Part shown: in pieces, positions 1-64,000 of the stretch | Numbering within the stretch: position 1 is the stretch's first letter | How the letters are laid out: each line of letters begins with the position of its first letter | Origin: a phage | Direction: 5' to 3' (one strand) | DNA: 64,000 bases | Assembly: GCA_020619395.1 (NCBI GenBank) | Contig: GCA_020619395.1_4860.1 | The notes under the pieces: model-generated | Seen by the model: the letters and a program-made list of their open reading frames with translations, nothing else | The model's database searches: none | What the model was told of the DNA's origin: nothing | Program-made: the position numbers and the translations under genes

Positions 1-50
1 AAAAAAAAAAAATAAATACCTACCCTCGCTAAACGGGCGAGGGTAGTGTC

Positions 51-668
51 TTAAACAAACACACGATAACGAAAACCGTTAAGCTTCGTGATAGTCACTT
101 CTTCTAACAGCTTACGCCCCCAGAAACCAGCCAAGTCGTATTCCAGACCAGGCAGCGTTGTCTTGGTTAAGTCTTGGCCGATATGGTACGGTAGCGTAAT
201 ACGTGTGCGTGATTCGTAAACAAACGATTCACATTCATAGACGAGGATGTATCGATCGGTCAGGATGTCGTACTCTACGTGGCATTGCGCGGGGTTTTCC
301 CACGCCTTACTTACAACGATGCCGCGTTCTGCACACGCCGATTCAAAACTGGCCATTGCATGTTCAGACCATACGCGCAAATCGGCCGGTTTACCTTTCG
401 ACAAATCAAACCACGTGAGATGTTCAGGTCCCAATGTGATTATATCATTTAAGCTCAATTTGCGGTAACGCACAACCACATAGTCATCTGGCTTACTCTT
501 ATTAGTCAGCAAAGCACTTACACGACCGTCCGGTTCCGGTGGACCATAACTCTCCACACGGATACGTTCTGTGGTCAGGGGCGTATAAACGGTTTCAGCA
601 TTAAAAGCATTGACTAAATCGAGCAAGGTTTGACTATGATGGTGGTTAAAGTCAATAACAAAAGACAT
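51..668 (-). CDS. hypothetical protein (205 aa)
   Basis: Intact ORF; AGGAG ribosome-binding site 5 nt upstream of ATG; terminator hairpin directly downstream at 21-45. Confidence 0.6.
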   Translation of the reverse strand: MSFVIDFNHHHSQTLLDLVNAFNAETVYTPLTTERIRVESYGPPEPDGRVSALLTNKSKPDDYVVVRYRKLSLNDIITLGPEHLTWFDLSKGKPADLRVWSEHAMASFESACAERGIVVSKAWENPAQCHVEYDILTDRYILVYECESFVYESRTRITLPYHIGQDLTKTTLPGLEYDLAGFWGRKLLEEVTITKLNGFRYRVFV

Positions 669-759
669 GCCTCGCTCCTGGTATTTGATTAAGGGGGGTC
701 ATAATACTTCACAGGAAAATAATAAACAGTATAGGGGCCGAAGCCCCTATACGCTGTGT

Positions 760-1149
760 TTAATAATCGTACAAAGGATACCGTGCGGAAATTTCTTTAC
801 CTACCCAAAAAGTTAACCGTAGGTTATTAACTCTGCAGTGTGTTCGTACTGACGGGGCAATTGTCGCTTTAACTTTCGACGAACACGTACCCGCATCTAT
901 TGGCTGGTACGTCTTGCGCTTTGTGTTAACGAGATAAAAGCCACCGCCTGGACACAGTTCAGAACGTCCGTAGTTAACCACGGCAAACTCACCATTTTCC
1001 ACCGTCACGACTGGTTCATCTTTGTCGCTGAATTTCACAGGTGCGTCAGTTTCCCACATCGGTTTATACTGCGGGAAGTCCTGAATGGTAAAGGCGTTTA
1101 CTGGCGCAGTAACGCAGACTATAAACACAGCTAATACAGCACGCATCAT
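760..1149 (-). CDS. hypothetical secreted protein with N-terminal signal peptide
   Basis: N-terminus MMRAVLAVFIVCVTAPVNAF is hydrophobic and signal-peptide-like; terminator hairpin downstream at 730-751. Confidence 0.5.
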   Translation of the reverse strand: MMRAVLAVFIVCVTAPVNAFTIQDFPQYKPMWETDAPVKFSDKDEPVVTVENGEFAVVNYGRSELCPGGGFYLVNTKRKTYQPIDAGTCSSKVKATIAPSVRTHCRVNNLRLTFWVGKEISARYPLYDY

Positions 1150-1151
1150 AT

Positions 1152-1628
1152 CTAGTCCTCTTCCAGATAGGGTAGAAGCCAGTCCATTTTCTCCAAACGG
1201 TGAATCATGTTGCGAGTGTTTGGCGATACCTGTAAGGCATCATGGAACTGTTTTTTGAAGTGATGCCAGTGATAAGAGAAAGGTTTTGTTGGATAGCCCG
1301 CTTCCTTGAGAACTTCTTCCCACTCCAACCTCTGGATAAGGTGCTCGTCGACCAAAACCTCAACTAAAGCCTTCCAGGCACTCCGACGAAAATGCCGGGA
1401 CAACCGACGTTTTAAATCGGCATAACTTTTTCTTTTACTGGACCGTATTGCTGGTGATGTCTTACTGTGATGAAAAGAACATCTCGTAAGATTCAGAATC
1501 TTAACAGGAGTGCCCCTAAGCGAACTGTCTGCAATATTCAGTTCATGCTGAGGAACAAGCTCCACACGGCGGATGACGTTTATACGGGTTCCATCCGTAT
1601 CTCGTGTTTCGTAAGCAACACGTATCAT
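1152..1628 (-). CDS. hypothetical protein (158 aa)
   Basis: ORF tightly packed between neighbours on the same strand; weak ribosome-binding site. Confidence 0.45.
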   Translation of the reverse strand: MIRVAYETRDTDGTRINVIRRVELVPQHELNIADSSLRGTPVKILNLTRCSFHHSKTSPAIRSSKRKSYADLKRRLSRHFRRSAWKALVEVLVDEHLIQRLEWEEVLKEAGYPTKPFSYHWHHFKKQFHDALQVSPNTRNMIHRLEKMDWLLPYLEED

Positions 1629-1645
1629 TATACACTCTCGCTCGT

Positions 1646-2131
1646 TTAGACGAAATGACCTTCTGCCATCGAAAGAAAAATGGGAACGCTTTCAGCGTAA
1701 TGAGTTAAAAGCTTTTCCTCCGGCGGCGTGTGTGACGAAATAACATTGTAGTTCGTCATACGAAAATACCGTTGGCCGTCAGCAGCAATATACCATCGGT
1801 CAATCTGGAAGCCTTGTTGGTGAAAGAATCCTAGCGCGGGAATGTTGGTCGGGTGAACACGACAGCTGACGTGTTTACGATCGGAGTTCTGCTGAAGATA
1901 CTTAAGCATAAATCTGCCGACACCGCCCCGGCGCGATTCTTCGGGCACAACCATATAGACCAAATGGCCAGGTTCCCATGCCATGATTCCCCGCACGATA
2001 TCATCCTCAACAAACATCGTGAGTTTAATAGGCTCCTCGCGGATACTGTTTAAGTCGCGTACCCATTCAACCAGTTCAGGATAAACATTCGCGGGAATCT
2101 TATCCTCGACCACATTAATAACAAGCATCAC
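1646..2131 (-). CDS. GNAT-family N-acetyltransferase-like protein
   Basis: Motif EESRRGGVGRFMLKYL resembles the acetyl-CoA-binding R/Q-x-x-G-x-G/A motif A of GNAT enzymes; size (161 aa) fits. Confidence 0.5.
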   Translation of the reverse strand: MMLVINVVEDKIPANVYPELVEWVRDLNSIREEPIKLTMFVEDDIVRGIMAWEPGHLVYMVVPEESRRGGVGRFMLKYLQQNSDRKHVSCRVHPTNIPALGFFHQQGFQIDRWYIAADGQRYFRMTNYNVISSHTPPEEKLLTHYAESVPIFLSMAEGHFV

Positions 2132-2766
2132 TTCTCTCCACTAAGCAGGTATCTGGCTTCTGCCAATGACAGGGACGGTTTTAACAGCATGTGTAGCGGC
2201 AGGATTGTTGAACGGTGAAACTGTGCCGGTGTTTTTGCCAGGTGTTCCAGATAGCGATTGACCGACATTTCTTGCCAATCGATAGTAGGACGAACCCAAC
2301 TTATCTGTAACCATTTCCCCAATGAGACGTCACGCTTACCGCGTGGCATAATTATACTTAACTTGTACCCGTGGTCAAACTGACGCGGTGGATGACCCGG
2401 TTCCCAAGGAACCTCGGGACCTAACGCATCTGCAAGAAACCCTTCTTTAATTAACACATTTCTGATGGTAGCGAATATCCGTCCTCGTTGCGCGGTGATC
2501 TCTTTGACATGCGCCATGGCATTTAGTTTACGTTTGGTAATTGCAGCGGAAAGCGCGCTGACAAACTGCCCTTCAACATACGGGGCGTTTAAGCAGCTAC
2601 GAAACGGCACTACGTAAAACGCCTCCCACAATACTTCTTCGACTGCCGCCAATAACAGCGCTTCTTTCTCAGCTGCAGTAAAATCCACAGACAGCATTTT
2701 GGTAAACGAACCTAATATAGCGCTAAACGGTAGTAGTACAGACCGTTGACGAAATTGTAATTGCAT
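2128..2766 (-). CDS. hypothetical protein (212 aa)
   Basis: ORF with 4-nt overlap to the downstream gene (translational coupling). Confidence 0.5.
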   Translation of the reverse strand: MQLQFRQRSVLLPFSAILGSFTKMLSVDFTAAEKEALLLAAVEEVLWEAFYVVPFRSCLNAPYVEGQFVSALSAAITKRKLNAMAHVKEITAQRGRIFATIRNVLIKEGFLADALGPEVPWEPGHPPRQFDHGYKLSIIMPRGKRDVSLGKWLQISWVRPTIDWQEMSVNRYLEHLAKTPAQFHRSTILPLHMLLKPSLSLAEARYLLSGEK

Positions 2767-2862
2767 TTTTATATTCCTTTTGGGCCGTGCTTACACAGTA
2801 ATTTACGTAGACGTAATAAAAAAAATAAGAAGCCTCTTCTCCAGGAGGAGAAGAGGGCTTAA

Positions 2863-3435
2863 TTACTCTTTAGGTGCGGTAGTCTGTTGCTTCGCGTTGC
2901 TCTTATTCAGCTTGTATTCAACAACCTTGGCACCAATGGCCATCGAATTGTAAGCAAGCGTCTTAATCGGCCATGTAAAGAACACGGCCTGAGCAAACAA
3001 AGGTAAGAGCGCCACAATCAGCACATCCGTTAACTCCTGTGGATAATGCAGGTGCGTGTCCCAGGCCATCGCGCCAGTAATCACCACAGTGGTCAGCACC
3101 AACAAAACGATAAGGACTTTCTGCAGACCTTTCAAATTTGGCCACAGGGTCAATAGCGTTTCTTTGGCGAGCTTTTCATCCATGCTTTCTACGGCGGCTT
3201 TTGCTTGCGATTCAAACGTTTTCGCCATGTTCCCCACCTGCTCAAGAATGAGGGGGCGTAAAGAAGTAAGAATCACGTTAGCAGGTTTAGTGACATCAAT
3301 TTCAACATCACTTCCCAAAGCGGTCTGGGCGGCTGTTTTTAGTCGGTTACTCTCTTCCAGGCTTAATTTATTGGTGCCCGCCTGGATAAGAACATCCAAC
3401 ACATCCGTCGAGGCTTCTTGCAAAGACTGCGACAT
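2863..3435 (-). CDS. hypothetical membrane protein
   Basis: GGAGG ribosome-binding site upstream of ATG; hydrophobic segments (LIVLLVLTTVVITGAMAW, LIVALLPLFAQAVFF); terminator at 2829-2859. Confidence 0.5.
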   Translation of the reverse strand: MSQSLQEASTDVLDVLIQAGTNKLSLEESNRLKTAAQTALGSDVEIDVTKPANVILTSLRPLILEQVGNMAKTFESQAKAAVESMDEKLAKETLLTLWPNLKGLQKVLIVLLVLTTVVITGAMAWDTHLHYPQELTDVLIVALLPLFAQAVFFTWPIKTLAYNSMAIGAKVVEYKLNKSNAKQQTTAPKE

Positions 3436-3437
3436 CG

Positions 3438-4088
3438 CTATTTCCTCCGGCGTCTTCCTTTCTGCTTACCGGCCTTAGCTTTAGGAACTTTAACCTTGGG
3501 CGGAAGAAGACTATTTAGGTTTAATAAGTTGACCCTGACGAAGATATTACCCACCGCCACGGCATCGATACTGTGTTCATCCAATACCGATAAGTCGCAC
3601 CGGGTATGGTTCGCGTAGAGTTTGGTCACCGCTTGTTGCATATGCGATTTATCTGTACCCTTTGCTTCCACACCAACGTACGACTTCACAATAATAGGAT
3701 TAAACCCATGGAGATATTTTTCGGGAAACACGTCCCAAAGCGTTCGCCGCAACATCAGTTGCAATTCCACCCCAGATTCGTACGCTGAGAGCTTAGCTCT
3801 TCGCATGAACGGAGTTTCGGTAGCGACAAAAGTCGGCCTTGCCAGTTTTAAAAACTCACGAAAGCGTTCTTCTAATTCTACCAAACGCGCATCGCGTTTC
3901 CCTACGCACTCACCAAAAGAGCCATTGTGCGTAGGGTCCGCAACATGAGCCGTGCCCGCCCAGACAACTTCACCTTGAGGTTGGCCAAATTCCCAGTCGA
4001 TAACCGCCATCCCAAGATGGGCAGTACCGGGGTCAACAGCCGCAATCCTCACCATACTGTCGGGTAACCTCGGCTCAGGAATCAGCAT
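3438..4088 (-). CDS. RuvC-like Holliday junction resolvase
   Basis: IAAVDPGTAHLGMAV matches RuvC N-terminal ILGIDPGSRVTGYGV; FVATETPFM matches catalytic Glu region YFAIEQVFM; KSHMQQAV matches KSQVQHMV; DEHSIDAVAVG matches C-terminal acidic motif. True start may be the internal Met near 4055. Confidence 0.8.
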   Translation of the reverse strand: MLIPEPRLPDSMVRIAAVDPGTAHLGMAVIDWEFGQPQGEVVWAGTAHVADPTHNGSFGECVGKRDARLVELEERFREFLKLARPTFVATETPFMRRAKLSAYESGVELQLMLRRTLWDVFPEKYLHGFNPIIVKSYVGVEAKGTDKSHMQQAVTKLYANHTRCDLSVLDEHSIDAVAVGNIFVRVNLLNLNSLLPPKVKVPKAKAGKQKGRRRRK

Positions 4089-4975
4089 CAGTTAGCTGTC
4101 CCTAAGAACCACGGTGCCGGCTGGCCGATACGGATGGTCAGTGACAGACGATCGTTGGTCTGTGCCAGGTTAGTGAACAGGGAGATGTAGTACAACGCCT
4201 GCACACCGATAGCTTCGTCGTAGCTGAACTGTGAACCGGTAGCCGACTCACCCGTTTCAGGGGTATCAACGCCAGAGCACAGCGCAATTTCAGAGATAAT
4301 CGAACTGCGTGGCGTACCACGTAGAATCGCCGTCACGTTCATGTATTCCTGAACATCAAACTCAGTCCATGGAATCACCAGGTCTGCGCCCGATTCAACA
4401 TAACGACCGTCGGGGATCTCTACAGTGCCGTCATCGTCGTAATCGTAGTCTGGGAGTTCTTTCGGTACCGGGTTCAGTTCCGCATCGGTATAGACGAAAT
4501 CTTTGACGGTTTCAACACCGTTTTCGCGAGTGATATCCAGGTCAGTGGTCTTCACTGCGCGCATGTCGATACGTTTCAGATAATACGCCCAGTAATCCCG
4601 CGCGCCGATAGTTTCACGAGTACGGAAAGCGTACTGTTTACGTTGCTCATCAGACAAGTCATTATCCAACGTACGCAGTACCAATGGAACGCGCGAGAAC
4701 ATCCCTGACGCAATCGGGGATTTCGCGACGGGAACAACGTCTGCCACAACATCAGACTGATCAACGATGTGACCACGGTTACCCACGCACATGTATCCTA
4801 AATGCGGACGTGTAGCGCCATCGGGAACTTTCGAGGTCATGAGTTTATAAAACTCGTTCATCGTGGATTTCTGTGGGTACTGCACGTCAGCACCTGTCAA
4901 TAACGCGGTCGTAAGTCGCATCGCGTTAAGAGTCACTGTTGACAGTTTACCATCGTAAACTTTGGTGTTAGCCAT
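4088..4975 (-). CDS. hypothetical protein (295 aa)
   Basis: AGGAGA ribosome-binding site upstream of ATG; ORF intact. Confidence 0.55.
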   Translation of the reverse strand: MANTKVYDGKLSTVTLNAMRLTTALLTGADVQYPQKSTMNEFYKLMTSKVPDGATRPHLGYMCVGNRGHIVDQSDVVADVVPVAKSPIASGMFSRVPLVLRTLDNDLSDEQRKQYAFRTRETIGARDYWAYYLKRIDMRAVKTTDLDITRENGVETVKDFVYTDAELNPVPKELPDYDYDDDGTVEIPDGRYVESGADLVIPWTEFDVQEYMNVTAILRGTPRSSIISEIALCSGVDTPETGESATGSQFSYDEAIGVQALYYISLFTNLAQTNDRLSLTIRIGQPAPWFLGTAN

Positions 4976-5495
4976 TTAAAAATTCTCCTGGGCGAAACCC
5001 GTCGAGTGCCCGTTTAGTTACCAGCTGCGCCAGCTTACGGGGAGTTGGGTCAACAAAAGTAATCGCAATCGTGCCTTTGAAAGATAGATGGTGCGGGATT
5101 AAGCGCGCCTCATACGATTCCATTTCTGGGGTAATCGGTTCAACCATGATATCGTAGGTGTCAAGCTGGAGACCCAGCTCATCGACAATATACGGAACTA
5201 ATTCATGGCTCCATTCTGCCGCACCCTTCGGGACTTCAACCGTTACGTCTTTAAGTAACTTGTTTAAGTCCGCACGAGTCAGGTAAAACTCTTGAGTGCC
5301 GTGTACCCCATTTACAAAGCGCGCCGCAACTTTAGACTCCACACCTTTAGCGCGTCGCTCTGCTTGGGTTAGCGGCCACACCCCACGTGGGTTAAACTCG
5401 TAGTTATTTTCACTATACGATAACTTAAAAACGTAATTGATTCTCTCAACCAGAATCTGTTTCGGGGTTTTTGATAAATCTATACGGTATCCCAT
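4968..5495 (-). CDS. hypothetical protein (175 aa)
   Basis: ORF overlapping downstream gene by 8 nt. Confidence 0.5.
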   Translation of the reverse strand: MGYRIDLSKTPKQILVERINYVFKLSYSENNYEFNPRGVWPLTQAERRAKGVESKVAARFVNGVHGTQEFYLTRADLNKLLKDVTVEVPKGAAEWSHELVPYIVDELGLQLDTYDIMVEPITPEMESYEARLIPHHLSFKGTIAITFVDPTPRKLAQLVTKRALDGFRPGEFLNG

Positions 5496-5502
5496 AAGTC
5501 TC

Positions 5503-7686
5503 TCACTTTGGTAATTGGTCTAGCCGGAAGCCATCCATGTCACGGTCGGCCACGCGCTCGGCAAGCGTCCACTCCTCAAATGACGTCCGCACACGGATAA
5601 CATCAATAGGCGGCTGTACCATATCGATCACAACATCCTGCTCGACCTTCACGCGGATACCAGGGTAGACATTCATCCGCAACTTAATACGTTGCGGGAT
5701 TGCCATTTCCTTTATCACGGGAGCGACAGGGATGGGCTTATCCGTCGTCATGAATGAACTACGGCTCACACGCTGCACGTCTGTCAGAGGGTAAATGATA
5801 TTTGTTGTATCGGCAGCCTCTGCGAGAATATCATCCAGAATCGGGATGACTGGGTCGGTGACATCGTAGGTGTCAGAACCCATACGTGCGGCAAAATGGA
5901 CAGTGTACGACGAGAGTTTCGTCATTAACCGCACCATCGCGCGTTGTATTTCAGCTTGTGAGACAGACGCACGTGTTTCCAGATTAGTGGCCACGTTTAA
6001 AGCGTCGGTGGCGATGTCCTGCCAGGTTTCCGCGGAGACTAACTCGTAATCAAAACCAAACGTTTTGAAGAACTCGTCGTAATCGCGGTAAGGTAGGTCA
6101 AGATCGCACTTATAGTCACGGTAATGGTAGGTAAACAGCATTGTGCCAGCAGCACGGTCGGCTAGCTTGTGTCGATTATACGAGTAACGGTAACGACGAC
6201 GCTTCTGCACCATGATTTCGCTGATTTCATCGTACAACTCATCTGCAGACATCAAATTACCGATAACTTCATGATGCGTGTCCGTGTAATAGTTAATCAA
6301 CGCATTAAAACGGCCGGGCCATGAGCTTGGCAGATGCTGCTCCATCTCATCAAAACCAACCCAGCGTTTGATTAGTACACCAAACACGTTCCACACCGGG
6401 ATTTTATCCAGTGCTACACCCGAATAACCTTTGAAGCTCGCATACAAGAACAGTGCCAGCAGCTCTTTTGAAGTGAGCTTTAGCGTATCCCCGTTCGTTG
6501 GGTTAAGAATTTCGTGGTAAATGTTGTACTGTCCACGTGCCACGATATGCATCCACTCGTTGAACAAGCCATGCATAAATTCCCAACGTTCGATGGCCTC
6601 TGGGTCAATCGCCGTTACCTCAACTAACTTCGTTGGCAGGTTCGGATACTGCGTCAAGCTCAAACGCCGATCGAGGTCTTCCTGATAGTCAGGTTCGTGC
6701 ACTGGGTTATTGTACGCCAGATTGATTTCTTTCTGGATGATGTCAGTTGTGCTAACAATGTCCAGGTCACGGCCCGAGTCACGTTCAGTATAGTTAAGCG
6801 ATGACTGGTAGCCGATCGGGAGTGGTGTCAGGTCATCGTCACTGCCCGTCGTCGGGTCGTGAATCTGCTGGGCGACCTTATATCCAACAGCAGGCATACC
6901 CCAACCCGTCAGCAGGGTGTCAATCATCCAGGTAAAGATTTCTTCCTTACCAGAGTTACGTTCCCAGTAACGGATGTTGCGATACAGTGTGAATTTCTGC
7001 TTGAGGGTCAGGTACGGCATGAACTCGTGCAGTTCTTGGTGCGAAGCCAAGAACTCGGTCACGTAGTAGGAGTGCGTTTCGGTCGTAAACTGTAACCGTT
7101 TGCGGATGTACATGATAAGCCCCGGCCACACCGGGTACTGCTGCATGTAAAAGGCCAGTACGAAACAGTCGTTGTGAACTTTCCAGCCATCGGCCATGAA
7201 CCGCACATGTGCTGCACGAATAAAGTTCTCAATATGTGTAATTAACGACGTCTCCTGCGGTTCAACTAAAGCAGGATCGTAATACAAAATTGAGCAGTCA
7301 TCGACACGTATCGCGTATGCAATATCAATCGGATTGAAAGTACCGCGAATGTATACTGCGTAGTCCGGATACTCGGCGATTAAGTCGTCGATATACTCCG
7401 GGTTAGAACGATATACGTTTGAGGTCTTTTTATGACGGGAGAGGTTCTGCGTCGTTAACTCTATCTGCTCTTGCGTGTCGAGTGACGTAATGTATATCGG
7501 CTTGTCGATTGCATGTCGTTTACCTGCTAAGTGTAGGTAATACCGCCACGTCTCACGGTTCTCGGAAACGAAACCGCCGTTTTTGGTTATTGCCAGGTTC
7601 ATCTGTTGTGCGATGCTCTCTGATTTGACAATCAGGGATTTCGCTAACTGGATAGCCTGGTCACGAAAAATGTTAAATCTCTGCAT
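5503..7686 (-). CDS. hypothetical large protein (about 727 aa)
   Basis: Track ORF begins with TTG at 7698; first ATG is at 7684-7686 (protein MQRFNIF...). Start lies 11 nt from the divergent plus-strand gene start. Confidence 0.6.
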   Translation of the reverse strand: MQRFNIFRDQAIQLAKSLIVKSESIAQQMNLAITKNGGFVSENRETWRYYLHLAGKRHAIDKPIYITSLDTQEQIELTTQNLSRHKKTSNVYRSNPEYIDDLIAEYPDYAVYIRGTFNPIDIAYAIRVDDCSILYYDPALVEPQETSLITHIENFIRAAHVRFMADGWKVHNDCFVLAFYMQQYPVWPGLIMYIRKRLQFTTETHSYYVTEFLASHQELHEFMPYLTLKQKFTLYRNIRYWERNSGKEEIFTWMIDTLLTGWGMPAVGYKVAQQIHDPTTGSDDDLTPLPIGYQSSLNYTERDSGRDLDIVSTTDIIQKEINLAYNNPVHEPDYQEDLDRRLSLTQYPNLPTKLVEVTAIDPEAIERWEFMHGLFNEWMHIVARGQYNIYHEILNPTNGDTLKLTSKELLALFLYASFKGYSGVALDKIPVWNVFGVLIKRWVGFDEMEQHLPSSWPGRFNALINYYTDTHHEVIGNLMSADELYDEISEIMVQKRRRYRYSYNRHKLADRAAGTMLFTYHYRDYKCDLDLPYRDYDEFFKTFGFDYELVSAETWQDIATDALNVATNLETRASVSQAEIQRAMVRLMTKLSSYTVHFAARMGSDTYDVTDPVIPILDDILAEAADTTNIIYPLTDVQRVSRSSFMTTDKPIPVAPVIKEMAIPQRIKLRMNVYPGIRVKVEQDVVIDMVQPPIDVIRVRTSFEEWTLAERVADRDMDGFRLDQLPK

Positions 7687-7697
7687 CGGAGACCCCA

Positions 7698-10442
7698 ATG
7701 GAAGATATTAGTAAATTAACGGGCGACCCCGCGGTAGCTGCCATACTGCGTAAGTCCACGAGCCCGTCGGCTCAGCAGCAACGCGGTAAGCGTGAAGATG
7801 GCGGCGTTACACCAACCCGTACAGAACTCACGGGCATTGCGAGTAGCCGCATTCGCACCGTTAAAAATGCCGAACGTATCTTTGATGCGCTCCCTGAGTT
7901 AGAGGTCATTGTTACCATCGCGACCTCCTCGCTCCTGTCCACAAAAGATTTGATTAACACCACGCTGATTTACGACAACGTGGCTGATATCCCGATCGAC
8001 CTGCGTCAACAGTTGTTAGAACCCGTGCGTGAATTCCATGACCACACGCGCCAGTTACCCAACAAACTGTATCAGTGGATTTACGATGCACTGAAATCCA
8101 AAGGCGCGAGCCCGGTGTTGCTGATTTCAGATACCGGATTCGATGAACTCTTCGGCTTAAAGCCGTCTGTTGCAACCGAATCGTTGCGCCGTAGCCAATC
8201 TGACTTCTTTGAACGTCAGTTGGGTATCCTGGGCAAGATTGGCGGTGAAAACAAACCGAAGGTTGGTGTAGAAAGTATTCTGGGTCGTGCACGTGGCGCT
8301 GACAAGCCCACCAAGCCACAAACCATTAAACTTAACTTTGCAGCAGCCCCTAACAGTCCGTTTAAAGCAGACGGTATGTTAGCTTCCCTGGATATCGTTA
8401 TCACCGACAACCCGCGTATTACCCTGCTACCAGAGGCTTATCGCCGTGTGGCACAGGAGAATGCTCGCACCGGCCTGTTCGGTCAGTTAGAGCAGTACGC
8501 ATATGAACAACCTTCTACGCCGACAGGTGCGTCAGAGTATAACGCTGACCAGTTCACAGACAGCGAACAAGAGAAGGCAAAACTCGGTTTAATCAACATC
8601 GGCGACCTCAACGAAGCGTACCAGAAAACGCCTGAGCAAAAGCTTTACGGCGAAGTACCGAAGATGAGTTTCTCCGATGCCAACAAAATCGAATACACGG
8701 AACGATTACTGCCAGCAGAGTCCACACTCCCACTCGTTATCGGTGACGATGTTCGTAACCCCATAGGTTATCTGGCCATCGTTGACGAAATGGGTAACTT
8801 CATTAACTCGCGTTCCACACTTTACGGGGATGCGAACTTCATGAACTACCTGAACAACGACGGTATGGTAGATTCGACAATCAACCGTGCGAATCTGGGG
8901 ATGGGCAACACAACCCGAATCACGCCAGACATTGCTAACCGTTTAACAGCGCGTTATGGTGAGATTGCTGAAGACCAGCTGACAAAAGCGTTGGGTGAGG
9001 CGTTGGGTGGTGCTGAGATTAGCATGACGGTAACCGAAACGTTCAGCCGTATCATGCTGGCGCGCCATCTGGCAAAACGTCATACGCAGGTTATTTATAT
9101 TCCTGCGGAAAACCTTTGCTATTTTGCCACGGACTTTGATGAAGATGGTATCGGTGTATCTATTACCGAACGCTCGTTCGTTATCTCTACTGTCCGTATG
9201 GCGCTGTTGTTCGCTACCATGAACTCTGCGGTGTTGAACTCTGCACGTCACATGCAGTACGACATTGAGTTGGCACCAGATGACATGAACGGTCAGAAAA
9301 CAATTGACCAGCTGAAAACAGACATCATGAACTCCTATAACCGACGTCAACCGATGTGGGGGGACATGAACGACACCTGGGCAATGACGACAAACGCAGG
9401 TATTGCGTTTAACGTTATTGGTAACGACTACTACGGTAGTACCAAAGTGTCTGTGTCGGACACTACGCCGGATTATAAATACCCGGATAAGGATTTCGAC
9501 GAAGGTCTGTTACGTCGCACTTGTCACATCGCAGGTGTTGACCCTGACCTGGTAATGACCCCCGAGAACATCGAGTTTGCTTCACAGATCTTCTCTAAAT
9601 CGTTACTGGTCACCCAGCAGGTTGTTAAGAAGCAAGAGATTCTCTCTAAGCCACTGACACGTTACGTAGTTAATGGGATGTTGGCCTCTCCGTCGTTGCA
9701 ATCAGCGATGATTAAAATCATTGCAGAGTACATCAATGCTAACGGCAATGGGATGACTACTGACCAGATTACGAAAAAGGTCTCTGAGTATCTGGCTGCG
9801 TTTATCAACGGTATGAAAGTAACCTTACCACCACCCGACACATCGGCAGCAGCTTCGCAGATGGAGCTGTTCGATAAACGTACGGAGTTCTTTGAGAAGC
9901 TGGCTGATCTGGTTGTAACGGATGACATTGCTGCGCAACTCCAGCAAGAAGGCATCTCGATGGACCCGAACGATCTGAAGACGATGATCAAGTCCTTCTA
10001 TACGCGCAACTGGCTGCGTAAACAAGGTATTGAAACCGACTTCTTCGATCTGGTTTACGACGATGATTCTCGTCAGGACAACATCACCATGATGACTGAT
10101 GAAGCGATGGCTGCTTCGAAAACGCTGATTCAATTGGCGAAACGTTTCACCGGGCGACTGGAAACGTTAGCGAAGAATGCCGACCTTGATCCTAACGATG
10201 CTTCCGGCGGATTCGGTGGTGGTTTTGATGCGGGCGGTGACACCGGCGGCGGTGATGGGGATCTCGGCGGTGGGGGTGACGATGATTTAGACCTCGAACT
10301 CGATACGGATAACGGCACCGGTGGTGATAGTACAGAGGAAACTACTGAGTCGACCGAAACCACGGAAACAACTACCGAGGGAACGGAAGGCACAGAAGGC
10401 GGTGAAGGAACTACCGACGACAACCCAGACAACGTCCTCTAA
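7698..10442 (+). CDS. hypothetical large protein with Gly/Asp/Thr-rich low-complexity C-terminus
   Basis: 914-aa ORF, GGAGAC ribosome-binding site upstream; C-terminal 80 aa are GGxGG/acidic/TE-rich; bidirectional terminator follows. Confidence 0.6.
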   Translation: MEDISKLTGDPAVAAILRKSTSPSAQQQRGKREDGGVTPTRTELTGIASSRIRTVKNAERIFDALPELEVIVTIATSSLLSTKDLINTTLIYDNVADIPIDLRQQLLEPVREFHDHTRQLPNKLYQWIYDALKSKGASPVLLISDTGFDELFGLKPSVATESLRRSQSDFFERQLGILGKIGGENKPKVGVESILGRARGADKPTKPQTIKLNFAAAPNSPFKADGMLASLDIVITDNPRITLLPEAYRRVAQENARTGLFGQLEQYAYEQPSTPTGASEYNADQFTDSEQEKAKLGLINIGDLNEAYQKTPEQKLYGEVPKMSFSDANKIEYTERLLPAESTLPLVIGDDVRNPIGYLAIVDEMGNFINSRSTLYGDANFMNYLNNDGMVDSTINRANLGMGNTTRITPDIANRLTARYGEIAEDQLTKALGEALGGAEISMTVTETFSRIMLARHLAKRHTQVIYIPAENLCYFATDFDEDGIGVSITERSFVISTVRMALLFATMNSAVLNSARHMQYDIELAPDDMNGQKTIDQLKTDIMNSYNRRQPMWGDMNDTWAMTTNAGIAFNVIGNDYYGSTKVSVSDTTPDYKYPDKDFDEGLLRRTCHIAGVDPDLVMTPENIEFASQIFSKSLLVTQQVVKKQEILSKPLTRYVVNGMLASPSLQSAMIKIIAEYINANGNGMTTDQITKKVSEYLAAFINGMKVTLPPPDTSAAASQMELFDKRTEFFEKLADLVVTDDIAAQLQQEGISMDPNDLKTMIKSFYTRNWLRKQGIETDFFDLVYDDDSRQDNITMMTDEAMAASKTLIQLAKRFTGRLETLAKNADLDPNDASGGFGGGFDAGGDTGGGDGDLGGGGDDDLDLELDTDNGTGGDSTEETTESTETTETTTEGTEGTEGGEGTTDDNPDNVL

Positions 10443-10468
10443 ACAAAAAAAGAAAAAGAAATAAGGTT

Positions 10469-10492
10469 TACCTCTCCCTTCGGGGAGAGGTA
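10469..10492. terminator. bidirectional rho-independent terminator
   Basis: Hairpin tacctctccc-ttcg-gggagaggta flanked by an A-run upstream and a T-run downstream, between convergent genes. Confidence 0.7.
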
Positions 10493-10505
10493 CCTTTTCT
10501 TTTTT

Positions 10506-10808
10506 TTAATCTTCTGTAGCAGCTTTAGGTTTATTAACCAATTCGTCGAGCATGATACCAATCGCCAGAGGGTCGTTCTGGAAAGGTTCTAGCTTTTCCA
10601 ATACCTTTGTATCCTTTGCTGCTTTTAACGCCTTCAGGAGGCCTTTACGGGCGTTATAGAAGATTTGCCAGCGACGTCCATGACTGATCGCAGTTTTGGC
10701 TTTGTGGAAGTCGGCTAAGAAAGCTTCAGTCGCTTTGTTTTCAGGTAACTCAAAGCGAAAACGCACACTACGCTCAAAATCCATATTGACAACAATGAAC
10801 TTTACCAT
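10506..10808 (-). CDS. hypothetical small protein (100 aa)
   Basis: ORF between terminator and next small gene. Confidence 0.45.
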   Translation of the reverse strand: MVKFIVVNMDFERSVRFRFELPENKATEAFLADFHKAKTAISHGRRWQIFYNARKGLLKALKAAKDTKVLEKLEPFQNDPLAIGIMLDELVNKPKAATED

Positions 10809-10842
10809 GCTCGAACCTCATTATAGAGCTACTCTATAATAA

Positions 10843-11109
10843 TTACACCAGCGTAATGTGGTACTTATCAATGTCAGGGAATCGCTCTTTGATCATCCCG
10901 CAGAACATACCCAACACCGGATCAACTTTTGCAGCCTTCTCCATCTCAGGAAAAACACTACGCAGCGGCACGCCAGGGTTCTGCCCTGCCGTTTTCTTAA
11001 GCTCTTCTTTATACTTTGCCAACAGAGATTTAACCCCAGCTGTCTTCGGGAAGCCGCACCCCGCGACCCCATCGTTTTCAAAATAGATTACTGCTTCAAC
11101 ACTAGACAT
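10843..11109 (-). CDS. hypothetical small protein (88 aa)
   Basis: Perfect AAGGAG ribosome-binding site upstream of the ATG at 11109 (internal Met of the longer track ORF). Confidence 0.5.
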   Translation of the reverse strand: MSSVEAVIYFENDGVAGCGFPKTAGVKSLLAKYKEELKKTAGQNPGVPLRSVFPEMEKAAKVDPVLGMFCGMIKERFPDIDKYHITLV

Positions 11110-11149
11110 TTTAATACTCCTTTTCACGATAGAATAAAAAATAATAATA

Positions 11150-11167
11150 GGAGACCCGAAGGTCTCC
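11150..11167 (-). terminator. rho-independent terminator
   Basis: Hairpin ggagacc-cgaa-ggtctcc directly after the stop of 11175..12845, T-run on minus strand. Confidence 0.6.
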
Positions 11168-11174
11168 GTATTAC

Positions 11175-12845
11175 TTAGTACAACACTGGTGCAGTTTTCT
11201 CACCATTGCTCAGAAGCAAGTAAGTGTGCTGCGGCAGCTGCATCAATACAATTGCATGTGGCACGTTTTCCTGCACTGCTTCGTAGATAGACACAACCGG
11301 GTCTGCGGTATTGCCCAGAGACGCTACCGTAACTACGTCATGTTTATCAACAGAATGGTACATGCCTGGAATCACGATGGTGAACTGGCTCTGAATCAGA
11401 TTAACCACCTTGCCAGAATCGCTCAGCTTGATAGTCAGTTTGCGCAGAGAGTTCGCCACCATCAGGAACAGGTCACGGAACCAGTCTTCATATTCACTTA
11501 CGCCGTTGTCGCCAGCGGTTGCAGTGAACAGATCTTTTACGAAGAAGTCGATATCGCTGATTTTCCGTTCGAAATCGATAGCTTTGAACTTCGGCACATC
11601 TTTACCACGCTTAGTGCCCAGCGACAGCGCGTTGTGTACCAGGAAAGTGATATTCGCCAGGTACGCATTAGCAAAGCGAGAAATTTCACTGATAACCACT
11701 TCTGCTTCGCTGCTGTTCGCAATCGCATAGTCGTGCAGTTCTTTCGTGTTCTTACGCAGCTCATCGATCGTACGTTTCACCTTAGCCATGATAGTTTCAA
11801 CATCTTCTACCAACGCCAAGTTGTCGAGATCGGATTTCAGTGCGTCGTGCTTAGCAACAAATTGCTTCATGCGTTCGCACATATCAGTGTTAACACCGAC
11901 CAGATACGCGCGATAACTATCCCGTGCACGCACAATCAGGTCAGCCCCGTCGTAGAAAACAACCTCTTCATTACCGTTAAAGATATCTTGCAACGGTGTA
12001 GCCCAATCACGCGTTTCCGCGTAAACAGATTGCTTAATGCGACTGTTAGCTTCCTTCGCTGGGATCGACATTTTAAGCTCGGGGGTTTTCAGCTCGTGAA
12101 GTGCGTAGTCTTCCATCAAATCAATCTCCTGCAGAATGTTGTTAATTGGGCCATTGGTAGTGTCCTTCTCGGTTTCTTCTGTTGCGCCGAGTGGGGAAAG
12201 CACTGGGTTATTAACTGTAGCATTAGACACCGGCATTGGTTGTACAGGCACCGGTGCTGGTTCAGGCTGGGGCTGTTGTGCTGGGGCTACTTGCGCCGGT
12301 TGTGGGTTCAGAATAGGATCACTGACCAGGTTAAGACCTGCACCGCCAGCAATCACGGTTAGTGCCGCATCTGTGTTACCAATCTTAACACCACCGGATG
12401 GCGCAGAAGACATAGTCAAGCCGTCAGTAACACGCACACCGCCAGAACTGTTACCGCCCAGTAACCCGCCTGCGTTGCTACCACCACCTAAACCACCACT
12501 GCCACCCAAACCGCCGGACTGCTGAGAACGAATTTCGGCAAGAATCTTACCGACTTGTTCCCAAGCATTAACCAGTTTGGTGTGACGATCGTCGTTATAC
12601 GCGTCGCCTGCGTTATGCACTTGCTGATAGGCAGCTGCTTTATACGCATCGACTGCATATGCGATAACCTGTGCTTCACTACCCCCTTTGGATGCTGCCC
12701 ATGCCGCAACATACGTCGCAATCTTTAACGCCTGATCTGGCGGAATGCTACGACTACGCATCACGTTATTCAACTGCGACAGTACCGCGTCCTGATCGAG
12801 GTGTTTAACGATGACGTTTTTGATTTGTTCAACAGTAATGCTCAT
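11175..12845 (-). CDS. hypothetical protein with internal Gly-rich and Pro/Gln-rich linkers
   Basis: AAGGAG ribosome-binding site; internal GGLGGSGGLGGGSNAGGLLGG and PQPAQVAPAQQPQPEPAPVPVQP low-complexity segments. Confidence 0.55.
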   Translation of the reverse strand: MSITVEQIKNVIVKHLDQDAVLSQLNNVMRSRSIPPDQALKIATYVAAWAASKGGSEAQVIAYAVDAYKAAAYQQVHNAGDAYNDDRHTKLVNAWEQVGKILAEIRSQQSGGLGGSGGLGGGSNAGGLLGGNSSGGVRVTDGLTMSSAPSGGVKIGNTDAALTVIAGGAGLNLVSDPILNPQPAQVAPAQQPQPEPAPVPVQPMPVSNATVNNPVLSPLGATEETEKDTTNGPINNILQEIDLMEDYALHELKTPELKMSIPAKEANSRIKQSVYAETRDWATPLQDIFNGNEEVVFYDGADLIVRARDSYRAYLVGVNTDMCERMKQFVAKHDALKSDLDNLALVEDVETIMAKVKRTIDELRKNTKELHDYAIANSSEAEVVISEISRFANAYLANITFLVHNALSLGTKRGKDVPKFKAIDFERKISDIDFFVKDLFTATAGDNGVSEYEDWFRDLFLMVANSLRKLTIKLSDSGKVVNLIQSQFTIVIPGMYHSVDKHDVVTVASLGNTADPVVSIYEAVQENVPHAIVLMQLPQHTYLLLSNGEKTAPVLY

Positions 12846-12876
12846 TGTAAATAATACTCCTTAAGAGATGTAATAA

Positions 12877-14655
12877 TTAGCGGCCGATTTTAGCAATGTC
12901 TTCTTCGGTCGGTCTGATGTACGGGTCCAGTTTAGGATTCCGCATCATTACCAAACTTGGGTTGGTCTTCATGTACGGGTTGAGGATGTTCGCCTTAAAC
13001 GGTGCCGACTTAGGAATATAATAGACGTTACCACATTCCAGATGCGACGCGGATGCGTGCTTAGTACGGTCGTTCAAGTTAACGGTCTTGCCTCCTTTCT
13101 TCGAACGCTTAGCATCGGTTTCGGTTTGACCGATGGCGTGCGTAGACACTGCCAATACCATTGATTCTGTAGAGGCATTGAAGAAACTGATACCGCCGTT
13201 GCTCGTAATGGTGCGCATCACCAGATTGAGCACGATCTGTTTGTTCAGTGCGTCTCGAATAGACTTTGCCGCTGTCTCTGGAGTCCGATGTTCCAACTGC
13301 CCCAGCTTCCAACGTATTTTCGAGATCGTTGTGGTAAAGCCACGTTGGCCCAACAGTAAGTAATCGGTTACCGTGAGACGTTTTCCGTACATAGACGGAA
13401 TATCATCTTGTTTGGTAAGACGAGTACGCACCATCAGCTGCGTGGTGTACCAGAGGAAATCAAACATATCCAAATCATCAGGGATGGACGGATCGTTTGC
13501 CATCAGCTCACCACGGAAGGTGCTGTTGACATAGCGTTCACATTCCTGGAAGTGGCTGTCCATACTGCGACTCAGTTCGATATCCGAAGGCTTCAGTCCG
13601 CGAATACTGCGGCCCAACACTTCACGCCAAGACGCTGCAGAGTTGAGGTTTGCAATATCTTCGTCCATTGCCATTTCATTAATCTGTGTAAACAGCCCCG
13701 GCAGTGTTGGTGCACGACCGTTCTTACTGTTCTGTTTACCTGCGTAATAGTGCGCCGCTTTGAAGAATGCGGCAGTCGCTACCAGCAACAGATGTTCGTT
13801 TTGATCCCAACGCCCTGCATCGGTGTTAGGCATATCTTCACGTTTAACCAACAGCACGTACTGGATGGTCTTCGCGAGTTGTGGCTCACCAGATTGAATC
13901 ACCACATACTTCGTTAAGTCCACATCACGTACTTTAATCGCTGGCCAAATCGTCACATCAACGCCCGCATAACGCTTCACGGCTTGTTTAAAGCCATAAC
14001 GCCCAAAGAGCCAATACATCAGTGGCTTCTCATCTGTGTCGTGTCCAATCTGTCCAGTGGAGACAAACAGATTCGATGTACCTGGCAAGAACAGCTGCTC
14101 AGGGCGACCATTCACCAGAATCTTCGTTGGTTTCTTACAGAACTTGATAGACACCTTGCGAGTGAAGTCAAAGTTAATAAAGATACCACCGTGCTCACGA
14201 CATATACCAGGTTGATGGATTACAGGTGCTACGTGGTACGTTGTACCATAGTAGTTCATTAAGCCGCCACGACGAATAAACGGCAGGCTCATTGGTCGTT
14301 GCACCGGGCGAGGATCGCCTGGAACTCGGAACGAGGCCATTACCATATACGTGTCAGTGGATGAGATGTTAATAATTGACCGGCCACGATTGTTTCGTGA
14401 ATTGTTATCCGACTTCGATAACTTAAAGATAAAAGCTTCAAACGGGGACATCTGACGGCAGCCTAACACCGTTAACCCTTCTGGTAATTTCGGGTTATCG
14501 ATTTCATCATACGTCAACTCACGACGTAGAATGGTTGCCACACGATCATGTATCCCGTCTTTAGCTTGTGTGTACCCAACTCCTTCTGCAATTGCACGAT
14601 TAAAAGGCACTATTTCGCCTGCCTCTTTAATCTTCCTAATCGCATCTTTAAACAC
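12877..14655 (-). CDS. multisubunit RNA polymerase beta-subunit homolog, N-terminal half (split rpoB-like)
   Basis: YGTTYHVAPVIHQPGI...FINFDF parallels E. coli RpoB NGTERVIVSQLHRSPGV...WLDFEFD; HASASHLECGNVYYIPKSAPFKANIL parallels [22 protein letters not shown]; protein ends where bacterial beta continues. GTG start with GGGAGG ribosome-binding site. Confidence 0.7.
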   Translation of the reverse strand: MFKDAIRKIKEAGEIVPFNRAIAEGVGYTQAKDGIHDRVATILRRELTYDEIDNPKLPEGLTVLGCRQMSPFEAFIFKLSKSDNNSRNNRGRSIINISSTDTYMVMASFRVPGDPRPVQRPMSLPFIRRGGLMNYYGTTYHVAPVIHQPGICREHGGIFINFDFTRKVSIKFCKKPTKILVNGRPEQLFLPGTSNLFVSTGQIGHDTDEKPLMYWLFGRYGFKQAVKRYAGVDVTIWPAIKVRDVDLTKYVVIQSGEPQLAKTIQYVLLVKREDMPNTDAGRWDQNEHLLLVATAAFFKAAHYYAGKQNSKNGRAPTLPGLFTQINEMAMDEDIANLNSAASWREVLGRSIRGLKPSDIELSRSMDSHFQECERYVNSTFRGELMANDPSIPDDLDMFDFLWYTTQLMVRTRLTKQDDIPSMYGKRLTVTDYLLLGQRGFTTTISKIRWKLGQLEHRTPETAAKSIRDALNKQIVLNLVMRTITSNGGISFFNASTESMVLAVSTHAIGQTETDAKRSKKGGKTVNLNDRTKHASASHLECGNVYYIPKSAPFKANILNPYMKTNPSLVMMRNPKLDPYIRPTEEDIAKIGR

Positions 14656-14666
14656 ACCGGCCTCCC

Positions 14667-15671
14667 TCAGAGAATCATCCCAACGAGTGCTACCCCTGCA
14701 GCCAAATACGCGGGAATGGATTTCAAGAACTCCGAGCTATCTTTTCGCTGATAAGCTCGGGACTCGTATTGGTCTTTACGAACATCGGAACGCAACTTAA
14801 GCTCATTCGTCTGGATTGTGTTAAGGGTGTTAATCCTCTCCTTCTCTAGCGCCAGATTATTAAGTTGTGTACGATAATCGAGGTCTTGCCGATTCTTTTT
14901 CTCATCGAGATCTTGCAACTTGGCCTGATACGTGGCTTCCAGCTTCGCACGAACATCTCGCAACTCTGGAATGTTATCGAGCCACCGATAACGCCTCGCT
15001 TCATCTTCAGATGCAAACGCCCGGAACGGGGACATCGGGTCATCGAAAGAGTACATTATCATCTTACCCCCTTCGACGCACTCCGCACCACCGATTACCA
15101 TGTAAATACCCTCGTCGTAATATTTCGATCGAATCGGTTCGACTTCCAACATCGTTGTATAGAACCTCAGCCACTTTAAAGGTGCTGGGTCTTCGTACTT
15201 CTGTACAACTACCACGCCCAAGGCAAATTCTTTACGATCCCCTCCTGGCTTACCAATAACCTCAGAATCGAGTTTTACTGGTTGAGTAGAGAAAGCCATT
15301 CCTAGCTTCTTCAACACCACCAAGTCGCCTCGCATTAACGCACCGATATCATCAACTACATACATCAGCGTTGTTTCGCCGTTCGTAGTTAATTCCTTAC
15401 ATATCTGCGCATACTGCTTTGGCGAATGTGCGTCGCGCAAACCAGATAGGTTCGCACCGTTCGCAAACACCGTATAGGTCACGTAAATAACAATCCCAAA
15501 TTCCGCCGCTGTGGTGGACGACGGGGCTAAAACAAAATGCCCGCCACTGAGTTCAGTGACGTATATGGGAAACCCGGTATTATTTTCGTACGTGATAGTC
15601 TTCGACACGGCACCACGGTGCATGGGCCGCTGGGTTAGCGTTGGCTGAACGTCTAAATCATAACGGTTCAT
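14667..15671 (-). CDS. hypothetical protein with C-terminal hydrophobic anchor
   Basis: Track ORF starts with TTG at 15695; first ATG at 15669-15671; C-terminus IPAYLAAGVALVGMIL is hydrophobic. Confidence 0.5.
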   Translation of the reverse strand: MNRYDLDVQPTLTQRPMHRGAVSKTITYENNTGFPIYVTELSGGHFVLAPSSTTAAEFGIVIYVTYTVFANGANLSGLRDAHSPKQYAQICKELTTNGETTLMYVVDDIGALMRGDLVVLKKLGMAFSTQPVKLDSEVIGKPGGDRKEFALGVVVVQKYEDPAPLKWLRFYTTMLEVEPIRSKYYDEGIYMVIGGAECVEGGKMIMYSFDDPMSPFRAFASEDEARRYRWLDNIPELRDVRAKLEATYQAKLQDLDEKKNRQDLDYRTQLNNLALEKERINTLNTIQTNELKLRSDVRKDQYESRAYQRKDSSEFLKSIPAYLAAGVALVGMIL

Positions 15672-15704
15672 TGAGCATCCCAGTAATAATACCAAAAGAA
15701 TTAT

Positions 15705-15730
15705 TCACGTAGATAATATCTATCTCAGAT
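15705..15730 (-). promoter_or_regulatory. conserved 26-nt AT-rich promoter-like motif (copy C)
   Basis: tcacgtagataatatctatctcagat, about 34 nt upstream of the minus-strand start; one of six copies of the same motif. Confidence 0.5.
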
Positions 15731-15776
15731 TACTTTGGGCACGGGTTCATACCCAGTGCCCGTAACGTAAAAAACT

Positions 15777-16475
15777 TTAGGGTATTAGGCGTTGGGCTAT
15801 TTCGCGGAGTTGGTCGCGGGTTAAATCAGCCAACTTCTGGTCGCCGAAGCCCAACTTCAGACCCAGCTCGTATCCAGCTTGCGGATACGTGTTCGTGTTT
15901 GCTACTGAGAGGAGTGCATCGGCTATCTTTACCATCGTTAACTCGAGAGACGCATACGGGGCGGGGATCGGCTGATTCACGATTTGGTAATTATAACGCA
16001 CTGCGGCGTTATCGTAGTCAAACTCCATCCTTCTGCCGAGAACGTTAAACGACTCCGCAGAATAACTACCAAGTGGGTGATTGGCTTTTTCCCACAAATC
16101 TTTCCGTTCAGTAAACCCAGTCGCGAAGTTCTGACGTATGGTGTCGAATATTTGCGTTGCCTGGCTAGGGTGTATATCTTTCAGCTCATTGTAGTCGTAG
16201 TCGGCGATGGAATATAGAGTGAACACAACACCGTTTATATTTAACTGCGGATAATCCATCCGCAAACTGTCATCACCTTGTAAATGAAGTTCCCACATCC
16301 TTACCCACTGCAATATCGCGCTTACCGCATCGTGACTGAGATAAAAATTAGTAGGTTCTTCAGGATTTTCACGGAAGAGAACGGAGCATTCCGAAACAAA
16401 AAAGCCGGCTGCCATAAATCCTCTGCCGTCGAACATAGGCGCAACTAATCTTGATTTTTCTAAATTGATTACCAT
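15777..16475 (-). CDS. hypothetical protein (232 aa)
   Basis: AAGGAG ribosome-binding site upstream of ATG at 16475. Confidence 0.55.
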   Translation of the reverse strand: MVINLEKSRLVAPMFDGRGFMAAGFFVSECSVLFRENPEEPTNFYLSHDAVSAILQWVRMWELHLQGDDSLRMDYPQLNINGVVFTLYSIADYDYNELKDIHPSQATQIFDTIRQNFATGFTERKDLWEKANHPLGSYSAESFNVLGRRMEFDYDNAAVRYNYQIVNQPIPAPYASLELTMVKIADALLSVANTNTYPQAGYELGLKLGFGDQKLADLTRDQLREIAQRLIP

Positions 16476-16511
16476 TACTGTCTCCTTAAGTTAAAACCGA
16501 ACGACTCTCTC

Positions 16512-16538
16512 CCTAAGATAATATCTATCTATAAAATT
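16512..16538 (-). promoter_or_regulatory. conserved AT-rich promoter-like motif (copy D)
   Basis: tccctaagataatatctatctataaaat, about 37 nt upstream of ATG 16475 and just downstream of the terminator of the preceding operon. Confidence 0.5.
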
Positions 16539-16555
16539 TTAGAAAAAAAGAAAAA

Positions 16556-16579
16556 GCTTACTCCCCGAAGGGAGTAAGC
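16556..16579 (-). terminator. rho-independent terminator
   Basis: gcttactccc-cgaa-gggagtaagc hairpin with flanking A/T runs after the stop of 16611..18911. Confidence 0.7.
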
Positions 16580-16610
16580 TAATCTTAGGCAACGTAATCC
16601 TTACGGATTA

Positions 16611-18911
16611 TTAGCCGCCAGCGCCTTCACCGCCAGTACCTGGCTGGGTAGCACCGCCGCCAACATCACCAGCATTACCGCCGTCAGTACCATTAGTACC
16701 GTTGGAAGTAGTAGTGACGTTGAACGCCAGTTTCTCTTCCACGAACTTGGTGATACCTTTAATCCAGATCAGACCAGTGATCGGGCAGTGGCAGATGTGC
16801 GCGTTACGAGGCTGTACTGCCAGCTCTTTGCTGGTAGCGCCGTTACGCTGGATGTTGATGTTGGTTACCATGATCGGAGACCAGAAGTGGTTACCCCAGT
16901 TCAGAACACAGTAAGAACCATCATCAGCGGTTGGAACTTTCAGAACCCACTGCAGGCGACGAGTCCAGCTGCCGTCAGCTTCGTTCTTCACACGCCAGCG
17001 GTCATCGTTGGTGGTGATAACTTCGTACTCGTAGCGATCGCCCAGCAGACGCTGGTCGCCCTGAACCAGCAGCAGCATTGCAGCAGTCGGTTCGTCAGTT
17101 GCGATAACAACTTTCGGCAGCGCGTTCGGGTCCGCAGTCAGCAGGCGCAGAGCCGGCATGAAGCGAGAGTCCTGAATAGCACGAGTTACCTGGTCACCGA
17201 TACGCTGTACCAGACCCTGACGGGCGTTGATGAGCGCATCTTTGGTATCCAGAGACTGGATCACTTTGTCCACTTCGTAGTCGCTTTCGCTGTACCACGG
17301 AGCAACCCAGTGACGGCCCAGGCCGCGGATAGCAGGTTTGTCCCACGGAGTGATCATGGACGCAGCTGCGTTCTTAACCGCTTCGGTGTAAGACAGAGTC
17401 TGAGTAATAGCCAGCATTTCGTTACGGATGTTAACCGCAGAAACGAGGTCGTCCAGACGTTCGGTGTCGTCGTATTCAACGCCAACCGGAGATTTGGTCA
17501 TGATTGGAGAACCGTACTGCAGTTTGTAGTTCTCTTGTTCCCAAATCGGGTCGAGCAGAAGGCCCTGGGTTCTCCGGTTCTCGTTGGTACGAGTACCGTC
17601 GAAGCGCCAGCCCAGCAGCTCCAGTTTCAGGTTGTCGATGATGACTTTGCCGGTGCCGCTTTCGATATCAACAGCAGTACCAGTTGCGTCGTACAGACCT
17701 TCGATTTCCAGAGACGGTGCAGTCACGTCAACACGACCAGAGAACTGACCGTTGGTGAACAGAGACATGCTGATGTTCATGGAATAACGAATGGTGTAGT
17801 CGTTCTGTGCCAGAGCGGCCAGTGCCGGGATTTCAGCACCTTTCCAGTCCAGAGACTTGGCGTTCAGGGAGAACACGGTGCGACGGAACTGCAGGACCAG
17901 CTCACGGCCGTCACCTTCAGGAGGACGCTGGAAGGTAGCGAACTGCATGTCGCGTACGTTCAGTTTGATCAGTGCGCCATCTTTCGCTTCTTCGGTCGGC
18001 TTACGCACAGACAGCAGCAGGCTACCCAGCGCTGCACCCGGTGCGATTTCGTCGGTTTCGTCGTAACCTTCCTGCACGATACCCGGATGGGCAGACAGCT
18101 GGAACAGGTTCAGACGACGCTCAGAGAAGCTCAGGTAGTTGGTCGGATACGCCGGCACACGACCCAGCTGAACGTTTTCGTTTTCGATGATGTCTTCGGA
18201 TACGAAGAACTTCGCGTTCTCACCGGTTTCCATCACGTAAGGAACGATACGGATAGCATCGTCCTGCAGGACTTTGTGGTTAGACAGCGCGTTATGCAGC
18301 GGCTGACGGTTGTCTTCAACCACGTCTTTGGTCAGCAGGGCGTTCAGGATACCACGAGTTACAGTAGTAACTTTGGTACGAACGGTGATGCCGACGTCGT
18401 TGGTGTCCACAGTGATGGTCGGGAACAGGGTTTCTGCAAACTTGGATTGAGTTTCCAGAGCACGCACGTTCAGCGTCCAGGTCAGACCCAGGTTTTTGTC
18501 CAGGTCTTTGTTGGTGTAGTATTCGGTTGCGACCAGCGGAGTTTTACCGTAGTCAGCAGCCAGAGATGCTGCACCGGAAATAGCGATCGGCATGTAGCTG
18601 GCATATTCCGGCTTCGCGCTCTCAGCAGCAACACGGGTCATGAAGTCATCTTCGTGACCGGCAGCAGCCAGAATCATCGCAGAAGCAACCTGAGCAGCGT
18701 GGCTCATGGTTTTGCCAGGGTTTACAGCTTCGTAGTGCTGCTGAGCAGTGTCACGCAGGTTGGTGAAGCCGGCAGCATTTTTACGTACAGATTCGCCAAC
18801 GGCTACGGTTTGCCATACGTCATTAGCGGAAGAGCCTGCCTTGGCAGCAGCGACCAGAGCATTGCCCTGCTGAACCAGCTGGTCCAGACTAGCGATACGG
18901 GTATCTTTCAT
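16611..18911 (-). CDS. abundant structural protein, putative major capsid protein (766 aa)
   Basis: Size matches the roughly 750-aa major capsid proteins of phiKZ-like phages; strongly biased high-expression-like codon usage; strong terminator. Product call is by size and context only. Confidence 0.4.
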   Translation of the reverse strand: MKDTRIASLDQLVQQGNALVAAAKAGSSANDVWQTVAVGESVRKNAAGFTNLRDTAQQHYEAVNPGKTMSHAAQVASAMILAAAGHEDDFMTRVAAESAKPEYASYMPIAISGAASLAADYGKTPLVATEYYTNKDLDKNLGLTWTLNVRALETQSKFAETLFPTITVDTNDVGITVRTKVTTVTRGILNALLTKDVVEDNRQPLHNALSNHKVLQDDAIRIVPYVMETGENAKFFVSEDIIENENVQLGRVPAYPTNYLSFSERRLNLFQLSAHPGIVQEGYDETDEIAPGAALGSLLLSVRKPTEEAKDGALIKLNVRDMQFATFQRPPEGDGRELVLQFRRTVFSLNAKSLDWKGAEIPALAALAQNDYTIRYSMNISMSLFTNGQFSGRVDVTAPSLEIEGLYDATGTAVDIESGTGKVIIDNLKLELLGWRFDGTRTNENRRTQGLLLDPIWEQENYKLQYGSPIMTKSPVGVEYDDTERLDDLVSAVNIRNEMLAITQTLSYTEAVKNAAASMITPWDKPAIRGLGRHWVAPWYSESDYEVDKVIQSLDTKDALINARQGLVQRIGDQVTRAIQDSRFMPALRLLTADPNALPKVVIATDEPTAAMLLLVQGDQRLLGDRYEYEVITTNDDRWRVKNEADGSWTRRLQWVLKVPTADDGSYCVLNWGNHFWSPIMVTNINIQRNGATSKELAVQPRNAHICHCPITGLIWIKGITKFVEEKLAFNVTTTSNGTNGTDGGNAGDVGGGATQPGTGGEGAGG

Positions 18912-18923
18912 TTCAAGTTTACC

Positions 18924-19448
18924 TTATTTAGATAAATGACATGCGTACAACTGCGTCAGCACTTCGTGCGCAGCAAACTGCGTCGACGTACTGAACGTAT
19001 CATCCACGACACGAGTCTTGGGACGCATATATTTAAAAAGTTCTGCGCAGAACATCTTTTTCGCAGCGTGGTCTTCACTTAAAGAAAAACCCGGTCCGGA
19101 TTTAGCTTCTGCAAAAGACGCCACAACAACATCGCCACGTTGTGAGAACACCCAACGTAAACGACCGTCGAATGATTCCCCATATAAATCAGCAAGGGTT
19201 TCATTCGTACCTTTCTCAACCAGGTTTAAGACCTGGTCATAATAAAGAGTCGGAAGTGCAGGTGGTGCCATAATCGATTTATAAATCGAAATAGGGTCAC
19301 TCACTGGCAGTATGATGGAACTAAAGCCCGACGAGCAGTCATATAACCAGTTAAAGAAGCTTGCTTGGAGTTCCTCCAACTTTTTAACGCCAGCCCCTTT
19401 ATCTATGTTAGATTGAACTTCCCACGGTGGACTAAAACGAATTTGCAT
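18924..19448 (-). CDS. hypothetical protein
   Basis: Track ORF extends to 19502 and overlaps the divergent plus gene; first ATG (MQIRFSPPWEV...) is at 19448. Confidence 0.45.
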   Translation of the reverse strand: MQIRFSPPWEVQSNIDKGAGVKKLEELQASFFNWLYDCSSGFSSIILPVSDPISIYKSIMAPPALPTLYYDQVLNLVEKGTNETLADLYGESFDGRLRWVFSQRGDVVVASFAEAKSGPGFSLSEDHAAKKMFCAELFKYMRPKTRVVDDTFSTSTQFAAHEVLTQLYACHLSK

Positions 19449-19462
19449 TTTAAGGATGCTCC

Positions 19463-21025
19463 ATGAATAGTAAAATGATGTTGATAACCGCCTTAGCCGC
19501 ACTGTATACAGAATCTATGCTGACGGACCCTAGCAAGGATCATGATGTCATAAGAAAAGTTCTGATGCAGATCAAGCTTCCGGAATATGCGGAAGATGGC
19601 GAAGAGCGCTTTGCACTCATCGAGATCAAGGACATTATCACATCTATCATAGACGGCGGCATGGAATACGACCACGCGAGCGTTATGAAGCGCTTGAAGC
19701 TGGCCACCACTCAAGTACGTCCTCTATACGATACGATTACCAAATTCCTCGAAGACGATTTGCCCGAGGAAGAAGACAAACGTACCGAGCATCTTAATCG
19801 ACAACTGTCTCAATATTATTTCCAATTACGTCAATGTTTACAGAGCGTCGAACTCAAAACAAAAATGGGTCGCGCGTTCGGAGCATTGAATGGAACTGAG
19901 ACACGTGTTGATCTGAACACCGCAGTGCTCGAACTCAAAGAGGCGCTATCTACGTTCGGTGAACGCTCTCATAATAAGATTCCATCACTGGTTGGTGAGC
20001 TGGTTACGGATAATCGTGCTCCGTTTGTTAAAGTGTTCGACTCGATTAACAAGAAAGCAGCAGGTAATGGTTTGCAGACGGGCTGGAAAGCCATTAACCA
20101 AATGCTCGGTTGTAACAAAGGGATTACCGAAGAACTGTGGCTAATGCCGGCGTTACCTTTTAACTGTAAGTCTTTGTTCAGTCTCTTACTGAGCTTGTCG
20201 ATTCCTATCTTCAACACGCCTGAGAAAGTAATGGCGGATGTGAAGGGCACACTGCAACCAATTATTCTTGACTTGAGTTTAGAAAACGAACTCGACGTTA
20301 ACTTAGCTTACGGCTATCAAGCACTGTACGGTCATTTTGAAGGACAAGTTCCACAGATGACCATTGCCCAAGATGCGACCGCTGAAGAGAAGTTAGCACA
20401 CACAACAGCAATGTCTGATTACCTCTGTGGTAAGATTCGCGCAAACGGTTGGGACTACGTTTTCCAAAAGCACACCAACTCCGATTTTAAAGTGCACTAC
20501 ATCAACGACCTTATTCTCGACTTACGTCGTCGCGGTTATCATGTTGTTGGCATTCGCGCAGACTACTTAGGCACAATCAGCAAAGCAGGACACGGCAACG
20601 GTATTGCCGGGAGTGATATCAAAGAAATTTATCGTATTGCTCGTAACATCCAAGTGGTACGCAACCGTGGGTTCTTAATTGCCCCACACCAGATTTCCCC
20701 AGAAGGTAAGCGCTTAAAAGCGTTAGACCCGGTAGGTTTCTGTAAGAACTTACCTGGTCGTGGTCTTTACGATAGTTGTTCGAGCCTTGATAACGAGGCC
20801 GATGGTGAAATGTATTTTAACAAGCGTGTGGTCAACGGCCATAGCTTCTTAGAAGTTCAACGCGGTAAGCACCGCACCATTATCGATACTAAAGAATCTT
20901 ATCACTACACAGTGATACCTTTCCAGGATGTTGGCATCCTGCCTTGGGATTGTGATAAAGAAGAAACCGTAACAGCGTCGTCTATCAACTTCTTCACCGG
21001 TGGAATGGGTGATGATTTGTTCTAA
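19463..21025 (+). CDS. hypothetical protein (520 aa)
   Basis: AAGGA ribosome-binding site; followed by plus-strand terminator hairpin ggggagc-ttag-gctcccc. Confidence 0.55.
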   Translation: MNSKMMLITALAALYTESMLTDPSKDHDVIRKVLMQIKLPEYAEDGEERFALIEIKDIITSIIDGGMEYDHASVMKRLKLATTQVRPLYDTITKFLEDDLPEEEDKRTEHLNRQLSQYYFQLRQCLQSVELKTKMGRAFGALNGTETRVDLNTAVLELKEALSTFGERSHNKIPSLVGELVTDNRAPFVKVFDSINKKAAGNGLQTGWKAINQMLGCNKGITEELWLMPALPFNCKSLFSLLLSLSIPIFNTPEKVMADVKGTLQPIILDLSLENELDVNLAYGYQALYGHFEGQVPQMTIAQDATAEEKLAHTTAMSDYLCGKIRANGWDYVFQKHTNSDFKVHYINDLILDLRRRGYHVVGIRADYLGTISKAGHGNGIAGSDIKEIYRIARNIQVVRNRGFLIAPHQISPEGKRLKALDPVGFCKNLPGRGLYDSCSSLDNEADGEMYFNKRVVNGHSFLEVQRGKHRTIIDTKESYHYTVIPFQDVGILPWDCDKEETVTASSINFFTGGMGDDLF

Positions 21026-21033
21026 CGAACACT

Positions 21034-21051
21034 GGGGAGCTTAGGCTCCCC
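21034..21051 (+). terminator. rho-independent terminator
   Basis: Hairpin ggggagcttaggctcccc immediately after the stop of 19463..21025. Confidence 0.55.
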
Positions 21052-21157
21052 TACGGGCAGTTTATGCGTCCTGCCAAGATCAAAAAAAATACGACGAACT
21101 ATTTATATGCATGGAATTACCCGAGTGCTGGAACACTCGGGTAAGAGTTATTTCATG

Positions 21158-21304
21158 TTAACTTTTGTTTAGTAGTATTTCACCTCCTAAACCCTTGATA
21201 CGACGAACAGTGTTCTGCTTGGGCGCAGTCAACTGTTGTACACGTTGGTTGAATTGGGTTTGCTTAACGTAATGGTTAAGTATTTGCGAACGTAGTTGTT
21301 CCAT
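21158..21304 (-). CDS. small protein, IKGLGG-motif paralog 1 (48 aa)
   Basis: MEQLRSQILNHYVKQTQFNQRVQQLTAPKQNTVRRIKGLGGEILLNKS; GGAGG ribosome-binding site 6 nt upstream; own terminator hairpin (21120-21141); paralog of the next gene. Confidence 0.55.
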   Translation of the reverse strand: MEQLRSQILNHYVKQTQFNQRVQQLTAPKQNTVRRIKGLGGEILLNKS

Positions 21305-21416
21305 GTAGTGCCTCCTTAGGCAGGTTGTTAATATATCGCTGCGCTGTGGTGGTACACAATGCACCGATATACTGTCACGGGAGTTAAAAGGGGTGCTCGA
21401 ACACCCCTGGTTAGTG

Positions 21417-21563
21417 TTACTTCTTATTGAAGATGATGTCACCTCCTAGTCCTTTAATGGTACGGGTGGAAGTCTGCGTTGGGCGGCTAACCTCTTGCAG
21501 ACGTTGTTGAAAAGCGACTTGTTTCAGCTGTTGCTGACGCAGTTGTTGCATAAAGGTATTCAT
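21417..21563 (-). CDS. small protein, IKGLGG-motif paralog 2 (48 aa)
   Basis: MNTFMQQLRQQQLKQVAFQQRLQEVSRPTQTSTRTIKGLGGDIIFNKK; below the 60-aa track cutoff; GAGG ribosome-binding site; own terminator (21390-21407). Confidence 0.55.
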   Translation of the reverse strand: MNTFMQQLRQQQLKQVAFQQRLQEVSRPTQTSTRTIKGLGGDIIFNKK

Positions 21564-21676
21564 GTTAACCTCTAAGTGGATGTGAATAAGCTCTCTCCTT
21601 CGGGAGAGAGCGCCTTTTATTTTCTTTTCGGAAAATAAATATAAAACCCTCTTACCCGAAGGTAAGAGGGGTACTA

Positions 21677-22537
21677 CTACGGTTTATAATCAACTTCGTT
21701 GATCTTGCCGCAAGCCGGACAAGCAATGTTCATTGTCTGCGAAGTATAGCGATGGGTTCTCGGTACTGTAGCGACATGGTTGCGGTTACAGCCGGAACAC
21801 GTCCAGCCAACCACTGGTGCCTTCGATTGTTTCTGGGCAGGTGTGTCTTCTTTTAACAATGCGACTACCGCGTGAAATTTACGAAGCTCTGCGTTAACAT
21901 GCGCTTCCCAGTCGGCGTCCAAACGCGCCGTGAACCAACGTTGAATCTTCTGGCCAAGTCCGTCTTGATTTTCTTCTTCATGGGACATCACAAACTTGAG
22001 ATTTGCACGACCCCATTGCACGACGTTCTCTACTTTAATCCCGTCTACGGTGTCGCTGATTGGCGTATAGTTAAAAGTTGGATAGGTGAGATAACAAGCT
22101 TCAGCTGTTGCAAAGACAGTATTGCCTTCAAACAGTGCCATGGCCTCATCGCCCTTAGCATCCTTCTGTGCGGCTTCCAATCGTGGGCAATGGAAACCTT
22201 CAAGTTGCTGGATTTTGGTCGTTAGCGCATTGATACCCTGTAGCACGGCAATGCGCTTTTTGCTGTCTGTGATCGTCGCCATTACCTTGCACAACGCGCG
22301 CGAGATAGCGCTATACATTGACGTTTTGCGGTTTTCATCGAGGAAACGCTCTTGCTGCTCCAGGTCGTAAGAAGACAGGCCGTAGCTCTGCCCTTCGACC
22401 AACACGACATAAGTACGACGTTTGTCGCGGTCCAGCTGGACAATGGCCGCATCGGTTAACGGATCGCTAGCCAATACTTCGTGGTTGGGAGGTAGGGGGA
22501 AATCCGAACTTTTGATAAAATCAGTAATGCTGTACAT
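21677..22537 (-). CDS. hypothetical protein with C-terminal zinc-ribbon-like Cys pairs
   Basis: AAGGAC ribosome-binding site; C-terminus contains CSGC...(19 aa)...CPAC. Confidence 0.5.
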   Translation of the reverse strand: MYSITDFIKSSDFPLPPNHEVLASDPLTDAAIVQLDRDKRRTYVVLVEGQSYGLSSYDLEQQERFLDENRKTSMYSAISRALCKVMATITDSKKRIAVLQGINALTTKIQQLEGFHCPRLEAAQKDAKGDEAMALFEGNTVFATAEACYLTYPTFNYTPISDTVDGIKVENVVQWGRANLKFVMSHEEENQDGLGQKIQRWFTARLDADWEAHVNAELRKFHAVVALLKEDTPAQKQSKAPVVGWTCSGCNRNHVATVPRTHRYTSQTMNIACPACGKINEVDYKP

Positions 22538-22540
22538 TTT

Positions 22541-22963
22541 TTAGTCCTTAAGAGAGTTAATAAAGTCATCTAAACTAATATCACGGAATGGGAAGTAAAC
22601 ACCTTCAAGCGGAATCGTGTAGTGTTCACTAATGGCACGTTGCCAATCCAGAACAGTTGCAGGGTAGTTCACAACCTCAAAGTTAGGATGCGTGATTGGC
22701 GGAATTGCGTTGTAAACATAGCCGTTAATATTTTTCGATGGGAACGCTGCACGGAACTTCGGCTCCATGTAGAACATTTCTTCTTTTACTTCCTGGCCTT
22801 CCCAGAAACGATAGCCACCCTTACCGTCAGGAATATAAATCGCCTTGTCACGGGGTATAGGGGAATCCTTGGATAGCGGAACAAATCGCCCGTACTGGTC
22901 AAGAACCATCCAGTCAGTGTCATTCTTTAAATACTTTTGGAGCTTCTCATTAATCATTTTCAT
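22541..22963 (-). CDS. hypothetical protein
   Basis: Start set at internal ATG 22963, which has an AAGGAA ribosome-binding site; the track ORF start at 23038 would run through the terminator hairpin 22982-23003. Confidence 0.45.
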   Translation of the reverse strand: MKMINEKLQKYLKNDTDWMVLDQYGRFVPLSKDSPIPRDKAIYIPDGKGGYRFWEGQEVKEEMFYMEPKFRAAFPSKNINGYVYNAIPPITHPNFEVVNYPATVLDWQRAISEHYTIPLEGVYFPFRDISLDDFINSLKD

Positions 22964-23015
22964 GTTCCTTAGGCAAAAAATAATACCACCCGTAGGTGGT
23001 ATTAAATTATCTATA

Positions 23016-23204
23016 CTACTTCTTCCCGAGTTCCCCACGGAACTTCGCCAGCTCTTCTTTCCAGTCCGGCTTCGGTAGTGCGCTTTTCGGCCCCACGATA
23101 AACGTACGTTCTGAGGTTTGCGGATTCACCTCTACTGTTTCGTTATCTTCCACTTCGCGAAGCACGATTCCGTTTTTACCATCGTAATTAACTAAAACGC
23201 CCAT
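23016..23204 (-). CDS. hypothetical small protein (62 aa)
   Basis: AGGAG ribosome-binding site upstream of ATG 23204. Confidence 0.45.
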   Translation of the reverse strand: MGVLVNYDGKNGIVLREVEDNETVEVNPQTSERTFIVGPKSALPKPDWKEELAKFRGELGKK

Positions 23205-23386
23205 TAGTAAATCTCCTGCTGCATTGGAAACACATTACCTGTCGGTGAGACGAGTAAGACTTGCGCGGTAACGTGAACAATTTCTTCTTCGTCCTGATGA
23301 CGAACACCGTTAGTGAGATTATCCCACTCACGTTTAACACGAGGGTGAGATAAGAACTCGGCAAACTGCGTATCAGAAAAGTCCAT
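23204..23386 (-). CDS. hypothetical small protein (60 aa)
   Basis: ATG at 23386 overlaps the stop of the upstream small ORF in a TAATG arrangement; track ORF uses a GTG at 23404. Confidence 0.4.
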   Translation of the reverse strand: MDFSDTQFAEFLSHPRVKREWDNLTNGVRHQDEEEIVHVTAQVLLVSPTGNVFPMQQEIY

Positions 23387-23529
23387 TAGCCGCGACCTGT
23401 ACACATGGCAACAGAGTTACCGTTATCGATGCACTTGTTGTAATCTTGAGTTACAGTGATAGACAGTACCGCGAAAGCAACAACAGCAACGATTGCGAAG
23501 ATGGCACGTTTATGGTTACGAGTTAACAT
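23386..23529 (-). CDS. small single-pass membrane peptide (47 aa)
   Basis: Not in ORF track. MLTRNHKRAIFAIVAVVAFAVLSITVTQDYNKCIDNGNSVAMCTGRG; AAGGAG ribosome-binding site 7 nt upstream; first gene after promoter-like motif A. Confidence 0.4.
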   Translation of the reverse strand: MLTRNHKRAIFAIVAVVAFAVLSITVTQDYNKCIDNGNSVAMCTGRG

Positions 23530-23580
23530 GGTAATACTCCTTTAGCTTAATAGTCGATTGAGTTGATAGATTGTCTTCTA

Positions 23581-23606
23581 TCACCTAGGTAATATATATC
23601 TGAAAT
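23581..23606 (-). promoter_or_regulatory. conserved AT-rich promoter-like motif (copy A)
   Basis: tcacctaggtaatatatatctgaaat; identical 26-mer also at 32085-32110; about 52 nt upstream of ATG 23529. Confidence 0.55.
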
Positions 23607-23636
23607 TATTTTTATTCAGAGTACACCCTCTATAAC

Positions 23637-23727
23637 GCTCTCAAACGCGTTTTGAGAGCTTTTATCACTTTAGAGGGTCGTTCTACCGTTAGAGTGGCTT
23701 TAGAAGGTTGTGTGTGCGTTTAGAGGG
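23637..23727. repeat. intergenic array: 9-bp inverted repeat plus four helically phased direct repeats TTAGAG(G/A/T)G
   Basis: Palindrome gctctcaaa-cgcgt-tttgagagc (23637-23659); direct copies at 23669, 23689, 23699, 23719 (spacing 20/10/20 bp). Confidence 0.5.
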
Positions 23728-23741
23728 CTAAAATAAAGAGA

Positions 23742-23764
23742 CCTGGTCTCACAAGGAGACCAGG
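23742..23764 (-). terminator. rho-independent terminator
   Basis: cctggtctc-acaag-gagaccagg hairpin after the stop of 23772..24569, T-rich tail on minus strand. Confidence 0.6.
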
Positions 23765-23771
23765 CACACTT

Positions 23772-24569
23772 TTACATCAAATCCAGGCTCTGAGAGACCG
23801 CAACTTCCGGTTCACTGATGCCGCTGGTCACTGACAATGTAAAGCGACGATCGTTAATCACTTCAACTGCCTCGCTCGCACGCAGTGAATACTTATCGGC
23901 GATTGGCAGTACACTGTTATCGTTCTGTGGCGGCAGAATCTGTGCCGGGAACGGAATGTACGAGTTGAAAGTGATATACGGACCGACTTGCATCATCGGG
24001 AACACTTCGTTCACGTTATTCGACATCCCTTCATCCGAAGAGATAACGGAGTGACGCAGACAGGCACGCAAGCCAACGGTGTACTCCGGATCGCGCGATT
24101 CGCCGATCAGTGCGAAACGGAACACGTTGAAATCGTAGTCGTCTGCAGCGAAGTGTTCTGGCAGGATACGCTGTACGTATTCAGGGTAAGTGGTCACGTC
24201 ACCCGGAATAACATTCACGGCGAGTTTCTGTGCCAGGAAATACGCATTCGCGAAACCGTACTGCCCCGCCAGCGCAGCTGATATCGGTGCAGTGGTTACG
24301 CAGTGCAGGAACAAGTGATAACCCAGCCCGCCTTTATCTTCGATTGCCAGGTCCTTCTTACTCTGCACACCGTCAGCAGTATAAATAACTGCCACTGTTT
24401 TATCCAACGTCGATGCCATGACAAAATCCAACTGCACCTCACCGCTTTGCGGCAGTACCTTAACCAGGCGATCCCAGAGCTTGGTCGGTTTGGTGAAGTT
24501 AGCGGCTTCGTACGCATCAATGTCGAGAACAGTTTGGCCGGTCATGCGAAAGGTGTGAATCGCTTTCAT
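23772..24569 (-). CDS. hypothetical protein (265 aa)
   Basis: ORF, last gene of an operon before the terminator. Confidence 0.55.
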   Translation of the reverse strand: MKAIHTFRMTGQTVLDIDAYEAANFTKPTKLWDRLVKVLPQSGEVQLDFVMASTLDKTVAVIYTADGVQSKKDLAIEDKGGLGYHLFLHCVTTAPISAALAGQYGFANAYFLAQKLAVNVIPGDVTTYPEYVQRILPEHFAADDYDFNVFRFALIGESRDPEYTVGLRACLRHSVISSDEGMSNNVNEVFPMMQVGPYITFNSYIPFPAQILPPQNDNSVLPIADKYSLRASEAVEVINDRRFTLSVTSGISEPEVAVSQSLDLM

Positions 24570-24612
24570 TGCAATATTTTCCTTAAGGTTACTTACGGGT
24601 CATACTAGATGA

Positions 24613-25926
24613 CTAAGCTGTAAATTTTTCATCTTTGAGCCAAAGACTCAGTTGTGATTGGGTGTTATAGCGTCCTGATGCCATCGTTTGACCGTCGACA
24701 GCAGACTGGAACACTTCACCCACCAACGTGCCGTAGCGGGTATAGACCCCATACTCGTTGGCAAAAACGTATTTTACCGGCATACCGGGATATAGGATGC
24801 CGTGCGTTGAACGGTTCCAGGTTGTTTGCACAATCGTACCCAGACTCATCTCCAGTTTAGACCGCTGTGGTTTATCGGTATCGCTAAAGTGCTTATCAGG
24901 ATCGATTGGTGCGTTAACCACACCACCTGGATACGCAGCAGGGTCAGCCTGTGCCACAAATTTATCAGGTGTAGTCATACTGATGTCGCCAGGCGTAAAT
25001 GAACTACTACGCCCATCCAACACACGTACAGACCCTACCCGGTAACCCGTACCCTGGTTAAGCGCGGCCTGGTCACGGTATTCCAAACTACTGGTGTCGC
25101 CGCCACAAATCAGATAGATAACATTACCCGCGATATCGGTGGTGCGGTCAATGTGAGCAGCCTGTTCACGAGGCAGATTATAGATGACCAGTTTAGGCTT
25201 CGTTGTGTTATTAAACTTCAACGAGTCCCAAGGTCGATACAGATACCATCGTTGTAGGTATTGGAAGACCCCAATACCTTTGCTGTAAACACCGTAATGG
25301 TTCTGCAGATAATCAAACACGCTTAAGAAGTCTTCGGAGTCTGGTATAACGATGTCCCGATATGCCTGCTGTTCTTCTTCATCGTATTCAATCCCTTTCA
25401 ACTGCCCCTCTGCAGCCACCCCTTCCGGCAACGTATCCGCCAGTATCGAGCGTGCCACTGTTAACCCATCTGTTTCGTGGTAGATGCCGCCCACTTGACG
25501 ATTACGCAGGAACCACATCGACTCATCCATCAGCTCCAATGTTACCAAAGCGATAGATTTCTCATCAGACTGACTCAAGAACATCGTCGGTGTTTCCGCG
25601 TTGTGGTCGCGGTTATTTATCACGATGCCGCGGTAGTTAAAGACCCCCGCGATTTTCTGTCCACGACGCAATAACAGCTTTACCTTCAAATCCCCTTCTG
25701 CGGACGACGTGATCATTCGCATGTGGCTGTAGGGTATAGCCAAGGTGAGATGTGTCAATAAACAGATATCACGCGTAAAGTGACCGGTGTGAATGATAGA
25801 CAGCATCTTCAACACCGTCACTGGGGCACCGTGTACCGTGAGGAATATCCCGTAGTCGATAGCCGGTAACCCCCGAGCATTAGCGATGTGACCGTTCGCC
25901 ATCTGTTGTAACCGACCAAACGACAT
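24613..25926 (-). CDS. hypothetical protein (437 aa)
   Basis: ORF in a coupled gene series 24613-29300. Confidence 0.55.
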   Translation of the reverse strand: MSFGRLQQMANGHIANARGLPAIDYGIFLTVHGAPVTVLKMLSIIHTGHFTRDICLLTHLTLAIPYSHMRMITSSAEGDLKVKLLLRRGQKIAGVFNYRGIVINNRDHNAETPTMFLSQSDEKSIALVTLELMDESMWFLRNRQVGGIYHETDGLTVARSILADTLPEGVAAEGQLKGIEYDEEEQQAYRDIVIPDSEDFLSVFDYLQNHYGVYSKGIGVFQYLQRWYLYRPWDSLKFNNTTKPKLVIYNLPREQAAHIDRTTDIAGNVIYLICGGDTSSLEYRDQAALNQGTGYRVGSVRVLDGRSSSFTPGDISMTTPDKFVAQADPAAYPGGVVNAPIDPDKHFSDTDKPQRSKLEMSLGTIVQTTWNRSTHGILYPGMPVKYVFANEYGVYTRYGTLVGEVFQSAVDGQTMASGRYNTQSQLSLWLKDEKFTA

Positions 25927-26465
25927 TAGCGACCTCCTCGGGCTCTATAAGCGTACTCAATACGTTTCATAATCGTATCATTAAAACGGTGGAGTTTAGA
26001 CTCCAGGCGGACCTGCCCAAATAACGACTGAACACAGTCCGCCATCGTTGCCGTGGGTTTCTTGAAATACCCGTAGCGGTTAGCCACAGGAAACAGTTTC
26101 GAAGCCAGCACATTGAACTGACGCAACCCTTCGATAGGGACTTCCCGGTAAATCAGCGTCGGGTTCTCCAGATAGTTCAGCCAGTCCGCAAGGTGTTCCA
26201 TAATCCACCCGTACACTTTAATCCCGTCATGCGGGTCGTGTACATCTAACGCACCACCGGTCGCTAAATACTCAGCAGCTTCTGAGGGGTGCAGATAGAT
26301 AGGCTTCATGTTCAGTAACAACGCTTGTCGTTTCTTCGGGTCTTCTGGCAAGAACAATCCGTGTTCCTGACTGGCGTAGGTTGTGATGGTTGCGTATTCC
26401 GGTACCCGGAAGAACACCCACGCTTTAAACAGCATAAATGCTGCACTGCGCTTCTTCTCCGACAT
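25926..26465 (-). CDS. hypothetical protein (179 aa)
   Basis: Start/stop overlap with neighbours. Confidence 0.5.
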   Translation of the reverse strand: MSEKKRSAAFMLFKAWVFFRVPEYATITTYASQEHGLFLPEDPKKRQALLLNMKPIYLHPSEAAEYLATGGALDVHDPHDGIKVYGWIMEHLADWLNYLENPTLIYREVPIEGLRQFNVLASKLFPVANRYGYFKKPTATMADCVQSLFGQVRLESKLHRFNDTIMKRIEYAYRARGGR

Positions 26466-26467
26466 TA

Positions 26468-27823
26468 CTACCTCGCGTATTTCAAAATCACGTAGACCAT
26501 CGGGACGTAATAGAACTGACTGTCCTTCGGTAAAGCCAGCACCAATTCTGCTAAACGCGCAGCCACTTCACTAGGTACCGGTTGTTTGTTCAGATACAGG
26601 TACAAACAATGCTCCAGAACCGAGCTGTACGAGCCGCTATAGAACGTTTCGCTTAACAGGTAGGGTTTATACGTCAACGGCAGAAAAGCCACCATATCCT
26701 CGCCTGCGTTGCCCTGATACTCAGGGAACATAACCGGTTCGAATGCTTCGAACTCTGGCCACTCCCCATCGTACGTTGCCAACTGACGAATCTGTGATGT
26801 AAAGAAGCGCGTTGAACTGAACTGTGACCACGCGATGGTGTTGCGGGTCTGCATCGTTCTGAAAGTGCGCGGGTTAACTGCGCTGCATTCTTTCTCGACG
26901 TACGGTAGTAGTCCTGGCTGTTGATTTAACAACACCGTGAACAGCGTTTCGATATCTTGCACAGGTTTCGGCGGGTGTGGGTAAATACGGATATCTTTAC
27001 CAACGGTTCGAAGACCGATAGCCTTCACAAACATCGCCAAGAAGACGTCGTAGTAGCCACCTGCCTTTAACCCGTCAAGTTTCCAGTCACGTGGATAGGC
27101 GAGGGTTTCTAAACTGGTATCGTAGAAACGGCGAACAAACGTCGTCTCAATGTCCTTAATGCGGTCTCCCAGCTCCAGGAACGTACGATACTCGTTGGGG
27201 GTCAGTAAGGTATCACCACCGGTCCACGCGCGCTCACGGACGTAATGGAGCGTTCTCACAGTGCACAGACGAATCGTCTCTGCAATCTGCGGTGTAATCT
27301 CGTACAACATCGTGTAACGTATCTGGTACGTTGCAATTTTGTTGTTCGACATTCGGGTAACGGCAGTGATGTTAAACAGTCCGTGTCGATGGTCGCCTAT
27401 CGGCGCAACAAAGAAGTCACCCTCGTTCGGTGTAATCGATGCTACCAGGGTCGACGTCCCGGTCAGTTCGAAAGTCTTACGTTGTTCGTCCTGCGTACGG
27501 TCGAGCGGTGCGTTAACACGTAATGACAGATTAACAATCTTAAGCAGCTGTTGCGTAGGGCTGTCATTCTGAGTATCGAACATCGTCTTCGGATCGTTGC
27601 GACCCGACAACGCGTGATAAAAATCAACCGGCCATTCAGAACCTTCGTTGTATTGCAGGAGATACTGTTTCGGAATCCTGTCGAAGTCCGTTACCGTGGT
27701 GCGGGTTGGAATCGTTACCAAGTTGCTGGCTTCTTTCACCCCGTCCTGCGGTTTATTGATAATCGGAATTTCAGGTTCAACAGGAACGAATTTGGTATCA
27801 CCCCTCTTGTTCGCCTTGAGCAT
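26468..27823 (-). CDS. hypothetical protein (451 aa)
   Basis: ORF; overlaps upstream gene end. Confidence 0.55.
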   Translation of the reverse strand: MLKANKRGDTKFVPVEPEIPIINKPQDGVKEASNLVTIPTRTTVTDFDRIPKQYLLQYNEGSEWPVDFYHALSGRNDPKTMFDTQNDSPTQQLLKIVNLSLRVNAPLDRTQDEQRKTFELTGTSTLVASITPNEGDFFVAPIGDHRHGLFNITAVTRMSNNKIATYQIRYTMLYEITPQIAETIRLCTVRTLHYVRERAWTGGDTLLTPNEYRTFLELGDRIKDIETTFVRRFYDTSLETLAYPRDWKLDGLKAGGYYDVFLAMFVKAIGLRTVGKDIRIYPHPPKPVQDIETLFTVLLNQQPGLLPYVEKECSAVNPRTFRTMQTRNTIAWSQFSSTRFFTSQIRQLATYDGEWPEFEAFEPVMFPEYQGNAGEDMVAFLPLTYKPYLLSETFYSGSYSSVLEHCLYLYLNKQPVPSEVAARLAELVLALPKDSQFYYVPMVYVILKYAR

Positions 27824-29300
27824 TATCGGCTCCTCTGATGGCTATAATCGTGGTATTAAATTGCGTCAACAGGACACGGCGATAGAACTTCGTGATTTCG
27901 TCAATCACACTTGGTGGTAACACAGGTTTATCCCACCACCAATCCGGGCAATCCCAATCTGGGAATAACCACTCAATAAGCACTTTTGCCGCTTTTGGAT
28001 AAAGATGCAGTGGCCATAAGTCCAGATTACGCCAGTCGTGTATTGCCGACTCTGTTAAGTAGTACGCTTTCTCGACATGAACTTCACGGTTACGTAGCGA
28101 GAAGACGCCGTTCTCCCAATGATAGAAACGCGGTTCAATAATTTGACCGTTCTCGAACAATTCCATACGGATAATGCCCGTCTGACCTGTCGGGTCTATC
28201 GTGCGACAATGTTCGATATAAGGAACCACGTCGGCATTCCAGACATACGGTAAATCATCGATACTACAAACCTCAGGGTCGATCATGTTTTCTTCACCGA
28301 ATGCTACATCGGTGCCGAACACATGCAGAAGCTTTGCTTTTAGCGGCGAGTGTGTACGTTCAAACTGTTCTGTCGGTGACAGCAGATACGGTAGGCGTAA
28401 GAACTGGCGAGATTCATTAATCCACCAAGTACCGTCAAGGTTCTTTTGCTGTTGGTGACGTTGCACGCCCTCTTCATTACTCACAAACGGTGGGTCTATC
28501 TCAGGCCACCATTCATCAGGCAACGGTGTCTGGTTGATGATGTACGGGTAGGTAATCACCACCTCTTCGGGTCGCTGATATGAGAAGCGTATAACGAAGC
28601 TGGTCTCGTAATGGTTTTCGTCGTTATCCCAGGTAGGAGAGATAACATCGTAAACCGTCTCGATACGGGTTGGTGCGTAGCGTACCGCTAAGACATTCTG
28701 ACCACCGGCGACATTACCTGTGGTGAAAACGTCTGGTGTGAAGTGCGCCTTTAGATAATCTTTAAAGTCGTCGTACTTCGGCACACGTGTCCCTGCGGCG
28801 ATATAGCATTCGTTCAATAGCTTAAGCGCAGGTTTTGGAATCAAGTAATACGCTTCGGATTCCGTCATGGTCGAATAGCGACCCATGTCGATAAGTGAAT
28901 CCAGGCGGTTCGCCCAACGTAACAATTCGTCGCGTGATGGGCCGACACGCCGGAGCGTGATGGTCACGTTATACATTACGCGGACAGGAGCAGCGCGTAC
29001 TTGGTCTTCGGGATTATGGAAGAATGGAATCTCTGCCGCTAACCCAACTTGACGGTTAATGCGTGCGCGTTCATCACGTTCTTCTTCCACTTCGACGTAG
29101 ACACGGTTCGGTGCTGAATAGTCCACCGGTGTCTCATCGCCGAGCGTAGAGCCTGGCTGATGGGCGGTGTTGAAGCTATCCGTGAAAACAACACTGGCAC
29201 GTTCAATACCAGATTCGTTTAGCACACGTTCTACGACGCCGTCGACCACAGCTTTGCGCATGGTCTTGTCCAACGACGGAATTTCAAAATACTGTTGCAT
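27798..29300 (-). CDS. hypothetical protein (500 aa)
   Basis: ORF; Trp-rich C-terminal region. Confidence 0.55.
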   Translation of the reverse strand: MQQYFEIPSLDKTMRKAVVDGVVERVLNESGIERASVVFTDSFNTAHQPGSTLGDETPVDYSAPNRVYVEVEEERDERARINRQVGLAAEIPFFHNPEDQVRAAPVRVMYNVTITLRRVGPSRDELLRWANRLDSLIDMGRYSTMTESEAYYLIPKPALKLLNECYIAAGTRVPKYDDFKDYLKAHFTPDVFTTGNVAGGQNVLAVRYAPTRIETVYDVISPTWDNDENHYETSFVIRFSYQRPEEVVITYPYIINQTPLPDEWWPEIDPPFVSNEEGVQRHQQQKNLDGTWWINESRQFLRLPYLLSPTEQFERTHSPLKAKLLHVFGTDVAFGEENMIDPEVCSIDDLPYVWNADVVPYIEHCRTIDPTGQTGIIRMELFENGQIIEPRFYHWENGVFSLRNREVHVEKAYYLTESAIHDWRNLDLWPLHLYPKAAKVLIEWLFPDWDCPDWWWDKPVLPPSVIDEITKFYRRVLLTQFNTTIIAIRGADNAQGEQEG

Positions 29301-29352
29301 TAGCTGTCCCTCGTTGTAGTCATATCACTGGCCTAAAACGCAAAAAAAAAGA

Positions 29353-29372
29353 AAGGGAGCCGAAACTCCCTT
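29353..29372 (-). terminator. rho-independent terminator
   Basis: A-run + aagggag-ccgaaa-ctccctt hairpin after the stop of 29379..29708. Confidence 0.5.
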
Positions 29373-29378
29373 CGTGTT

Positions 29379-29708
29379 TTAGTGGGCCAGCCAAGCTAGC
29401 TGCCACTTCTTACATTTTATTCCGCTGTGTCCAACCGGATTGCGGATAATGTCCATCGTTTTCCCGACAACGAATTCAATCATCTTGTCTGATAGCATTT
29501 TACCCATCGCGATAGAGAGGGCCGTAACCTGATCAGGGTCATCGATGTACGCATAGACCGGCTCATTACTGCCGAAGATAAGATAGAAGGAACCCTCGCA
29601 GGCCACGATTGAGGTCAGTGGCACGATGCACCCGGTATACACTCTCGCCAGTTCAGCCGCTTTTGGGGTTACTTCCATTACGTAACCCTTAACAGATTTC
29701 TTTTCCAC
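29379..29708 (-). CDS. hypothetical protein (109 aa)
   Basis: ORF 1 nt downstream of the dihydrofolate reductase gene. Confidence 0.45.
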   Translation of the reverse strand: MEKKSVKGYVMEVTPKAAELARVYTGCIVPLTSIVACEGSFYLIFGSNEPVYAYIDDPDQVTALSIAMGKMLSDKMIEFVVGKTMDIIRNPVGHSGIKCKKWQLAWLAH

Positions 29709-29709
29709 T

Positions 29710-30261
29710 TTAAACTCCAGCGATACGGTTTAAAATTTGATACGTCCAACGGTGCGTGTGTTTCTGGCCGTCGGGTAAATGGGTCATGGTGTAGTCGACT
29801 TGAAAAACATCTCTGTCGATTTCTGGGAAGAAAGCATCGGCACCTTCAACAGCGATGTCAATACGCGATAGATAGATACGATCCACTCGAGCGAGGGTTT
29901 GTTGATAAACTGATGCGCCACCAATAATCATCACCTCTTGCTCTTTCCCGGTATCTTTCTCAATACGTTCCAGAGCTTTGATAGCTAAGTCAATACTCGT
30001 GTGATACGTCACCAAACGCATGTCCGTGTGTTCTTCCCGGCCACTAATATAAGCTTCTGGGTTACGAGTAACGATTAAGTTACCGCGGTTAGGCAAAGGA
30101 CGACAACCTAACGATTCCCAGGTCTTACTACCCATGATAACGTTCTTCCCTGTGGTAATTGCCTTAAAGTTAGCCAGGTCGGCAGGCAGACGCCACGGCA
30201 GTTCATTGTTTTTACCGATGGCATTGTTGCGGTCCATCGCGACGATAATAGAGAGTTTCAC
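29710..30261 (-). CDS. folA: dihydrofolate reductase
   Basis: IVAMDRNNAIGKNNELPWRLPADLANFKAITTGKNVIMGSKTWESLG..RPLPNRGNLIVTRN and MIIGGASVYQ align to E. coli FolA ([66 protein letters not shown]). Confidence 0.9.
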   Translation of the reverse strand: MKLSIIVAMDRNNAIGKNNELPWRLPADLANFKAITTGKNVIMGSKTWESLGCRPLPNRGNLIVTRNPEAYISGREEHTDMRLVTYHTSIDLAIKALERIEKDTGKEQEVMIIGGASVYQQTLARVDRIYLSRIDIAVEGADAFFPEIDRDVFQVDYTMTHLPDGQKHTHRWTYQILNRIAGV

Positions 30262-30629
30262 GGTTTGCTCCTACGGGCTTTAGATAATTCTTTCATTGCG
30301 TGGCGTAAATGGCGACTAAATTCAAGACGGCTATACGAGAATGTCACCGGATAGTCCAGAATCACCGACAGTGATACCGTTCTGGCATCCACATCGACCA
30401 ACAGACTGTTCGTACAGCAACCTGCAAACATCCCACCACCAACCAACGGCCTCTTAAGCCTAATAGTTAGCGTGCCAAGCCATTCCCTGTCGCCGAGCAG
30501 CAACAAGGCCTCTGCCAGGTCTTCTTCAACTATCGCTAGACAGTATTCGTCATCTCGTACACGGAGGCGAATCTGCGGTTCTACGTTTGTGGTTTCTGGC
30601 ATCATCTCAAATTTAAATTTATCGGTCAT
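30258..30629 (-). CDS. hypothetical protein (123 aa)
   Basis: ORF overlapping the dihydrofolate reductase start by 4 nt. Confidence 0.45.
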   Translation of the reverse strand: MTDKFKFEMMPETTNVEPQIRLRVRDDEYCLAIVEEDLAEALLLLGDREWLGTLTIRLKRPLVGGGMFAGCCTNSLLVDVDARTVSLSVILDYPVTFSYSRLEFSRHLRHAMKELSKARRSKP

Positions 30630-30676
30630 CTCACAATCCCAAAAAAGAAGGTGGCTTGTTAGGCCACCTTATTAAA

Positions 30677-31222
30677 TCATTGAACCATACGCTGCGCGTC
30701 GTAAGACGGTGCGAGGTTCACAACACGACCATGTAGAGTTTGCTCTGCTTCGTCTAACAGGTCATCGCGTACGAGCGTCTGGCGAATGTAAAGCGTTGCC
30801 CGTATCCCCTCAGCGCTGTAAGGCGCGGTGACCATTTTGGTCTGGTAACCTTCAATCGTCACCGGAACACGCTCGCCATTACGACGAACAAAATGCTCCA
30901 GCTTACCGTAATCGTGACTGCAGACTTTAGACATGTCAGACAATCCCGCATCGATTAAGTATTTCCAAAGACTGACGATGCCTTCTGAGCAATGTTTGTT
31001 AAGTTCACCTTCGACGACAAACTCGTACCCACCGTACGTTAGAATGTGCGTGCCTGCTGAACGACGGTCACATTCTAAAATGAACACGCCCAGACCAATC
31101 ATAACCGGACGTGGGATTGTCATGACACTGGTACTAAATTGCAGCGTAGTAACCTCATCCCAAAGGGGCGATGATTTGTCGTTGCTTACACTAATAACAT
31201 CTTTGAGATTGACACGTTTCAT
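30677..31222 (-). CDS. hypothetical protein (181 aa)
   Basis: ORF; promoter-like motif F lies upstream. Confidence 0.5.
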   Translation of the reverse strand: MKRVNLKDVISVSNDKSSPLWDEVTTLQFSTSVMTIPRPVMIGLGVFILECDRRSAGTHILTYGGYEFVVEGELNKHCSEGIVSLWKYLIDAGLSDMSKVCSHDYGKLEHFVRRNGERVPVTIEGYQTKMVTAPYSAEGIRATLYIRQTLVRDDLLDEAEQTLHGRVVNLAPSYDAQRMVQ

Positions 31223-31263
31223 TATAAATACTCCTTACGATTAATGGTCGATTACATACGGTT

Positions 31264-31288
31264 TCAGGCTAACGTAATATTTACGCTG
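31264..31288 (-). promoter_or_regulatory. AT-rich promoter-like motif (copy F, degenerate)
   Basis: tcaggctaacgtaatatttacgctg; minus-strand core TAAATATTAC; about 42 nt upstream of ATG 31222. Confidence 0.35.
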
Positions 31289-32042
31289 CTGGTTCTTCAG
31301 CGGTTTTCACTTCAACTGGTTTCATCAACGAGTTCGCACAGTCGAAGATAGCATCCAGGAAACCACGGAACGGCTTCATGGCTTCACGCTGGGCGTTCTG
31401 ACGTTCTTCTTCAATTGCGTCTTCTTGCGCCTGAATTTCTTCAGCAGTCAGCTCCGGGTGTTCCATCATGCTTTCTGCCAGGGTCATCACTTTCGGCTGC
31501 GCATTCAGAATCGGAATACGGCGGATGACCTTGGTGATATTCCCGAGCTTCATGCCACCCAGCATGGTATCGAACAACGTACCGAAATCTTGCAGTGGGT
31601 CTTCGCTGATTTCCAGTACCGCCGGAGTCGCAACCAGACCAAAGGCAATGACCAATTCAACAGCAGTGTCAGTGACGTGCGCAGCGAACGGAGTGTCTTC
31701 CATCTGCAGGTAATTGTTACCATTATAGGTCACCGGAATGAATTTGATTTCTTCCCCTTTCTTCAGGCGCAGTGTATCGACTGCGGCTTTGTACTGAACT
31801 TCGTACAGTTCCGGTTTAACACCGTCAACGTTATCCAGTGTAAAGAGCAGGTCGCCAACCGCCATACGGCGCGGTAGTTTGCGTTTGTTGATTTCGCGCA
31901 GCCAGACTTGTAAGCCGGTGAATTGAATTGGGGACAGTCTAATTTTAAAGCCGTTGGTTGCTTGCAGGATAGCACCGTCGTCTTCGCTACGTTCGATAGA
32001 GCCATTAGCCAGAGTGAGCAGATTGATAGTTTTCATTTTCAT
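31281..32042 (-). CDS. hypothetical protein (253 aa)
   Basis: ORF; first gene after promoter-like motif B. Confidence 0.5.
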   Translation of the reverse strand: MKMKTINLLTLANGSIERSEDDGAILQATNGFKIRLSPIQFTGLQVWLREINKRKLPRRMAVGDLLFTLDNVDGVKPELYEVQYKAAVDTLRLKKGEEIKFIPVTYNGNNYLQMEDTPFAAHVTDTAVELVIAFGLVATPAVLEISEDPLQDFGTLFDTMLGGMKLGNITKVIRRIPILNAQPKVMTLAESMMEHPELTAEEIQAQEDAIEEERQNAQREAMKPFRGFLDAIFDCANSLMKPVEVKTAEEPAA

Positions 32043-32084
32043 ATTCCTTAAGTGATGGTCGGTTAAAAGATTACCAATGCAATC

Positions 32085-32110
32085 TCACCTAGGTAATATA
32101 TATCTGAAAT
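32085..32110 (-). promoter_or_regulatory. conserved AT-rich promoter-like motif (copy B)
   Basis: tcacctaggtaatatatatctgaaat, identical to copy A; between terminator 32144-32167 and ATG 32042. Confidence 0.55.
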
Positions 32111-32143
32111 CTTTTCTAATCTGAGACAAAAAAAGAAAGGGTA

Positions 32144-32167
32144 AATCCCCCACCGAAGTGGGGGATT
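32144..32167 (-). terminator. rho-independent terminator
   Basis: aatcccccac-cgaa-gtgggggatt hairpin with A/T-runs after the stop of 32179..33438. Confidence 0.7.
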
Positions 32168-32178
32168 CGCCAGTCTAA

Positions 32179-33438
32179 TTACTTAGACTTTTCATACGCA
32201 CCGATACCGGCGCTGATGTAGCCGTTAACGCCGGCGATCAGGTTTTTCTGGCCGGTTGCAACGCAACGTTCGGTCCAGGAGATGTACTGGTTCGCAACGG
32301 TGATTGCACGACGTGCAACACGGACGTTGGAAGTCAGTTCAGCGTTGTCGTCGATCTTCACGCCGTCGATACGTTTCAGCAGCGCCTCAATAGCCCGCTC
32401 GTACGATTCTTGAGCCTGGTTATTTTTGTGGTACGCTTTCACGTTCTCTTCGACTGCTTTACCCAGCTGGTTGAAGAACGCAACCAGAGAAGACAGCGTC
32501 TGAGCAGACGGAGTAGAAACAGATTTTTCTACGCTGCCTTCAGCATCGATAACGGTGAAGGAAGCTTCCAGGTCATCCCCGTTCACTTTCACGTCAGCTT
32601 TACCGATCTGGTTACCCAGCAGTTGAACTTCGCCCGCTTTGCCTGCAGTGGCTTTGTTAACCGCTGCTGCGAAGCCGCTGTTCAGTTTGCCGCCTTCAAC
32701 TGAGCTGACCATGCGGGTTGCATCTTTGACCACTGCTTCCTGCTCGCCGTAGATGCTGCCGATAGTAGACAGAACACCTTTCAGTGCATTGATGTCGTCA
32801 CCAACAAACTTACCACCGGTGGTCAGGTTCTTAATGAACCCACCGCTAATGGTGTCTTTCTTCTGCTTGCCCAGGCCACGCAGAGCCGCGTCATATTTCT
32901 TAGCGCGTGCCTGAATGGATTTACCCTGGTTGCTGAACTTGAGCCAGCGATCTTTGATTTTACGGCCTTGTTCTTTCAGCCAGTCGAAGATACGCTGCAG
33001 GAACGCTTTGATGTCGTCCCACAGTGATTCGCGAGCAACCTGACGGCGTTTACGTGCGCCGTAAGATTCCTGCGCAACGCTTACGCGGTGATCGAATGCC
33101 CAACGCTTACGGATAGATTCCTGCGCAACGTCCAGCTGCTCAGCAGCTTCGTCAGGCATATCTTCTTCCACTTCCATTGGCTCTTCGCCATCTTCGCCTT
33201 CGCCGTCAGCGGCGGCTTCAGCAGCATCAACTGCATCCAGCTGTGCATCAGTTTCGTCACCGTCTTCTGCCAGCACGTCTGCTTCTGCGTCCAGCTGGTC
33301 GATCGGTTTGGTGTCATGCTCGATGTCAGCCAGAGTACCTTCCACGGACTCAGCCGGCAGCTCGATGCCATCTGGAACGACAGTGCCTGCGCCTTCGACA
33401 GATTCACGAGCGAGTTTACTTTTTACAAAGTTAGCCAT
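32179..33438 (-). CDS. acidic paralog A (419 aa), possible virion/internal head protein
   Basis: Shares N-terminus MANFVKSKLARESVE, internal VAQESIRKRWA and C-terminus GAGIGAYEKSK with the adjacent gene; highly acidic N-terminal third; biased codon usage. Confidence 0.6.
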   Translation of the reverse strand: MANFVKSKLARESVEGAGTVVPDGIELPAESVEGTLADIEHDTKPIDQLDAEADVLAEDGDETDAQLDAVDAAEAAADGEGEDGEEPMEVEEDMPDEAAEQLDVAQESIRKRWAFDHRVSVAQESYGARKRRQVARESLWDDIKAFLQRIFDWLKEQGRKIKDRWLKFSNQGKSIQARAKKYDAALRGLGKQKKDTISGGFIKNLTTGGKFVGDDINALKGVLSTIGSIYGEQEAVVKDATRMVSSVEGGKLNSGFAAAVNKATAGKAGEVQLLGNQIGKADVKVNGDDLEASFTVIDAEGSVEKSVSTPSAQTLSSLVAFFNQLGKAVEENVKAYHKNNQAQESYERAIEALLKRIDGVKIDDNAELTSNVRVARRAITVANQYISWTERCVATGQKNLIAGVNGYISAGIGAYEKSK

Positions 33439-33454
33439 CTTTTTCTATCCTCTA

Positions 33455-33475
33455 GGCGGTACGCCGTGTACCGCC
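33455..33475 (-). promoter_or_regulatory. inter-paralog stem-loop (possible attenuator or RNA processing site)
   Basis: ggcggtac-gccgt-gtaccgcc hairpin between the paralogs with no T-run, followed by GAGGA ribosome-binding site of the downstream paralog. Confidence 0.3.
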
Positions 33476-33515
33476 ATTAATGATTTGTCAACTGACGTTC
33501 AGTACGTAAAGCGGA

Positions 33516-34793
33516 TTAAGCTTTAGACTTTTCGTACGCGCCAATACCAGCGCCGATGTAGCCGTTCAGGCCGCTAATAACAGTGTTACCAACGTGAGCC
33601 ACAGCACGGTTCAGAGTCTGGTAGTTACGCACAGCCTGGTCAGCTGCAGTACGTGCATTACGCAGCGCTTCCCACTCACCTTCGTCGTTGGATTTTTTCA
33701 GAGCGGCAGCAGCTTTGGCAGCAGCCTCTTCCAGTTTCTCAACGTCAGCGTCGTAGCTGCGGAAGTCTTGCAGGACTTTCTCGAAACCTTTACCGATAAC
33801 GTCCAGGGCAGACGCAGCAGATGCCAGTGCAGAAATAGCCGGAGTAGCGATTTCTTTCGTTTCAGAAACGTCACCCGTCGACAGGAAGGCCACTGCGGTG
33901 AATTCCTGGCCGCCTGCCAGAGTTTTGCTGCCGGTCTGTACATAGGCGTTGCCTGGCAGTGCCAGAACTTTCTGACCGCCTTCGCCGTCTTCGAATTGCG
34001 GCAGTGCGCGCAGTTTCTTCGCAGCGGTACCAAACAGGGCAACGTCAACAGCGCCTTTAGCAGCGGTTGCGGTACCGTCTGAAGTTTTGGTGATCGCTAC
34101 AGCAGAGTCAGCCGCCTGAGAGGACAGCTTGTTGATGGCATCTTTCGCTTTACCGCCGGTCAGCTCTTTCGCGATAGCGATAGAGTTGGCCACATCGAAT
34201 TCACCTTCGATAGACAGTTTGCTAATAAAGCCACCAGAAATGTTTTCTTTCTTCTGTTTGCCGAGCTTACGCAGCATCTCCTGGTAAGCTTTCGCACGTT
34301 TCTGCGCGGACTTACCAACGTTGATGTACTTCAGTTTCAGCTCTTTCGCTTTCGCGATAACTGCTTTACACAGTTCAACGAAGCGTTCGAACAGATCTTT
34401 CAGGGTTTCTTTCCAGCCTTCCTGAGCTGCTTTGGTCATGCCACGGCCACGGCGATAAGATTCGCGCGCCAGTTTGGTACGATCGATAGCCCAACGTTTA
34501 CGGATAGATTCCTGCGCCACTTCGGTGTGAGCGATGGCTTCTTCAGGCATCTCTTCACCGTTTTCGATTTTTTCGTCAGCAGCGTCGATAGCAGCTTCGG
34601 TACGCTCGGTATCAGCAGCCAGAGTTTCCTGGTCGCCATCGAGCTGTTCCAGCTGACCGTCGATAGACGCAACTTCTGCCAGCTGGACGTCGATGTTCTC
34701 TTCTGCCGGTTCAACGTTGCTCAGACCGTCGATTACGTCGCCGGTAGCTTCAACGGACTCGCGGGCGAGTTTACTTTTTACAAAGTTTGCCAT
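33516..34793 (-). CDS. acidic paralog B (425 aa), possible virion/internal head protein
   Basis: Paralog of 32179..33438 (same N- and C-terminal peptides, about 85% nucleotide identity at the ends). Confidence 0.6.
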   Translation of the reverse strand: MANFVKSKLARESVEATGDVIDGLSNVEPAEENIDVQLAEVASIDGQLEQLDGDQETLAADTERTEAAIDAADEKIENGEEMPEEAIAHTEVAQESIRKRWAIDRTKLARESYRRGRGMTKAAQEGWKETLKDLFERFVELCKAVIAKAKELKLKYINVGKSAQKRAKAYQEMLRKLGKQKKENISGGFISKLSIEGEFDVANSIAIAKELTGGKAKDAINKLSSQAADSAVAITKTSDGTATAAKGAVDVALFGTAAKKLRALPQFEDGEGGQKVLALPGNAYVQTGSKTLAGGQEFTAVAFLSTGDVSETKEIATPAISALASAASALDVIGKGFEKVLQDFRSYDADVEKLEEAAAKAAAALKKSNDEGEWEALRNARTAADQAVRNYQTLNRAVAHVGNTVISGLNGYIGAGIGAYEKSKA

Positions 34794-34849
34794 TTGTTTC
34801 GGTTCCTTTGGTTATAACCCAATTACACGCCCCTAGATAAGGGGCCCCC

Positions 34850-35407
34850 TTAGGGACGTGCGATTTTTAAAAACACTGCTAACGACGAGATCATATCGGA
34901 TAACCCGTTCGGACGTGTCAACCAACGTGCCAGCAGTTCGTGGTCTGCATAAGATAATAGACGCCGGTCAGGCGTGTACGTCTGATGCGCAGTTCCCATA
35001 CGGCGAACTTGCCCACTACGACCGTAAGCCGCAGCAAGAAGTCGTGAGCCCAGGGAACCGGTTCGCTCTACTTGCTTAGTAGAGTGGATATCGTTCATGT
35101 ACGATACCAGAAGAACGGACCACTGTCCTGTTGACACTGTACGGCGTTTACCGTCAAGTATGAACGATGCAGATTCGTTATAAAACGTATTAAACGTAAA
35201 ACCGACCTGCGGATATTCGTCATATAATACTTGTTGGACAGAGTCAGCGCCCATCATGCGGAAATACGGCAGCACAACGGCTGCAGCTTCCAGGGTTTCA
35301 TGTATCAGTTCGTCGTCATGAACCAGCACGGGGTTTTGGGTCAGTTTCGCCATGTAGTTTTTAATCAACTTCTCGGCGAGGTTAAAATTCTGGTCATTGT
35401 CAAACAT
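34850..35407 (-). CDS. hypothetical protein (185 aa)
   Basis: AGGAG ribosome-binding site upstream. Confidence 0.5.
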   Translation of the reverse strand: MFDNDQNFNLAEKLIKNYMAKLTQNPVLVHDDELIHETLEAAAVVLPYFRMMGADSVQQVLYDEYPQVGFTFNTFYNESASFILDGKRRTVSTGQWSVLLVSYMNDIHSTKQVERTGSLGSRLLAAAYGRSGQVRRMGTAHQTYTPDRRLLSYADHELLARWLTRPNGLSDMISSLAVFLKIARP

Positions 35408-35430
35408 GAGACTCTCCTGATAATACGGCC

Positions 35431-36363
35431 TTAAACCAGACCGTATTTTTTCTCCAGACGTTCACGTTTGTACTTGAGTTCCATCAAGCGCTTTTCGTGT
35501 GCTTCGATGAGTTTCTCAATGTGCACGTCCCCTTCACCGGCAGCCTGTTGTTTCTTGTACAACAGAATACGCAGCTCAGTCGCTTTCGCGGCTTCCACGC
35601 ACTCGTCATAACGATCCATTTGCCATTCTGCAATATTCAGACGCACGCGGTAGACAATTGACAGCGGGAACGGAACGGAGGACATACCCAGTGGATCAGT
35701 GGTGTTCGAACCGAACTGCTGAACCAATTGGCTATATGTCTCTTCGTCAAACACCGCTTCAGGTATCTCAGCGTAGTCTGCTTTCAGTTTGGTAATGGGG
35801 GTTGCCAGGACGCGCACCGCAATACAGAAAGACGTCTTACGGGTTTGCAGATACTGAAGGTCTTTCGGACCGATTCCCTTCACTGCAATGTTCGAGTCTT
35901 GTACAGCGGCAATCTCTTCGGCCGTGATGTAGTTAATCAGGGTGCTAGCGTAACCGACGAAGAATTCGATCATATCCAGCAACTGCAACACGGTTTGTTT
36001 GTTGAACGTTAGAGATGAAGTCACCAACGTCTTCCCGATGTCGCGGTCGATACACTGCTCCAGGAAAGGTCGCAGCGCCTGTACGTTCTGCATAGACGCG
36101 ATGACGTACTCCAGCATACTTGCGTTACGTAACCCTTTAACTTCCAAACCGGAGCTATGCAGGTACTTAACGATTTCAGTAGAAAGGTCTGCAACAGGCT
36201 TCGCTTTAAATGGCTTACCCTGGACACTTCCCACCAGTTCCTGGAGGTTCTGGAACTGTGGCTCTAACGCAGCAATCGAGTCGCAGTTAGATGACAGTTG
36301 GTTTTTTAAGTTCGTGGCTTCGAAGCTCGGCAGCAACATCGCCAACATATTCGGAATCGGCAT
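35431..36363 (-). CDS. hypothetical protein (about 310 aa)
   Basis: Start moved to internal ATG 36363 (MPIPNMLAML...), which sits just downstream of the stop of 36374..37492. Confidence 0.5.
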   Translation of the reverse strand: MPIPNMLAMLLPSFEATNLKNQLSSNCDSIAALEPQFQNLQELVGSVQGKPFKAKPVADLSTEIVKYLHSSGLEVKGLRNASMLEYVIASMQNVQALRPFLEQCIDRDIGKTLVTSSLTFNKQTVLQLLDMIEFFVGYASTLINYITAEEIAAVQDSNIAVKGIGPKDLQYLQTRKTSFCIAVRVLATPITKLKADYAEIPEAVFDEETYSQLVQQFGSNTTDPLGMSSVPFPLSIVYRVRLNIAEWQMDRYDECVEAAKATELRILLYKKQQAAGEGDVHIEKLIEAHEKRLMELKYKRERLEKKYGLV

Positions 36364-36373
36364 TCTTTTCCCC

Positions 36374-37492
36374 TTACAGTACCGGATTCGCGCCGACGCG
36401 ATAGGCATCGATGATTTTGTTTACATCGCCGCTACCGGACTTCGCCTTGCTAAAGTCTGATTTGTCGAGTTCTTGAGACCCGGTCTGACCACGCGTATAA
36501 ATGGTTACACGGTTCCAGGTCTGGTCGACAACCACGTAGTAAACAGTCAGGGTGTCTTTGAACACACGCTGGCGGATATTGTAATCATCGAAGTCACCGC
36601 CCAGCTGAGCAGTCAGATCGTCGATAGTTTCTTGAGAAACCACCATAACCGAAGACGCGTTGTTGATGGATGGGCTCAGCGTCAGCAGGCCAGACAGCCA
36701 GTTGGCGTTTTTCTTTTCCATCATCTTACGGTAATAACCGGACTTATCACGGAAGCGGTTCTTACGGTATTCTTCAATGAGGTCATTACACAGCGCGATA
36801 TCTTTCGCGTAGCTGAGAGAACCGACCTTCGCACGCAGCACACGTTCCCAGAAGGTTTTGGTTTGATCGCTGAACGCAATGAGCGTTTTCATTTCGTCGG
36901 TCGGCAGAGACTTCACATCAAGACGCAGACGCATCGGCAGCTCGACTTTATTACCGTCACGTTCGAAGGTAACAGAGAACACTTTACCGTTGGACAGACC
37001 TTCTTGATCATGCAGGAGCTTCAGCGTGTTGTTCGGCAGCACAGAACCTGCGGACGATTCAGTCGCTACTTTGTTATCGGATTTCTGGCGACGGGATTCA
37101 CCGACCGCAAGCCCGATTTTATCGTATGACGGCAGCGTGTGACGGGAGGACTCGCCGATTGCGAAAGACGCTAAGCGAGAACCCGAACGTGCAGCCGCAT
37201 CGAGGGCATTACGACGGGTGCTAACCTGGTCAAGCGTACCAAGGATATCAACCTCAGGAACACCCACCAGAATTGAGATGGCGGTAAGTTGGTTGCCCGC
37301 GAGCAGGATTTGGATTTTCTCCAGAATACCTGGCAGGTAATCTAAGCCCAACAGACTTTGTTCAACCAGCGTGGTGTGCTCGTTGTACAGCACAGAGTTG
37401 AATTCTTCCGTCGATTCCGCCCGCTGGCGAAGCAGCATGGGAAACTTAGAAAGAAAGGAGACGAGCGATGTCTCAAATGTTTTTTCTGCCAT
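36374..37492 (-). CDS. hypothetical protein (372 aa)
   Basis: ORF; start 22 nt from the divergent plus-strand start at 37515. Confidence 0.55.
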   Translation of the reverse strand: MAEKTFETSLVSFLSKFPMLLRQRAESTEEFNSVLYNEHTTLVEQSLLGLDYLPGILEKIQILLAGNQLTAISILVGVPEVDILGTLDQVSTRRNALDAAARSGSRLASFAIGESSRHTLPSYDKIGLAVGESRRQKSDNKVATESSAGSVLPNNTLKLLHDQEGLSNGKVFSVTFERDGNKVELPMRLRLDVKSLPTDEMKTLIAFSDQTKTFWERVLRAKVGSLSYAKDIALCNDLIEEYRKNRFRDKSGYYRKMMEKKNANWLSGLLTLSPSINNASSVMVVSQETIDDLTAQLGGDFDDYNIRQRVFKDTLTVYYVVVDQTWNRVTIYTRGQTGSQELDKSDFSKAKSGSGDVNKIIDAYRVGANPVL

Positions 37493-37514
37493 TTTTAACT
37501 AAACTCCGGAGTTA

Positions 37515-38777
37515 ATGATGAGTAACGAGACCGATAAGAACGATCCGGGGTATGACCCGAATACCGACTACGACAATTCGTATCAAAACCCGAATAATAT
37601 CGATGCAGTACCATCGGTCGCCGACTACTTTGACCGTCGACTGTCCGATGCGAAACCCACCACGGCGTACAACGTTAATGATGAGTTATCGGGTTGGAAT
37701 GACCGTATCCGTCTTACGTTAGGTTTGGGTCTGGCTGCGCAGCGTGTGACCAACCCCTACATGGGGTTCAACCATATGATGGCGTCGAACCCGACGCCTG
37801 TTAACCGTGAGTACGGTGGCCTAACCTTCATTACCCGCCCTGACTTCAACTTGTGCTTTGACAACATTGCCAACTCGCGCAAGATGTCGAACATGGCTTC
37901 TCAGCCGAAATCGTCACTCGACTATTCCATTCTGGCAGCGTTAGACCCAGATTTTGAATTGGGGTTCTCTGATTCACCGATGGAAGATGGGCGAAGAAAG
38001 AACCGTTTGGGCACGCCATTCATGAAGGACATTATGTTTGACAATCTTCAGGCATTCATACCATTGCTGAGTACGCAGATGCTGAGCCTCTCGGGGATGC
38101 CTGACCAGTCTGTCGATAACTGGATGTCTGAAGAAGGTTTAATGCGCGAACAGTGGGGTATGGTTGACTCCACACATGAAATCAATAACCAGTACAGTAT
38201 GTCGATGTCGCTGAACAACCCATACGGCAACCCTATCATGCGAATGATGGGCGTGTGGCTGGAGTATATGTCCGGCATTAAGATGGGTAAGTTCAAACCG
38301 AAGATGCGTAACTCCATCCAACGCCGCATTGACTACCAGTCGAGGATGTACGGGTTTAAATACGACGCGCTCGGAAACATCACTCGTTTCTGGACAGCGT
38401 GTGTTTGTTGGCCGATGAACGATAACGCCGGTCAAATGGCGAATGTCGATAACACCAAGCCTCAATTAAATGACGACACCACAATTAACCTCAACTGGCA
38501 ATGTATCGGGGCGCGCTTCGATGACCCATTGTACATGGAGATGTTCAACTTGACGGTGTCTATGTTTAACCCGGATATGATGCCGCAACCAGGGAGTGTT
38601 GCAGCGGGTAACTTTATCCCGATTGCTGAAGACCAGCTTGTGCCGATTGCACCACAGCTACTACCGCTGTTCAACTACTACGGCTATCCGCACATCGACT
38701 CCCTGCGTCGTAAACTGACCTGGTATGTTTATCAGGCAGATTACCAATTCATCCTTAAACGAGCGGGCTTACTGTAA
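37515..38777 (+). CDS. hypothetical protein (420 aa)
   Basis: GGAG ribosome-binding site; stop overlaps the start of the next plus gene. Confidence 0.55.
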   Translation: MMSNETDKNDPGYDPNTDYDNSYQNPNNIDAVPSVADYFDRRLSDAKPTTAYNVNDELSGWNDRIRLTLGLGLAAQRVTNPYMGFNHMMASNPTPVNREYGGLTFITRPDFNLCFDNIANSRKMSNMASQPKSSLDYSILAALDPDFELGFSDSPMEDGRRKNRLGTPFMKDIMFDNLQAFIPLLSTQMLSLSGMPDQSVDNWMSEEGLMREQWGMVDSTHEINNQYSMSMSLNNPYGNPIMRMMGVWLEYMSGIKMGKFKPKMRNSIQRRIDYQSRMYGFKYDALGNITRFWTACVCWPMNDNAGQMANVDNTKPQLNDDTTINLNWQCIGARFDDPLYMEMFNLTVSMFNPDMMPQPGSVAAGNFIPIAEDQLVPIAPQLLPLFNYYGYPHIDSLRRKLTWYVYQADYQFILKRAGLL

Positions 38778-41737
38778 TGACTACGAAAACGTACGACGCA
38801 TTATCGAAAGACTTGCTGCTGATGGCACATAACCCATCGGCAATGCAGTCATTAATGCTGAACCAGCTCCAAGACGTGCAGGACGCCGACGGGCAAATCC
38901 TGCTACGTGACCCGACCGACCCGGTGGTCTACATGACCGAGGTCGGAATTACGATGGGCCACACTATTATCCAGGGCGATCGGGACACCATTCCGAAAAT
39001 GTTCCCCTCTATGGCACAAACTCACGATGATCTGTTCCGCCACATGTCTGACGTGGATTATGTCGATGTTTTTGCCCAGCCATCACAAGCGACCTTACTG
39101 TTGCTTCTAGATGTCGACTCTCTATTAGCGAAGGCGATGCCGTTAAACGTGGCAGGTATTCGTAAAGTCGTGATTCCACGGGATACCGTCTTTACTGTTT
39201 CAGGTTACAACTTTGCCATTCAGTATCCCATCGAAATTCGAGTGCTGCCGTATGGTACCGTTGATAATCCAGCCTTCCAGGTCTTGTGGATTACCGAAAC
39301 CCAGTCACCGATATCGCCCGTAACCACTAACGCGTTGGACTGGGAACTGACAAGTGTTCCTAGCACACCGTCGCAGATACTGGCTATCCGTATTCCGGTG
39401 ATGCAGTACAGTGTAAAGGACGAGAACGATACGTTGTTGGGGCAGAACACGTTTGTGATGACGCGCACGTTCACCAACAAGTTCTTCTACGCACGGGTGT
39501 GGAATAAACCGTCCAATTCAAACACCTGGACAGAAATCCACCACACGCACAGTCGTGACGTTTACGATCCAAACACGCCTACGGCGCTGATTCAAGTCGT
39601 TAACCAGTCCATTCGTTGTACGATACCGTCTATCTACATGGCGAAGAACCTGGTAAGTGGTGAAATCCGCATGGACGTATATACGACCATCGGGCCACTC
39701 GACCTCGACGTTTCTGCATTCCCGGCGGACGAGTACACCTTCTCATTGCGCGACTTGAACGGTGAATACGATGCGGGATACATCAACCCGTTAAAATCAT
39801 TCTCCATCAAAATGCTGGTTGCGGAAGAAGGCAGTTACGCCACCGGGGGCCGTACACAACTTTCGTTTGATGAGTTGCGTGACCGTGTGGTAAACAATGC
39901 AGTGGGGATTCGCAAACTGCCAGTAACAGAGAAGCAGTTAGAAGCCACGGTATCGGATTACGGCCTGACCTTGTCTAAGCCAAACGACTACGTAACTGGG
40001 CGTACTTACTTCCTGACTGCGCCGATGCCGGAGTCCACGTTATCTAAAGTGAGTTCCCCTATCGGGACCATCACCGCCCCGCTGTACTTTAGCTGGGATG
40101 AACTGGTGAAACTGCCGACGGTCCGTATTAACGGCAACCGTTTGACGATTGAGCCAGATACACTGTATCGCTTTACGGATACCAGTCTGCAAATCGATGC
40201 GGAGATGACCATCCTTGCGAAGACCATGCGTAAAGAAGATTTGGTTAACGCGGGTAACACTAACCGTTACCTGTTCACGCCGTTCCATTACGTGGTGGAC
40301 ATTAACAACAAATCTTGCGATGTTCGTATTTACCAACTCGATAAACCGCAGTTGAACTCAAAACGTTTCGTTAGCACCAACGTGACAACGGAGCTGAGTG
40401 TTGTCACTGCAGATTATCAGATTGAGAAAACGGCCGAAGGTTATATCCTGCGCACTGTGACTAAATCAGAACCGCCATACCAGGCGTTAAGTGATGACCA
40501 AGTCTTTGCGCAGATTTCCTTCTCGCCACGCAACGCAGACGGTAAGTTGGCGTACATCAACGGCACCTTAGTGGGTCGTCAAGGTTCGGAGCGTGTATGG
40601 GAATTCTTGTTGAAAACCAATCTCGATGTTGACCGTAACGATGAGTTGATTATCAACAACACCCGAATCACCACCGAAGTGGATGTGGACACACCTGCAC
40701 CGTTGTTAACCGAGTATAACGTGTTCTACGGCTGTACGGGTTACTACCCCGGTAATTACGAACGCGCTGAAATGGATACAATGATTGTACCGCCTGCGCG
40801 CGATGGTATTGGGATTACACATGAGATTTTCAAAATCGAGCTGGGTAAAGCCATGTCCTATTACTGGCGAAAAGCACGTGCAGTAACGGACAGCATCAAC
40901 TACGAATACTACCAGGAGGACGTTCTGGCGTATTGGGAAAAGGATGTTATTAAAACCAAAGACGATGGCGTAACACCTGAGTACACGTACGACCCTGATG
41001 CTGTTCCACCGTTGCAAATCACGTACCTGCATCGTAAAGGCGATCCGAAGATAGACCCGAAGACCGGTGAACAAGAAATCGCTCACCACATTGGGGAACA
41101 AATCTTCGACGGGAACGGTCAGCCTATTATTGCGAAGCCGCGCAGTATTAAGTTCCGTAGTGAAATGGCTGTATTCGATGCCCGTTATAAGTTCGCAACC
41201 TCGAAAGCGGTTAAAGCGTACCTTGATAGCGTGATTGACAATATCATCAACTACGTTACGGTGGTACTACCGAATCTGAAACCGCTGCTGTTGGAGCAAA
41301 CTGAAGGCTTCTTTGTTCCTATCACCACGATGGGTTATATCGATGTACGTACCGAAGACGGAGTTGTGTCACCGTTGCCTGCTGAAAACCAGTTCACTGT
41401 CAAATATTACCTCACGGCAGCGAACCGAGCAAACAGCGAGCTTCTGGCACAAATCCGGAAACGGACTTCGCAAGTCATTAACGACTATCTGTCAACACAT
41501 CTGACCGTTTCAGCAACCGAGATCGGTAATGCGTTACGCAATACGCTTAACGATGCCATTATCGGTGTTGAACTCGACGACATGGGGCCAGATAAAGACC
41601 TGCGACTGTTCACTGTCATTACCGAAGCAGCGCGAGCTACAATTGGTAAGAAACTCGATATTGAAGCCAACGGCGACATCGGTTTGAAAGATGACATCGT
41701 ACTGTCGTACAACCGTCACGATACCGAAAAAGAATAA
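38777..41737 (+). CDS. hypothetical large protein (986 aa), likely structural
   Basis: Long ORF translationally coupled to 37515..38777; followed by bidirectional terminator. Confidence 0.55.
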   Translation: MTTKTYDALSKDLLLMAHNPSAMQSLMLNQLQDVQDADGQILLRDPTDPVVYMTEVGITMGHTIIQGDRDTIPKMFPSMAQTHDDLFRHMSDVDYVDVFAQPSQATLLLLLDVDSLLAKAMPLNVAGIRKVVIPRDTVFTVSGYNFAIQYPIEIRVLPYGTVDNPAFQVLWITETQSPISPVTTNALDWELTSVPSTPSQILAIRIPVMQYSVKDENDTLLGQNTFVMTRTFTNKFFYARVWNKPSNSNTWTEIHHTHSRDVYDPNTPTALIQVVNQSIRCTIPSIYMAKNLVSGEIRMDVYTTIGPLDLDVSAFPADEYTFSLRDLNGEYDAGYINPLKSFSIKMLVAEEGSYATGGRTQLSFDELRDRVVNNAVGIRKLPVTEKQLEATVSDYGLTLSKPNDYVTGRTYFLTAPMPESTLSKVSSPIGTITAPLYFSWDELVKLPTVRINGNRLTIEPDTLYRFTDTSLQIDAEMTILAKTMRKEDLVNAGNTNRYLFTPFHYVVDINNKSCDVRIYQLDKPQLNSKRFVSTNVTTELSVVTADYQIEKTAEGYILRTVTKSEPPYQALSDDQVFAQISFSPRNADGKLAYINGTLVGRQGSERVWEFLLKTNLDVDRNDELIINNTRITTEVDVDTPAPLLTEYNVFYGCTGYYPGNYERAEMDTMIVPPARDGIGITHEIFKIELGKAMSYYWRKARAVTDSINYEYYQEDVLAYWEKDVIKTKDDGVTPEYTYDPDAVPPLQITYLHRKGDPKIDPKTGEQEIAHHIGEQIFDGNGQPIIAKPRSIKFRSEMAVFDARYKFATSKAVKAYLDSVIDNIINYVTVVLPNLKPLLLEQTEGFFVPITTMGYIDVRTEDGVVSPLPAENQFTVKYYLTAANRANSELLAQIRKRTSQVINDYLSTHLTVSATEIGNALRNTLNDAIIGVELDDMGPDKDLRLFTVITEAARATIGKKLDIEANGDIGLKDDIVLSYNRHDTEKE

Positions 41738-41744
41738 AAAGCAC

Positions 41745-41769
41745 TACCCTCTCCCGAAGGAGAGGGTAG
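41745..41769. terminator. bidirectional rho-independent terminator
   Basis: ctaccctctcc-cgaa-ggagagggtag hairpin with A-run/T-run flanks between convergent genes. Confidence 0.7.
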
Positions 41770-41778
41770 CCTTTTATT

Positions 41779-43512
41779 TTATTCGCCGTCAAGCATGTTT
41801 TTGCGATTATTACCTTTCACCAACGGGTTACGTTTGGCCAGGTTCAGTATCGTCTGCAGTGTAGCGGCAGCACCGCAACAACGACGCACCAACGACAGGT
41901 TACGACGCAAGCCGACGAAGAGGTCTTCATCACCGTCTGGGGAGAATAACACCATCGAGAGTTCACGACCGTCGGTGCGCAGACCAGAAGGTTGATTAAG
42001 CTCGTTCATAATGACTTCGCTAATCAGGTTAACGTATTCAGCGTTATCCTTGGTTGCTTTCTGGAACTGCTCCAACACTTTAATCGTGTTATTAACCGCC
42101 TTATCCAGTGCACTGTAACGGTTCAGGTTAGTCGCGGCGGTGTCGTTGGTAAAACCTTGTTTACCTAGCGTTACCACCACGGCCAGCAGCTCACGTTCGT
42201 CACCAACCGATAACGTGCCCGCTTGGCGCATTTGCTCTAAGCACTCGCGTCCCAAGAACGCCGATGCTTGTGCATTAACCAACACTTTACCAGGCACGAA
42301 GTCCACACCATCGTCATGACCCACTAAACCACGAACTTTGTTTTCTGGGATAACGACCAAAGGTGCAGTAGCGTATTCGAATCCTTTGCGGGAAACGTCG
42401 CTGATGATGAAGTTCATCGTGGTGTTCAGCTGCGCTAACGCCTGACCGAAAATAAGCGCGGTGTCGTGTGCTGCTTTGTTAACTTGCTTACCGTTGTGCG
42501 TGGTGGTTGAACCTTGCTGATTCTTAAAACCTTCGGCGACGCTTGGGTCAATCATCGCTTTAAAGGCACTCTGGAGCGAGCCAAAGTAACCGATAAGTTC
42601 GCTGGCAACATTCGACATCTGTTGGAAGTTCAACAGGTTCGGAATACGCACACCGGCTTCACGCGCAGACTTCGGCAATGCCTGCCAGGCTTTCTTACCC
42701 ACCTCAATCGGATAGATACCGTAAGTTACGTTGTGTTGTAACAGGGTATCTAACAGGTCGTGAATAACCTGCTGGCTCGATTGGCGTTTCTTAGTGTAAC
42801 CTTTGAACAATTCAGTGAACGGCGAACGACCCAGCGCGCTGCTCAAGTCATTCAGATACTCTTCCGCGTTCATGTTCGTAAACACTTCGTCGGCCATCGC
42901 GATAGCCAAGTTCAGGTTTTCCAGGTCACGACCTTTCAGACCCTTAGAGGCTTCGATGTATGCATCTTTCACTGCGCTGATTTTCAGCTGACCGATGATA
43001 GTGTTTTCGGTCTGGGAGAAACTCTCTGCTTTTTCGCCGACTTTCTCAGCGTAACCTTCGCCGTCGAATTCGCCATTACCAGCAAACCCGTTACCGTTGC
43101 TGATAATCCAACCGATGATTTTGATAATCGCGGTCATGATTAACACAACCAATCCCACTTTACCTGCATTTGCCCAGGATTCGAGCGCAACAATAGTCTC
43201 TTTCTGGTGCGTGCGGGTATAGTTAGAGGTCAGGATTTTGCGGACAGCTTCGGGAATTGTGCCTGGGCGAGAAGATTCAACAGCGACAGCGACATCTTTC
43301 GATAGGCCAGCGCGTCGCACCTCATCAAGAATCGCGTCGATTTGCAGAATCAGTCGAGAGCCGTAGATTAAGTCGGCTTCGTTGCGTTGCATGTACAGAT
43401 TGAGCTGGTTGACAGAATCAATACGCTCGGCCATACGTGAACGCAGGACTTCACCGATCTCCCCCAAACGCCATTTGGGGTGGGTGGCGTTACCTGTCAT
43501 TTCCATGCTCAT
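41779..43512 (-). CDS. hypothetical protein (577 aa) with one hydrophobic segment
   Basis: ORF; segment GKVGLVVLIMTAIIKIIGWII is transmembrane-like. Confidence 0.55.
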   Translation of the reverse strand: MSMEMTGNATHPKWRLGEIGEVLRSRMAERIDSVNQLNLYMQRNEADLIYGSRLILQIDAILDEVRRAGLSKDVAVAVESSRPGTIPEAVRKILTSNYTRTHQKETIVALESWANAGKVGLVVLIMTAIIKIIGWIISNGNGFAGNGEFDGEGYAEKVGEKAESFSQTENTIIGQLKISAVKDAYIEASKGLKGRDLENLNLAIAMADEVFTNMNAEEYLNDLSSALGRSPFTELFKGYTKKRQSSQQVIHDLLDTLLQHNVTYGIYPIEVGKKAWQALPKSAREAGVRIPNLLNFQQMSNVASELIGYFGSLQSAFKAMIDPSVAEGFKNQQGSTTTHNGKQVNKAAHDTALIFGQALAQLNTTMNFIISDVSRKGFEYATAPLVVIPENKVRGLVGHDDGVDFVPGKVLVNAQASAFLGRECLEQMRQAGTLSVGDERELLAVVVTLGKQGFTNDTAATNLNRYSALDKAVNNTIKVLEQFQKATKDNAEYVNLISEVIMNELNQPSGLRTDGRELSMVLFSPDGDEDLFVGLRRNLSLVRRCCGAAATLQTILNLAKRNPLVKGNNRKNMLDGE

Positions 43513-43952
43513 GAAATCTGCCCTTTCAGTTCTGCCATGTAGAAACCAACCACTTCCATAAAGCGGCTAATCCACAGACCGACGGTTTCCCAGATATCTT
43601 CCCCGAGTGCCTGGTTGAAAATCTCACGAACTGAGAAACTTTCCAGAGCTTTAGCGCCGCCATACACGTTGCAGTAACGATTGCAGTACAGACCCACGGT
43701 CATGTCCTCAATCACGCCTAAATCAACACAGTACAGCTCGTTAACGTCAGAGACGATGTTACGCATTACCGGACGTAAAAACGTCCCAGCGGCCTCTGCA
43801 GCGCCATATTGGCCATTGTCAGCCAATACCGCGTTATACGCCAGTGAGAAAGCAACCAGACCGGTCAAAGCACGCTGGGCGTGTACACCTTTCCCTTCGT
43901 TGGTACGTTTGAAATCCAGTACCAGGTTATTTAAAGAAACTTTATGCGTCAT
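43509..43952 (-). CDS. hypothetical protein (147 aa)
   Basis: ORF overlapping downstream gene by 4 nt. Confidence 0.5.
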   Translation of the reverse strand: MTHKVSLNNLVLDFKRTNEGKGVHAQRALTGLVAFSLAYNAVLADNGQYGAAEAAGTFLRPVMRNIVSDVNELYCVDLGVIEDMTVGLYCNRYCNVYGGAKALESFSVREIFNQALGEDIWETVGLWISRFMEVVGFYMAELKGQIS

Positions 43953-43967
43953 GTTAAGTACCCTTAC

Positions 43968-44405
43968 TTAAGAAACGGTAAGACCGGCTTCTTTGATGTG
44001 GTTGTGAATCGTGTCGAAGTAGACTTCTTCGTAGTCTGTCACGCCACGTGTGTAATATTCGGGGGAACCTTCGTAGGCTTGCTGCCAGGGTTCGGAGCAT
44101 TTACTAGGATCAATCCGATACAGATGCAAGCTGTCCTGCATCGAAATATTGTTCCAGTAACCGTTCGATTTCAACAATAGCTCGTTGCCGCGCTGTTGTA
44201 CGCGTACGGAAGCGATAGGCTGCCCCGGTGCCGATGAACGATTAGTTCGACAGGCATACTCGATGCCCGCTTTAACCGCCTCTGCGCGCGTCGCATACGC
44301 TTCGAGGGTCGGTGTGTCAGTTCCAATACGGTCACCGTATAAGTCACGGTCAATCTGACTGGCTGACAGCACCTTCCAGTGGTACGGCAGCATCACCCAC
44401 AACAC
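43968..44405 (-). CDS. hypothetical protein (about 141-145 aa)
   Basis: GTG at 44405 or ATG at 44393; no clear ribosome-binding site. Confidence 0.4.
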   Translation of the reverse strand: MLWVMLPYHWKVLSASQIDRDLYGDRIGTDTPTLEAYATRAEAVKAGIEYACRTNRSSAPGQPIASVRVQQRGNELLLKSNGYWNNISMQDSLHLYRIDPSKCSEPWQQAYEGSPEYYTRGVTDYEEVYFDTIHNHIKEAGLTVS

Positions 44406-44431
44406 GCGAGGTGATGTGGACGAAGATTCCC

Positions 44432-45781
44432 CTACGACTTTACCGTGGCGAGCTTCGCAGAAGCCACACGCAGGTCATTAGAAAGATAACGCTCCATCGT
44501 ACGCTGATAATCCACACCAGCGCGCTCACGGCGACCGCCAGGGGTCAGCGTTTTCATGATGAAGCTAAAGACGTTGTCTTTGTCTTTCACGGTTTTCAGT
44601 AATTCGTCGATAGACGCAATGCCCTGCAGAATACGTTTACGATGTTCGTTCGCTTCTTTCGTGGTGCTACCTTTTAAGGTGTTCAGCTCTTCCACTAAGT
44701 TACGACGCATCGTCTCAAAACGTTCCTGCGGCGGATCGTAGATGGTGTTGCGTGGGTCGTTCACAATCAGACCGAACGCCACCGAGATAGTCGTGAAGAA
44801 CAGGCCAACTGGATTAGTCGAAGCCACAATCAGCAGCGAAACGTTAAGCATTTCCAGCATCAGATGCACACCGTAGTTCATGTACGACGCGTTCCGGCAG
44901 AGATAGAATTGGGACGTTTCGATTTTGTACAGGGCTGACGCCAGGTACGGGGCTGCACCAAAACGAGCTGCGAAGTCATCTGCAGCACGTTCCCAGGTAC
45001 GGTTAGCGAACCCTTCCGAACCGGTAACAAACGGACGCTCAAGCAGAATGTCCGTCACCAGATGCATGTAGATGTTCTCTTTAGACATCTCTTTGCAGAT
45101 AGTTTCCGGCTGATTCACTTTGGTGTTCAGCATACGTTCAACGTCTTTTACGACTTTCAAACGCACTGTCGGGTCTTCGGTTTGCATCATGCGGTTCGCT
45201 GCAGCATCCGCAATCAGGTTCGTTACCACCGTACGCATCAAGGTACGGAAATAGTAATAGACGTGGCCGACTTCATGTAGAATAATCGCCGCGACTTCTA
45301 AATCCGTTAAGTCGATACTGGTCAGTAGTTTCGGGGTCAGCCAAAGTGGGGACGGCACCTTGCTGAGTTCGCCTGAAAGCTTCGCATTTTTATCGTCGAA
45401 CTCGCCGTTCAGTTCGTTCTCTTTTAAGAACTTACTGTAGACATCCAGGTCGGTGTTACCCTGCACCATTTTGCGTTGCAGGTCGGCGATAATTGGGTTG
45501 TTCGCGTCGAGCTTCGGTGGCTCCACACCCGCAAACACAACGTCCGCCACACCTAAGTCGGACCCGTTACGAGGCAGGACTGTAATACCGTTGTTGTCAA
45601 AGACCCAGGCAGCAATACCAGAACTCTGATAACCCGCTGGCGAGAAATCGCCCGCATCACGGAACTTACGTACCACTTCCGCCAAAGAGGCGAGTTTCTT
45701 TTTATCTTGGAATCCGATGGACTCCGAGGCCACGGCTTTCGCGTCGGCCAACGAGGTTATGTGCTTTTGCCAGTGTCCCAT
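44432..45781 (-). CDS. putative membrane-associated Zn metalloprotease (HExxH)
   Basis: LHEVGH (HExxH) followed by hydrophobic stretches (LLIVASTNPVGLFFTTISVAFGLIV), reminiscent of M48/HtpX-like peptidases. Confidence 0.4.
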   Translation of the reverse strand: MGHWQKHITSLADAKAVASESIGFQDKKKLASLAEVVRKFRDAGDFSPAGYQSSGIAAWVFDNNGITVLPRNGSDLGVADVVFAGVEPPKLDANNPIIADLQRKMVQGNTDLDVYSKFLKENELNGEFDDKNAKLSGELSKVPSPLWLTPKLLTSIDLTDLEVAAIILHEVGHVYYYFRTLMRTVVTNLIADAAANRMMQTEDPTVRLKVVKDVERMLNTKVNQPETICKEMSKENIYMHLVTDILLERPFVTGSEGFANRTWERAADDFAARFGAAPYLASALYKIETSQFYLCRNASYMNYGVHLMLEMLNVSLLIVASTNPVGLFFTTISVAFGLIVNDPRNTIYDPPQERFETMRRNLVEELNTLKGSTTKEANEHRKRILQGIASIDELLKTVKDKDNVFSFIMKTLTPGGRRERAGVDYQRTMERYLSNDLRVASAKLATVKS

Positions 45782-45851
45782 TTAGACGTTCCTTTTAGAA
45801 AATACGTTACCCACAAATCAGTATAGCAGACACCATATTTGAGAGTAGACC

Positions 45852-47636
45852 ATGGAAATCAATACCTATTACGCACCCGAGGATGTCATCGCTAAAGAGT
45901 GCAAGCACGTCGCTTATGCGACGGACGAAGAAAAAGAAAATGACTTTGTCCTCATCAAAGAGGTCATCCATACTAAGGATGGCAGGCTTATCCCGCGCTT
46001 GGTAATGCGTGAGAATTTAAAGCGTCCGGTGTACGTTACCCGTGAAGAATATCGTAACCACCAGGAGAAAAAAGAGTTCGAAGAAAAAGGAAAATGTCAA
46101 GAACTCTGGACCACCGATGCACAAATGGCGAAGACGTTGCAGATGGGTTTAGGTGCACGTTTCCCTGACCCGAAAAAGAACCTGCGTCGTGTCTGTACTA
46201 GCCCGTACGTTTATTGGGCCGACTTACCGATTACCAGCTGGATTAAACAGAAATACTTAAAGCGCTGGCCGAACAATATCAGTCCTAACCGTCTTTGCGT
46301 ATACGACGTGGAGACTAACGAAATGGACGGCACGAAGGAACCGTGGATCGTGTCATTTATCTTAGACGACGAAATCCATTTCTTTGGTGCTAAGAACTAC
46401 ATGGACCGCATCGGTAAAAACGCGGAAGAAGTCATTCTCAAAAAAGCGCAGGAACTCTTAAGCAAAATCGAATTCGATGAGAAAGACAAAAAGACTGGCG
46501 AAAAGGTGACAAAGACCAAAGACATTATCAGTGGTTATAAAATCTTCACCTATACCTGCGCTACGGCAGGGCAGTGCATCGTCAGGATGTTCGAAGAGAT
46601 TCATCCGCGTCTTCCTGATTTGCTGGTCGCATGGAACCACCAGTTCGATATTTCACGCATGTTGGAAACCTTGCAGAAAGAAGGTATCGATCCACTGGGC
46701 GTCTTTAACCATCCGGATGTGCCGGAGAAATACCGTCGTCTGTGGTTTAAAGAAGACCAGGCGAACAAAAAGACGGAATCCAAGTCACTCACCAAAGCAC
46801 CGTCACAACAGTGGCACGTACTCTACTGTACTGCGTCTTTCTACTGTGTGGATGCCATGGTGTTATTCCGTTCGTTGCGTGTCCACGAAGGGCAACGTCC
46901 TTCGTACAAGTTATCTGCCATACTGTACACCGAACTCGGTTTACACAAACTCGACATTCCTGGACTGCCGTATGAAGATAACCTGCAATGGCACATAAAA
47001 GCACAACGGGACTACCCTGCCGAATATGCCGTATACAACATGATGGATAACTTGTTAATCGTGTTGTTGGATAAGAAGACGAACGACTTGTCTTCGGCAA
47101 TATCCATTCTGGCAGGTTTCTCGATGTACGATATCTTCCCGTCGCTACCAAAACGTATCTGCGTGGCCTTTACCTATTATCTGTATGACAAAGGATACGT
47201 CATCGGTTCCGTAGGGTCTGCAATGCGTAACGATTACGATGAAGAAGTTATCGGTACGGACGGTTGGATTGTTACCCTGACAGCATGTATGAATGCTGAG
47301 AACGGTCTGAACAACATTCTGGAGGAGATTGACGAATATTACTCTGCGTTCCGTGGACAAACTGCGGATGCGGACTTAACCCAGGCCTACCCTTCGGCCA
47401 CAAACATGATGAACCAGTCTCGTGAGACCACACTCATCGAACTACTGTCCATCAATGGGGTTAGTGAAGAGATTCGACGTCGCACGGGCGTCAACTTAAC
47501 TGCTGGGCGAGTTAATGCCATGGAAATAGCGACAGACTTCTTCTGCTTACCGGACAAAGACACTGTCCTGTCCACGTTCTTACGTAAGCAAGGGGAAGTA
47601 GTGACAGAGCCTATGGAGTACATCTGCGGGTTCTAA
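45852..47636 (+). CDS. family-B DNA polymerase fragment: 3'-5' exonuclease domain plus palm motif A
   Basis: Exo I YDVETNE; Exo II WNHQFD; Exo III YNMMD; motif A DLTQAYPSA (D-x-x-x-x-Y-P-S); ORF ends before motifs B/C (K-x3-NS-x-YG, DTD). Confidence 0.75.
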   Translation: MEINTYYAPEDVIAKECKHVAYATDEEKENDFVLIKEVIHTKDGRLIPRLVMRENLKRPVYVTREEYRNHQEKKEFEEKGKCQELWTTDAQMAKTLQMGLGARFPDPKKNLRRVCTSPYVYWADLPITSWIKQKYLKRWPNNISPNRLCVYDVETNEMDGTKEPWIVSFILDDEIHFFGAKNYMDRIGKNAEEVILKKAQELLSKIEFDEKDKKTGEKVTKTKDIISGYKIFTYTCATAGQCIVRMFEEIHPRLPDLLVAWNHQFDISRMLETLQKEGIDPLGVFNHPDVPEKYRRLWFKEDQANKKTESKSLTKAPSQQWHVLYCTASFYCVDAMVLFRSLRVHEGQRPSYKLSAILYTELGLHKLDIPGLPYEDNLQWHIKAQRDYPAEYAVYNMMDNLLIVLLDKKTNDLSSAISILAGFSMYDIFPSLPKRICVAFTYYLYDKGYVIGSVGSAMRNDYDEEVIGTDGWIVTLTACMNAENGLNNILEEIDEYYSAFRGQTADADLTQAYPSATNMMNQSRETTLIELLSINGVSEEIRRRTGVNLTAGRVNAMEIATDFFCLPDKDTVLSTFLRKQGEVVTEPMEYICGF

Positions 47637-47653
47637 AACAAAAAAAAGAAAGG

Positions 47654-47678
47654 CCTCTCTACCCTAGGGTAGAGAGGT
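47654..47678. terminator. bidirectional rho-independent terminator
   Basis: cctctctaccc-tag-ggtagagagg hairpin with A-run/T-run flanks between convergent genes. Confidence 0.7.
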
Positions 47679-47686
47679 ACTTTTAT

Positions 47687-48187
47687 TTAACCGCCAAAGG
47701 CGTGCATAACCAGCGAACGCAGGTCCGGGTCGTTCAGGCGACGAGCCAGACGGTCAACATCGTTGGTATCACGGAAACGGCCTTTATCGGCGCAACGTGC
47801 GTAACGAATCAGCATGTTAATAAAGATAACGAAGACTTCACGCTCGTCACGATTCGGGAAGTTCTCACTGATACGGTTATTAGCAGCCGGTGCGTAGAAA
47901 ATACCGTTACGGTGCTTATTAGCCGCTTCTACAAAGGCGTAGAAACCGTCCAGGAAGGCCTGACCGCGCAGTTTAAACAGCTCACGGAAAGAGTGATGCA
48001 GCTTATTATACGCATCTTTCTCAGCCTGGGTACCAGATGCTTTACGTGGGCCGGCATTGTTACCTGCTTCATCGAGCATCGTGGTGATCAGTTTAACACG
48101 ATATTGGTCGTCGTTGCTGTAAGAAGCGCTATCACGGACCACGCCTTCTGTACGCGGGTCAAGGGTAGTAGTGTCTTTCTTAGTCAT
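47687..48187 (-). CDS. hypothetical protein (about 166 aa)
   Basis: Start set to ATG 48187 with AAGGA ribosome-binding site; track start 48262 would overlap the upstream gene by 62 nt. Confidence 0.5.
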   Translation of the reverse strand: MTKKDTTTLDPRTEGVVRDSASYSNDDQYRVKLITTMLDEAGNNAGPRKASGTQAEKDAYNKLHHSFRELFKLRGQAFLDGFYAFVEAANKHRNGIFYAPAANNRISENFPNRDEREVFVIFINMLIRYARCADKGRFRDTNDVDRLARRLNDPDLRSLVMHAFGG

Positions 48188-48200
48188 GAGGAAACAATCC

Positions 48201-49499
48201 TTAGGTGATGTGGAATTTAGGGATGTACTCTTTAACCACGGTTTCGCGACCGTGCATCGCACCCATTGCAGTGGTCATAACGTTCGAGAAGCCGGAAGAG
48301 ATATCCGCAGCGATTGCCCGTGGCTCTTCTGCTTTGTGTGCAGAGGCGCACGCCGCACAACAGTCTACGTGACCTTGCTGACATAAGATGGGTCGGCGGA
48401 GTCGAACAACTTTACCAAATTGTGTTTTCAAATACTCTTCGGTGAGTTGGGTAACTTTACCGTTAATCATCGCGTTCATGCCAACATAACGCTTGTAGTT
48501 ATACTGGTTAATTACAAGTGCATGTGTCAGTTTTGTCCCGCAATCACCAGGTACGATTTTGTGGTTCTGGAAGATCATCTGGATGATACGTACTTGCTCC
48601 CCGCCCTTGGCAGTTTCTGCACCACGCATGAAGGAACCTTCTCGCGTATCATTGAACTTCTCTACCAGATACTTCATCCCGGTCTGATCAACTTCCATCA
48701 GACTCGTTGGGATTAAGGTAAAATCTGCACCTTCTTTAAAAGCGGTCTGAATACCATACATCAGCATCAGCTTACGGCGACGCATACGCGCTTTAGGAGA
48801 GCTGTAGAACTCAACGGACTGGTCGCCACTCAACCACTCTTTATCAAGTTCGTCGAGAGCTTTTTCAATCATAACGATAACCGCAGGGTTATCCAGTTCG
48901 TCTTTGTGCTTCAACAGCAACGCATCTCGTACCTTATACGCGTCAGGATGCGTTGTAAGGCTTCTAATAGTTCCTGTTGGGGCAATCCCACGACACAACG
49001 GAGCAAGCTCGTGTAGACCCCCTACAAAGCGTCCTATCATGTACGGTCGAATCGCGTCTTCGTTGTCTGGATCGGTGTCATCATATTCCACACAACGCTC
49101 ATACATCTCTTTACGGTAGGCTAGCGGGTCACGAGACTCTGCCAGATACGGGAGACGGGTACCGAAAGCGTAGTAGATAGCAATCCAGTTAAAGACATAG
49201 CGACCCACGGTAGTCGGAATGGGACCAGCTAAACCTGGGTACATCTCAGGACGCAATTCAAACTGCTCTTCCGGCACGAACAGCTCTTCATCTTTTTTGC
49301 ACCCTTCAATCGGCACCCACTTGGTTTCTTCGTTTTCCCAGTAGTGGGGTAAGCCGTCAATATAGTTCAGGTCGTATTGCTCAGGCGGCTCACCTTTTTC
49401 ATTAAAGATAGCCACGTTGAAAACCGCAATACGCCACACCAGTCTACGCCAAGCTTCTGCTTTACACGCAGCAACCAGATAATCAATCTTGTTCATCAT
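48201..49499 (-). CDS. hypothetical protein (432 aa) with C-terminal Cys cluster
   Basis: ORF; C-terminal CQQGHVDCCAACASAH. Confidence 0.5.
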   Translation of the reverse strand: MMNKIDYLVAACKAEAWRRLVWRIAVFNVAIFNEKGEPPEQYDLNYIDGLPHYWENEETKWVPIEGCKKDEELFVPEEQFELRPEMYPGLAGPIPTTVGRYVFNWIAIYYAFGTRLPYLAESRDPLAYRKEMYERCVEYDDTDPDNEDAIRPYMIGRFVGGLHELAPLCRGIAPTGTIRSLTTHPDAYKVRDALLLKHKDELDNPAVIVMIEKALDELDKEWLSGDQSVEFYSSPKARMRRRKLMLMYGIQTAFKEGADFTLIPTSLMEVDQTGMKYLVEKFNDTREGSFMRGAETAKGGEQVRIIQMIFQNHKIVPGDCGTKLTHALVINQYNYKRYVGMNAMINGKVTQLTEEYLKTQFGKVVRLRRPILCQQGHVDCCAACASAHKAEEPRAIAADISSGFSNVMTTAMGAMHGRETVVKEYIPKFHIT

Positions 49500-50367
49500 C
49501 TACCTCCGCGTCCCCACTAGCGTATATGACTTTCAACGCTTCCAATCCTTTCCGCAAGATTTCTCCAGGCGGGACGTTGTCGACGTTCAACAAGGCAAGG
49601 TTCTTTTCTAAGTCACCGTAAGCCCCGTCAAACTCCGCATGAGGAATAATCGATAAACCTACCGCATACATCGTCAGCAAATCAATTTCGCTAATGTCTT
49701 CTACGCGAAACTCTAACGACTGCTGCACTACCGTTAAGTCTGGCTCAGCAGGCAGATTCATAAAGACAAACGCTGACGGGTTCTCAGGGAACAACCGCAA
49801 GTAAGTGACGATACGCTCTTGGCGCACATCATCGCTGTTTCGTTTCTGGCTTTCCAACGACTCTGCTGCTAAGAAGTTTTCCATCACGGTAAGCACGCGT
49901 GGGCTGACAACAGTAATCAGGTCTTCAAAGTGCAGGTTTTCGTCACCGTAAACATAACGACACATGTTCTCCAGGATATACTCTGGTGTCTCACCAGAGG
50001 AGACGATCCCGTAAAGAGCGTCGCTGTCTTCGAACTCTTCGAAGGCTTCCAACACACCGTGAAGGATACGTACGGTTTCTTTCGGTTTCTGGAAGACGAT
50101 TTGTGGATTAAGTCCGATACCGAGGCGGTTGCCTAATCCAACCGCTACCTTCACGATAATGGATTCCAGACGAACAGTTTCGTCCGCAGGGTCAGACAAC
50201 GGGTTGCTATAAACATCGGATAACGCCACATCGTAACCGTAATCCATACCGAGCGTCACTAAATCTAGCATCGGTGCTGCACGACCTTCGTGACGGTTGA
50301 CTGTCAATACAGCCGCATAGTCGGTATAAATATCAATCATGGCTCTGTTCCATAGTGAAAAGGGCAT
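49483..50367 (-). CDS. hypothetical acidic protein (294 aa)
   Basis: ORF; start uncertain (no clear ribosome-binding site). Confidence 0.45.
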   Translation of the reverse strand: MPFSLWNRAMIDIYTDYAAVLTVNRHEGRAAPMLDLVTLGMDYGYDVALSDVYSNPLSDPADETVRLESIIVKVAVGLGNRLGIGLNPQIVFQKPKETVRILHGVLEAFEEFEDSDALYGIVSSGETPEYILENMCRYVYGDENLHFEDLITVVSPRVLTVMENFLAAESLESQKRNSDDVRQERIVTYLRLFPENPSAFVFMNLPAEPDLTVVQQSLEFRVEDISEIDLLTMYAVGLSIIPHAEFDGAYGDLEKNLALLNVDNVPPGEILRKGLEALKVIYASGDAEVDDEQD

Positions 50368-50395
50368 TCATACCAAGGCGAATAAAAAAAGAAAA

Positions 50396-50411
50396 CGGGG
50401 CCGAAGCCCCG
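50396..50411 (-). terminator. rho-independent terminator
   Basis: A-run + cggggc-cgaa-gccccg hairpin downstream of the stop of 50420..50791. Confidence 0.6.
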
Positions 50412-50419
50412 AATTTCTA

Positions 50420-50791
50420 TTAATGTCCCGTCAGATCTTTCTCCAGCTCTTTTAGCGCACGTTCACCTGCCACCTGTTCGCCGGCTTTGGCGATAATCGC
50501 TTTGCGACGACGGATGTTGTCGAGCATCAGGAGTATCTGCCAGCGGGGGCGGTCGAGGAACTCGTCTATCGACATCCGGTAGTTTTCACCGACCTCTTCA
50601 CGTAAGTAAGTGGCGTACCAGATATCGTAAAGACTACCGTATACCGGGTTTTCAAAATCCGACAACCCTACCTGATGGTCGCCGGTATTAAGAGCCAGTG
50701 TACGGTCATACGCTTCCAGAAGCTCGTTATGGGCTTCCTGATACGTAATAGGACGTGTGCTACGCTGCTTGAAGAGAGAGGTGGTATCCAT
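50420..50791 (-). CDS. hypothetical protein (123 aa)
   Basis: ORF but no recognisable ribosome-binding site; frame stays open upstream of the ATG. Confidence 0.35.
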   Translation of the reverse strand: MDTTSLFKQRSTRPITYQEAHNELLEAYDRTLALNTGDHQVGLSDFENPVYGSLYDIWYATYLREEVGENYRMSIDEFLDRPRWQILLMLDNIRRRKAIIAKAGEQVAGERALKELEKDLTGH

Positions 50792-50835
50792 CTTGAGCGT
50801 TGTAATGATTTGCTCGGACGGAACGTCTTCCTGGT

Positions 50836-52806
50836 CTAGCCAATATCGGCGTATTGATCCAGCAAGAATTTCTGAATCTCGGACACCACTCGAGAGAGCA
50901 CGAAAAAAACCCTGTCCGGTGAGATGGTAACAATACCACGATACAGACCGTCTTTCTCGCCGTGTGTTTTACCGCACGCCGGGCAGCGTTTACCCATGTA
51001 ACCGAATACCGCTAAACGTGTACGTTCGTTGTATTCAGCAATTGCGTTTTCAAACTGGCCAACGTAGATACGGTCGGAAGACAGCTCTTCTAGCATCTCA
51101 ACGATTTTCGCTGTGTCGGTTTCAGTTTGTGGGATAACCTGCATTTCACCGTTTACTTCACGTTGCTCGTTAACAGTGATAGATTTCACCATGTGAGCAT
51201 AGCGCGTTAAGCGACGGGCTTCCGCAGTTAAACGCATATGGGATTCACGTTCACGCTCGGTAGCAAATTCAGACAGCGCTGCCGTAGTTGACGCGTTAAC
51301 GTCTTCAATCCACTTCTCAGTGGAGTCAAAGAAGCTACCCAGGGTAGAACGGCCAAATTCAACACGCACGTCGTGGTATTCAAATACCGAGGATGGGTCA
51401 ACCTGATGCGCCGCGATATATTCGCGCTGTTCAGCAATAGAAATCACAGGACGCTCAGTACCGCGTTGACGTGCCCACAGTTGTTTCTGCAGGTCGCTAA
51501 ACAGACCGGAACCGAAACGGATACAACGCGCGATATTCAGCTTCACATCTTCCTGCTGAGTACAACCGTCCTCACCGCACATCAGCGTCCATGGAATACC
51601 AGACGGCCATTTCGCTTGCAGCGGACCCAGAATTACCAGCCAGTAGTCAGCCAGATCAATGGTATCCAACAGCACAGTACGCAGATCGTTACCCGCGCAG
51701 TCGATGGTTGCTTCAGTAACAAACTGAAGTGCGAATTCAACCATGTGACGCATGTACACACCAGAAGACGACGACAGCATCAAACCGTAGGTCTGCATAC
51801 CGATGGTCGCAGTTTCCAGTGTGAGGCGCATGTCGAAGTCACAAAGGTCACGTTCATGCGGTGCGCGGAAGCCCACGTAGATACCTGTGGCCGGCAACCA
51901 AACCATATTCGGAATACCCGACTTACGTACACGGCGCAAAGCAGCCAGCGCGCCAGTGTGCATATTGTCACGCGGTGCAATAGCACCAGATGCCTTACCG
52001 TCCGGCAACATCACACGCTGTTCCCAAGCGGTGTCGCCACGGTCCAGTGCACCCGCGAATGCTGGTACGCCGTCCTGTAGACGTGGCGGGGTCATGTTCA
52101 AAGCACGATAGATGTCGTCGTATACCTGTTGCTGTTCAGGGCTTTCGAATAGCAGCCGGCCGTCTTTCGGTGAACGTTTAATATTACCGAGGAACTTTTG
52201 CAGGGAGTCTGCAATGATGTTAGGGTCTTGTTTCAGACCAATCAACATCTTCGACTGTGTCAGAATACGATCAGCTTCGTCTTCACCCATTTCGGCAGTT
52301 TCAGCTAAATGGGTATTACCGAAGTTAATCTCACGCACCTGTTGTTGTTCCGGAACCTTCGGTGCTGCATCTTCCATTTCTTTTACAGCCGGCTGGGCCG
52401 GTGCAACCGCTTCCGGAGCTTTTGGCTGCGGAGCAGGTTCTACCGCAGGCGCTTTCTCTACTACCGGTTCCGGGGCACGATGTAGGTGCTCCTGCACCTG
52501 TTCAGCAAAAGTCTGAGGTGCCGGTGGTACAGGCGCAGCAGGTTCAGGCAACGCCTCTTCTACAAACGTCGGACGCTCAAGCTTAGGCTCAGGACGATGA
52601 TAGTGTTGGTGATAAACTTCTTCTGCACGGGCAAAAGAAAAATCGGGATTGGCTTGTTTAATAGCCATGATGATTGCATCCGAGGTCGCGTCATCAGGCA
52701 CGGTCGGAAGAATCATCTCTTGTTGGGTAGCAGCCGCCACAGGGGCTGGCTGGTCGGGATTAGGGCGACGGGCATTACCCGGACGCTGATCTTGGATCTC
52801 AGACAT
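50836..52806 (-). CDS. hypothetical protein (656 aa) with Pro/Ala-rich N-terminal region
   Basis: GAGGAAG ribosome-binding site; residues about 70-160 are PEP/APE-rich low complexity; C-terminal C-P-A-C-G Cys pair. Confidence 0.55.
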   Translation of the reverse strand: MSEIQDQRPGNARRPNPDQPAPVAAATQQEMILPTVPDDATSDAIIMAIKQANPDFSFARAEEVYHQHYHRPEPKLERPTFVEEALPEPAAPVPPAPQTFAEQVQEHLHRAPEPVVEKAPAVEPAPQPKAPEAVAPAQPAVKEMEDAAPKVPEQQQVREINFGNTHLAETAEMGEDEADRILTQSKMLIGLKQDPNIIADSLQKFLGNIKRSPKDGRLLFESPEQQQVYDDIYRALNMTPPRLQDGVPAFAGALDRGDTAWEQRVMLPDGKASGAIAPRDNMHTGALAALRRVRKSGIPNMVWLPATGIYVGFRAPHERDLCDFDMRLTLETATIGMQTYGLMLSSSSGVYMRHMVEFALQFVTEATIDCAGNDLRTVLLDTIDLADYWLVILGPLQAKWPSGIPWTLMCGEDGCTQQEDVKLNIARCIRFGSGLFSDLQKQLWARQRGTERPVISIAEQREYIAAHQVDPSSVFEYHDVRVEFGRSTLGSFFDSTEKWIEDVNASTTAALSEFATERERESHMRLTAEARRLTRYAHMVKSITVNEQREVNGEMQVIPQTETDTAKIVEMLEELSSDRIYVGQFENAIAEYNERTRLAVFGYMGKRCPACGKTHGEKDGLYRGIVTISPDRVFFVLSRVVSEIQKFLLDQYADIG

Positions 52807-53419
52807 TAGCCGCTTCCTCGGTTTCTACTACAACGTCGTTGTGATCGACGATGGCGTTTTTAGGGAGTTCTTTCGAATTATTAGCCAAAGCTTCGGCCAA
52901 CAGAACTTCGGCTTGTTCCACGGTATGACCGTTATTCAGCGCCTGCTTCACGAACTTCACTTTCGCGTTATACGTGGAGAAGATTTCGATACTGGTGCCC
53001 TGAATATCCATCGCAAGCATGTTTGCCCGCTGGTCAATCAGGGACAGTTCGGTGTGGTCGACGTGGAACTGGTCTTTGATTTCTTTCCACGTTTTGCTGT
53101 TATCGTTCAGCATGTCAAACACCGGCACAGCCTTAGCATCTGCCTCAACAATCAGTTTACCGAACAGCTCTTTGCCCTGTTGGCACATGCCAAGGAAAGC
53201 CGCCTGTGCTTCATCCAGCGCTTTCAATGTGAAAGCTTTCAGCTCTTCGTGCGCAATGGCTTCAGTTACTTCACGCTCCCGATCAATTTTGCCTGACAGG
53301 AATTCGGTACTTTCGATAAACACAGCTTGTTTTTTCAACACAGACTGCATCATCGCCTTGACGAAATCGCGTGCGTCTTTACGTGGGTTATAAGCGGGTT
53401 TCTTTTTGCGACGACTCAT
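52799..53419 (-). CDS. hypothetical protein (about 206 aa) with basic N-terminus
   Basis: ATG at 53419 preceded by AAAGGA ribosome-binding site (MSRRKKKPAYNPRK...). Confidence 0.5.
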   Translation of the reverse strand: MSRRKKKPAYNPRKDARDFVKAMMQSVLKKQAVFIESTEFLSGKIDREREVTEAIAHEELKAFTLKALDEAQAAFLGMCQQGKELFGKLIVEADAKAVPVFDMLNDNSKTWKEIKDQFHVDHTELSLIDQRANMLAMDIQGTSIEIFSTYNAKVKFVKQALNNGHTVEQAEVLLAEALANNSKELPKNAIVDHNDVVVETEEAANV

Positions 53420-53479
53420 CGTAATAATCCTTTTGCAATTAGGGGTTGGGTGTATACACAATATACACCCAAAACGTGA

Positions 53480-53863
53480 TTAACTTGCATCGTGTGGAAC
53501 AGTCACCCAATCGTGCCATTTTTCAGAGTAAAGACGATAAGCCATCTTTGGATTCTGATCGACGCTGCCGGCCGGGTTCTCATTCCACAACACGTACGTA
53601 TATAACTCGTACGACGAAGTGTTACGGATACTTGACGTGCGGGTGACGTAGTACGTCAACCCGCGTTGGTTAAGGAACAGGCCGCTGTAATGTTCAGTGA
53701 CCATGTAGTAGTGAAACGCCTGGTTGATAGTGGCGTCGGTGCAGAGTTTCTTAGCGACGTCTTCTACGCCGGGATACGCCTTTAGAATGTTTTCGAGAAA
53801 ACTTGCTAAAGTCATTCCGATGTAGGGTGGCAGCGGCTCTGCTGGACGCGGCGGAGTGAGCAT
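53480..53863 (-). CDS. hypothetical protein (possibly spurious or shorter)
   Basis: Track ORF overlaps the 3' end of the helicase gene by 113 nt; true extent uncertain. Confidence 0.3.
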   Translation of the reverse strand: MLTPPRPAEPLPPYIGMTLASFLENILKAYPGVEDVAKKLCTDATINQAFHYYMVTEHYSGLFLNQRGLTYYVTRTSSIRNTSSYELYTYVLWNENPAGSVDQNPKMAYRLYSEKWHDWVTVPHDAS

Positions 53864-56495
53864 GTGATTTCCTTACAACGTAGGGGGATGTCGCGATACG
53901 GAACGACAATACGACATCCTTGAGTGATTTCTGGCGGGCATTCAGGTAATTGCAATGCTTCGGTACGTTATACGCATGGAATAACCACACCGTTGGGTCT
54001 ATTTCACCCCACTCGTTGTGGAGAATCTTACGTGGACGACCGGCCATCTGTTCGTTCAGTTGCTGGTCTTCTACCGGGGTTGAGATGTACATGTGCACCA
54101 ACCCAGGTTTATCGACCGCAGTCCCCGCTTTCCCCGGTGTGGAGATAGAGAAGTCTGCTTGGATAAAGTCGTCATACGAATCGCCTGCATTATATTTCGC
54201 CACCATGAGTGGATGGAATACAGGGTCACGCGATAACTTATCTTTCACATACTCGGTAAAGAACTCACACATTGCAACCGTAGCAAATAGCAGCAAACAC
54301 TTCTGGCCGGGTTGATACCGTTTAAGGAACGATTTCTCAACCACATCCCAGATCATGTTCGCGTATTCTAAATGCAAGTTCTCTTTAATCAGCTTCCCTT
54401 CGAAGAGTTTGTGGTTATACGGCGTCATCTTCGACGCCCACCACGCGAACTTCTTATCATCCAGTCGATAGTACAACGCTTTCACGTCAACCACCGGAAT
54501 GATTGGAATACTGATTCGGTACTCCATTGGGAAGCGTTCTAAATACCGCTCCGCGATAAAGGCTTTACTGCTACCCGGTTTAAGAGTTGCAGACATCTCT
54601 ATCGATGCCGGCGGGTTCAACATTATACCAGCCATGTAAACGAGGTGAAAATGCTCGTGCACCTCATCCATCGCCACCAGACCCACACCCAGAACATCAT
54701 AAAACGTATCCAGGTCCACAGGGTTAGTCGCAGCAGTGTTAATGTACTCCTTCAGGAAACGCTGTAGAGAGACCGTGGGGAGGATTATTACCTTAATACC
54801 GCGTCTATCTAGCTCTCCCGACTTACCCATCTCCAGCGCGTCGTAAATCGCCTGTACGCCTGTACAAACTAACACCTCGTCACGAAGTATACGAAGTCCT
54901 GTTTCATCATCACAGACGTCAAACAGCCATTTGGGAACGTATGACGGACGGTGAATCAATGCGGTACGGGTTCCCCGTTTAACCATCGACTTCATACAGG
55001 TCTTGGTGTTGTGCGTAACGATCCACTTGTCCACCACAAACAACGCATCGTCGTTCTCGACACGAATACACGTGGCAAGATCACGACCAATGGGTTCGAT
55101 AGACTTAACACGGAGTTTCAGTATATCGGTGTATTGTCCGTTATCACGACACAGTTCTTTCTTCCTTGGAAGATGGAACAGTTTCGATGGTGTTTTGTGG
55201 CGGATGGAGACGTTATAAGCCAAACGACCTTCACGACGTTCGCCGTTGTGTGTGAAGAACGGACGTTTCTCGCGTAGTGTTGCAATCCCTCCTAAAGACC
55301 GCACAAGTTCCTGAACACCTAAAGCCAATTCTTTACTGGTGGAACAGAAAGAAGGCGTACCACCATCCTTATCCACAGTACCGTCAGTATCCATCAAGCC
55401 ACGCAACAACTCCCACCGTTGTTCGATGGACGTTTCGAAGTAATCTCCAGGTATGAACTTTTCCCAAGACCTGCAGCCAATTAACCCTAACCGCTCAAGC
55501 TCTCTGCGGACAAGGTTAACACCGCCGGGACAAGAGATGCACTTCGTTATCCCATCGCTGTACGATGAATCATGGATTGCATGTCCAGCGGGCATGACCT
55601 CAGCAACACGGTCACGAATCTCCACATCGCCTTTGGTGTATAAAACACCAGGCATCGATAGGGAGCCATCACCCAAGAGGATACCGAGTAAATACGGATG
55701 AATGACAAAATCCTTAGCTGGCTTTTCCTCTGGTTCTGGTAATGGGATGTATACCCGTGGATTAGGCATCGAAATTAAACGTTTCATCTCTAGGGTATCA
55801 CGTACACCCCAGCGACGATTCTCGGTGGTATTAACGTAGTAGCTTTGCCACAAGTGCTCGCCACATACGTCAACACTCCTACCATCCCAAAACGTCACCT
55901 GATACAGGTCAACCACACCCTGTGGGAACACTCCAGAGACCATTGCTGGTTTTCCGTCACGCCCCGTAACGTAATCACCTAGCTGTATATCCTCAATGTT
56001 CTTCCAACCACCCGGTACACGCACACGCGTACCATGCGCGAGAGCTTTTCCTCTTCCTGTTTGTATCGCGAAAACCGTTTGTGAGCGCGATGGATCTGTT
56101 GCGGCGGCTACGACTTCATTCTGATAATAGAAACGCGACTCTGGGTCTGTCTCTTCCATCTTGAATCCGTAATTATCAAACGTGCACTTATAAGGTGTTC
56201 CTCGTACAGGACGGTGCTCTGTTAGCTTGTACTGAAAAGCGTATTCAATTGCTGCTCGTTGGAGGATATGTTTAATCTTCTCAGCGAACACTTTATGGAA
56301 AATGAACGTCCTTAAAGACGGAATGTGGGCGTAGTACGCGTCACCGCGTTCCGTGGTTATTCGTCCATGTTGCTTGCCCATCTTTGGGGCGTGCATATTC
56401 TCTTCGGCCCACGCGAGTATGGCCCTTTCAGCCTGGCGGATAGGGACTTCAACCCGTACCCCCATACTCGTGTAAGTCATTTGAATTTCTACCAT
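53751..56495 (-). CDS. SF2 DExH-box helicase interrupted by an intein
   Basis: Extein motifs: Walker A AIQTGRGK|T (split by the intein), Walker B LVAMDEVHE, motif III SAT, motif VI QMAGRPRK; basic RRRRRR C-terminus. Start set at ATG 56495 because the longer track ORF runs through terminator 56520-56538. Confidence 0.8.
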   Translation of the reverse strand: MVEIQMTYTSMGVRVEVPIRQAERAILAWAEENMHAPKMGKQHGRITTERGDAYYAHIPSLRTFIFHKVFAEKIKHILQRAAIEYAFQYKLTEHRPVRGTPYKCTFDNYGFKMEETDPESRFYYQNEVVAAATDPSRSQTVFAIQTGRGKALAHGTRVRVPGGWKNIEDIQLGDYVTGRDGKPAMVSGVFPQGVVDLYQVTFWDGRSVDVCGEHLWQSYYVNTTENRRWGVRDTLEMKRLISMPNPRVYIPLPEPEEKPAKDFVIHPYLLGILLGDGSLSMPGVLYTKGDVEIRDRVAEVMPAGHAIHDSSYSDGITKCISCPGGVNLVRRELERLGLIGCRSWEKFIPGDYFETSIEQRWELLRGLMDTDGTVDKDGGTPSFCSTSKELALGVQELVRSLGGIATLREKRPFFTHNGERREGRLAYNVSIRHKTPSKLFHLPRKKELCRDNGQYTDILKLRVKSIEPIGRDLATCIRVENDDALFVVDKWIVTHNTKTCMKSMVKRGTRTALIHRPSYVPKWLFDVCDDETGLRILRDEVLVCTGVQAIYDALEMGKSGELDRRGIKVIILPTVSLQRFLKEYINTAATNPVDLDTFYDVLGVGLVAMDEVHEHFHLVYMAGIMLNPPASIEMSATLKPGSSKAFIAERYLERFPMEYRISIPIIPVVDVKALYYRLDDKKFAWWASKMTPYNHKLFEGKLIKENLHLEYANMIWDVVEKSFLKRYQPGQKCLLLFATVAMCEFFTEYVKDKLSRDPVFHPLMVAKYNAGDSYDDFIQADFSISTPGKAGTAVDKPGLVHMYISTPVEDQQLNEQMAGRPRKILHNEWGEIDPTVWLFHAYNVPKHCNYLNARQKSLKDVVLSFRIATSPYVVRKSHAHSAASSRAAATLHRNDFSKFSRKHSKGVSRRRRRR
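55008..56045 (-). mobile_element. class-3 (WCT-type) intein with LAGLIDADG homing-endonuclease domain, 346 aa
   Basis: Block A ALAHGTRVRV...QLGDYV (Ala at position 1); block B GEHLW; LAGLIDADG motifs LLGILLGDGS and LLRGLMDTDGTVD; block F ATCIRVENDD; block G WIVTHN followed by +1 Thr. Confidence 0.8.
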
Positions 56496-56519
56496 GCTGC
56501 CCCTCTTCGCACAAAAAAA

Positions 56520-56538
56520 GAGGGGCGCAAGGCCCCTC
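56520..56538 (-). terminator. rho-independent terminator / attenuator between beta-prime fragment and helicase
   Basis: gaggggc-gcaag-gcccctc hairpin preceded by an A-run (T-run on minus strand) just after the stop of 56542..58647. Confidence 0.55.
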
Positions 56539-56541
56539 GGT

Positions 56542-58647
56542 TTACAACTCAATTACCACAGCGGCTCCTAGGTCATCGTACAACGATGCCGGGATTTTGT
56601 ACTCGGTATAAAAACCAACGCGATCGATATTCCCCTGCTGTCCTTCAAACAACAACATCGGAATTGCCGAGCGCAAACTAATGAGCGTGTTGTGATCGAC
56701 AAACCGTTTCCCGGTGGCATTAGTAGAATCCTCACTGTCAAATCCTACTGCCGGGAACGGATTGGTTGGTGACTCTACACGAGATATCGCCAACATAATC
56801 GCAATGTGCGTCATCGGTATACCGCTCAGCTTACGCTGGATGTACTTAAACGTATCCATCAACGCATAAGTACACTGTTTCTCTGTAGCACCACCCATTT
56901 CAACCAACGTTACCGGTTTCACACGACCTTGTTTCTTGTTCAACTTCACAGTCGAGGCTGTGTTGATGATTTCCACAATGTCTTCGTTCTTATCGGCTGC
57001 GATTGAACGTAGCTTGGTTTCTAACCCTGCCACGAATTCTGCCATCGATTCAGAACGGTTGGTGTAGACCAGTACCGGGTGTTTCGGGTTCCATCCTTTC
57101 AAAGGAATCTGAACCGTCTTCTTCTCGATACGAATGTTCGCACGTTGTTTCAAGAAGTAATGCAAGAACGGTTTAGAGAAGTTCCCACAAACACCCATTC
57201 GCACATCGATAGAATCTGCAGCGATGATTTGCCCATCTTCTAAACGACGCTGGAATGTCAAGTCGGTGATTTCCGGCAATGCTGTTTCATCGATTGCATC
57301 GAGATCTTCATGATACGCAATCTGGCTCAGCTCCGAATAAACTTTGTCGGTAACGACCAACTCGTATTCTGACCAATTACCACGCTGTGGTTTTGGTAGC
57401 AAGCACAACCCTTTCAGAGAGTTATGTTTGTATTCGGTCATGTACTCACGCATTCTCGGCGTGAGTACCAGGTTGAGCAGATAACGCAAGAAGTCAAGGT
57501 GCTTGGTAGAGAGAATTCCCTGTGTACCCTTTTCCGAGATGGACGTGGACGCCAGGTGACCTGGTGACGTACCTTCAGAGAGGTTATAAATCAAATCCCC
57601 CATACAGGTCGCACAGATGGACTGATTCGCCATCTCTTTACAGGTCATGGCACTACGGAAGACCAGCGGTTTGCCAACCAGGTCTGCGTATCCGCCTTTC
57701 TCAAATCTCAACCACGGACCATTATCACCTTCTAAACGATAACGCATCCCCACCATCGCTTTATAGGCACGCTCATCCAGCTGCGTATCCTTAAACGTGT
57801 AGCGGTGTGCGTGAGTTGTACCGCAGTCGTCGTACGTGAAATACATCAGTACGTTTGCTGCCAACTGCAGTTTACGTGAGGCGTATTCTGCTTCGGCAAT
57901 CTTGTCAGTGTTGTACAAGTGGGAACGTGAAGTTGCACCGGATTCTTTCAAACGCGAAATAACCGAGTGCATTCCGGTAAAGAAGCCTTCCCACACCTGA
58001 TTGGTGTATACACGTGAGTCAATTTCTGACGTTTTACCACGCACGAAGGCTTGCAGTACCTGGTTCATCTTCACAGTACCGTCCAGTACCGACATCACGA
58101 CCGGGTTATACCGTAGCGCAGGGTCTTTGAAGATTTTCTCGATAAGCTTGTACGCTTCTTCAACCATATCCCGACCATCTTCATCGTAGCCAGTAGGATA
58201 TTGCACTTCCCACTGACGGATGAGTTCGAAGTTCGGATGGTCGTAGATCTCCATCATCGTATCAAAGTCGATTGTCGTACAATAGGACAGCAAGTTCTTC
58301 ACTGTCATGTTGAACGCATCGGCGTAGACATGTTGACTCAGGATATAACGCGTTTCAGCAAGGTCGACGCCTGCTTTACGGGCCAGTACCGCTGCTTCCG
58401 ACATAAAGTCCAGATGCAGGTCATCTGTTGCTACCTGACCTGGACGATACGCCATGGTCGATGGAGTGGGCACCTGCGGATACAGACGCGACACACCCCA
58501 ATACGGCCAGCTGAGTTTGATGTGGCGACTAGACATTTCCAACGACTTACCATCGTCGAATGTCACGTAATAACGCCCGCGTAGTTTCCACACCTGATCA
58601 GAGTTAAGCATACGCAAATCACGTACGTGTACAGAACGACCCGCCAT
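56542..58647 (-). CDS. multisubunit RNA polymerase beta-prime homolog, C-terminal part
   Basis: LMYFTYDDCGTTHA parallels E. coli RpoC LVVTEDDCGTHEG; FRSAMTCKEMANQSICATCMG...ASTSISEKGTQ parallels VRSVVSCDTDFGVCAHCYG...AAQSIGEPGTQ (trigger-loop region). Confidence 0.7.
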   Translation of the reverse strand: MAGRSVHVRDLRMLNSDQVWKLRGRYYVTFDDGKSLEMSSRHIKLSWPYWGVSRLYPQVPTPSTMAYRPGQVATDDLHLDFMSEAAVLARKAGVDLAETRYILSQHVYADAFNMTVKNLLSYCTTIDFDTMMEIYDHPNFELIRQWEVQYPTGYDEDGRDMVEEAYKLIEKIFKDPALRYNPVVMSVLDGTVKMNQVLQAFVRGKTSEIDSRVYTNQVWEGFFTGMHSVISRLKESGATSRSHLYNTDKIAEAEYASRKLQLAANVLMYFTYDDCGTTHAHRYTFKDTQLDERAYKAMVGMRYRLEGDNGPWLRFEKGGYADLVGKPLVFRSAMTCKEMANQSICATCMGDLIYNLSEGTSPGHLASTSISEKGTQGILSTKHLDFLRYLLNLVLTPRMREYMTEYKHNSLKGLCLLPKPQRGNWSEYELVVTDKVYSELSQIAYHEDLDAIDETALPEITDLTFQRRLEDGQIIAADSIDVRMGVCGNFSKPFLHYFLKQRANIRIEKKTVQIPLKGWNPKHPVLVYTNRSESMAEFVAGLETKLRSIAADKNEDIVEIINTASTVKLNKKQGRVKPVTLVEMGGATEKQCTYALMDTFKYIQRKLSGIPMTHIAIMLAISRVESPTNPFPAVGFDSEDSTNATGKRFVDHNTLISLRSAIPMLLFEGQQGNIDRVGFYTEYKIPASLYDDLGAAVVIEL

Positions 58648-60884
58648 TATTTATCCTCCCGAATTGGACGCACTAATTCAAAACCTTCACAGCGATGGAT
58701 GTTACGTATCATCCTGTCAATCTGCGAATCTCCCATTGGCAGTTTCTTACGATCGACCAGCACCCCCGGATTGGTTGGTGTTGGCGAGTTATACAGCCCC
58801 GTTACGATCGCACGGTGTACCGCAGGGTTATTAGCGCGGTCATGAGTTTCGGGGAAGTTGCCCGGACCAAAGCCGTCGGTAAGACGCTGCTCGGAAGGAC
58901 CACCCCACTTCAACCCTTTCAGGTTAATCGGATATGAACCACGTCCTTGGTTGGATGCATCAATACAACCCAAATAGTTCGTGTACATCGACGAGATACT
59001 GGAGAACTCACGACCGGTTTTATCCAGGCGCAGAGTCTCTACCATGCCGACGTAGAACTGGTTCTTCGTCCACTCTTTCTCACCCTGATAGTTAGTAATC
59101 AGTAGCTTAGACTTGCGTGGTGCATACTCGCCTAGAGCACGGCAGATTTCTACCTGGGTGGCATTCAATTCGTGGGGAAGCCAGATACGAATCGTGAAGT
59201 CGTAAATCTCTTTAAAGAGTTCCAGACGTGACTCAGTATCTGGGTGACTGGCATTGAGATAGAATGTCCAGCGTGGGTTATAGCGATCGATATAGTCCAT
59301 CAGGATTTCCCAGGCTTCATCAACCTGGTTGGCAGCAAGTAATGGTTTCAACCGCATCTTCAACTGCTCGGATGCAGCAGACCAATACATGTGGAACAGC
59401 GCAGCATAAGTCGAACGACGAATTACGGCGTTCATGGAACGAATGACATGCACACGTTCTCCGAACTCGTTAATCGGCATTTCTTCATCAGGCCGCACTG
59501 CACCCACGATACCTTTTGTACCTGAACGGTCGGTGATTTTCGATGAGACGGTAACTGGGATTGGATAACGTACCACGATGCGTATCGTGTAACTACCAAT
59601 TGGGTCCCAGAGACCACGCTGAACCGGCTGCGCCAGTTTGTTTAACACGTTCTTATCAGCAGAACGGTTATACTCGCCTTTGCGCATGGCTTCATCGTAT
59701 TCACGACCAATCTCTTCACGGAAGTCGTTATAGACTTCATACGTCTCAGAACAGAACGCCTTGTCAAGAATCTCAAACGCTTTCGGTGACCAGACAATAT
59801 TCTTGTCCTTGGACATCGCAAAATAGAACCGCACGATATCATTGTAAAAACGTTTCAAAGCGTTCGCGTAGTGATCTAACTCGCGTTTGTTCTCTTCGGT
59901 ACATGCGATATTGTTAACACCACGATCGCATTTGGTTTCGTCCCGCCATACCTGAATATCAACGACACGAGAACCAGTACGTTCCATCTTTTCAAAGTCG
60001 CCAGCCTGACGCGCTTTGTAATGCTCAGGGTCAGCATCAACATACTCACAACGGTCGAAGTGCGGAGAGATATGTTGTGTTTCACCTACGTGCGAGTCAA
60101 TGGCTGCCCATAGCTTATCGAAACGGCGCGCGGCAATAACCAACCCATCATCACGAATTGCCTGTCCTTTATTGGGCAGGTACTGTGGTCGACGAACGCC
60201 ATCAATACCCGTTGTCCCATACGTATCAAGCAGGTACTCGTCGTCGCGCAAGGTAAAGTCGATTGCACGCAAACCATAAGCGTGCATCGCTTTCGCTGCA
60301 GTTTCGGAGATGGTGTACGAGTCCTCGATAATGTCCGGGTGCGACATTGTCACAGTGTGCAGGTTGACCCCATCGACAAACTCACCGTCTTTCTGTGCCG
60401 GCAGTACGGTAAGCATTTCATCTTTTTCCAGGTGCTGCGTCTGCCCGCGCAGCAACGCCTGAAGTTTCCCAGTAGCCTCTTTCTTAGACGAGAAAATGTT
60501 ATCGTGGTTGGTGTAATACTTAATATCGATTACATCAATCATCACTTTGCGCTGGTTGGTTAAATCTGCGCGCGTGAAGAAGATAACATGCTGGAGCGGT
60601 TCGTGATCCCCTTCACGACCATAGCGTGCAAAAACAGCTGCACGAGTAACACCTTCTTTGGTTGTGTAACTGCACACGGTACCACTGTCTTCCACGATAT
60701 CGTTAAAACAATAATCGTGGTAGTTCACATCAGCGCCGGTAAAATGGATAGTCGGATCTGGATTGTCCAGTGGTACCGCCGACTTCATATGTCCACCCAC
60801 CATTGAGGCACGTGCCCCAGATACGCCAGTGATATTCACCTCACGGTCAGCAACGCTTGACATGAGTTCGACTGGTGTTTTCAT
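58647..60884 (-). CDS. multisubunit RNA polymerase beta homolog, C-terminal half
   Basis: DIIEDSYTISE parallels YNFEDSILVSE; SRVVDIQVWRDE parallels GTVIDVQVFTRD; ITDRSGTKGIVGAVRPDEEMP parallels [26 protein letters not shown] parallels VPSRMN. Confidence 0.8.
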   Translation of the reverse strand: MKTPVELMSSVADREVNITGVSGARASMVGGHMKSAVPLDNPDPTIHFTGADVNYHDYCFNDIVEDSGTVCSYTTKEGVTRAAVFARYGREGDHEPLQHVIFFTRADLTNQRKVMIDVIDIKYYTNHDNIFSSKKEATGKLQALLRGQTQHLEKDEMLTVLPAQKDGEFVDGVNLHTVTMSHPDIIEDSYTISETAAKAMHAYGLRAIDFTLRDDEYLLDTYGTTGIDGVRRPQYLPNKGQAIRDDGLVIAARRFDKLWAAIDSHVGETQHISPHFDRCEYVDADPEHYKARQAGDFEKMERTGSRVVDIQVWRDETKCDRGVNNIACTEENKRELDHYANALKRFYNDIVRFYFAMSKDKNIVWSPKAFEILDKAFCSETYEVYNDFREEIGREYDEAMRKGEYNRSADKNVLNKLAQPVQRGLWDPIGSYTIRIVVRYPIPVTVSSKITDRSGTKGIVGAVRPDEEMPINEFGERVHVIRSMNAVIRRSTYAALFHMYWSAASEQLKMRLKPLLAANQVDEAWEILMDYIDRYNPRWTFYLNASHPDTESRLELFKEIYDFTIRIWLPHELNATQVEICRALGEYAPRKSKLLITNYQGEKEWTKNQFYVGMVETLRLDKTGREFSSISSMYTNYLGCIDASNQGRGSYPINLKGLKWGGPSEQRLTDGFGPGNFPETHDRANNPAVHRAIVTGLYNSPTPTNPGVLVDRKKLPMGDSQIDRMIRNIHRCEGFELVRPIREDK

Positions 60885-60907
60885 TCGTAAATGCTCCTTT
60901 TGGTTAC

Positions 60908-60935
60908 CTCGGTAAGATAATATCTATCTGTTTTA
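60908..60935 (-). promoter_or_regulatory. conserved AT-rich promoter-like motif (copy E)
   Basis: tcggtaagataatatctatctgttttat about 24 nt upstream of the beta-fragment start; sits in a divergent intergenic region. Confidence 0.5.
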
Positions 60936-60950
60936 TTTTAAGGAGAGACG

Positions 60951-61274
60951 ATGCTAGATAAATTTGCTACCTTATCCGAAATAATACCTTCGCCTGATTC
61001 GACCAAGTATAAGGTGTTGCATGACTATACAGACTTCCTTCGCAAACACCCAGATACTACAGAAGAAGTTGTTGACCCAAAATATGCCTACCCAGAGGTA
61101 CACAGTTTCTACGCGTACTGTCGTCTCAAACAGTACGATAATAGTATTATTTATCCGATGATGTTAATGAACGGAATTTCTACTCCGTTTGATTTCACGC
61201 CAGAGATAAGAACCTTATTGGTTCCTAGTGTCGGCGTGGTAAGTAACATCTTATCGACTATCGTAGAATCTTGA
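60951..61274 (+). CDS. hypothetical protein (107 aa)
   Basis: Perfect AAGGAG ribosome-binding site; followed by bidirectional terminator. Confidence 0.5.
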   Translation: MLDKFATLSEIIPSPDSTKYKVLHDYTDFLRKHPDTTEEVVDPKYAYPEVHSFYAYCRLKQYDNSIIYPMMLMNGISTPFDFTPEIRTLLVPSVGVVSNILSTIVES

Positions 61275-61280
61275 AAAAAA

Positions 61281-61301
61281 GAAGGGACGCCCAGTCCCTT
61301 C
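61281..61301. terminator. bidirectional rho-independent terminator
   Basis: gaagggac-gccca-gtcccttc hairpin with A-run/T-run flanks. Confidence 0.65.
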
Positions 61302-61311
61302 TTTCTAACGC

Positions 61312-62679
61312 TTAACGTAAATTAGCTGATGAGAATGGTAGGTTGCCTAAACTGCTGCTACTTCCGCCACCTAAACCACCCAGACCACCTAACACGTCAC
61401 TACTCCCTCCTAAGAGGTTGGTGCTACCGCCGCCCAACTGCGTGCTACCCCCCAAGAGATTATTACTACTTCCCAGCAAACCAGAACCCAGACCACTTTC
61501 TTTCGTCACCGCATTACCACGCAGCGCCTCACCGAGAGACAGTTCTTTAATTGTCCCTTTCGGTAAATGGCCGTTGTTCTCACGCAGCGCTTCCTGAATC
61601 TTCGGTGCTAACGCATTGAAGCTATTAGCTGAAGACGCCTGTTGCGCTTTCTTCGCACGGAAATAGTTTACCGGATCGTTGAGATCAAGATTTTCCTGCG
61701 GAGCTTGTTGAGAAGCTAAAGCAACGACCGGCTTTGTGCCGGCAGGTGTACGCCCGATACGGAAATCCGTTGCGGTGGTGTCTGTTGCCTGATCGGTGCG
61801 TGGGCCGGTATTATACGGCAGAGTTTGGATAACGTTATCATAAACGCTCATGTTATCCAGTTGGCCAATCCATTCTTCTTCTAACGGACGCAGTGGAGTG
61901 TGGTCACGCAGACCACGAACCACTTGATTGTAGTTGGTCACGTATTGTGCCCAACCGCGTGCCAAAGAACCGAAGTACGGACGCGGATCGTTAGAACCAG
62001 TAACCGAAGGATACCAACCAAACACTGCAGTTAGCAGGTTAAAGATAATGACCTTATCCTGCTTACGCTGGAGCTTGGCACCGAAGAATGTTGCCGTACC
62101 ATCCAGTGACTCTTCTTCAAACATGTGTTTGTAGTTCGCCACACGGATATATTTGATACCTTCAATGGTCATATCGCTGGAGATGAAGATACTGGTGATC
62201 TTTGTCTTTTTATCTTCTTCCAGCAACCCGTAAACGTAGTTCTTCACTGCGTGCCAGCTCTGAACCAGTTTCTTATCCATCGTTGGATCTTTCAGGTCAG
62301 CACAAACCACATCGCTTAAAAACTTCTTGTACGCTGCCAGACGGATATTTTTTCCTTCGGCTGCTGTTTCCAAAATCGCATCGATTAGCTCGAAGCTTTT
62401 CAGGAAGAGGTTCGCGTTGATGGCTTTCTTCAGGAAACGAATCGTTCCAGATTCGCCAGCCAGCACCGATTCACACAGCGGGTGGAACGCATGACATTCA
62501 CTACCTTCGTCATCTTCCAACCCACGCTTAATCATCGCTGCAGTTGGAAGCACCAAGCGGCGCTTCACTTTGTTGTAGGTGAACATTGCCGGATGACCAT
62601 CATCGATAGTCAGCATGTCACCTTCGAATCCGTATCCGAGCGAGGTCAGAAACGAACGGTAGAATTCAATCAATTTCAT
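61312..62679 (-). CDS. hypothetical protein with Gly/Ser/Leu-rich C-terminal tail
   Basis: C-terminal 60 aa are LGSGLLGSSNNLLGGSTQLGGGSTNLLGGSSDVLGGLGGLGGG. Confidence 0.55.
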   Translation of the reverse strand: MKLIEFYRSFLTSLGYGFEGDMLTIDDGHPAMFTYNKVKRRLVLPTAAMIKRGLEDDEGSECHAFHPLCESVLAGESGTIRFLKKAINANLFLKSFELIDAILETAAEGKNIRLAAYKKFLSDVVCADLKDPTMDKKLVQSWHAVKNYVYGLLEEDKKTKITSIFISSDMTIEGIKYIRVANYKHMFEEESLDGTATFFGAKLQRKQDKVIIFNLLTAVFGWYPSVTGSNDPRPYFGSLARGWAQYVTNYNQVVRGLRDHTPLRPLEEEWIGQLDNMSVYDNVIQTLPYNTGPRTDQATDTTATDFRIGRTPAGTKPVVALASQQAPQENLDLNDPVNYFRAKKAQQASSANSFNALAPKIQEALRENNGHLPKGTIKELSLGEALRGNAVTKESGLGSGLLGSSNNLLGGSTQLGGGSTNLLGGSSDVLGGLGGLGGGSSSSLGNLPFSSANLR

Positions 62680-62691
62680 GGTTAATAATCC

Positions 62692-63999
62692 TTAATCAAT
62701 GAGACCGTTGCCGAGTCCGTTTCCGCCTATACCGCCTAAGCCACCACCCAGGTCAAGACCTCCAAGAGGATCTAAGCCACCTGTGTTAGTTGGAATGTTA
62801 GATAGCATTCGACCCCGGCCTTGGCCTTTCTCGAATTCTGTATAACCTTCTTCCACGGCTTTCAACAGCGTTGCGGTGTTCTGTGCCAGCTCACCAACGT
62901 ATTTGAGATCGGTGGTGTTGCCGGTATGGAGACGGAATTGCATAAACGACGCGTAGGTGTAATATTCCAGCGGTTCGTCGTCGACACGGATTTCAATACG
63001 AGTAACGGTCCCCAACAATGCGGTGACCAGCATGTGGCAGCGAATATGGTTATGTTTAGTAACCTGAACCATCGCTTCTTTCATGTTCTGCAAGAAACGA
63101 CGACCTAACGCAGCAGGTAACTGATGGTGCGTGATGCTGCTGACTGAGTTAGGAATAACTTCCAGCGTAGGCTCTATCATGATATCTGTGTTGCGGTTAT
63201 CAAAGACAAAGCTCACTTCACCAATCAGGTTACGTGACATAATCGGCCCGATAGACATAGCCAGATCATACGCAACTAGACTACCCTGCGTGGAGAAGCC
63301 ATTACGTCCAATCCAGTGGTCGGTTTGGTTAACCAGCCCTGCACCCAACCCACGGCGACTTGCCAGCGCCAGCGATTCACGGATACATTCATCCAACCGC
63401 ATTGGGTTGACAATCGCATTACGCAAATCAGCCAAACGGAACGTCGCCTTACTGGTTGCTTTCCAGCCGCCAGATACATCAGACATCCCGTTCTGGAGTG
63501 CTTGACGCATCGCAGCAATCAGTTCGTGGTTGCTGTAGTTACGGATAACACCACGTTGCTTCAATTCAGATTCAACGCCGATGGAGTTATTACCTGCAAA
63601 GAAGCTTTCCACGCTACCGAGTTCGGTATCTACCCCAGAGCTTGCCAGATACGCATTACTGATGGCAGATACGTAGTTTTCTGGACGCTGGAGTTGGGAT
63701 ACCATCAACTGTGGTGCAGAGCTACTGGTTGCGGATAGCACAGAGTCGCTCGTTGGGACGAACTTCTCACCGCTATTCATTTCAATACGTTTTACCATAT
63801 CCGCCGCTTTCGCGATCGAAATGATATCTACCGTACTTTCCGTTTGACCTTCAACAGACAGCGCTTTCGATAAAACGTAGTTATCCAGTAGACGGAATGA
63901 GTCTGGGTTCAATGTTTTGCCGCCCAGGGCATCGTGTGTATACGTTGCCTGTAAGCCGTAGATGTCGTTAATGTACAACACCATATCGTCAGGCAGCAA
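62692..63999 (-). CDS. hypothetical protein with Gly-rich C-terminal tail; 5' end uncertain or truncated by window
   Basis: C-terminus GGLDPLGGLDLGGGLGGIGGNGLGNGLID; track start is a TTG 1 nt from the window edge, so the gene probably continues beyond 64000 or starts at ATG 63984. Confidence 0.5.
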   Translation of the reverse strand: MLPDDMVLYINDIYGLQATYTHDALGGKTLNPDSFRLLDNYVLSKALSVEGQTESTVDIISIAKAADMVKRIEMNSGEKFVPTSDSVLSATSSSAPQLMVSQLQRPENYVSAISNAYLASSGVDTELGSVESFFAGNNSIGVESELKQRGVIRNYSNHELIAAMRQALQNGMSDVSGGWKATSKATFRLADLRNAIVNPMRLDECIRESLALASRRGLGAGLVNQTDHWIGRNGFSTQGSLVAYDLAMSIGPIMSRNLIGEVSFVFDNRNTDIMIEPTLEVIPNSVSSITHHQLPAALGRRFLQNMKEAMVQVTKHNHIRCHMLVTALLGTVTRIEIRVDDEPLEYYTYASFMQFRLHTGNTTDLKYVGELAQNTATLLKAVEEGYTEFEKGQGRGRMLSNIPTNTGGLDPLGGLDLGGGLGGIGGNGLGNGLID

Positions 64000-64000
64000 G

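Follow-up and report, generated by a model that had tools for sequence, protein, structure and literature searches.

Split RNA polymerase genes 42 kb apart in a Salmonella jumbo phage encode parts of one non-virion polymerase

Do fragments of an RNA polymerase β subunit whose genes lie some 42 kb apart in a phage genome belong to one enzyme, or to the two different polymerases that phiKZ-related jumbo phages carry? The window analyzed here, the whole stretch of 64,000 nucleotides, contains three open reading frames (ORFs) that a preliminary description had singled out as a β N-terminal (β-N), a β C-terminal (β-C) and a β′ C-terminal (β′-C) fragment. Their coordinates (12877-14655, 58647-60884, and 56542-58647, all on the minus strand) and their spacing were exact, with a distance of ~41.9 kb between positions 14655 and 56542. 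Read as its reverse complement, the window corresponds to ~25.9 to 88.4 kb of an SPN3US-like Salmonella jumbo phage (genus Seoulvirus, phiKZ-related). Over the RNA polymerase genes, DNA identity to SPN3US was 97.9 to 98.2%, and the best DNA record over the same genes was Salmonella phage 1252 (98.9 to 99.2%). At the protein level, β-N, β-C, and β′-C were 99.8 to 99.9% identical to SPN3US gp77, gp34, and gp35, respectively. We regard it as almost certain that this phage is SPN3US-like and that, of the five subunits of its non-virion RNA polymerase (nvRNAP), three are the products of these ORFs. The statement that such phages possess two multisubunit polymerases, one in the virion and one non-virion, agrees with the literature (PMC7598289, PMC5694885). 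Scans of the window for tRNAs and Rfam families both came back empty.

The ORF at 12877-14655 (minus strand) encodes the N-terminal polypeptide of the nvRNAP β-like subunit (592 amino acids [aa]), orthologous to SPN3US gp77 and phiKZ gp123. A ribosome-binding site, GGGAGG, precedes its GTG start by 5 nt, and the ORF belongs to phrog_2943 in PHROGs ("polymerase"; 1.2e-187). Its best sequence match in the PDB was PHIKZ123 (7ogp_E; 3.1e-20), and E values against phiKZ gp123 ranged from 1e-18 to 3e-20 across searches. Even homologs with as little as 39% identity are 585 to 598 aa long, and 74 alignment columns are invariant. Pfam returned nothing at an E value of ≤1. A profile of 23 β-N sequences searched against the PDB reached phiKZ gp123 at 2e-41 and no other RNA polymerase chain, the next matches being chance glucuronidases at an E value of ~0.6; sequence profiles therefore do not bridge β-N to bacterial RpoB. 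In fold comparison, the predicted model of β-N was similar to the β1/β2 lobes of bacterial β as well as to the β-N chains of the AR9 and phiKZ nvRNAPs, and it matched the protrusion and lobe of solved β/Rpb2 N-terminal domains, at moderate model confidence (pLDDT, 69.5) and with residues 484 to 561 disordered.

The C-terminal polypeptide of the same β-like subunit (745 aa; 58647-60884, minus strand) is the ortholog of SPN3US gp34, with 99.9% amino acid identity, and of phiKZ gp71-73. It was assigned to phrog_3295 ("RNA polymerase beta subunit"; 1.6e-268) and matched PHIKZ071 (7ogp_C; 2.2e-29) and an AR9 chain (7s00_C; 1.6e-08) in the PDB, with weak matches to bacterial β chains (E values, 0.007 to 0.009). 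The two conserved lysines of the double-psi β-barrel (DPBB) are present as K449 and K457 within KITDRSGTKG. K449 aligns to K386 of gp71-73, and K457, which keeps the same 8-residue spacing as K386-K394, falls opposite the final residue of RefSeq gp71, whose sequence is cut short by the intron. The gene is continuous here, whereas in phiKZ the ORF of gp72 sits between gp71 and gp73 and breaks gene 71-73 right at the conserved G-x-K-G site; a tblastn search against phiKZ matched both exons.

The adjoining gene (56542-58647, minus strand), whose ATG overlaps the β-C stop codon (TAATG), encodes the C-terminal polypeptide of the nvRNAP β′-like subunit (701 aa), orthologous to SPN3US gp35 (99.9% amino acid identity) and phiKZ gp74. 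It falls in phrog_3015 (1.1e-240), and its best PDB match was PHIKZ074 (7ogp_D; 8.9e-39) over residues 8 to 548. Mapping from the structural features described for gp74 (PMC8287921) placed the bridge-helix region at residues ~229 to 266 and the trigger-helix region at ~360 to 378. The Zn-binding cysteines C275, C336, C345, and C348 align to C288, C341, C350, and C353 of gp74. By tblastn against phiKZ, β′-C found gp74 at 4.6e-41 and, weakly, the paralogous gp80 (~1.6e-04 to 8.5e-04).

These matches to PHROGs and to chains of 7ogp, much stronger than chance would give, bear out the proposal of phiKZ-like split β and β′ fragments. The further statement that the ORFs carry the conserved blocks of bacterial RpoB and RpoC held in part, and the Rpb2/Rpb1 profile check suggested for it gave mixed results. 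β-C passed Pfam Rpb2_6, marginally (24.4 bits against a cut-off of 23.4; 2e-05), and reached bacterial β chains; β′-C stayed below the threshold of Rpb1_5 (17 bits against 28.5; E value, 0.004); and β-N had no profile match, so that an Rpb1/Rpb2 profile test by itself would wrongly reject it. Because the PHROGs, PDB, and fold searches were decisive, we did not take the Pfam misses as refutation.

The suggestion that β-N and β-C might derive from different polymerases did not hold. If the β-N gene were part of the virion enzyme, separate from the β-C/β′-C pair, this would fit the 42-kb distance between them and the existence of two polymerases in such phages (PMC7598289), but several observations make it very improbable. 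For each of the three proteins, the top match among solved structures was one chain of the phiKZ nvRNAP, and comparison with virion (phiKZ gp178, gp149, gp180, gp80, and gp176; SPN3US gp241, gp218, gp240, gp42, and gp244) and non-virion subunits identified all three as non-virion, corresponding to gp123, gp71/73, and gp74. β-N matched gp123 and not the β-N of the virion polymerase (vRNAP), phiKZ gp178, at an E value of ≤1e-2. When the three ORFs were searched by tblastn against 150 kb of phiKZ, gp178, gp149, gp180, and gp176 were unmatched. Neither β-N nor β-C had vRNAP matches, and homology that identifies a vRNAP subunit was found only for a fourth ORF at 48201-49499. The phiKZ gp123 gene is likewise distant from genes 71 to 74, and the neighborhoods are alike: around β-N, the order DnaB(-), head protein, major capsid protein, a further gene, β-N, and another gene is that of phiKZ, as is the order gp68-like, gp69-position, gp70-like, β-C, β′-C, helicase and, further along, gp79-position and gp80-like around the pair. 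The gp69 position is occupied by the ortholog of SPN3US gp31, an ORF cut off by the end of the window; its equivalence to phiKZ gp69 is positional only, with no similarity by BLAST or phmmer. Furthermore, the vRNAP β-N of SPN3US is a 159-kDa virion protein, gp241, whose gene is located elsewhere, and Thomas et al. (2016) explicitly name SPN3US gene 77 as the nvRNAP β N-terminal fragment and gp35 as the nvRNAP β′ C terminus (PMC5105663). We give still less credence to the idea that the three ORFs are decayed pseudogene remnants of captured bacterial rpoB/rpoC without a working enzyme, to which their very weak similarity to cellular RNA polymerase (RNAP) might point, as the frames are full length and equal in length to those of SPN3US, β-N homologs are constant in length with many invariant columns, neither the catalytic lysines nor the Zn cysteines have been lost, the genes retain their ribosome-binding sites and translational coupling, and the phiKZ orthologs form an active enzyme with a solved structure (PMC8287921).

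Taking the three ORFs as nvRNAP genes, their products are probably made during infection and not packaged, as in the SPN3US and phiKZ literature. By analogy with phiKZ, the injected virion polymerase would transcribe the nvRNAP genes early, after which five polypeptides would come together without α or ω as an enzyme whose active center is of the usual two-barrel kind. In the assembled nvRNAP, β-C would contribute the conserved lysines, and β′-C would bring in the Zn finger together with the bridge helix and trigger loop; the DNA channel would be closed by the lobe and protrusion of β-N. Transcription of the middle and late phage genes by this enzyme would then need no host polymerase.

The fourth RNA polymerase ORF (48201-49499, minus strand) was missed by the preliminary description, which named three. 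It encodes a 432-aa vRNAP β′ middle fragment, orthologous to SPN3US gp42 (99.5% amino acid identity) and phiKZ gp80 (1.4e-39), assigned to phrog_2962 (1.3e-175) with a cross-match to phrog_3015; a Cys4 module is common to this protein and the nvRNAP β′-C. The vRNAP subunits of SPN3US are gps 42, 218, 240, 241, and 244, and the assignment of the virion protein gp42 among them is vRNAP β′ M (PMC5694885). By homology, this gene is the sole virion-polymerase gene in the window and part of the other, virion-packaged enzyme.

As the preliminary description had it, no β′ N-terminal fragment of the NADFDGD type is in the window: the motif D[FYW..]D[GAS]D was absent in all six frames, and tblastn of the window with SPN3US gp23 and phiKZ gp55, gp180, and gp178 gave no match. 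A search of the window for gp68-, gp149-, and gp176-like genes found none. In SPN3US, the β′ N-terminal subunit is gp23, which contains ANGDFDGDQF and matches phiKZ gp55 at 1.4e-41; its gene, at 17704-19299 of SPN3US, lies beyond the position of the window end (~25.9 kb). The sigma-like fifth subunit, SPN3US gp30 (2.6e-12 to gp68), ends ~400 nt beyond the 3′ end of the window. From these near-identical relatives, we infer that gp23-like and gp30-like genes probably lie just past the 3′ end of the window in the present genome.

Gene order and lengths of SPN3US genes 77, 34, and 35 (JN641803/NC_027402) are identical to those here, and the GTG start and the TAATG overlap region of β-C and β′-C are as in the window. 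SPN3US differs in the neighborhood only. The helicase gene downstream of β′-C contains a 346-aa intein in the window and none in SPN3US, and in place of the 332-nt gap that separates the major capsid gene from gp76 in SPN3US, the window has a 232-aa ORF. The phiKZ nvRNAP (gp55, gp68, gp71-73, gp74, and gp123; PDB 7OGP, 7OGR, 8QUE, and 9RJS) has the same split of β and β′ into N- and C-terminal polypeptides and shares genomic neighborhoods, conserved lysines, Zn cysteines, and the bridge/trigger region with the window genes, at an amino acid identity of just 22 to 27%. Far more distant is the nvRNAP of Bacillus phage AR9 (PDB 7S00, 7S01, 7UM0, and 7UM1), with 12 to 13% identity in structural alignment; AR9 has a uracil-containing genome, and its promoters are recognized in the template strand (PMC7598289). 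Similarity to the large subunits of cellular RNAPs (bacterial β/β′ and naturally split forms such as cyanobacterial rpoC1/rpoC2 and archaeal B′/B″) is near or below detection. No α or ω partners would be expected here by analogy with phiKZ (PMC8287921), and where cellular subunits are split the half-genes lie side by side, in contrast to the 42 kb between the β halves in the window.

The finding is right, but it was known before from published SPN3US and phiKZ work, and it adds nothing to those publications on the biology of the nvRNAP. Its use lies in annotation: 12877-14655, 58647-60884, and 56542-58647 can be labeled nvRNAP β-N, β-C, and β′-C, and 48201-49499 can be labeled vRNAP β′ M, at a time when many deposited relatives still read "hypothetical protein," "polymerase," "alpha subunit," or plain "beta subunit." Since Pfam-type profiles alone miss β-N completely, jumbo-phage ORFs without a profile match need to be checked against PHROGs, against the PDB, or at the level of the fold.

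The β-N gene sits between the orthologs of gp76 (14667-15671, minus strand; phrog_7286), directly upstream in a presumed operon, and gp78 (11175-12845, minus strand; phrog_8185), directly downstream. The latter is a 556-aa protein with a Gly-rich tract and 99.1% amino acid identity to SPN3US gp78. In SPN3US, the gp78 gene is essential; the 78(am3) mutant yields no detectable virion proteins, and a regulatory role has been suggested (PMC5105663). Intergenic distances of just 11 nt and 31 nt suggest that gp76, β-N (gp77), and gp78 are cotranscribed as one operon.

An AT-rich 15-mer, AGATAGATATTATCT, occurs as an exact copy at 60915-60929 (minus strand), ~31 nt upstream of the β-C start codon, as a candidate early (vRNAP-type) promoter of the β-C/β′-C operon. 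The same 15-nt motif recurs at 15711-15725 (minus strand), ~40 nt upstream of the ATG of the gp76 ortholog, as a candidate promoter for gp76, β-N, and gp78. The motif (consensus AGATA[G/T]ATATTA[T/C]CT) precedes all four nvRNAP transcription units, two in the window and those of gp22-gp23 and gp30 in SPN3US. Judging from these positions, we lean slightly toward reading it as a Seoulvirus early promoter that is recognized by the injected virion polymerase and marks every nvRNAP unit. If so, the virion polymerase would directly license the making of the nvRNAP. We found no published Seoulvirus promoter consensus in the accessible literature text. To our knowledge, all such phages already have predicted early-promoter motifs of this type, so that the promoter reading, even if true, would be incremental. 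Duplicated copies of the 15-nt motif are also found on both sides of a variable gene cassette next to the capsid gene.

The window belongs to the SPN3US group of Salmonella jumbo phages (genus Seoulvirus): megablast matched it to 40 to 51 phage records at up to 99% identity, among them SPN3US (97.9 to 98.2%), whose ~25.9- to 88.4-kb region in reverse complement corresponds to the window. GC content is uniform throughout (0.46 to 0.52). The three open reading frames proposed as RNA polymerase fragments lie on the minus strand at exactly the positions originally claimed: beta-N at 12877-14655 (592 aa, GTG start), beta-C at 58647-60884 (745 aa) and beta-prime-C at 56542-58647 (701 aa). Plus-strand ORFs overlapping them are shadow frames. 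Their products share 99.8%, 99.9% and 99.9% identity with SPN3US gp77, gp34 and gp35, respectively, and a 242.5-kb metagenomic contig encodes a protein identical to beta-N.

The Pfam searches proposed in the preliminary description gave a mixed outcome: beta-C exceeded the cut-off for Rpb2 domain 6 (24.4 bits against 23.4), beta-prime-C matched Rpb1 domain 5 below threshold (17 bits against 28.5) and beta-N had no Pfam match. The core reading in that description, of split RNA polymerase fragments, was correct. All three gave end-to-end matches (1e-187 to 1e-268) to PHROG families labeled as polymerase or RNA polymerase beta subunit, and the closest solved structure of each is a different chain of the phiKZ non-virion RNA polymerase (nvRNAP): 7ogp_E (gp123; 3.1e-20) for beta-N, 7ogp_C (gp71-73; 2.2e-29) for beta-C and 7ogp_D (gp74; 8.9e-39) for beta-prime-C. 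beta-C also matches the AR9 nvRNAP and bacterial beta chains. Phage-specific and structure-linked evidence thus identifies the three ORFs unambiguously as RNA polymerase fragments. A profile built from 23 homologous beta-N sequences (identity as low as 39%) reached gp123 alone (2e-41). In Foldseek, the AlphaFold model built on this alignment (pLDDT 69.5, pTM 0.61) matched phiKZ gp123 (6.8e-16) and AR9 beta-N (6.3e-11); beta-N is therefore the lobe/protrusion half of beta, a relationship visible at the fold level only.

Alignment of beta-C and beta-prime-C to phiKZ gp71-73 and gp74, with features mapped from the cryo-EM study (PMC8287921), placed counterparts of the bridge helix and the first trigger helix in beta-prime-C at ~229-266 and ~360-378, respectively, and all four zinc cysteines are kept (C275, C336, C345 and C348). 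In beta-C, the double-psi beta-barrel (DPBB) lysines K449 and K457 are retained within KITDRSGTKG. phiKZ gene 71-73 (phiKZ 63275-66595) is split into gp71 and gp73 with ORF gp72 in between, and the break falls precisely on the conserved G-x-K-G lysine motif in the beta DPBB, whereas beta-C (58647-60884) is continuous.

phiKZ-related phages encode two multisubunit polymerases: a virion enzyme (vRNAP), injected to transcribe early genes, and the nvRNAP, produced during infection to transcribe late and probably middle genes (PMC7598289, PMC5105663). The possibility, raised in the preliminary description, that beta-N and the far-off beta-C are parts of two separate polymerases is unsupported, since all three ORFs match nvRNAP subunits, gene order agrees with that of phiKZ, and Thomas et al. 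(PMC5105663) named SPN3US gene 77 as the nvRNAP beta N-terminal fragment and assigned gp35 to the C-terminus of nvRNAP beta-prime. In the phiKZ comparison, the only match outside the nvRNAP was a weak, paralogous one from beta-prime-C to gp80; none of the three ORFs matched gp178, gp149, gp180 or gp176. In both phages, beta-N follows a DnaB gene (-), a small head gene, the major capsid gene and one further gene, while beta-C and beta-prime-C have genes in the gp68, gp69 and gp70 positions upstream and a helicase downstream. The 42 kb separating beta-N from beta-C and beta-prime-C is the conserved gene layout of one enzyme.

The sole vRNAP gene within the window, which the preliminary description missed, lies at 48201-49499 (-). 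Its 432-aa product is 99.5% identical to SPN3US gp42, matches phiKZ gp80 (1.4e-39) and phrog_2962 (1.3e-175), and shares a Cys4 module with beta-prime-C. Present in SPN3US virions, gp42 has been assigned as the vRNAP beta-prime middle fragment and is lost from particles upon knockout of other vRNAP subunits (PMC5694885). The absence of an NADFDGD-bearing beta-prime N-terminal fragment was rightly noted: the window holds neither a DxDGD motif nor gp23-, gp55-, gp180- or gp178-like sequence. SPN3US encodes nvRNAP beta-prime-N as gp23 (with ANGDFDGDQF; 1.4e-41 to phiKZ gp55) and a sigma-like fifth subunit as gp30 (2.6e-12 to gp68); both positions fall just past the 3' end of the window, gp30 ending ~400 nt beyond it.

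By analogy with phiKZ and AR9, homology being what was tested here, the five nvRNAP polypeptides would assemble without alpha or omega. beta-C and beta-prime-N would form the two-barrel catalytic center, beta-prime-C would supply the bridge helix, trigger loop and zinc finger, and beta-N the DNA-channel lobes; the gp68-like subunit may be required for assembly and promoter binding, as in phiKZ (PMC8287921). The phiKZ nvRNAP is already assembled when it is imported into the phage nucleus (bioRxiv 10.64898/2026.09.21.753271). As the three genes are orthologs, at 99.8 to 99.9% protein identity, of genes assigned in the SPN3US literature, and the enzyme class is structurally solved, the finding is already known.

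beta-N begins at a GTG with a GGGAGG site 5 nt upstream; 11 nt separate it from the preceding gp76 ortholog and 31 nt from the following gp78 ortholog, a spacing which suggests a three-gene operon. The beta-C stop overlaps the beta-prime-C start (TAATG) with a GGGAGG site upstream, suggesting translational coupling. The gp78 (11175-12845, -) and gp32 (61312-62679, -) orthologs, each adjoining an nvRNAP gene, contain low-complexity stretches rich in Gly (GGLGGSGGLGGG... and ...GGLGGLGGGSSSS, respectively). In SPN3US, gp78 is essential, with a suggested regulatory role (PMC5105663). The gp32 ortholog is weakly similar to phiKZ gp70 (1.75e-11). Beside it, the gp31 ortholog (62695-63999, -; phrog_3141) is cut by the window end, its C-terminal 435 aa lying inside; this gene occupies the phiKZ gp69 position between gp68-like and gp70-like genes, and sequence similarity to gp69 was not detected.

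A 15-nt AT-rich motif occurs five times on the minus strand (15711-15725, 16516-16530, 23587-23601, 32091-32105 and 60915-60929), three times exactly as AGATAGATATTATCT and twice as the variant AGATATATATTACCT; allowing up to three mismatches, seven matches were observed against 1.2 expected by chance. It is confined to intergenic gaps, on the coding strand upstream of minus-strand genes, 30 to 60 nt ahead of ribosome-binding sites, and some copies directly follow hairpin-plus-T-run terminators. One copy precedes beta-C and another the gp76/beta-N/gp78 unit; in SPN3US, further copies lie ahead of gp30 and, in a form with one mismatch, ahead of the gp22-gp23 unit, so that every nvRNAP transcription unit has the motif. 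According to a review (PMC7598289), every jumbo phage that encodes RNAPs has an AT-rich early-promoter motif of ~10 nt, located near -10 and recognized by the vRNAP, and phiKZ nvRNAP genes are described as early (PMC8287921). We therefore propose the motif as a candidate early promoter, through which the injected vRNAP could switch on nvRNAP synthesis.

A 232-aa ORF (15777-16475, -) separates the gp76 ortholog from the major capsid gene (16611-18911) and, with an exact motif copy on either side, resembles a variable cassette. Of 39 related records, 26 contain it, while SPN3US and several relatives lack it and have a 332-nt gap instead; in two further records the stretch is equally long and mostly non-matching. 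Just downstream of beta-prime-C, the helicase gene (53751-56495, -) carries an insert (55008-56045) encoding a 346-aa LAGLIDADG/Hint intein, with Ala1 first, HN at its end and Thr at +1, located in the Walker A loop between GRGK and TKT. SPN3US and most relatives are without this intein; it occurs in 5 of 40 related records, two of which call the helicase gene "terminase large subunit."

Follow-up and report, generated by a model that had tools for sequence, protein, structure and literature searches.

Five candidate early promoters of phiKZ-family type in an SPN3US-like Salmonella jumbo phage

Results

Five minus-strand sites in the window, by which we mean the whole 64,000-nt stretch of phage DNA analyzed (contig GCA_020619395.1_4860.1), share a directional AT-rich element and are very likely early promoters of an SPN3US-like chimallivirus. 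Chimalliviruses are the phiKZ-like family of jumbo phages that build a nucleus-like compartment. Sequence comparison places the window in an SPN3US-like Salmonella jumbo phage, with ~98% identity to SPN3US in reversed orientation. The enzyme that reads the promoter copies is probably the virion's own RNA polymerase. Which polymerase acts, at which nucleotide it starts, and when are all inferred, the first two by analogy with phiKZ, 201phi2-1, and AR9. Elements of this kind are already known, and their presence in an SPN3US-like Salmonella phage is ordinary and expected.

Five copies of an AT-rich motif precede minus-strand genes

The 15-nt core AGATAKATATTAYCT occurs exactly at five places in the window (Table 1), always on the minus strand, which is the coding strand; the opposite strand has no exact match, and none is expected by chance. 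With up to three mismatches allowed, the window holds nine matches against 3.0 expected. The whole element spans ~31 nt and reads A..A.ATTTC-AGATAKATATTAYCT-n(a/g)GTGA, the extended window motif being TTTCAGATAKATATTAYCTnaGTGA, and the AT-rich block KATATTAY, which corresponds to the published TATATTAC-type core, is found in 5/5 window sites and in ~22 sites of SPN3US. In a greedy gene set, under which only ~3.6% of the window is non-coding, none of the five copies overlaps an ORF, and each copy is followed, 30 to 57 nt from the core, by a minus-strand start codon preceded by a Shine–Dalgarno sequence. The five sites score 36–45.5 bits on a 34-position matrix, and a scan of both strands of the whole window with this matrix returned no site beyond them.

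The initial annotation had listed six copies, all intergenic and 24–52 nt upstream of a start codon. Five of them carry the exact core and lie 24–51 nt from the start codon as measured from the end of the longer motif used there, but the sixth, at 31264, does not belong with them: its matrix score is −24 bits, only its AAATATTACGT is core-like, and with its TAA it overlaps the stop codon of ORF 31281-32042. The 21-nt plus-strand consensus proposed at that stage, for which no match is expected in shuffled sequence, is exact at 15705, 23581, and 32085 but has three mismatches at 16510, a site that had been written as 16512. The copies at 23581 and 32085 had been called identical, and they do agree over TTTCAGATATATATTACCTAGGTGA.

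Another reading takes the sites for strong host sigma-70 promoters, with TATTAT or TATATT as the −10 hexamer; TATTAT in the core equals TATAAT at 5/6 positions, and one weak sigma-70-like match (9/12) overlaps the 15711 site. However, a simple scan flags none of the four remaining sites, no −35 hexamer is conserved, and the sites do not follow the host arrangement of a TTGACA-like −35 and a TATAAT-like −10 hexamer 16–18 nt apart. Sigma-70 matches are in fact fewer in the region than in shuffles (14 vs 20.8), the hexamer of one group of copies (sub-class B in Table 1) ends in C (TATTAC), and conservation extends over ~31 nt to include AGATA and a G-A pair that sigma-70 promoters do not require. 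Expression of phiKZ is unaffected by rifampicin, an inhibitor of the host RNA polymerase (PMC13282480), and for phiKZ and its relatives the virion polymerase is known to transcribe without the host enzyme and in the presence of rifampicin (PMC13282480, PMC10541120). We regard host promoters as a very improbable identity for the five sites.

Table 1. Candidate early promoter copies, the genes behind them, and neighboring hairpins in the window. Predicted transcription starts follow the phiKZ-family layout; the distance in parentheses runs from the core to the start codon.
Feature	Coordinates	Strand	Core	Bits	Predicted start	Start codon	Remarks
Candidate early promoter copy, sub-class A	60908..60941	-	AGATAGATATTATCT, 60915-60929, exact	36.0	G 60910	ATG 60884 (30 nt)	
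Candidate early promoter copy, sub-class B	32084..32117	-	AGATATATATTACCT, 32091-32105	43.0	G 32086	ATG 32042 (48 nt)	Opens DHFR-containing gene series
Candidate early promoter copy, sub-class B	23580..23613	-	23587-23601	42.2	G 23582	ATG 23529 (57 nt)	Opens small-gene series; same as 32084-32109
Candidate early promoter copy, sub-class A	16509..16542	-	16516-16530	42.6	G 16511	ATG 16475 (40 nt)	Adjoins terminator of major head protein gene
Candidate early promoter copy, sub-class A	15704..15737	-	15711-15725	45.5	G 15706	ATG 15671 (39 nt)	
phiKZ gp71-73 homolog (non-virion RNA polymerase)	58647..60884	-					Gene 1 after 60915; phmmer vs PDB, 7ogp chain C (PHIKZ071), E = 2e-29
phiKZ gp74 homolog (non-virion RNA polymerase)	56542..58647	-					Gene 2 after 60915; 7ogp chain D (PHIKZ074), E = 9e-39
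334-aa gene, phrog_7286 (unknown function)	14667..15671	-					Gene 1 after 15711; start codon with Shine–Dalgarno sequence; equal in length to SPN3US gene 72738-73742
phiKZ gp123 homolog (non-virion RNA polymerase)	12877..14655	-					Gene 2 after 15711; 7ogp chain E (PHIKZ123), E = 3e-20; also matches phrog_2943 'polymerase'
232-aa gene, phrog_15414 (unknown function)	15777..16475	-					Sole gene after 16516
Gene series after 32091	29379..32042	-					Four genes scanned (Pfam, PHROGs): three of unknown function and dihydrofolate reductase
Dihydrofolate reductase	29710-30261	-					Pfam DHFR_1, E = 4e-47
ORF	29379-29708						Fifth and last of the 32091 series; outside the four-gene scan
Small-gene series after 23587	22541..23529	-					ORFs; SPN3US annotation 65485-66474; first is the 47-aa ORF 23386-23529
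Intrinsic-terminator-like hairpin and T run	32143..32168	-					11 pairs, 6 G-C; 38 nt upstream of 32091 core
Intrinsic-terminator-like hairpin and T run	16555..16580	-					11 pairs, 6 G-C, tail TTTTTCTTTTT; 25 nt upstream of 16516 core; terminates major head protein gene
Intrinsic-terminator-like hairpin	23741..23765	-					10 pairs, 6 G-C; ~140 nt upstream of 23587 core

The motif recurs across SPN3US and in Erwinia phages

Across the SPN3US genome, ~22 copies (21 seed sites and one at 238181) score 31–45 bits, against a best of ~14 bits in shuffled genomes; 22/22 strong sites have the orientation of the gene that follows, and 21/22 fall between annotated genes. No 12-mers of SPN3US recur more often than the words of the motif, which rank above the ribosome-binding-site word and the T-runs of terminators. 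Two over-represented SPN3US 10-mers, TATCTTTAAC and ACAGCGTATC, were considered as signals as well and set aside as coding sequence with unrelated flanks. Copies stand before the non-virion polymerase genes, and none is present in the SPN3US structural blocks at 115–135 kb, 145–159 kb, and 202–212 kb, a placement that would fit the early class.

The motif is also kept at equivalent places in other genera. In the Erwinia phages Asesino (Erskinevirus) and Kwan (Wellingtonvirus), it is present at 5/5 checked positions equivalent to SPN3US sites (15614, 15707, 23810, 25226, and 28969, a region partly beyond the window). Before the polymerase operon, at the equivalent of 60915, the core is invariant in SPN3US, Asesino, and Kwan, while the rest of the spacer diverges. 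The SPN3US copy at 25226 seems to be missing here but maps past the window end, at ~64,660. In IMG/VR, the exact 22-mer of sub-class B occurs only in contigs of 150–245 kb, plus one of 7.4 kb.

A dimeric DNA-binding protein could likewise use the symmetry of some copies: the cores of sub-class A are partial palindromes, forming 5+5 inverted repeats (AGATA-N5-TATCT) with weak echoes on the reverse strand, and at SPN3US 191602/191620 a single core between divergent genes scores on both strands. The repeat could accordingly be read as mainly an operator for a phage-encoded protein of this type rather than as a polymerase site. Sub-class B, however, is asymmetric (AGATA ... TACCT) and yet is the most strictly conserved form, and all 22 strong sites point with the next gene, the single weaker reverse echo (191620, 21 bits) lying at a divergent pair. 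The flanks are asymmetric too, which argues against an operator, and the information profile, with its upstream A/T block and downstream G-A, is the one expected of a directional signal. The same asymmetric layout is documented as an early promoter in relatives (PMC11512511, PMC8244752, PMC7058600), and we consider an operator extremely unlikely.

The motif matches published early-promoter consensuses

Predicted early-promoter consensuses have been reported for N1M2 (TTTCARRYAKATATTATYWAAGTGWA) and OBP (TTTYARRYAKATATTATYWWADTG), alongside those of 201phi2-1 (TTTRARR_BTATATTACDWHDGTG) and phiKZ (TATATTAC) (PMC7058600, Table 2). The window motif fits the N1M2, OBP, and 201phi2-1 consensuses position by position, with ~25 positions matching the early class. 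Used as independent search patterns, the published consensuses recover 3–4 of the five sites with none expected, and the copy at 32084..32117 shows no mismatch to a merged OBP/201phi2-1-type pattern. A literature text search with the motif string and 'jumbo' found nothing. One review holds that any jumbo phage with polymerases of its own has a motif of this type (PMC7598289).

The closest likeness is to N1M2 and OBP, and the early-promoter signal is kept almost letter for letter among OBP, N1M2, and the phages of Salmonella and Erwinia compared here. OBP (Pseudomonas) and N1M2 (Klebsiella) belong to other genera and have other hosts, and their promoters are likewise predicted. N1M2 has 31 copies against ~22 in SPN3US, and there, too, a gene for an RNA polymerase beta subunit is reported to follow such sites. 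Published counts of early sites are 34 for AR9, 31 for N1M2, and 28–32 for phiKZ, and the sites here follow the same pattern of tens of intergenic, operon-directed copies (22 strong sites in SPN3US, 5/5 sites in the window).

Published accounts of phiKZ, citing Ceyssens 2014, describe 28–32 early promoters with the core TATATTAC and assign them to the virion RNA polymerase (PMC7598289, PMC8244752, PMC13282480), and the early motifs of the family are AT-rich blocks centered near −10 of early transcripts (PMC7598289, PMC8244752, PMC11512511). The initial annotation had proposed a phiKZ-type AT-rich early promoter with an TATATTAC-like core, a class read by the virion RNA polymerase, a view supported both by the published consensus and by the layout of the phiKZ sites, which read aAAaaaATTTgAGAtnTATATTAC-N5-TGa and include one before gp54 and one before gp68. 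In both phages KATATTAY is followed by 5 nt and then TG, with equal spacing; ATTT-(C/g)-AGAT and an A-rich patch lie upstream; and the sites are multi-copy, intergenic, and on the gene strand. Those of phiKZ precede gp68 and gp54-gp55, and those here precede homologs of gp71-74, gp123, gp68, and gp55. The SPN3US matrix weakly matches (≤26 bits) two TATATTAC sites in phiKZ, including one before gp54. The motif had been described as longer than the phiKZ core; this holds for the fixed part, which comprises eight bases in phiKZ and more here, where AGATA, CT, and the G-A pair hardly vary, but the motifs of OBP, N1M2, and 201phi2-1 are equally long. The last core position in SPN3US-like copies is mostly T (TATTAT) and not C as in phiKZ, and the motif is more conspicuous here because the genome has 49% G+C whereas that of phiKZ is AT-rich.

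Other phages offer parallels of varying closeness. In 201phi2-1 an AT-rich motif lies ~10 bp before starts mapped by ONT-cappable-seq, with conserved −10, −20, and −30 regions and a motif that reaches the start region (PMC11512511); we propose the same layout here, although only six sites were mapped directly in 201phi2-1 and its sequence differs in detail (BTATATTACDWHDGTG). The Bacillus jumbo phage AR9 likewise relies on two polymerases, and the motif over-represented ahead of its early operons has been verified by mapping transcripts (PMC5312081), but the phage has uracil-containing DNA, forms no nucleus, and has another consensus, so it serves as a functional analogue only. Coliphage N4 also carries a polymerase in its virion and uses phage-specific signals for its early genes (PMC4496689), as proposed here; in contrast, its enzyme has a single subunit and depends on a DNA hairpin upstream of the start, whereas the signal here is linear and AT-rich and the hairpins lie downstream of the predicted start.

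The sites might alternatively be middle-class promoters of the non-virion polymerase, or be read by both phage polymerases, given that an early start and a middle one are both known for phiKZ gene 54 (PMC8244752) and that middle or late promoters lie near some non-virion polymerase genes of 201phi2-1 (PMC11512511). The published middle signal, however, combines a TACT block with an A-rich repeat ~22 nt before the start, and published late promoters have TATG at the start itself; neither resembles the window motif (PMC7598289, PMC8244752), which agrees with the early class at the ~25 positions given above. Nor can the non-virion polymerase be required for the first transcription of all five of its own subunit genes. 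A middle-class assignment is thus improbable in our judgment, and we retain early promoters as our reading of the sites.

Genes of the non-virion polymerase follow promoter copies

Mass spectrometry has shown that the SPN3US virion packages five RNA polymerase subunits: gp42, gp218, gp240, gp241, and gp244 (PMC5694885). Together with the non-virion homologs found here, these virion subunits from SPN3US account for two encoded multisubunit enzymes, one virion and one non-virion. All five subunits of the phiKZ non-virion RNA polymerase have homologs, and each is the first or second gene after a motif copy; the homologs of gp71-73, gp74, and gp123 lie in the window, and those of gp68 and gp55 complete the set.

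In the PHROGs and Pfam scans, the majority of genes following a copy had no assigned function, which limits any gene-wise case for an early role. The series after 60915 continues in the same direction for ~11 kb, to a virion polymerase subunit homolog at 48201-49499 (the SPN3US gp42 position) that is expected to be a late protein, and the genes downstream of a copy need not all be early.

Recombination between the promoter copies flanking ORF 15777-16475 was rejected as the cause of a size difference in SPN3US because the ~607-bp SPN3US deletion has both ends within the gene and not in the repeats. The SPN3US gene 15768-17621, which lies behind a tandem promoter pair and just before the gp55 homolog, had no PDB match and no significant BLASTP match to phiKZ gp54 when considered as chimallin, the protein of the nuclear shell. 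An Rfam scan of the window returned no families.

A proposed route of early transcription

In the mechanism that we propose, the multisubunit virion RNA polymerase would be ejected into the cell with the DNA and would recognize the directional ~31-bp element. Counting back through this element from the proposed start, one would meet the AT-rich block KATATTAY (−14 to −7), AGATA (−19 to −15), ATTTC (about −24 to −20), and lastly an A-rich patch (near −31 to −26). Transcription would begin 5 nt past the 15-nt core, where the G-A pair (mostly within GTGA) has its invariant G, giving leaders of 26–53 nt. Three of the five units would be shielded from the genes before them by terminators just upstream.

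At the outset, the virion enzyme alone is on hand for the non-virion polymerase genes, and the transcripts that it makes would encode non-virion polymerase subunits (the gp71-73, gp74, and gp123 homologs), dihydrofolate reductase, and numerous small proteins without an assigned function. The sites would thereby mark the starts of early transcription units in SPN3US-like phages and predict their start points, which has little significance beyond annotation; they also offer five ready test templates for a virion RNA polymerase that is still poorly characterized.

Promoter sub-classes and leader elements

The promoter copies form two sub-classes, A and B. Sub-class B reads CAGATATATATTACYTAGGTGA and is followed by a hairpin that starts at predicted +1 to +3 and often ends in a T run, after which come a GACYAT / AATCGACYATTA element and then AAGGAG. 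It is conceivable, though rather doubtful, that sub-class B belongs to a conserved and repeatedly copied leader cassette that exerts control after initiation over a subset of early genes. Such a cassette, if real, might protect the 5′ end of the mRNA, act in attenuation, or bind a phage- or ribosome-associated factor; no comparable leader cassette was found in the literature searched. The AATCGACYATTA element is a second conserved leader element, located directly before some ribosome-binding sites.

Five promoter-like sites in the window

In the window, we observe the exact 15-nt core AGATAKATATTAYCT at five places on the coding strand, where none is expected by chance, and found no exact copy on the opposite strand of the window. 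Searching with the 21-nt plus-strand consensus proposed in the initial annotation gives perfect hits at 15705, 23581 and 32085 plus one with three mismatches, at 16510, where shuffled sequence is expected to give none. The five sites score 36-45.5 bits on a 34-position matrix, values that are partly circular because these sites are orthologs of the matrix seeds; neither the shuffle statistics nor the patterns taken from the literature depend on the matrix. A matrix scan of the window revealed no further sites. In a greedy gene set that assigns 53 of the 61 genes to the minus strand and leaves ~3.6% of the window non-coding, all five sites fall outside ORFs, 30-57 nt before start codons preceded by an SD, as had been claimed for their intergenic placement upstream of minus-strand genes. 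The initial annotation counted six copies, of which five stand. The sixth (31264-31289) is a partial look-alike that has only AAATATTACGT in common with the core and scores -24 bits. Lying in a 58-nt intra-operon spacer, it overlaps the end of ORF 31281-32042, whose stop codon is the TAA of the look-alike.

By megablast against GenBank phage records, window positions 15000-33000 match the Salmonella phages SPLA5c, SPLA3, SEGD1 and SPN3US over their full length at 98-98.6% identity in reverse orientation, so we assign the window to an SPN3US-like jumbo phage of the genus Seoulvirus. Its SPN3US counterpart spans roughly 25-88 kb, and its G+C content is ~49% throughout.

Positions of the sites, genes and leader elements, with published early-promoter consensuses
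Feature	Genome	Position	Strand	Remarks
Core, sub-class A	window	15711-15725	minus	39 nt to start codon; likely transcription start 15706
Core, sub-class A	window	16516-16530	minus	40 nt; likely start 16511
Core, sub-class B	window	23587-23601	minus	57 nt; likely start 23582
Core, sub-class B	window	32091-32105	minus	48 nt; likely start 32086
Core, sub-class A	window	60915-60929	minus	30 nt; likely start 60910
gp71-73 homolog	window	58647-60884	minus	first gene behind 60915 promoter; compared with 7OGP
gp74 homolog	window	56542-58647	minus	second gene behind 60915 promoter; compared with 7OGP
gp123 homolog	window	12877-14655	minus	second gene behind 15711 promoter
gp68 homolog	SPN3US	outside window		first gene behind another motif copy
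gp55 homolog	SPN3US	outside window		second gene behind another motif copy
Hairpin, sub-class B	window	32067-32086, 23564-23583	minus	
Hairpin, sub-class B	SPN3US	56294, 65413, 94239, 113986, 165687, 223277		also at IMG/VR loci
AATCGACYATTA	window	23548-23559, 31242-31253	minus	two exact copies
AATCGACYATTA	SPN3US	65455, 94280, 114030, 167592, 223318, 224197		six exact copies
Consensus	N1M2			TBYAWWWWWTTTCARRYAKATATTATYWAAGTGWA (PMC7058600)
Consensus	OBP			BSHAWWWWWTTTYARRYAKATATTATYWWADTG (PMC7058600)
Consensus	201phi2-1			TTAWTAVAA_HYWTTTRARR_BTATATTACDWHDGTG (PMC7058600)
Consensus	phiKZ			TATATTAC (PMC7058600)

Similarity to published early promoters

According to published work, the virion RNA polymerase of phiKZ-like phages initiates at 28-32 early promoters that share an AT-rich consensus, and in every jumbo phage with its own polymerases such a motif, centred near -10, is bioinformatically findable before presumed early operons (PMC7598289, PMC8244752, PMC10914365, PMC13282480). 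The window motif fits the N1M2, OBP, 201phi2-1 and phiKZ consensuses letter by letter. Searched by itself, the N1M2 string recovers three of the five sites at ≤3 mismatches, and a merged OBP/201phi2-1-type pattern recovers four at ≤2 mismatches, two of them exactly, with zero expected in either search. The phiKZ TATATTAC sites (first 85 kb) read aAAaaaATTTgAGAtnTATATTAC-N5-TGa, with elements ordered and spaced as in the window's TTTCAGATATATATTAC-CTAGG-TGA. The motif is a textbook case of this known promoter class. The original reading, an AT-rich early promoter of the phiKZ type served by the virion polymerase, is upheld save for the one false site; we infer which polymerase reads the motif, the nucleotide at which it starts and when it does so. 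Since mapped transcription starts of 201phi2-1 lie at the motif end (PMC11512511), the likely start in the window is the invariant G five bases past the core. The resulting leaders would be 26-53 nt long, comparable to the 31-40 nt typical of phiKZ (PMC8244752).

Distribution in the SPN3US genome

Across the whole SPN3US genome, we found 11 exact copies of AGATAKATATTAYCT. The 21 sites with ≤2 mismatches to the core, used as matrix seeds, align over ~31 nt as A..A.ATTTC-AGATAKATATTAYCT-n(a/g)GTGA; five and six bases past the core stands a nearly invariant G-A pair. The matrix separates cleanly: scores are 31-45 bits for the 21 seeds and a site at 238181, ~20 bits for two weak candidates, and at most ~14 bits in shuffled genomes. 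All 22 strong sites lie on the strand of the next gene, and 21 are between annotated genes with a start 31-140 nt downstream. Among 12-mers, those of the motif recur most often in the genome (7 and 6 copies), above the ribosome-binding-site word CTTAAGGAGTAT and terminator T-runs, and the matrix scan placed no copy in the large virion-structural blocks of the annotation. At 191602-191620, one partly palindromic core occupies the space between divergent genes, with both start codons 32-35 nt away; it scores 37.7 and 21.2 bits on the two strands and may be a bidirectional site.

The copies form two sub-classes, A (AGATAGATATTATCT) and B (CAGATATATATTACYTAGGTGA). A host sigma-70 promoter is unlikely, given that there is no conserved -35 element, that a simple sigma-70 scan leaves the sites unflagged, that the critical final hexamer position is a C in sub-class B, and that this phage family does not depend on the host polymerase (PMC13282480). 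The strict orientation, the asymmetric flanks and the asymmetric core of sub-class B argue against a symmetric operator.

Genes behind the sites

The homologs of all five subunits of the second, non-virion polymerase are encoded directly behind the motif (see table), gp71-73 and gp74 having been compared with the solved phiKZ enzyme (PDB 7OGP). This placement is expected of a motif served by the sole phage polymerase available when infection begins. The non-virion polymerase is an unlikely reader: the motif differs from the published middle and late signals (PMC7598289, PMC8244752), and that enzyme would have to bootstrap its own synthesis, all five of its subunit genes lying behind the motif. 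The remaining units encode dihydrofolate reductase and proteins without assigned function. Strong terminator-like hairpins just upstream of three of the five sites, one of which ends the major head protein gene, insulate the units from upstream transcription.

Between two promoter copies, a 232-aa minus-strand gene (15777-16475; phrog_15414) is intact in the window; its SPN3US counterpart (72541-72640) has an internal deletion of ~607 bp that spares only the initial ~22 codons and the 3' end, with deletion ends within the gene and outside the promoter repeats.

Conservation in other phages

We compared 41-kb stretches around the polymerase operon of the Erwinia phages Asesino (Erskinevirus) and Kwan (Wellingtonvirus), which are ~71-72% identical to the window in local alignments. 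Both keep the motif at all five counterparts of SPN3US 15614, 15707, 23810, 25226 and 28969, including one tandem pair and one copy within coding sequence. In the spacer upstream of the polymerase operon, AGATAGATATTATC and an A-tract are invariant in the alignment, the remainder having diverged in Kwan. In IMG/VR, the exact 22-mer CAGATATATATTACCTAGGTGA occurs at 22 places; apart from one contig of 7.4 kb, all the contigs concerned measure 150-245 kb.

The tandem pair, 93 nt apart in SPN3US (15614/15707), recurs in all three genera (Asesino stretch 6920/7012; Kwan stretch 6798/6885). Downstream lie a 617-aa gene and then the gp55 homolog; the former occupies the place of the phiKZ nuclear-shell gene, to which sequence similarity could not be shown. 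The in-gene copy (SPN3US 25226-25240, ~660 nt past the window end; Asesino stretch 16555; Kwan stretch 16321) lies inside the gp68-homolog coding sequence, 266 nt before the next gene, and is likewise kept in three genera. It probably serves the gp69 and gp70 homologs as an internal promoter.

Leader elements

Downstream of sub-class B copies stands a hairpin beginning at predicted +1 to +3, often with a T run behind it; it is absent from sub-class A sites. Its stems vary between copies with compensating changes (GAGATTGC/GTAATCT, GATAGA/TCTATC, GAGAGTTA/TAACTCT, GAGCGTTA/TAACGCT), and folding energies fall below those of shuffles for sub-class B and not for sub-class A. Such a hairpin could act as an mRNA 5'-end stabiliser or an attenuator. 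An Rfam scan of the window returned no family for the hairpin or for a second leader element, AATCGACYATTA, which precedes the ribosome-binding site AAGGAG by 3-8 nt, always on the gene strand. Its six exact copies in SPN3US compare with ~0.06 expected by our estimate from length and composition. Some copies have an early promoter upstream and others have none, and one copy adjoins the rejected sixth site.

Follow-up and report, generated by a model that had tools for sequence, protein, structure and literature searches.

The stretch of DNA analysed here (64,000 nucleotides, referred to below as the window) comes, as judged by nucleotide comparison, from an SPN3US-like jumbo Salmonella phage of the genus Seoulvirus, and its segment 20000-24000 is, over its full length, 97.8-98.5% identical to SPN3US, SPLA1a/3/5c and Proteus phage 7. 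In this segment lie two adjacent mini-genes on the minus strand, just as the original prediction had described them: gene A (21417-21563), which runs from an ATG at 21563 to a TAA at 21417 and encodes the 48-aa product MNTFMQQLRQQQLKQVAFQQRLQEVSRPTQTSTRTIKGLGGDIIFNKK, and gene B (21158-21304), which runs from an ATG at 21304 to a TAA at 21158 and encodes the 48-aa product MEQLRSQILNHYVKQTQFNQRVQQLTAPKQNTVRRIKGLGGEILLNKS. Gene B is contained in the program-made list of open reading frames (ORFs) as the 3' portion of a 94-aa ORF with a GTG start, and a search of the window for a third, diverged copy returned none.

Gene A is the orthologue of SPN3US gp71 (RefSeq tag ACQ60_gp195, YP_009153365.1) and gene B that of gp72 (RefSeq tag ACQ60_gp194, YP_009153366.1), both of which are annotated as 48-aa hypothetical proteins and have the same position and orientation as the genes described here. 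The numbers gp71 and gp72 follow the original SPN3US numbering and rest on gene order relative to the major capsid protein gp75 and the essential gp70 (PMC5105663); the neighbouring gp70 is described in the SPN3US studies as an essential non-virion protein. The gene A protein is 92% identical to its SPN3US counterpart (92-98% for the A and B orthologues overall), and the nearest relative of gene B is the single-copy gene of the Seoulvirus SPAsTU. Both proteins align with the HMM of PHROG 18219 over residues 1-48 of its 48-position profile (E 1.4e-25 for A, 4.8e-26 for B), a catalogued family without assigned function, whose members are hypothetical proteins in SPN3US and in about 40 GenBank records. 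The earlier statement that the proteins belong to no recognised family has, thus, to be amended in its wording, since the family was already catalogued, and remains correct as regards families of known function: NCBIfam and PADLOC gave no match for either protein, and the best Pfam hits of the two proteins and of 16 members (E about 0.06-0.09) were far below the cut-offs and differed between members. Literature searches for PHROG 18219, gp71 or gp72 gave nothing relevant.

Each gene has a ribosome-binding site (RBS) of its own, AGAGG for gene A (21569-21573, minus strand, 5 nt before the ATG) and TAAGGAGG for gene B (21311-21318, minus strand, 6 nt before the ATG), and each is followed by a GC-rich hairpin, both points being in accordance with the original prediction. 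The 3' hairpin of gene A (21389-21408, minus strand) reads GGGGTG-TTCG-AGCACCCC and continues into TTTT, and the one of gene B lies at 21117-21144 on the same strand; a short T tail directly behind the hairpin is found for gene A only, the T8 run of gene B being located about 27 nt downstream. The two 3' hairpins share the conserved apical pattern GTGYT-NN-ARCAC, of which these are the only two sites in the 64 kb. Over 14 sequences of the 3' hairpin, 88.7% of the cells were paired, against 30-38% with slid partners, and compensatory (both-side) changes were found in 8 of the 12 pairs, with the three apical pairs invariant and, in the gene B hairpin, a lower stem that covaries between genera. 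The distance from the stop codon to the start of the 3' hairpin is variable (8-18 nt).

On the upstream side, the intrinsic terminator hairpin and T tail of the gp70-like gene (21647-21670, minus strand) are separated by an AT-rich palindromic spacer (TTATTTTC..GAAAATAA, 21612-21646) from a 5' hairpin (GCTCTCTCC-CGAA-GGAGAGAGC, 21590-21611, minus strand), which is preceded on that strand by an A-rich tract and which, when read on the plus strand, resembles a terminator made of a hairpin and a T-tract. This order (terminator of the preceding gene, AT-rich palindrome, GC-rich hairpin) is common to three genera, both for the single-copy genes and for copy A, and the GC-rich hairpin is followed in all three by a short CACA-containing spacer and then by the RBS. 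The stem sequences of the 5' hairpin differ among the genera, all of which have it, and compensating changes keep the pairing. The AT-rich spacer is kept in three genera as well, and is of the same style as the bidirectional terminator found at 41740-41785 of the window. As a candidate recurring phage promoter the AT-rich motif was rejected, given that it does not recur in the window and resembles the window's terminators of the A-tract/hairpin/T-tract type; additionally, a sigma-70 promoter scan of the locus gave no site, and Rfam gave only sub-threshold chance matches there. When nine whole cassettes (5' hairpin, RBS, ORF and 3' hairpin) were submitted to RNAalifold, only the 5' and 3' helices were predicted, the ORF being left unpaired. 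With a stable hairpin near each end, the cassette mRNA is probably stable and its product probably abundant; the literature searched held no transcriptome, promoter or peptide data for the SPN3US group.

Selection on the proteins and their predicted structure

The proteins of genes A and B are 51% identical (BLASTP, E 3e-14), a similarity beyond chance which bears out the proposed paralogy, and the motif P-x-Q-x-x-x-R-x-IKGLGG(E/D)I(L/I)(L/F)NK matches exactly in both. In addition to this significant similarity, the genes are adjacent, lie on the same strand and carry homologous 3' hairpins, as tandem paralogues should. At the DNA level, an ungapped comparison gives only 54% identity, with a pS of 0.78 (saturated) against a pN of 0.39, and it is on this basis that we agree with the original prediction that the nucleotide sequences have diverged while the protein pattern was kept.

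The further claim, that selection acts on a real peptide, can be examined among the orthologues. In all informative (unsaturated) pairs dN/dS lies between 0.06 and 0.39 (0.35 for gene B against SPAsTU), and conserved residues show synonymous variation: Gly38, the first glycine of the motif, is encoded by all four codons (GGA, GGT, GGG and GGC), and K37, I43 and K47 by two to three codons each among the family genes. Low dN/dS across orthologues, combined with synonymous variation at conserved residues, is what purifying selection on a protein leaves behind. Ten positions (M1, Q20, R21, K37, G38, L39, G40, G41, I43 and K47) are invariant in 16 diverse members, the last 13 residues being the most conserved part of the protein and the N-terminal half evolving faster. 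The claim therefore stands on its dN/dS values and on the four Gly38 codons, with one qualification, namely that the conservation of the GLGG codons lies partly at the nucleotide level. Taken together, we regard it as highly probable that A and B are real, selected, accessory paralogous protein genes.

Both products are small (5.6 kDa), soluble and strongly basic (net charge +6, pI about 11-12), and contain neither Cys nor Trp; the family members as a whole are similar in this respect (5.4-5.7 kDa, pI 10.6-12.0, net charge +5 to +9, no Cys or Trp), being rich in Gln and Asn, with GRAVY values from -0.7 to -1.0. No transmembrane or signal segment was detected, the top 15-residue Kyte-Doolittle mean being 0.27 or less, and identification as a holin, spanin or type I toxin was ruled out for want of a hydrophobic segment or signal peptide. 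AlphaFold2, run on a 16-sequence alignment, predicted a helix over residues 2-25 (pLDDT about 83-85), followed by a disordered Pro/Arg-rich linker and by a hairpin of strands 36-38 and 41-43 (pLDDT about 52-54), with a mean pLDDT of 68. According to this model, and with low confidence, the protein may be composed of a polar helix, a Pro/Arg-rich linker and a Gly-turn beta-hairpin formed by the invariant C-terminal [IVL]-K-G-L-G-G-[DE]-I-[ILV]-[FL]-x-K. A Foldseek search of the model against PDB and BFVD gave no match, and a profile search of the PDB gave only chance matches (E 0.47 or higher).

The glycine turn recalls loops that contact phosphate, such as the one of the KH domain. The KH loop follows the pattern [IVL][IVL]G[KR]xGxx[IVL] and is located between two helices of a domain of about 70 aa. 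The segment I-K-G-L-G-G-D-I-I likewise has an aliphatic-flanked G-x-x-G in a basic context, a likeness that we take as a resemblance only: KH-domain identity was rejected, since the 16 members gave no Pfam KH match at E up to 10, the proteins are 48 aa long and the model consists of a helix and a hairpin.

Distribution of the cassette and recombination between the copies

Sensitive profile searches for homologues among jumbo phages had been suggested in the original prediction, and such searches do find orthologues with the same synteny, in three genera, although these are confined to one narrow and patchy clade and are not spread over jumbo phages in general. When 1.84 billion cluster representatives were searched exhaustively with a profile, three family clusters (at 50% identity) and three chance Gln-rich hits were obtained, and word-index searches of 5.8 billion proteins gave proteins of 47-49 aa, all from phage contigs of about 240 kb, with the exception of a few mis-called ORFs of 65-68 aa in low-quality SPFM assemblies; four further loci in IMG/VR belong to the same clade. 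The carriers in GenBank are the SPN3US group, SPAsTU and pEa_SNUABM_29 in Seoulvirus, Machina, Huxley, Parshik, pEa_SNUABM_6/10/42/43 and pSal-SNUABM-04 in Machinavirus, and pEa_SNUABM_11 in Wellingtonvirus, and their hosts are Salmonella, E. coli, Erwinia and Proteus.

The position of the family gene is constant: it closes a leftward block, with the 3' end of the convergent DnaB-like helicase gene opposite it and the gene of the major capsid protein at a distance of two genes, in a stretch with many structural genes. Kwan (Wellingtonvirus), Caitlin (Machinavirus), Asesino (Erskinevirus) and CR5 and Phobos (both Derbicusvirus) have no counterpart of the gene, with synteny kept and helicase genes 67-87% identical; in Caitlin, Asesino, CR5 and Phobos there is no room for it at the locus, and in the comparison of pEa_SNUABM_11 with Kwan some 440 nt form a clean indel, which starts just before the 5' hairpin and thus makes this hairpin part of the unit that the indel defines. 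Given this patchy presence and the clean indel, we conclude that the gene is part of an optional cassette and is neither a core gene, which all members of the SPN3US-like/chimallivirus phages would carry, nor an obligate partner of the helicase. The cassette, consisting of the 5' hairpin, the RBS, 47-49 codons and the 3' hairpin, is an optional unit with a patchy distribution within one narrow clade.

In several respects, this unit is similar to the phage "morons", a concept that comes from lambdoid phages and denotes optional genes with their own terminators, inserted between conserved genes. Like morons, the cassette is self-contained and flanked by hairpins, varies in copy number and is present or absent as a clean indel between collinear genomes; unlike morons, it has no promoter that we could find, and it is carried not by temperate phages but by virulent jumbo phages that encode RNA polymerases of their own.

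A single copy is the most common state, and a pair is found only within part of the SPN3US species (the window, SPN3US, the SPLA phages, Proteus phage 7 and MET_P1_082_240). What lies upstream of copy A corresponds to the upstream flank that the single-copy genomes conserve, and copy B, together with its downstream flank, resembles the single copy of SPAsTU. In SEGD1 and phage 1252 there is a single in-frame chimera, with the 5' part of A through ...KGLGG and the 3' part of B, and SPFM, JN03, SaP7 and EC001 also have a chimera, as an identical tblastn pattern indicates. The two parts meet in the 10-nt TAGGAGGTGA, the longest stretch that A and B have exactly in common; it is a Shine-Dalgarno-like (SD-like) sequence which lies at 21439-21448 in gene A (minus strand, codons L39-D42) and at 21180-21189 in gene B (minus strand, codons L39-E42), the latter being the partner site of the in-frame crossover. 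Homologous or unequal recombination of the two copies at this shared 10-mer would yield such a chimera. The 3' half of the SEGD1 chimera is from a different B allele, akin to one on a 235-kb Logan contig, which means that alleles have been shuffled by recombination at this point more than once. The phage Lh1B, a candidate for a genome with copy A only, was discounted, because in its record the place of copy B is taken by a run of N.

A Shine-Dalgarno-like sequence in the conserved codons

The codons for L39-G40-G41 are constrained in 19 genes from three genera, even though synonymous sites have reached saturation between these genera. For Leu39 the codon is TTA or CTA in 18 of the 19 genes, for Gly40 it is GGA or GGG in every one of them and for Gly41 it is GGT in 18. 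For comparison, TTA and CTA make up just 18% of the Leu codons in the long ORFs of the window, and GGA and GGG just 23% of the Gly codons, and YTA is found at 32% of the other Leu positions of the family genes themselves; these 19 sequences are not phylogenetically independent, for which reason the comparison of codon bias is given with no formal P value. The resulting UAGGRGGUGA has a predicted duplex with the 16S 3' tail of -16 kcal/mol, the strongest in the locus, and the 8-mers GGAGGTGA, AGGAGGTG and AAGGAGGT do not occur elsewhere on either strand of the 64-kb window. Neither a start codon after the motif nor a slippery heptamer was found, and a conserved RNA pairing partner was rejected on the basis of the RNAalifold analysis of the nine cassettes. 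The conservation of the GLGG codons is, then, partly at the nucleotide level and not at the level of the peptide alone, and the SD-like motif could be a site of pausing or ribosome contact, a by-product, or simply the substrate that enables the A/B crossover.

SD-like stimulators inside ORFs are found at the frameshift sites of dnaX and prfB, and conserved peptides that arrest the ribosome in SecM and TnaC. With these systems the family genes share a strong SD-like sequence within the ORF, which the choice of codons maintains, a hairpin downstream and a conserved C-terminal peptide; they differ from them in that a slippery sequence, an in-frame stop codon at a shift site and a regulated downstream gene are all absent, and in the variable spacing of the hairpin.

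Possible functions of the family

The best overall explanation, to which we assign a probability of about 0.4, is that A and B are genes of an accessory cassette, whose product is a trans-acting basic binder of a polyanion. In this mechanism, the mRNA bracketed by hairpins would give rise to a probably abundant small protein, which would act in trans within the infected cell as an accessory factor that the phage can do without, and not as a component of the virion, and whose basic helix and GxxG-type glycine loop may bind a polyanionic target, be it RNA, DNA or the ribosome. As to the target, the charge of +6 on 48 residues, the polar basic helix and the aliphatic-flanked G-x-x-G turn make nucleic acid or the ribosome the simplest guess; as a mode of action, binding to either of them is a tentative proposal, somewhat on the unlikely side. 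A high charge does not by itself say much for nucleic-acid binding, and such binding leaves the nucleotide-level conservation of the GLGG codons, a hint of some RNA-level role, unaccounted for. The small basic RNA-binding peptide N of phage lambda, which has an arginine-rich motif, offers a comparison: in both cases a short basic helical peptide is encoded beside conserved RNA hairpins, but the helix of the present family has 3-5 basic residues and is rich in Gln and not in Arg, and there is no sequence similarity between the two.

The main rival to a polyanion binder is an adaptor or inhibitor that acts on other proteins, its C-terminal KGLGG(D/E)I(I/L)F docking by beta-strand addition on a conserved protein of the host (Enterobacterales) or of the phage, as an accessory factor in host takeover or counter-defence. 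In its favour, conservation is highest in a short C-terminal stretch with predicted strands and the N-terminal half evolves faster; furthermore, patchy presence, duplication and mosaicism, all seen in this gene, are common among accessory genes in an arms race, and its carriers infect hosts ranging over Salmonella, E. coli, Erwinia and Proteus. A docking role does not, however, require so high a positive charge, and no known bacterial docking motif is matched: to our knowledge, the clamp-binding QL[SD]LF, the SSB tail DDDIPF and the FtsZ C-terminal peptide have only a loose resemblance to the KGLGG segment. As to the helicase as a partner, those of Caitlin and Machina are both 77% identical to the one of the window, yet only Machina has the family gene, and since helicases so equally similar go with or without the gene, the protein is not an obligate helicase partner. 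All considered, an adaptor is possible, if unlikely. We see only a slim chance that the locus is mainly a cis-acting translational or RNA element, in which, on translation of the ORF, the conserved C-terminal peptide and the internal TAGGRGGTGA would cause a pause or arrest, and so control the formation of the 3' hairpin and the antisense read-through into the helicase gene, or else sequester the 30S. The rare YTA GGR GGT codons, kept in 18-19 of the 19 genes, speak for it, as do the complementarity to the anti-SD sequence, the uniqueness of the 8-mers, the conserved hairpin so soon after the stop codon and the position of the most conserved residues at the C-terminus. On the other hand, a leader or arrest ORF acting in cis would have a regulated gene or an attenuator downstream on the same strand, and this is lacking in all single-copy genomes, where the next gene is the convergent helicase gene; moreover, conservation extends to the N-terminal half, to Q20-R21 and to the length, which is constant, dN/dS is low over the whole ORF, the distance from stop codon to hairpin varies, and there is no slippery heptamer, later start codon or conserved pairing partner.

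Two other proposals start from the protein itself. It would be quite improbable, in our opinion, that the family proteins are small basic DNA-associated proteins of the virion or of the internal head, packaged with the genome, even if they are very basic and their gene is a near neighbour, two genes away, of the major capsid gene in the structural region. The gene is missing from close relatives that have the same capsid module, and gp71 and gp72 are not mentioned in the virion (mass-spectrometry), prohead and essential-gene papers on SPN3US and the supplements searched, in which small proteins are easily missed. Also, the SPN3US prohead protease gp245 cuts after A-x-E (PMC10052503), and a role as its substrate was rejected for both proteins, in whose sequences A-x-E is absent. 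The same absence counts against a precursor that is cut after Gly-Gly, in the manner of a double-glycine leader, of ubiquitin-like proteins or of the prohead protease, so as to release a 7-residue C-terminal peptide or to expose a GG end. This hypothesis has in its favour the invariant GG, with its conserved 7-residue tail; it is very hard to reconcile with the residue after GG, which alternates between D and E, with a 48-aa protein whose predicted helix does not correspond to a beta-grasp fold, and with the lack of any signal or leader consensus, of a membrane segment and of a processing enzyme linked at the locus, and we give it hardly any credence.

There is, finally, a small chance that the locus, whose rare codons keep UAGGRGGUGA across three genera in an mRNA left unpaired between two covarying hairpins, is a dual-coded device directed at the ribosome, on which either the RNA, or the basic peptide together with the SD-like site, would act. 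If this were true, the RNA would be a 30S-binding or pause site, with an antisense strand that mimics the 16S 3' end, and its use might lie, for example, in programmed pausing, in ribosome capture or in the control of read-through against the convergent helicase gene; it would represent a new kind of small phage-encoded translation modulator.

Already known before this work were the genes, as hypothetical proteins in SPN3US, and the family, as PHROG 18219. Our analysis adds which phage and which genes these are, how narrow and patchy their distribution is, where the cassette begins and ends and that its hairpins covary, as well as the collapse of the two copies into a chimera by recombination, the physicochemical properties of the protein and the codon-level SD-like signal. 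At face value, a conserved ORFan mini-protein restricted to one clade of jumbo phages adds little. It is, at the same time, a well-supported 48-aa phage gene, for which natural genomes with two copies, with one chimeric copy and with zero copies ease comparisons of loss and gain in the genetically tractable SPN3US, and small, abundant, basic accessory proteins are a little-explored class among nucleus-forming phages. The strong internal SD-like sequence kept at the codon level is a directly testable signal, and the value of the finding would rise if this RNA-level signal is functional.

Sequence elements within and behind the small genes

The two paralogous 48-aa genes, A and B, each carry an internal, very strong Shine-Dalgarno-like sequence, TAGGAGGTGA (21439-21448 in gene A and 21180-21189 in gene B), which is unique to these genes within the 64-kb window and is preserved in three genera through the use of rare codons for Leu and Gly. 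Its plus-strand reading, TCACCTCCTA, resembles the 3' end of the 16S rRNA.

The GC-rich hairpin that follows each copy has an apex of 12 nt (21393-21404 behind gene A and 21125-21136 behind gene B), and the same element is present in SPN3US and in four other related loci (L002, L006, L013 and L015). Among near-identical phages, these apical 12 nt are found in either of two orientations, which are exact reverse complements of one another: GTGTTCCAGCAC behind gene B of the window versus GTGCTGGAACAC behind copy B of SPN3US, and GTGTTACAGCAC in Parshik versus GTGCTGTAACAC in pEa_SNUABM_43. The two orientations represent a small inversion of the loop, between the two arms of the stem. Of the 16 copies examined, 14 retain one non-Watson-Crick position (T.G or C.A), and in none of the 16 is it corrected to a Watson-Crick pair.

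Between the gene B hairpin and the helicase terminator lies a non-coding stretch (21057-21100) formed by a T8-10 run, followed by G-TCT-GGCAGGAC-CATAA-CTGCCC. Despite its intergenic position, it hardly differs between Seoulvirus and Machinavirus; it contains an inverted repeat (GGCAG/CTGCC) and, on the plus strand, TTTATG, within which lies TATG, the core of the late promoters of phiKZ.

Copy number in Lh1B and the genes upstream

Escherichia phage vB_EcoM_Lh1B (OK428535.1) appears to hold a single copy of the small gene. Since its record has NNNNN at the exact place expected for copy B, about 35 nt past the copy-A stop, this state is probably an assembly gap and not biology.

Upstream of the small genes, on the same minus strand, is a 286-aa gene (21677-22537) orthologous to SPN3US gp70, which is reported to be essential and a non-virion protein, its function being unknown (PMC5105663). 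At the C-terminus of the encoded protein, cysteines in a CxxC...CxxC arrangement (WTCSGC...IACPACG) resemble a zinc ribbon. A few genes upstream, SPN3US has further very small annotated genes in a run (47, 60 and 62 aa; 6019-6532 of its locus), located at 22541-24000 (minus strand) in the window.

Recurrent elements of the window

The plus strand has two occurrences of a 19-nt AT-rich motif, TAAGATAATATCTATCT(A/G)T (16514-16532 and 60913-60931), versus 0 expected by chance; the motif has no association with genes A and B, and is a candidate for a phage promoter or for another kind of regulatory site. An intergenic element recurs at about 10447-10520, 16545-16590, 29346-29390, 32130-32175, 41740-41785, 47643-47700 and 50386-50420. 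In it, an A-rich tract (AAAAAAAGAAA) precedes a GC-rich hairpin whose loop is TTCG, GAAG or CGAA, and a T-tract often comes next. These elements probably serve the phage as terminators, either uni- or bidirectional.
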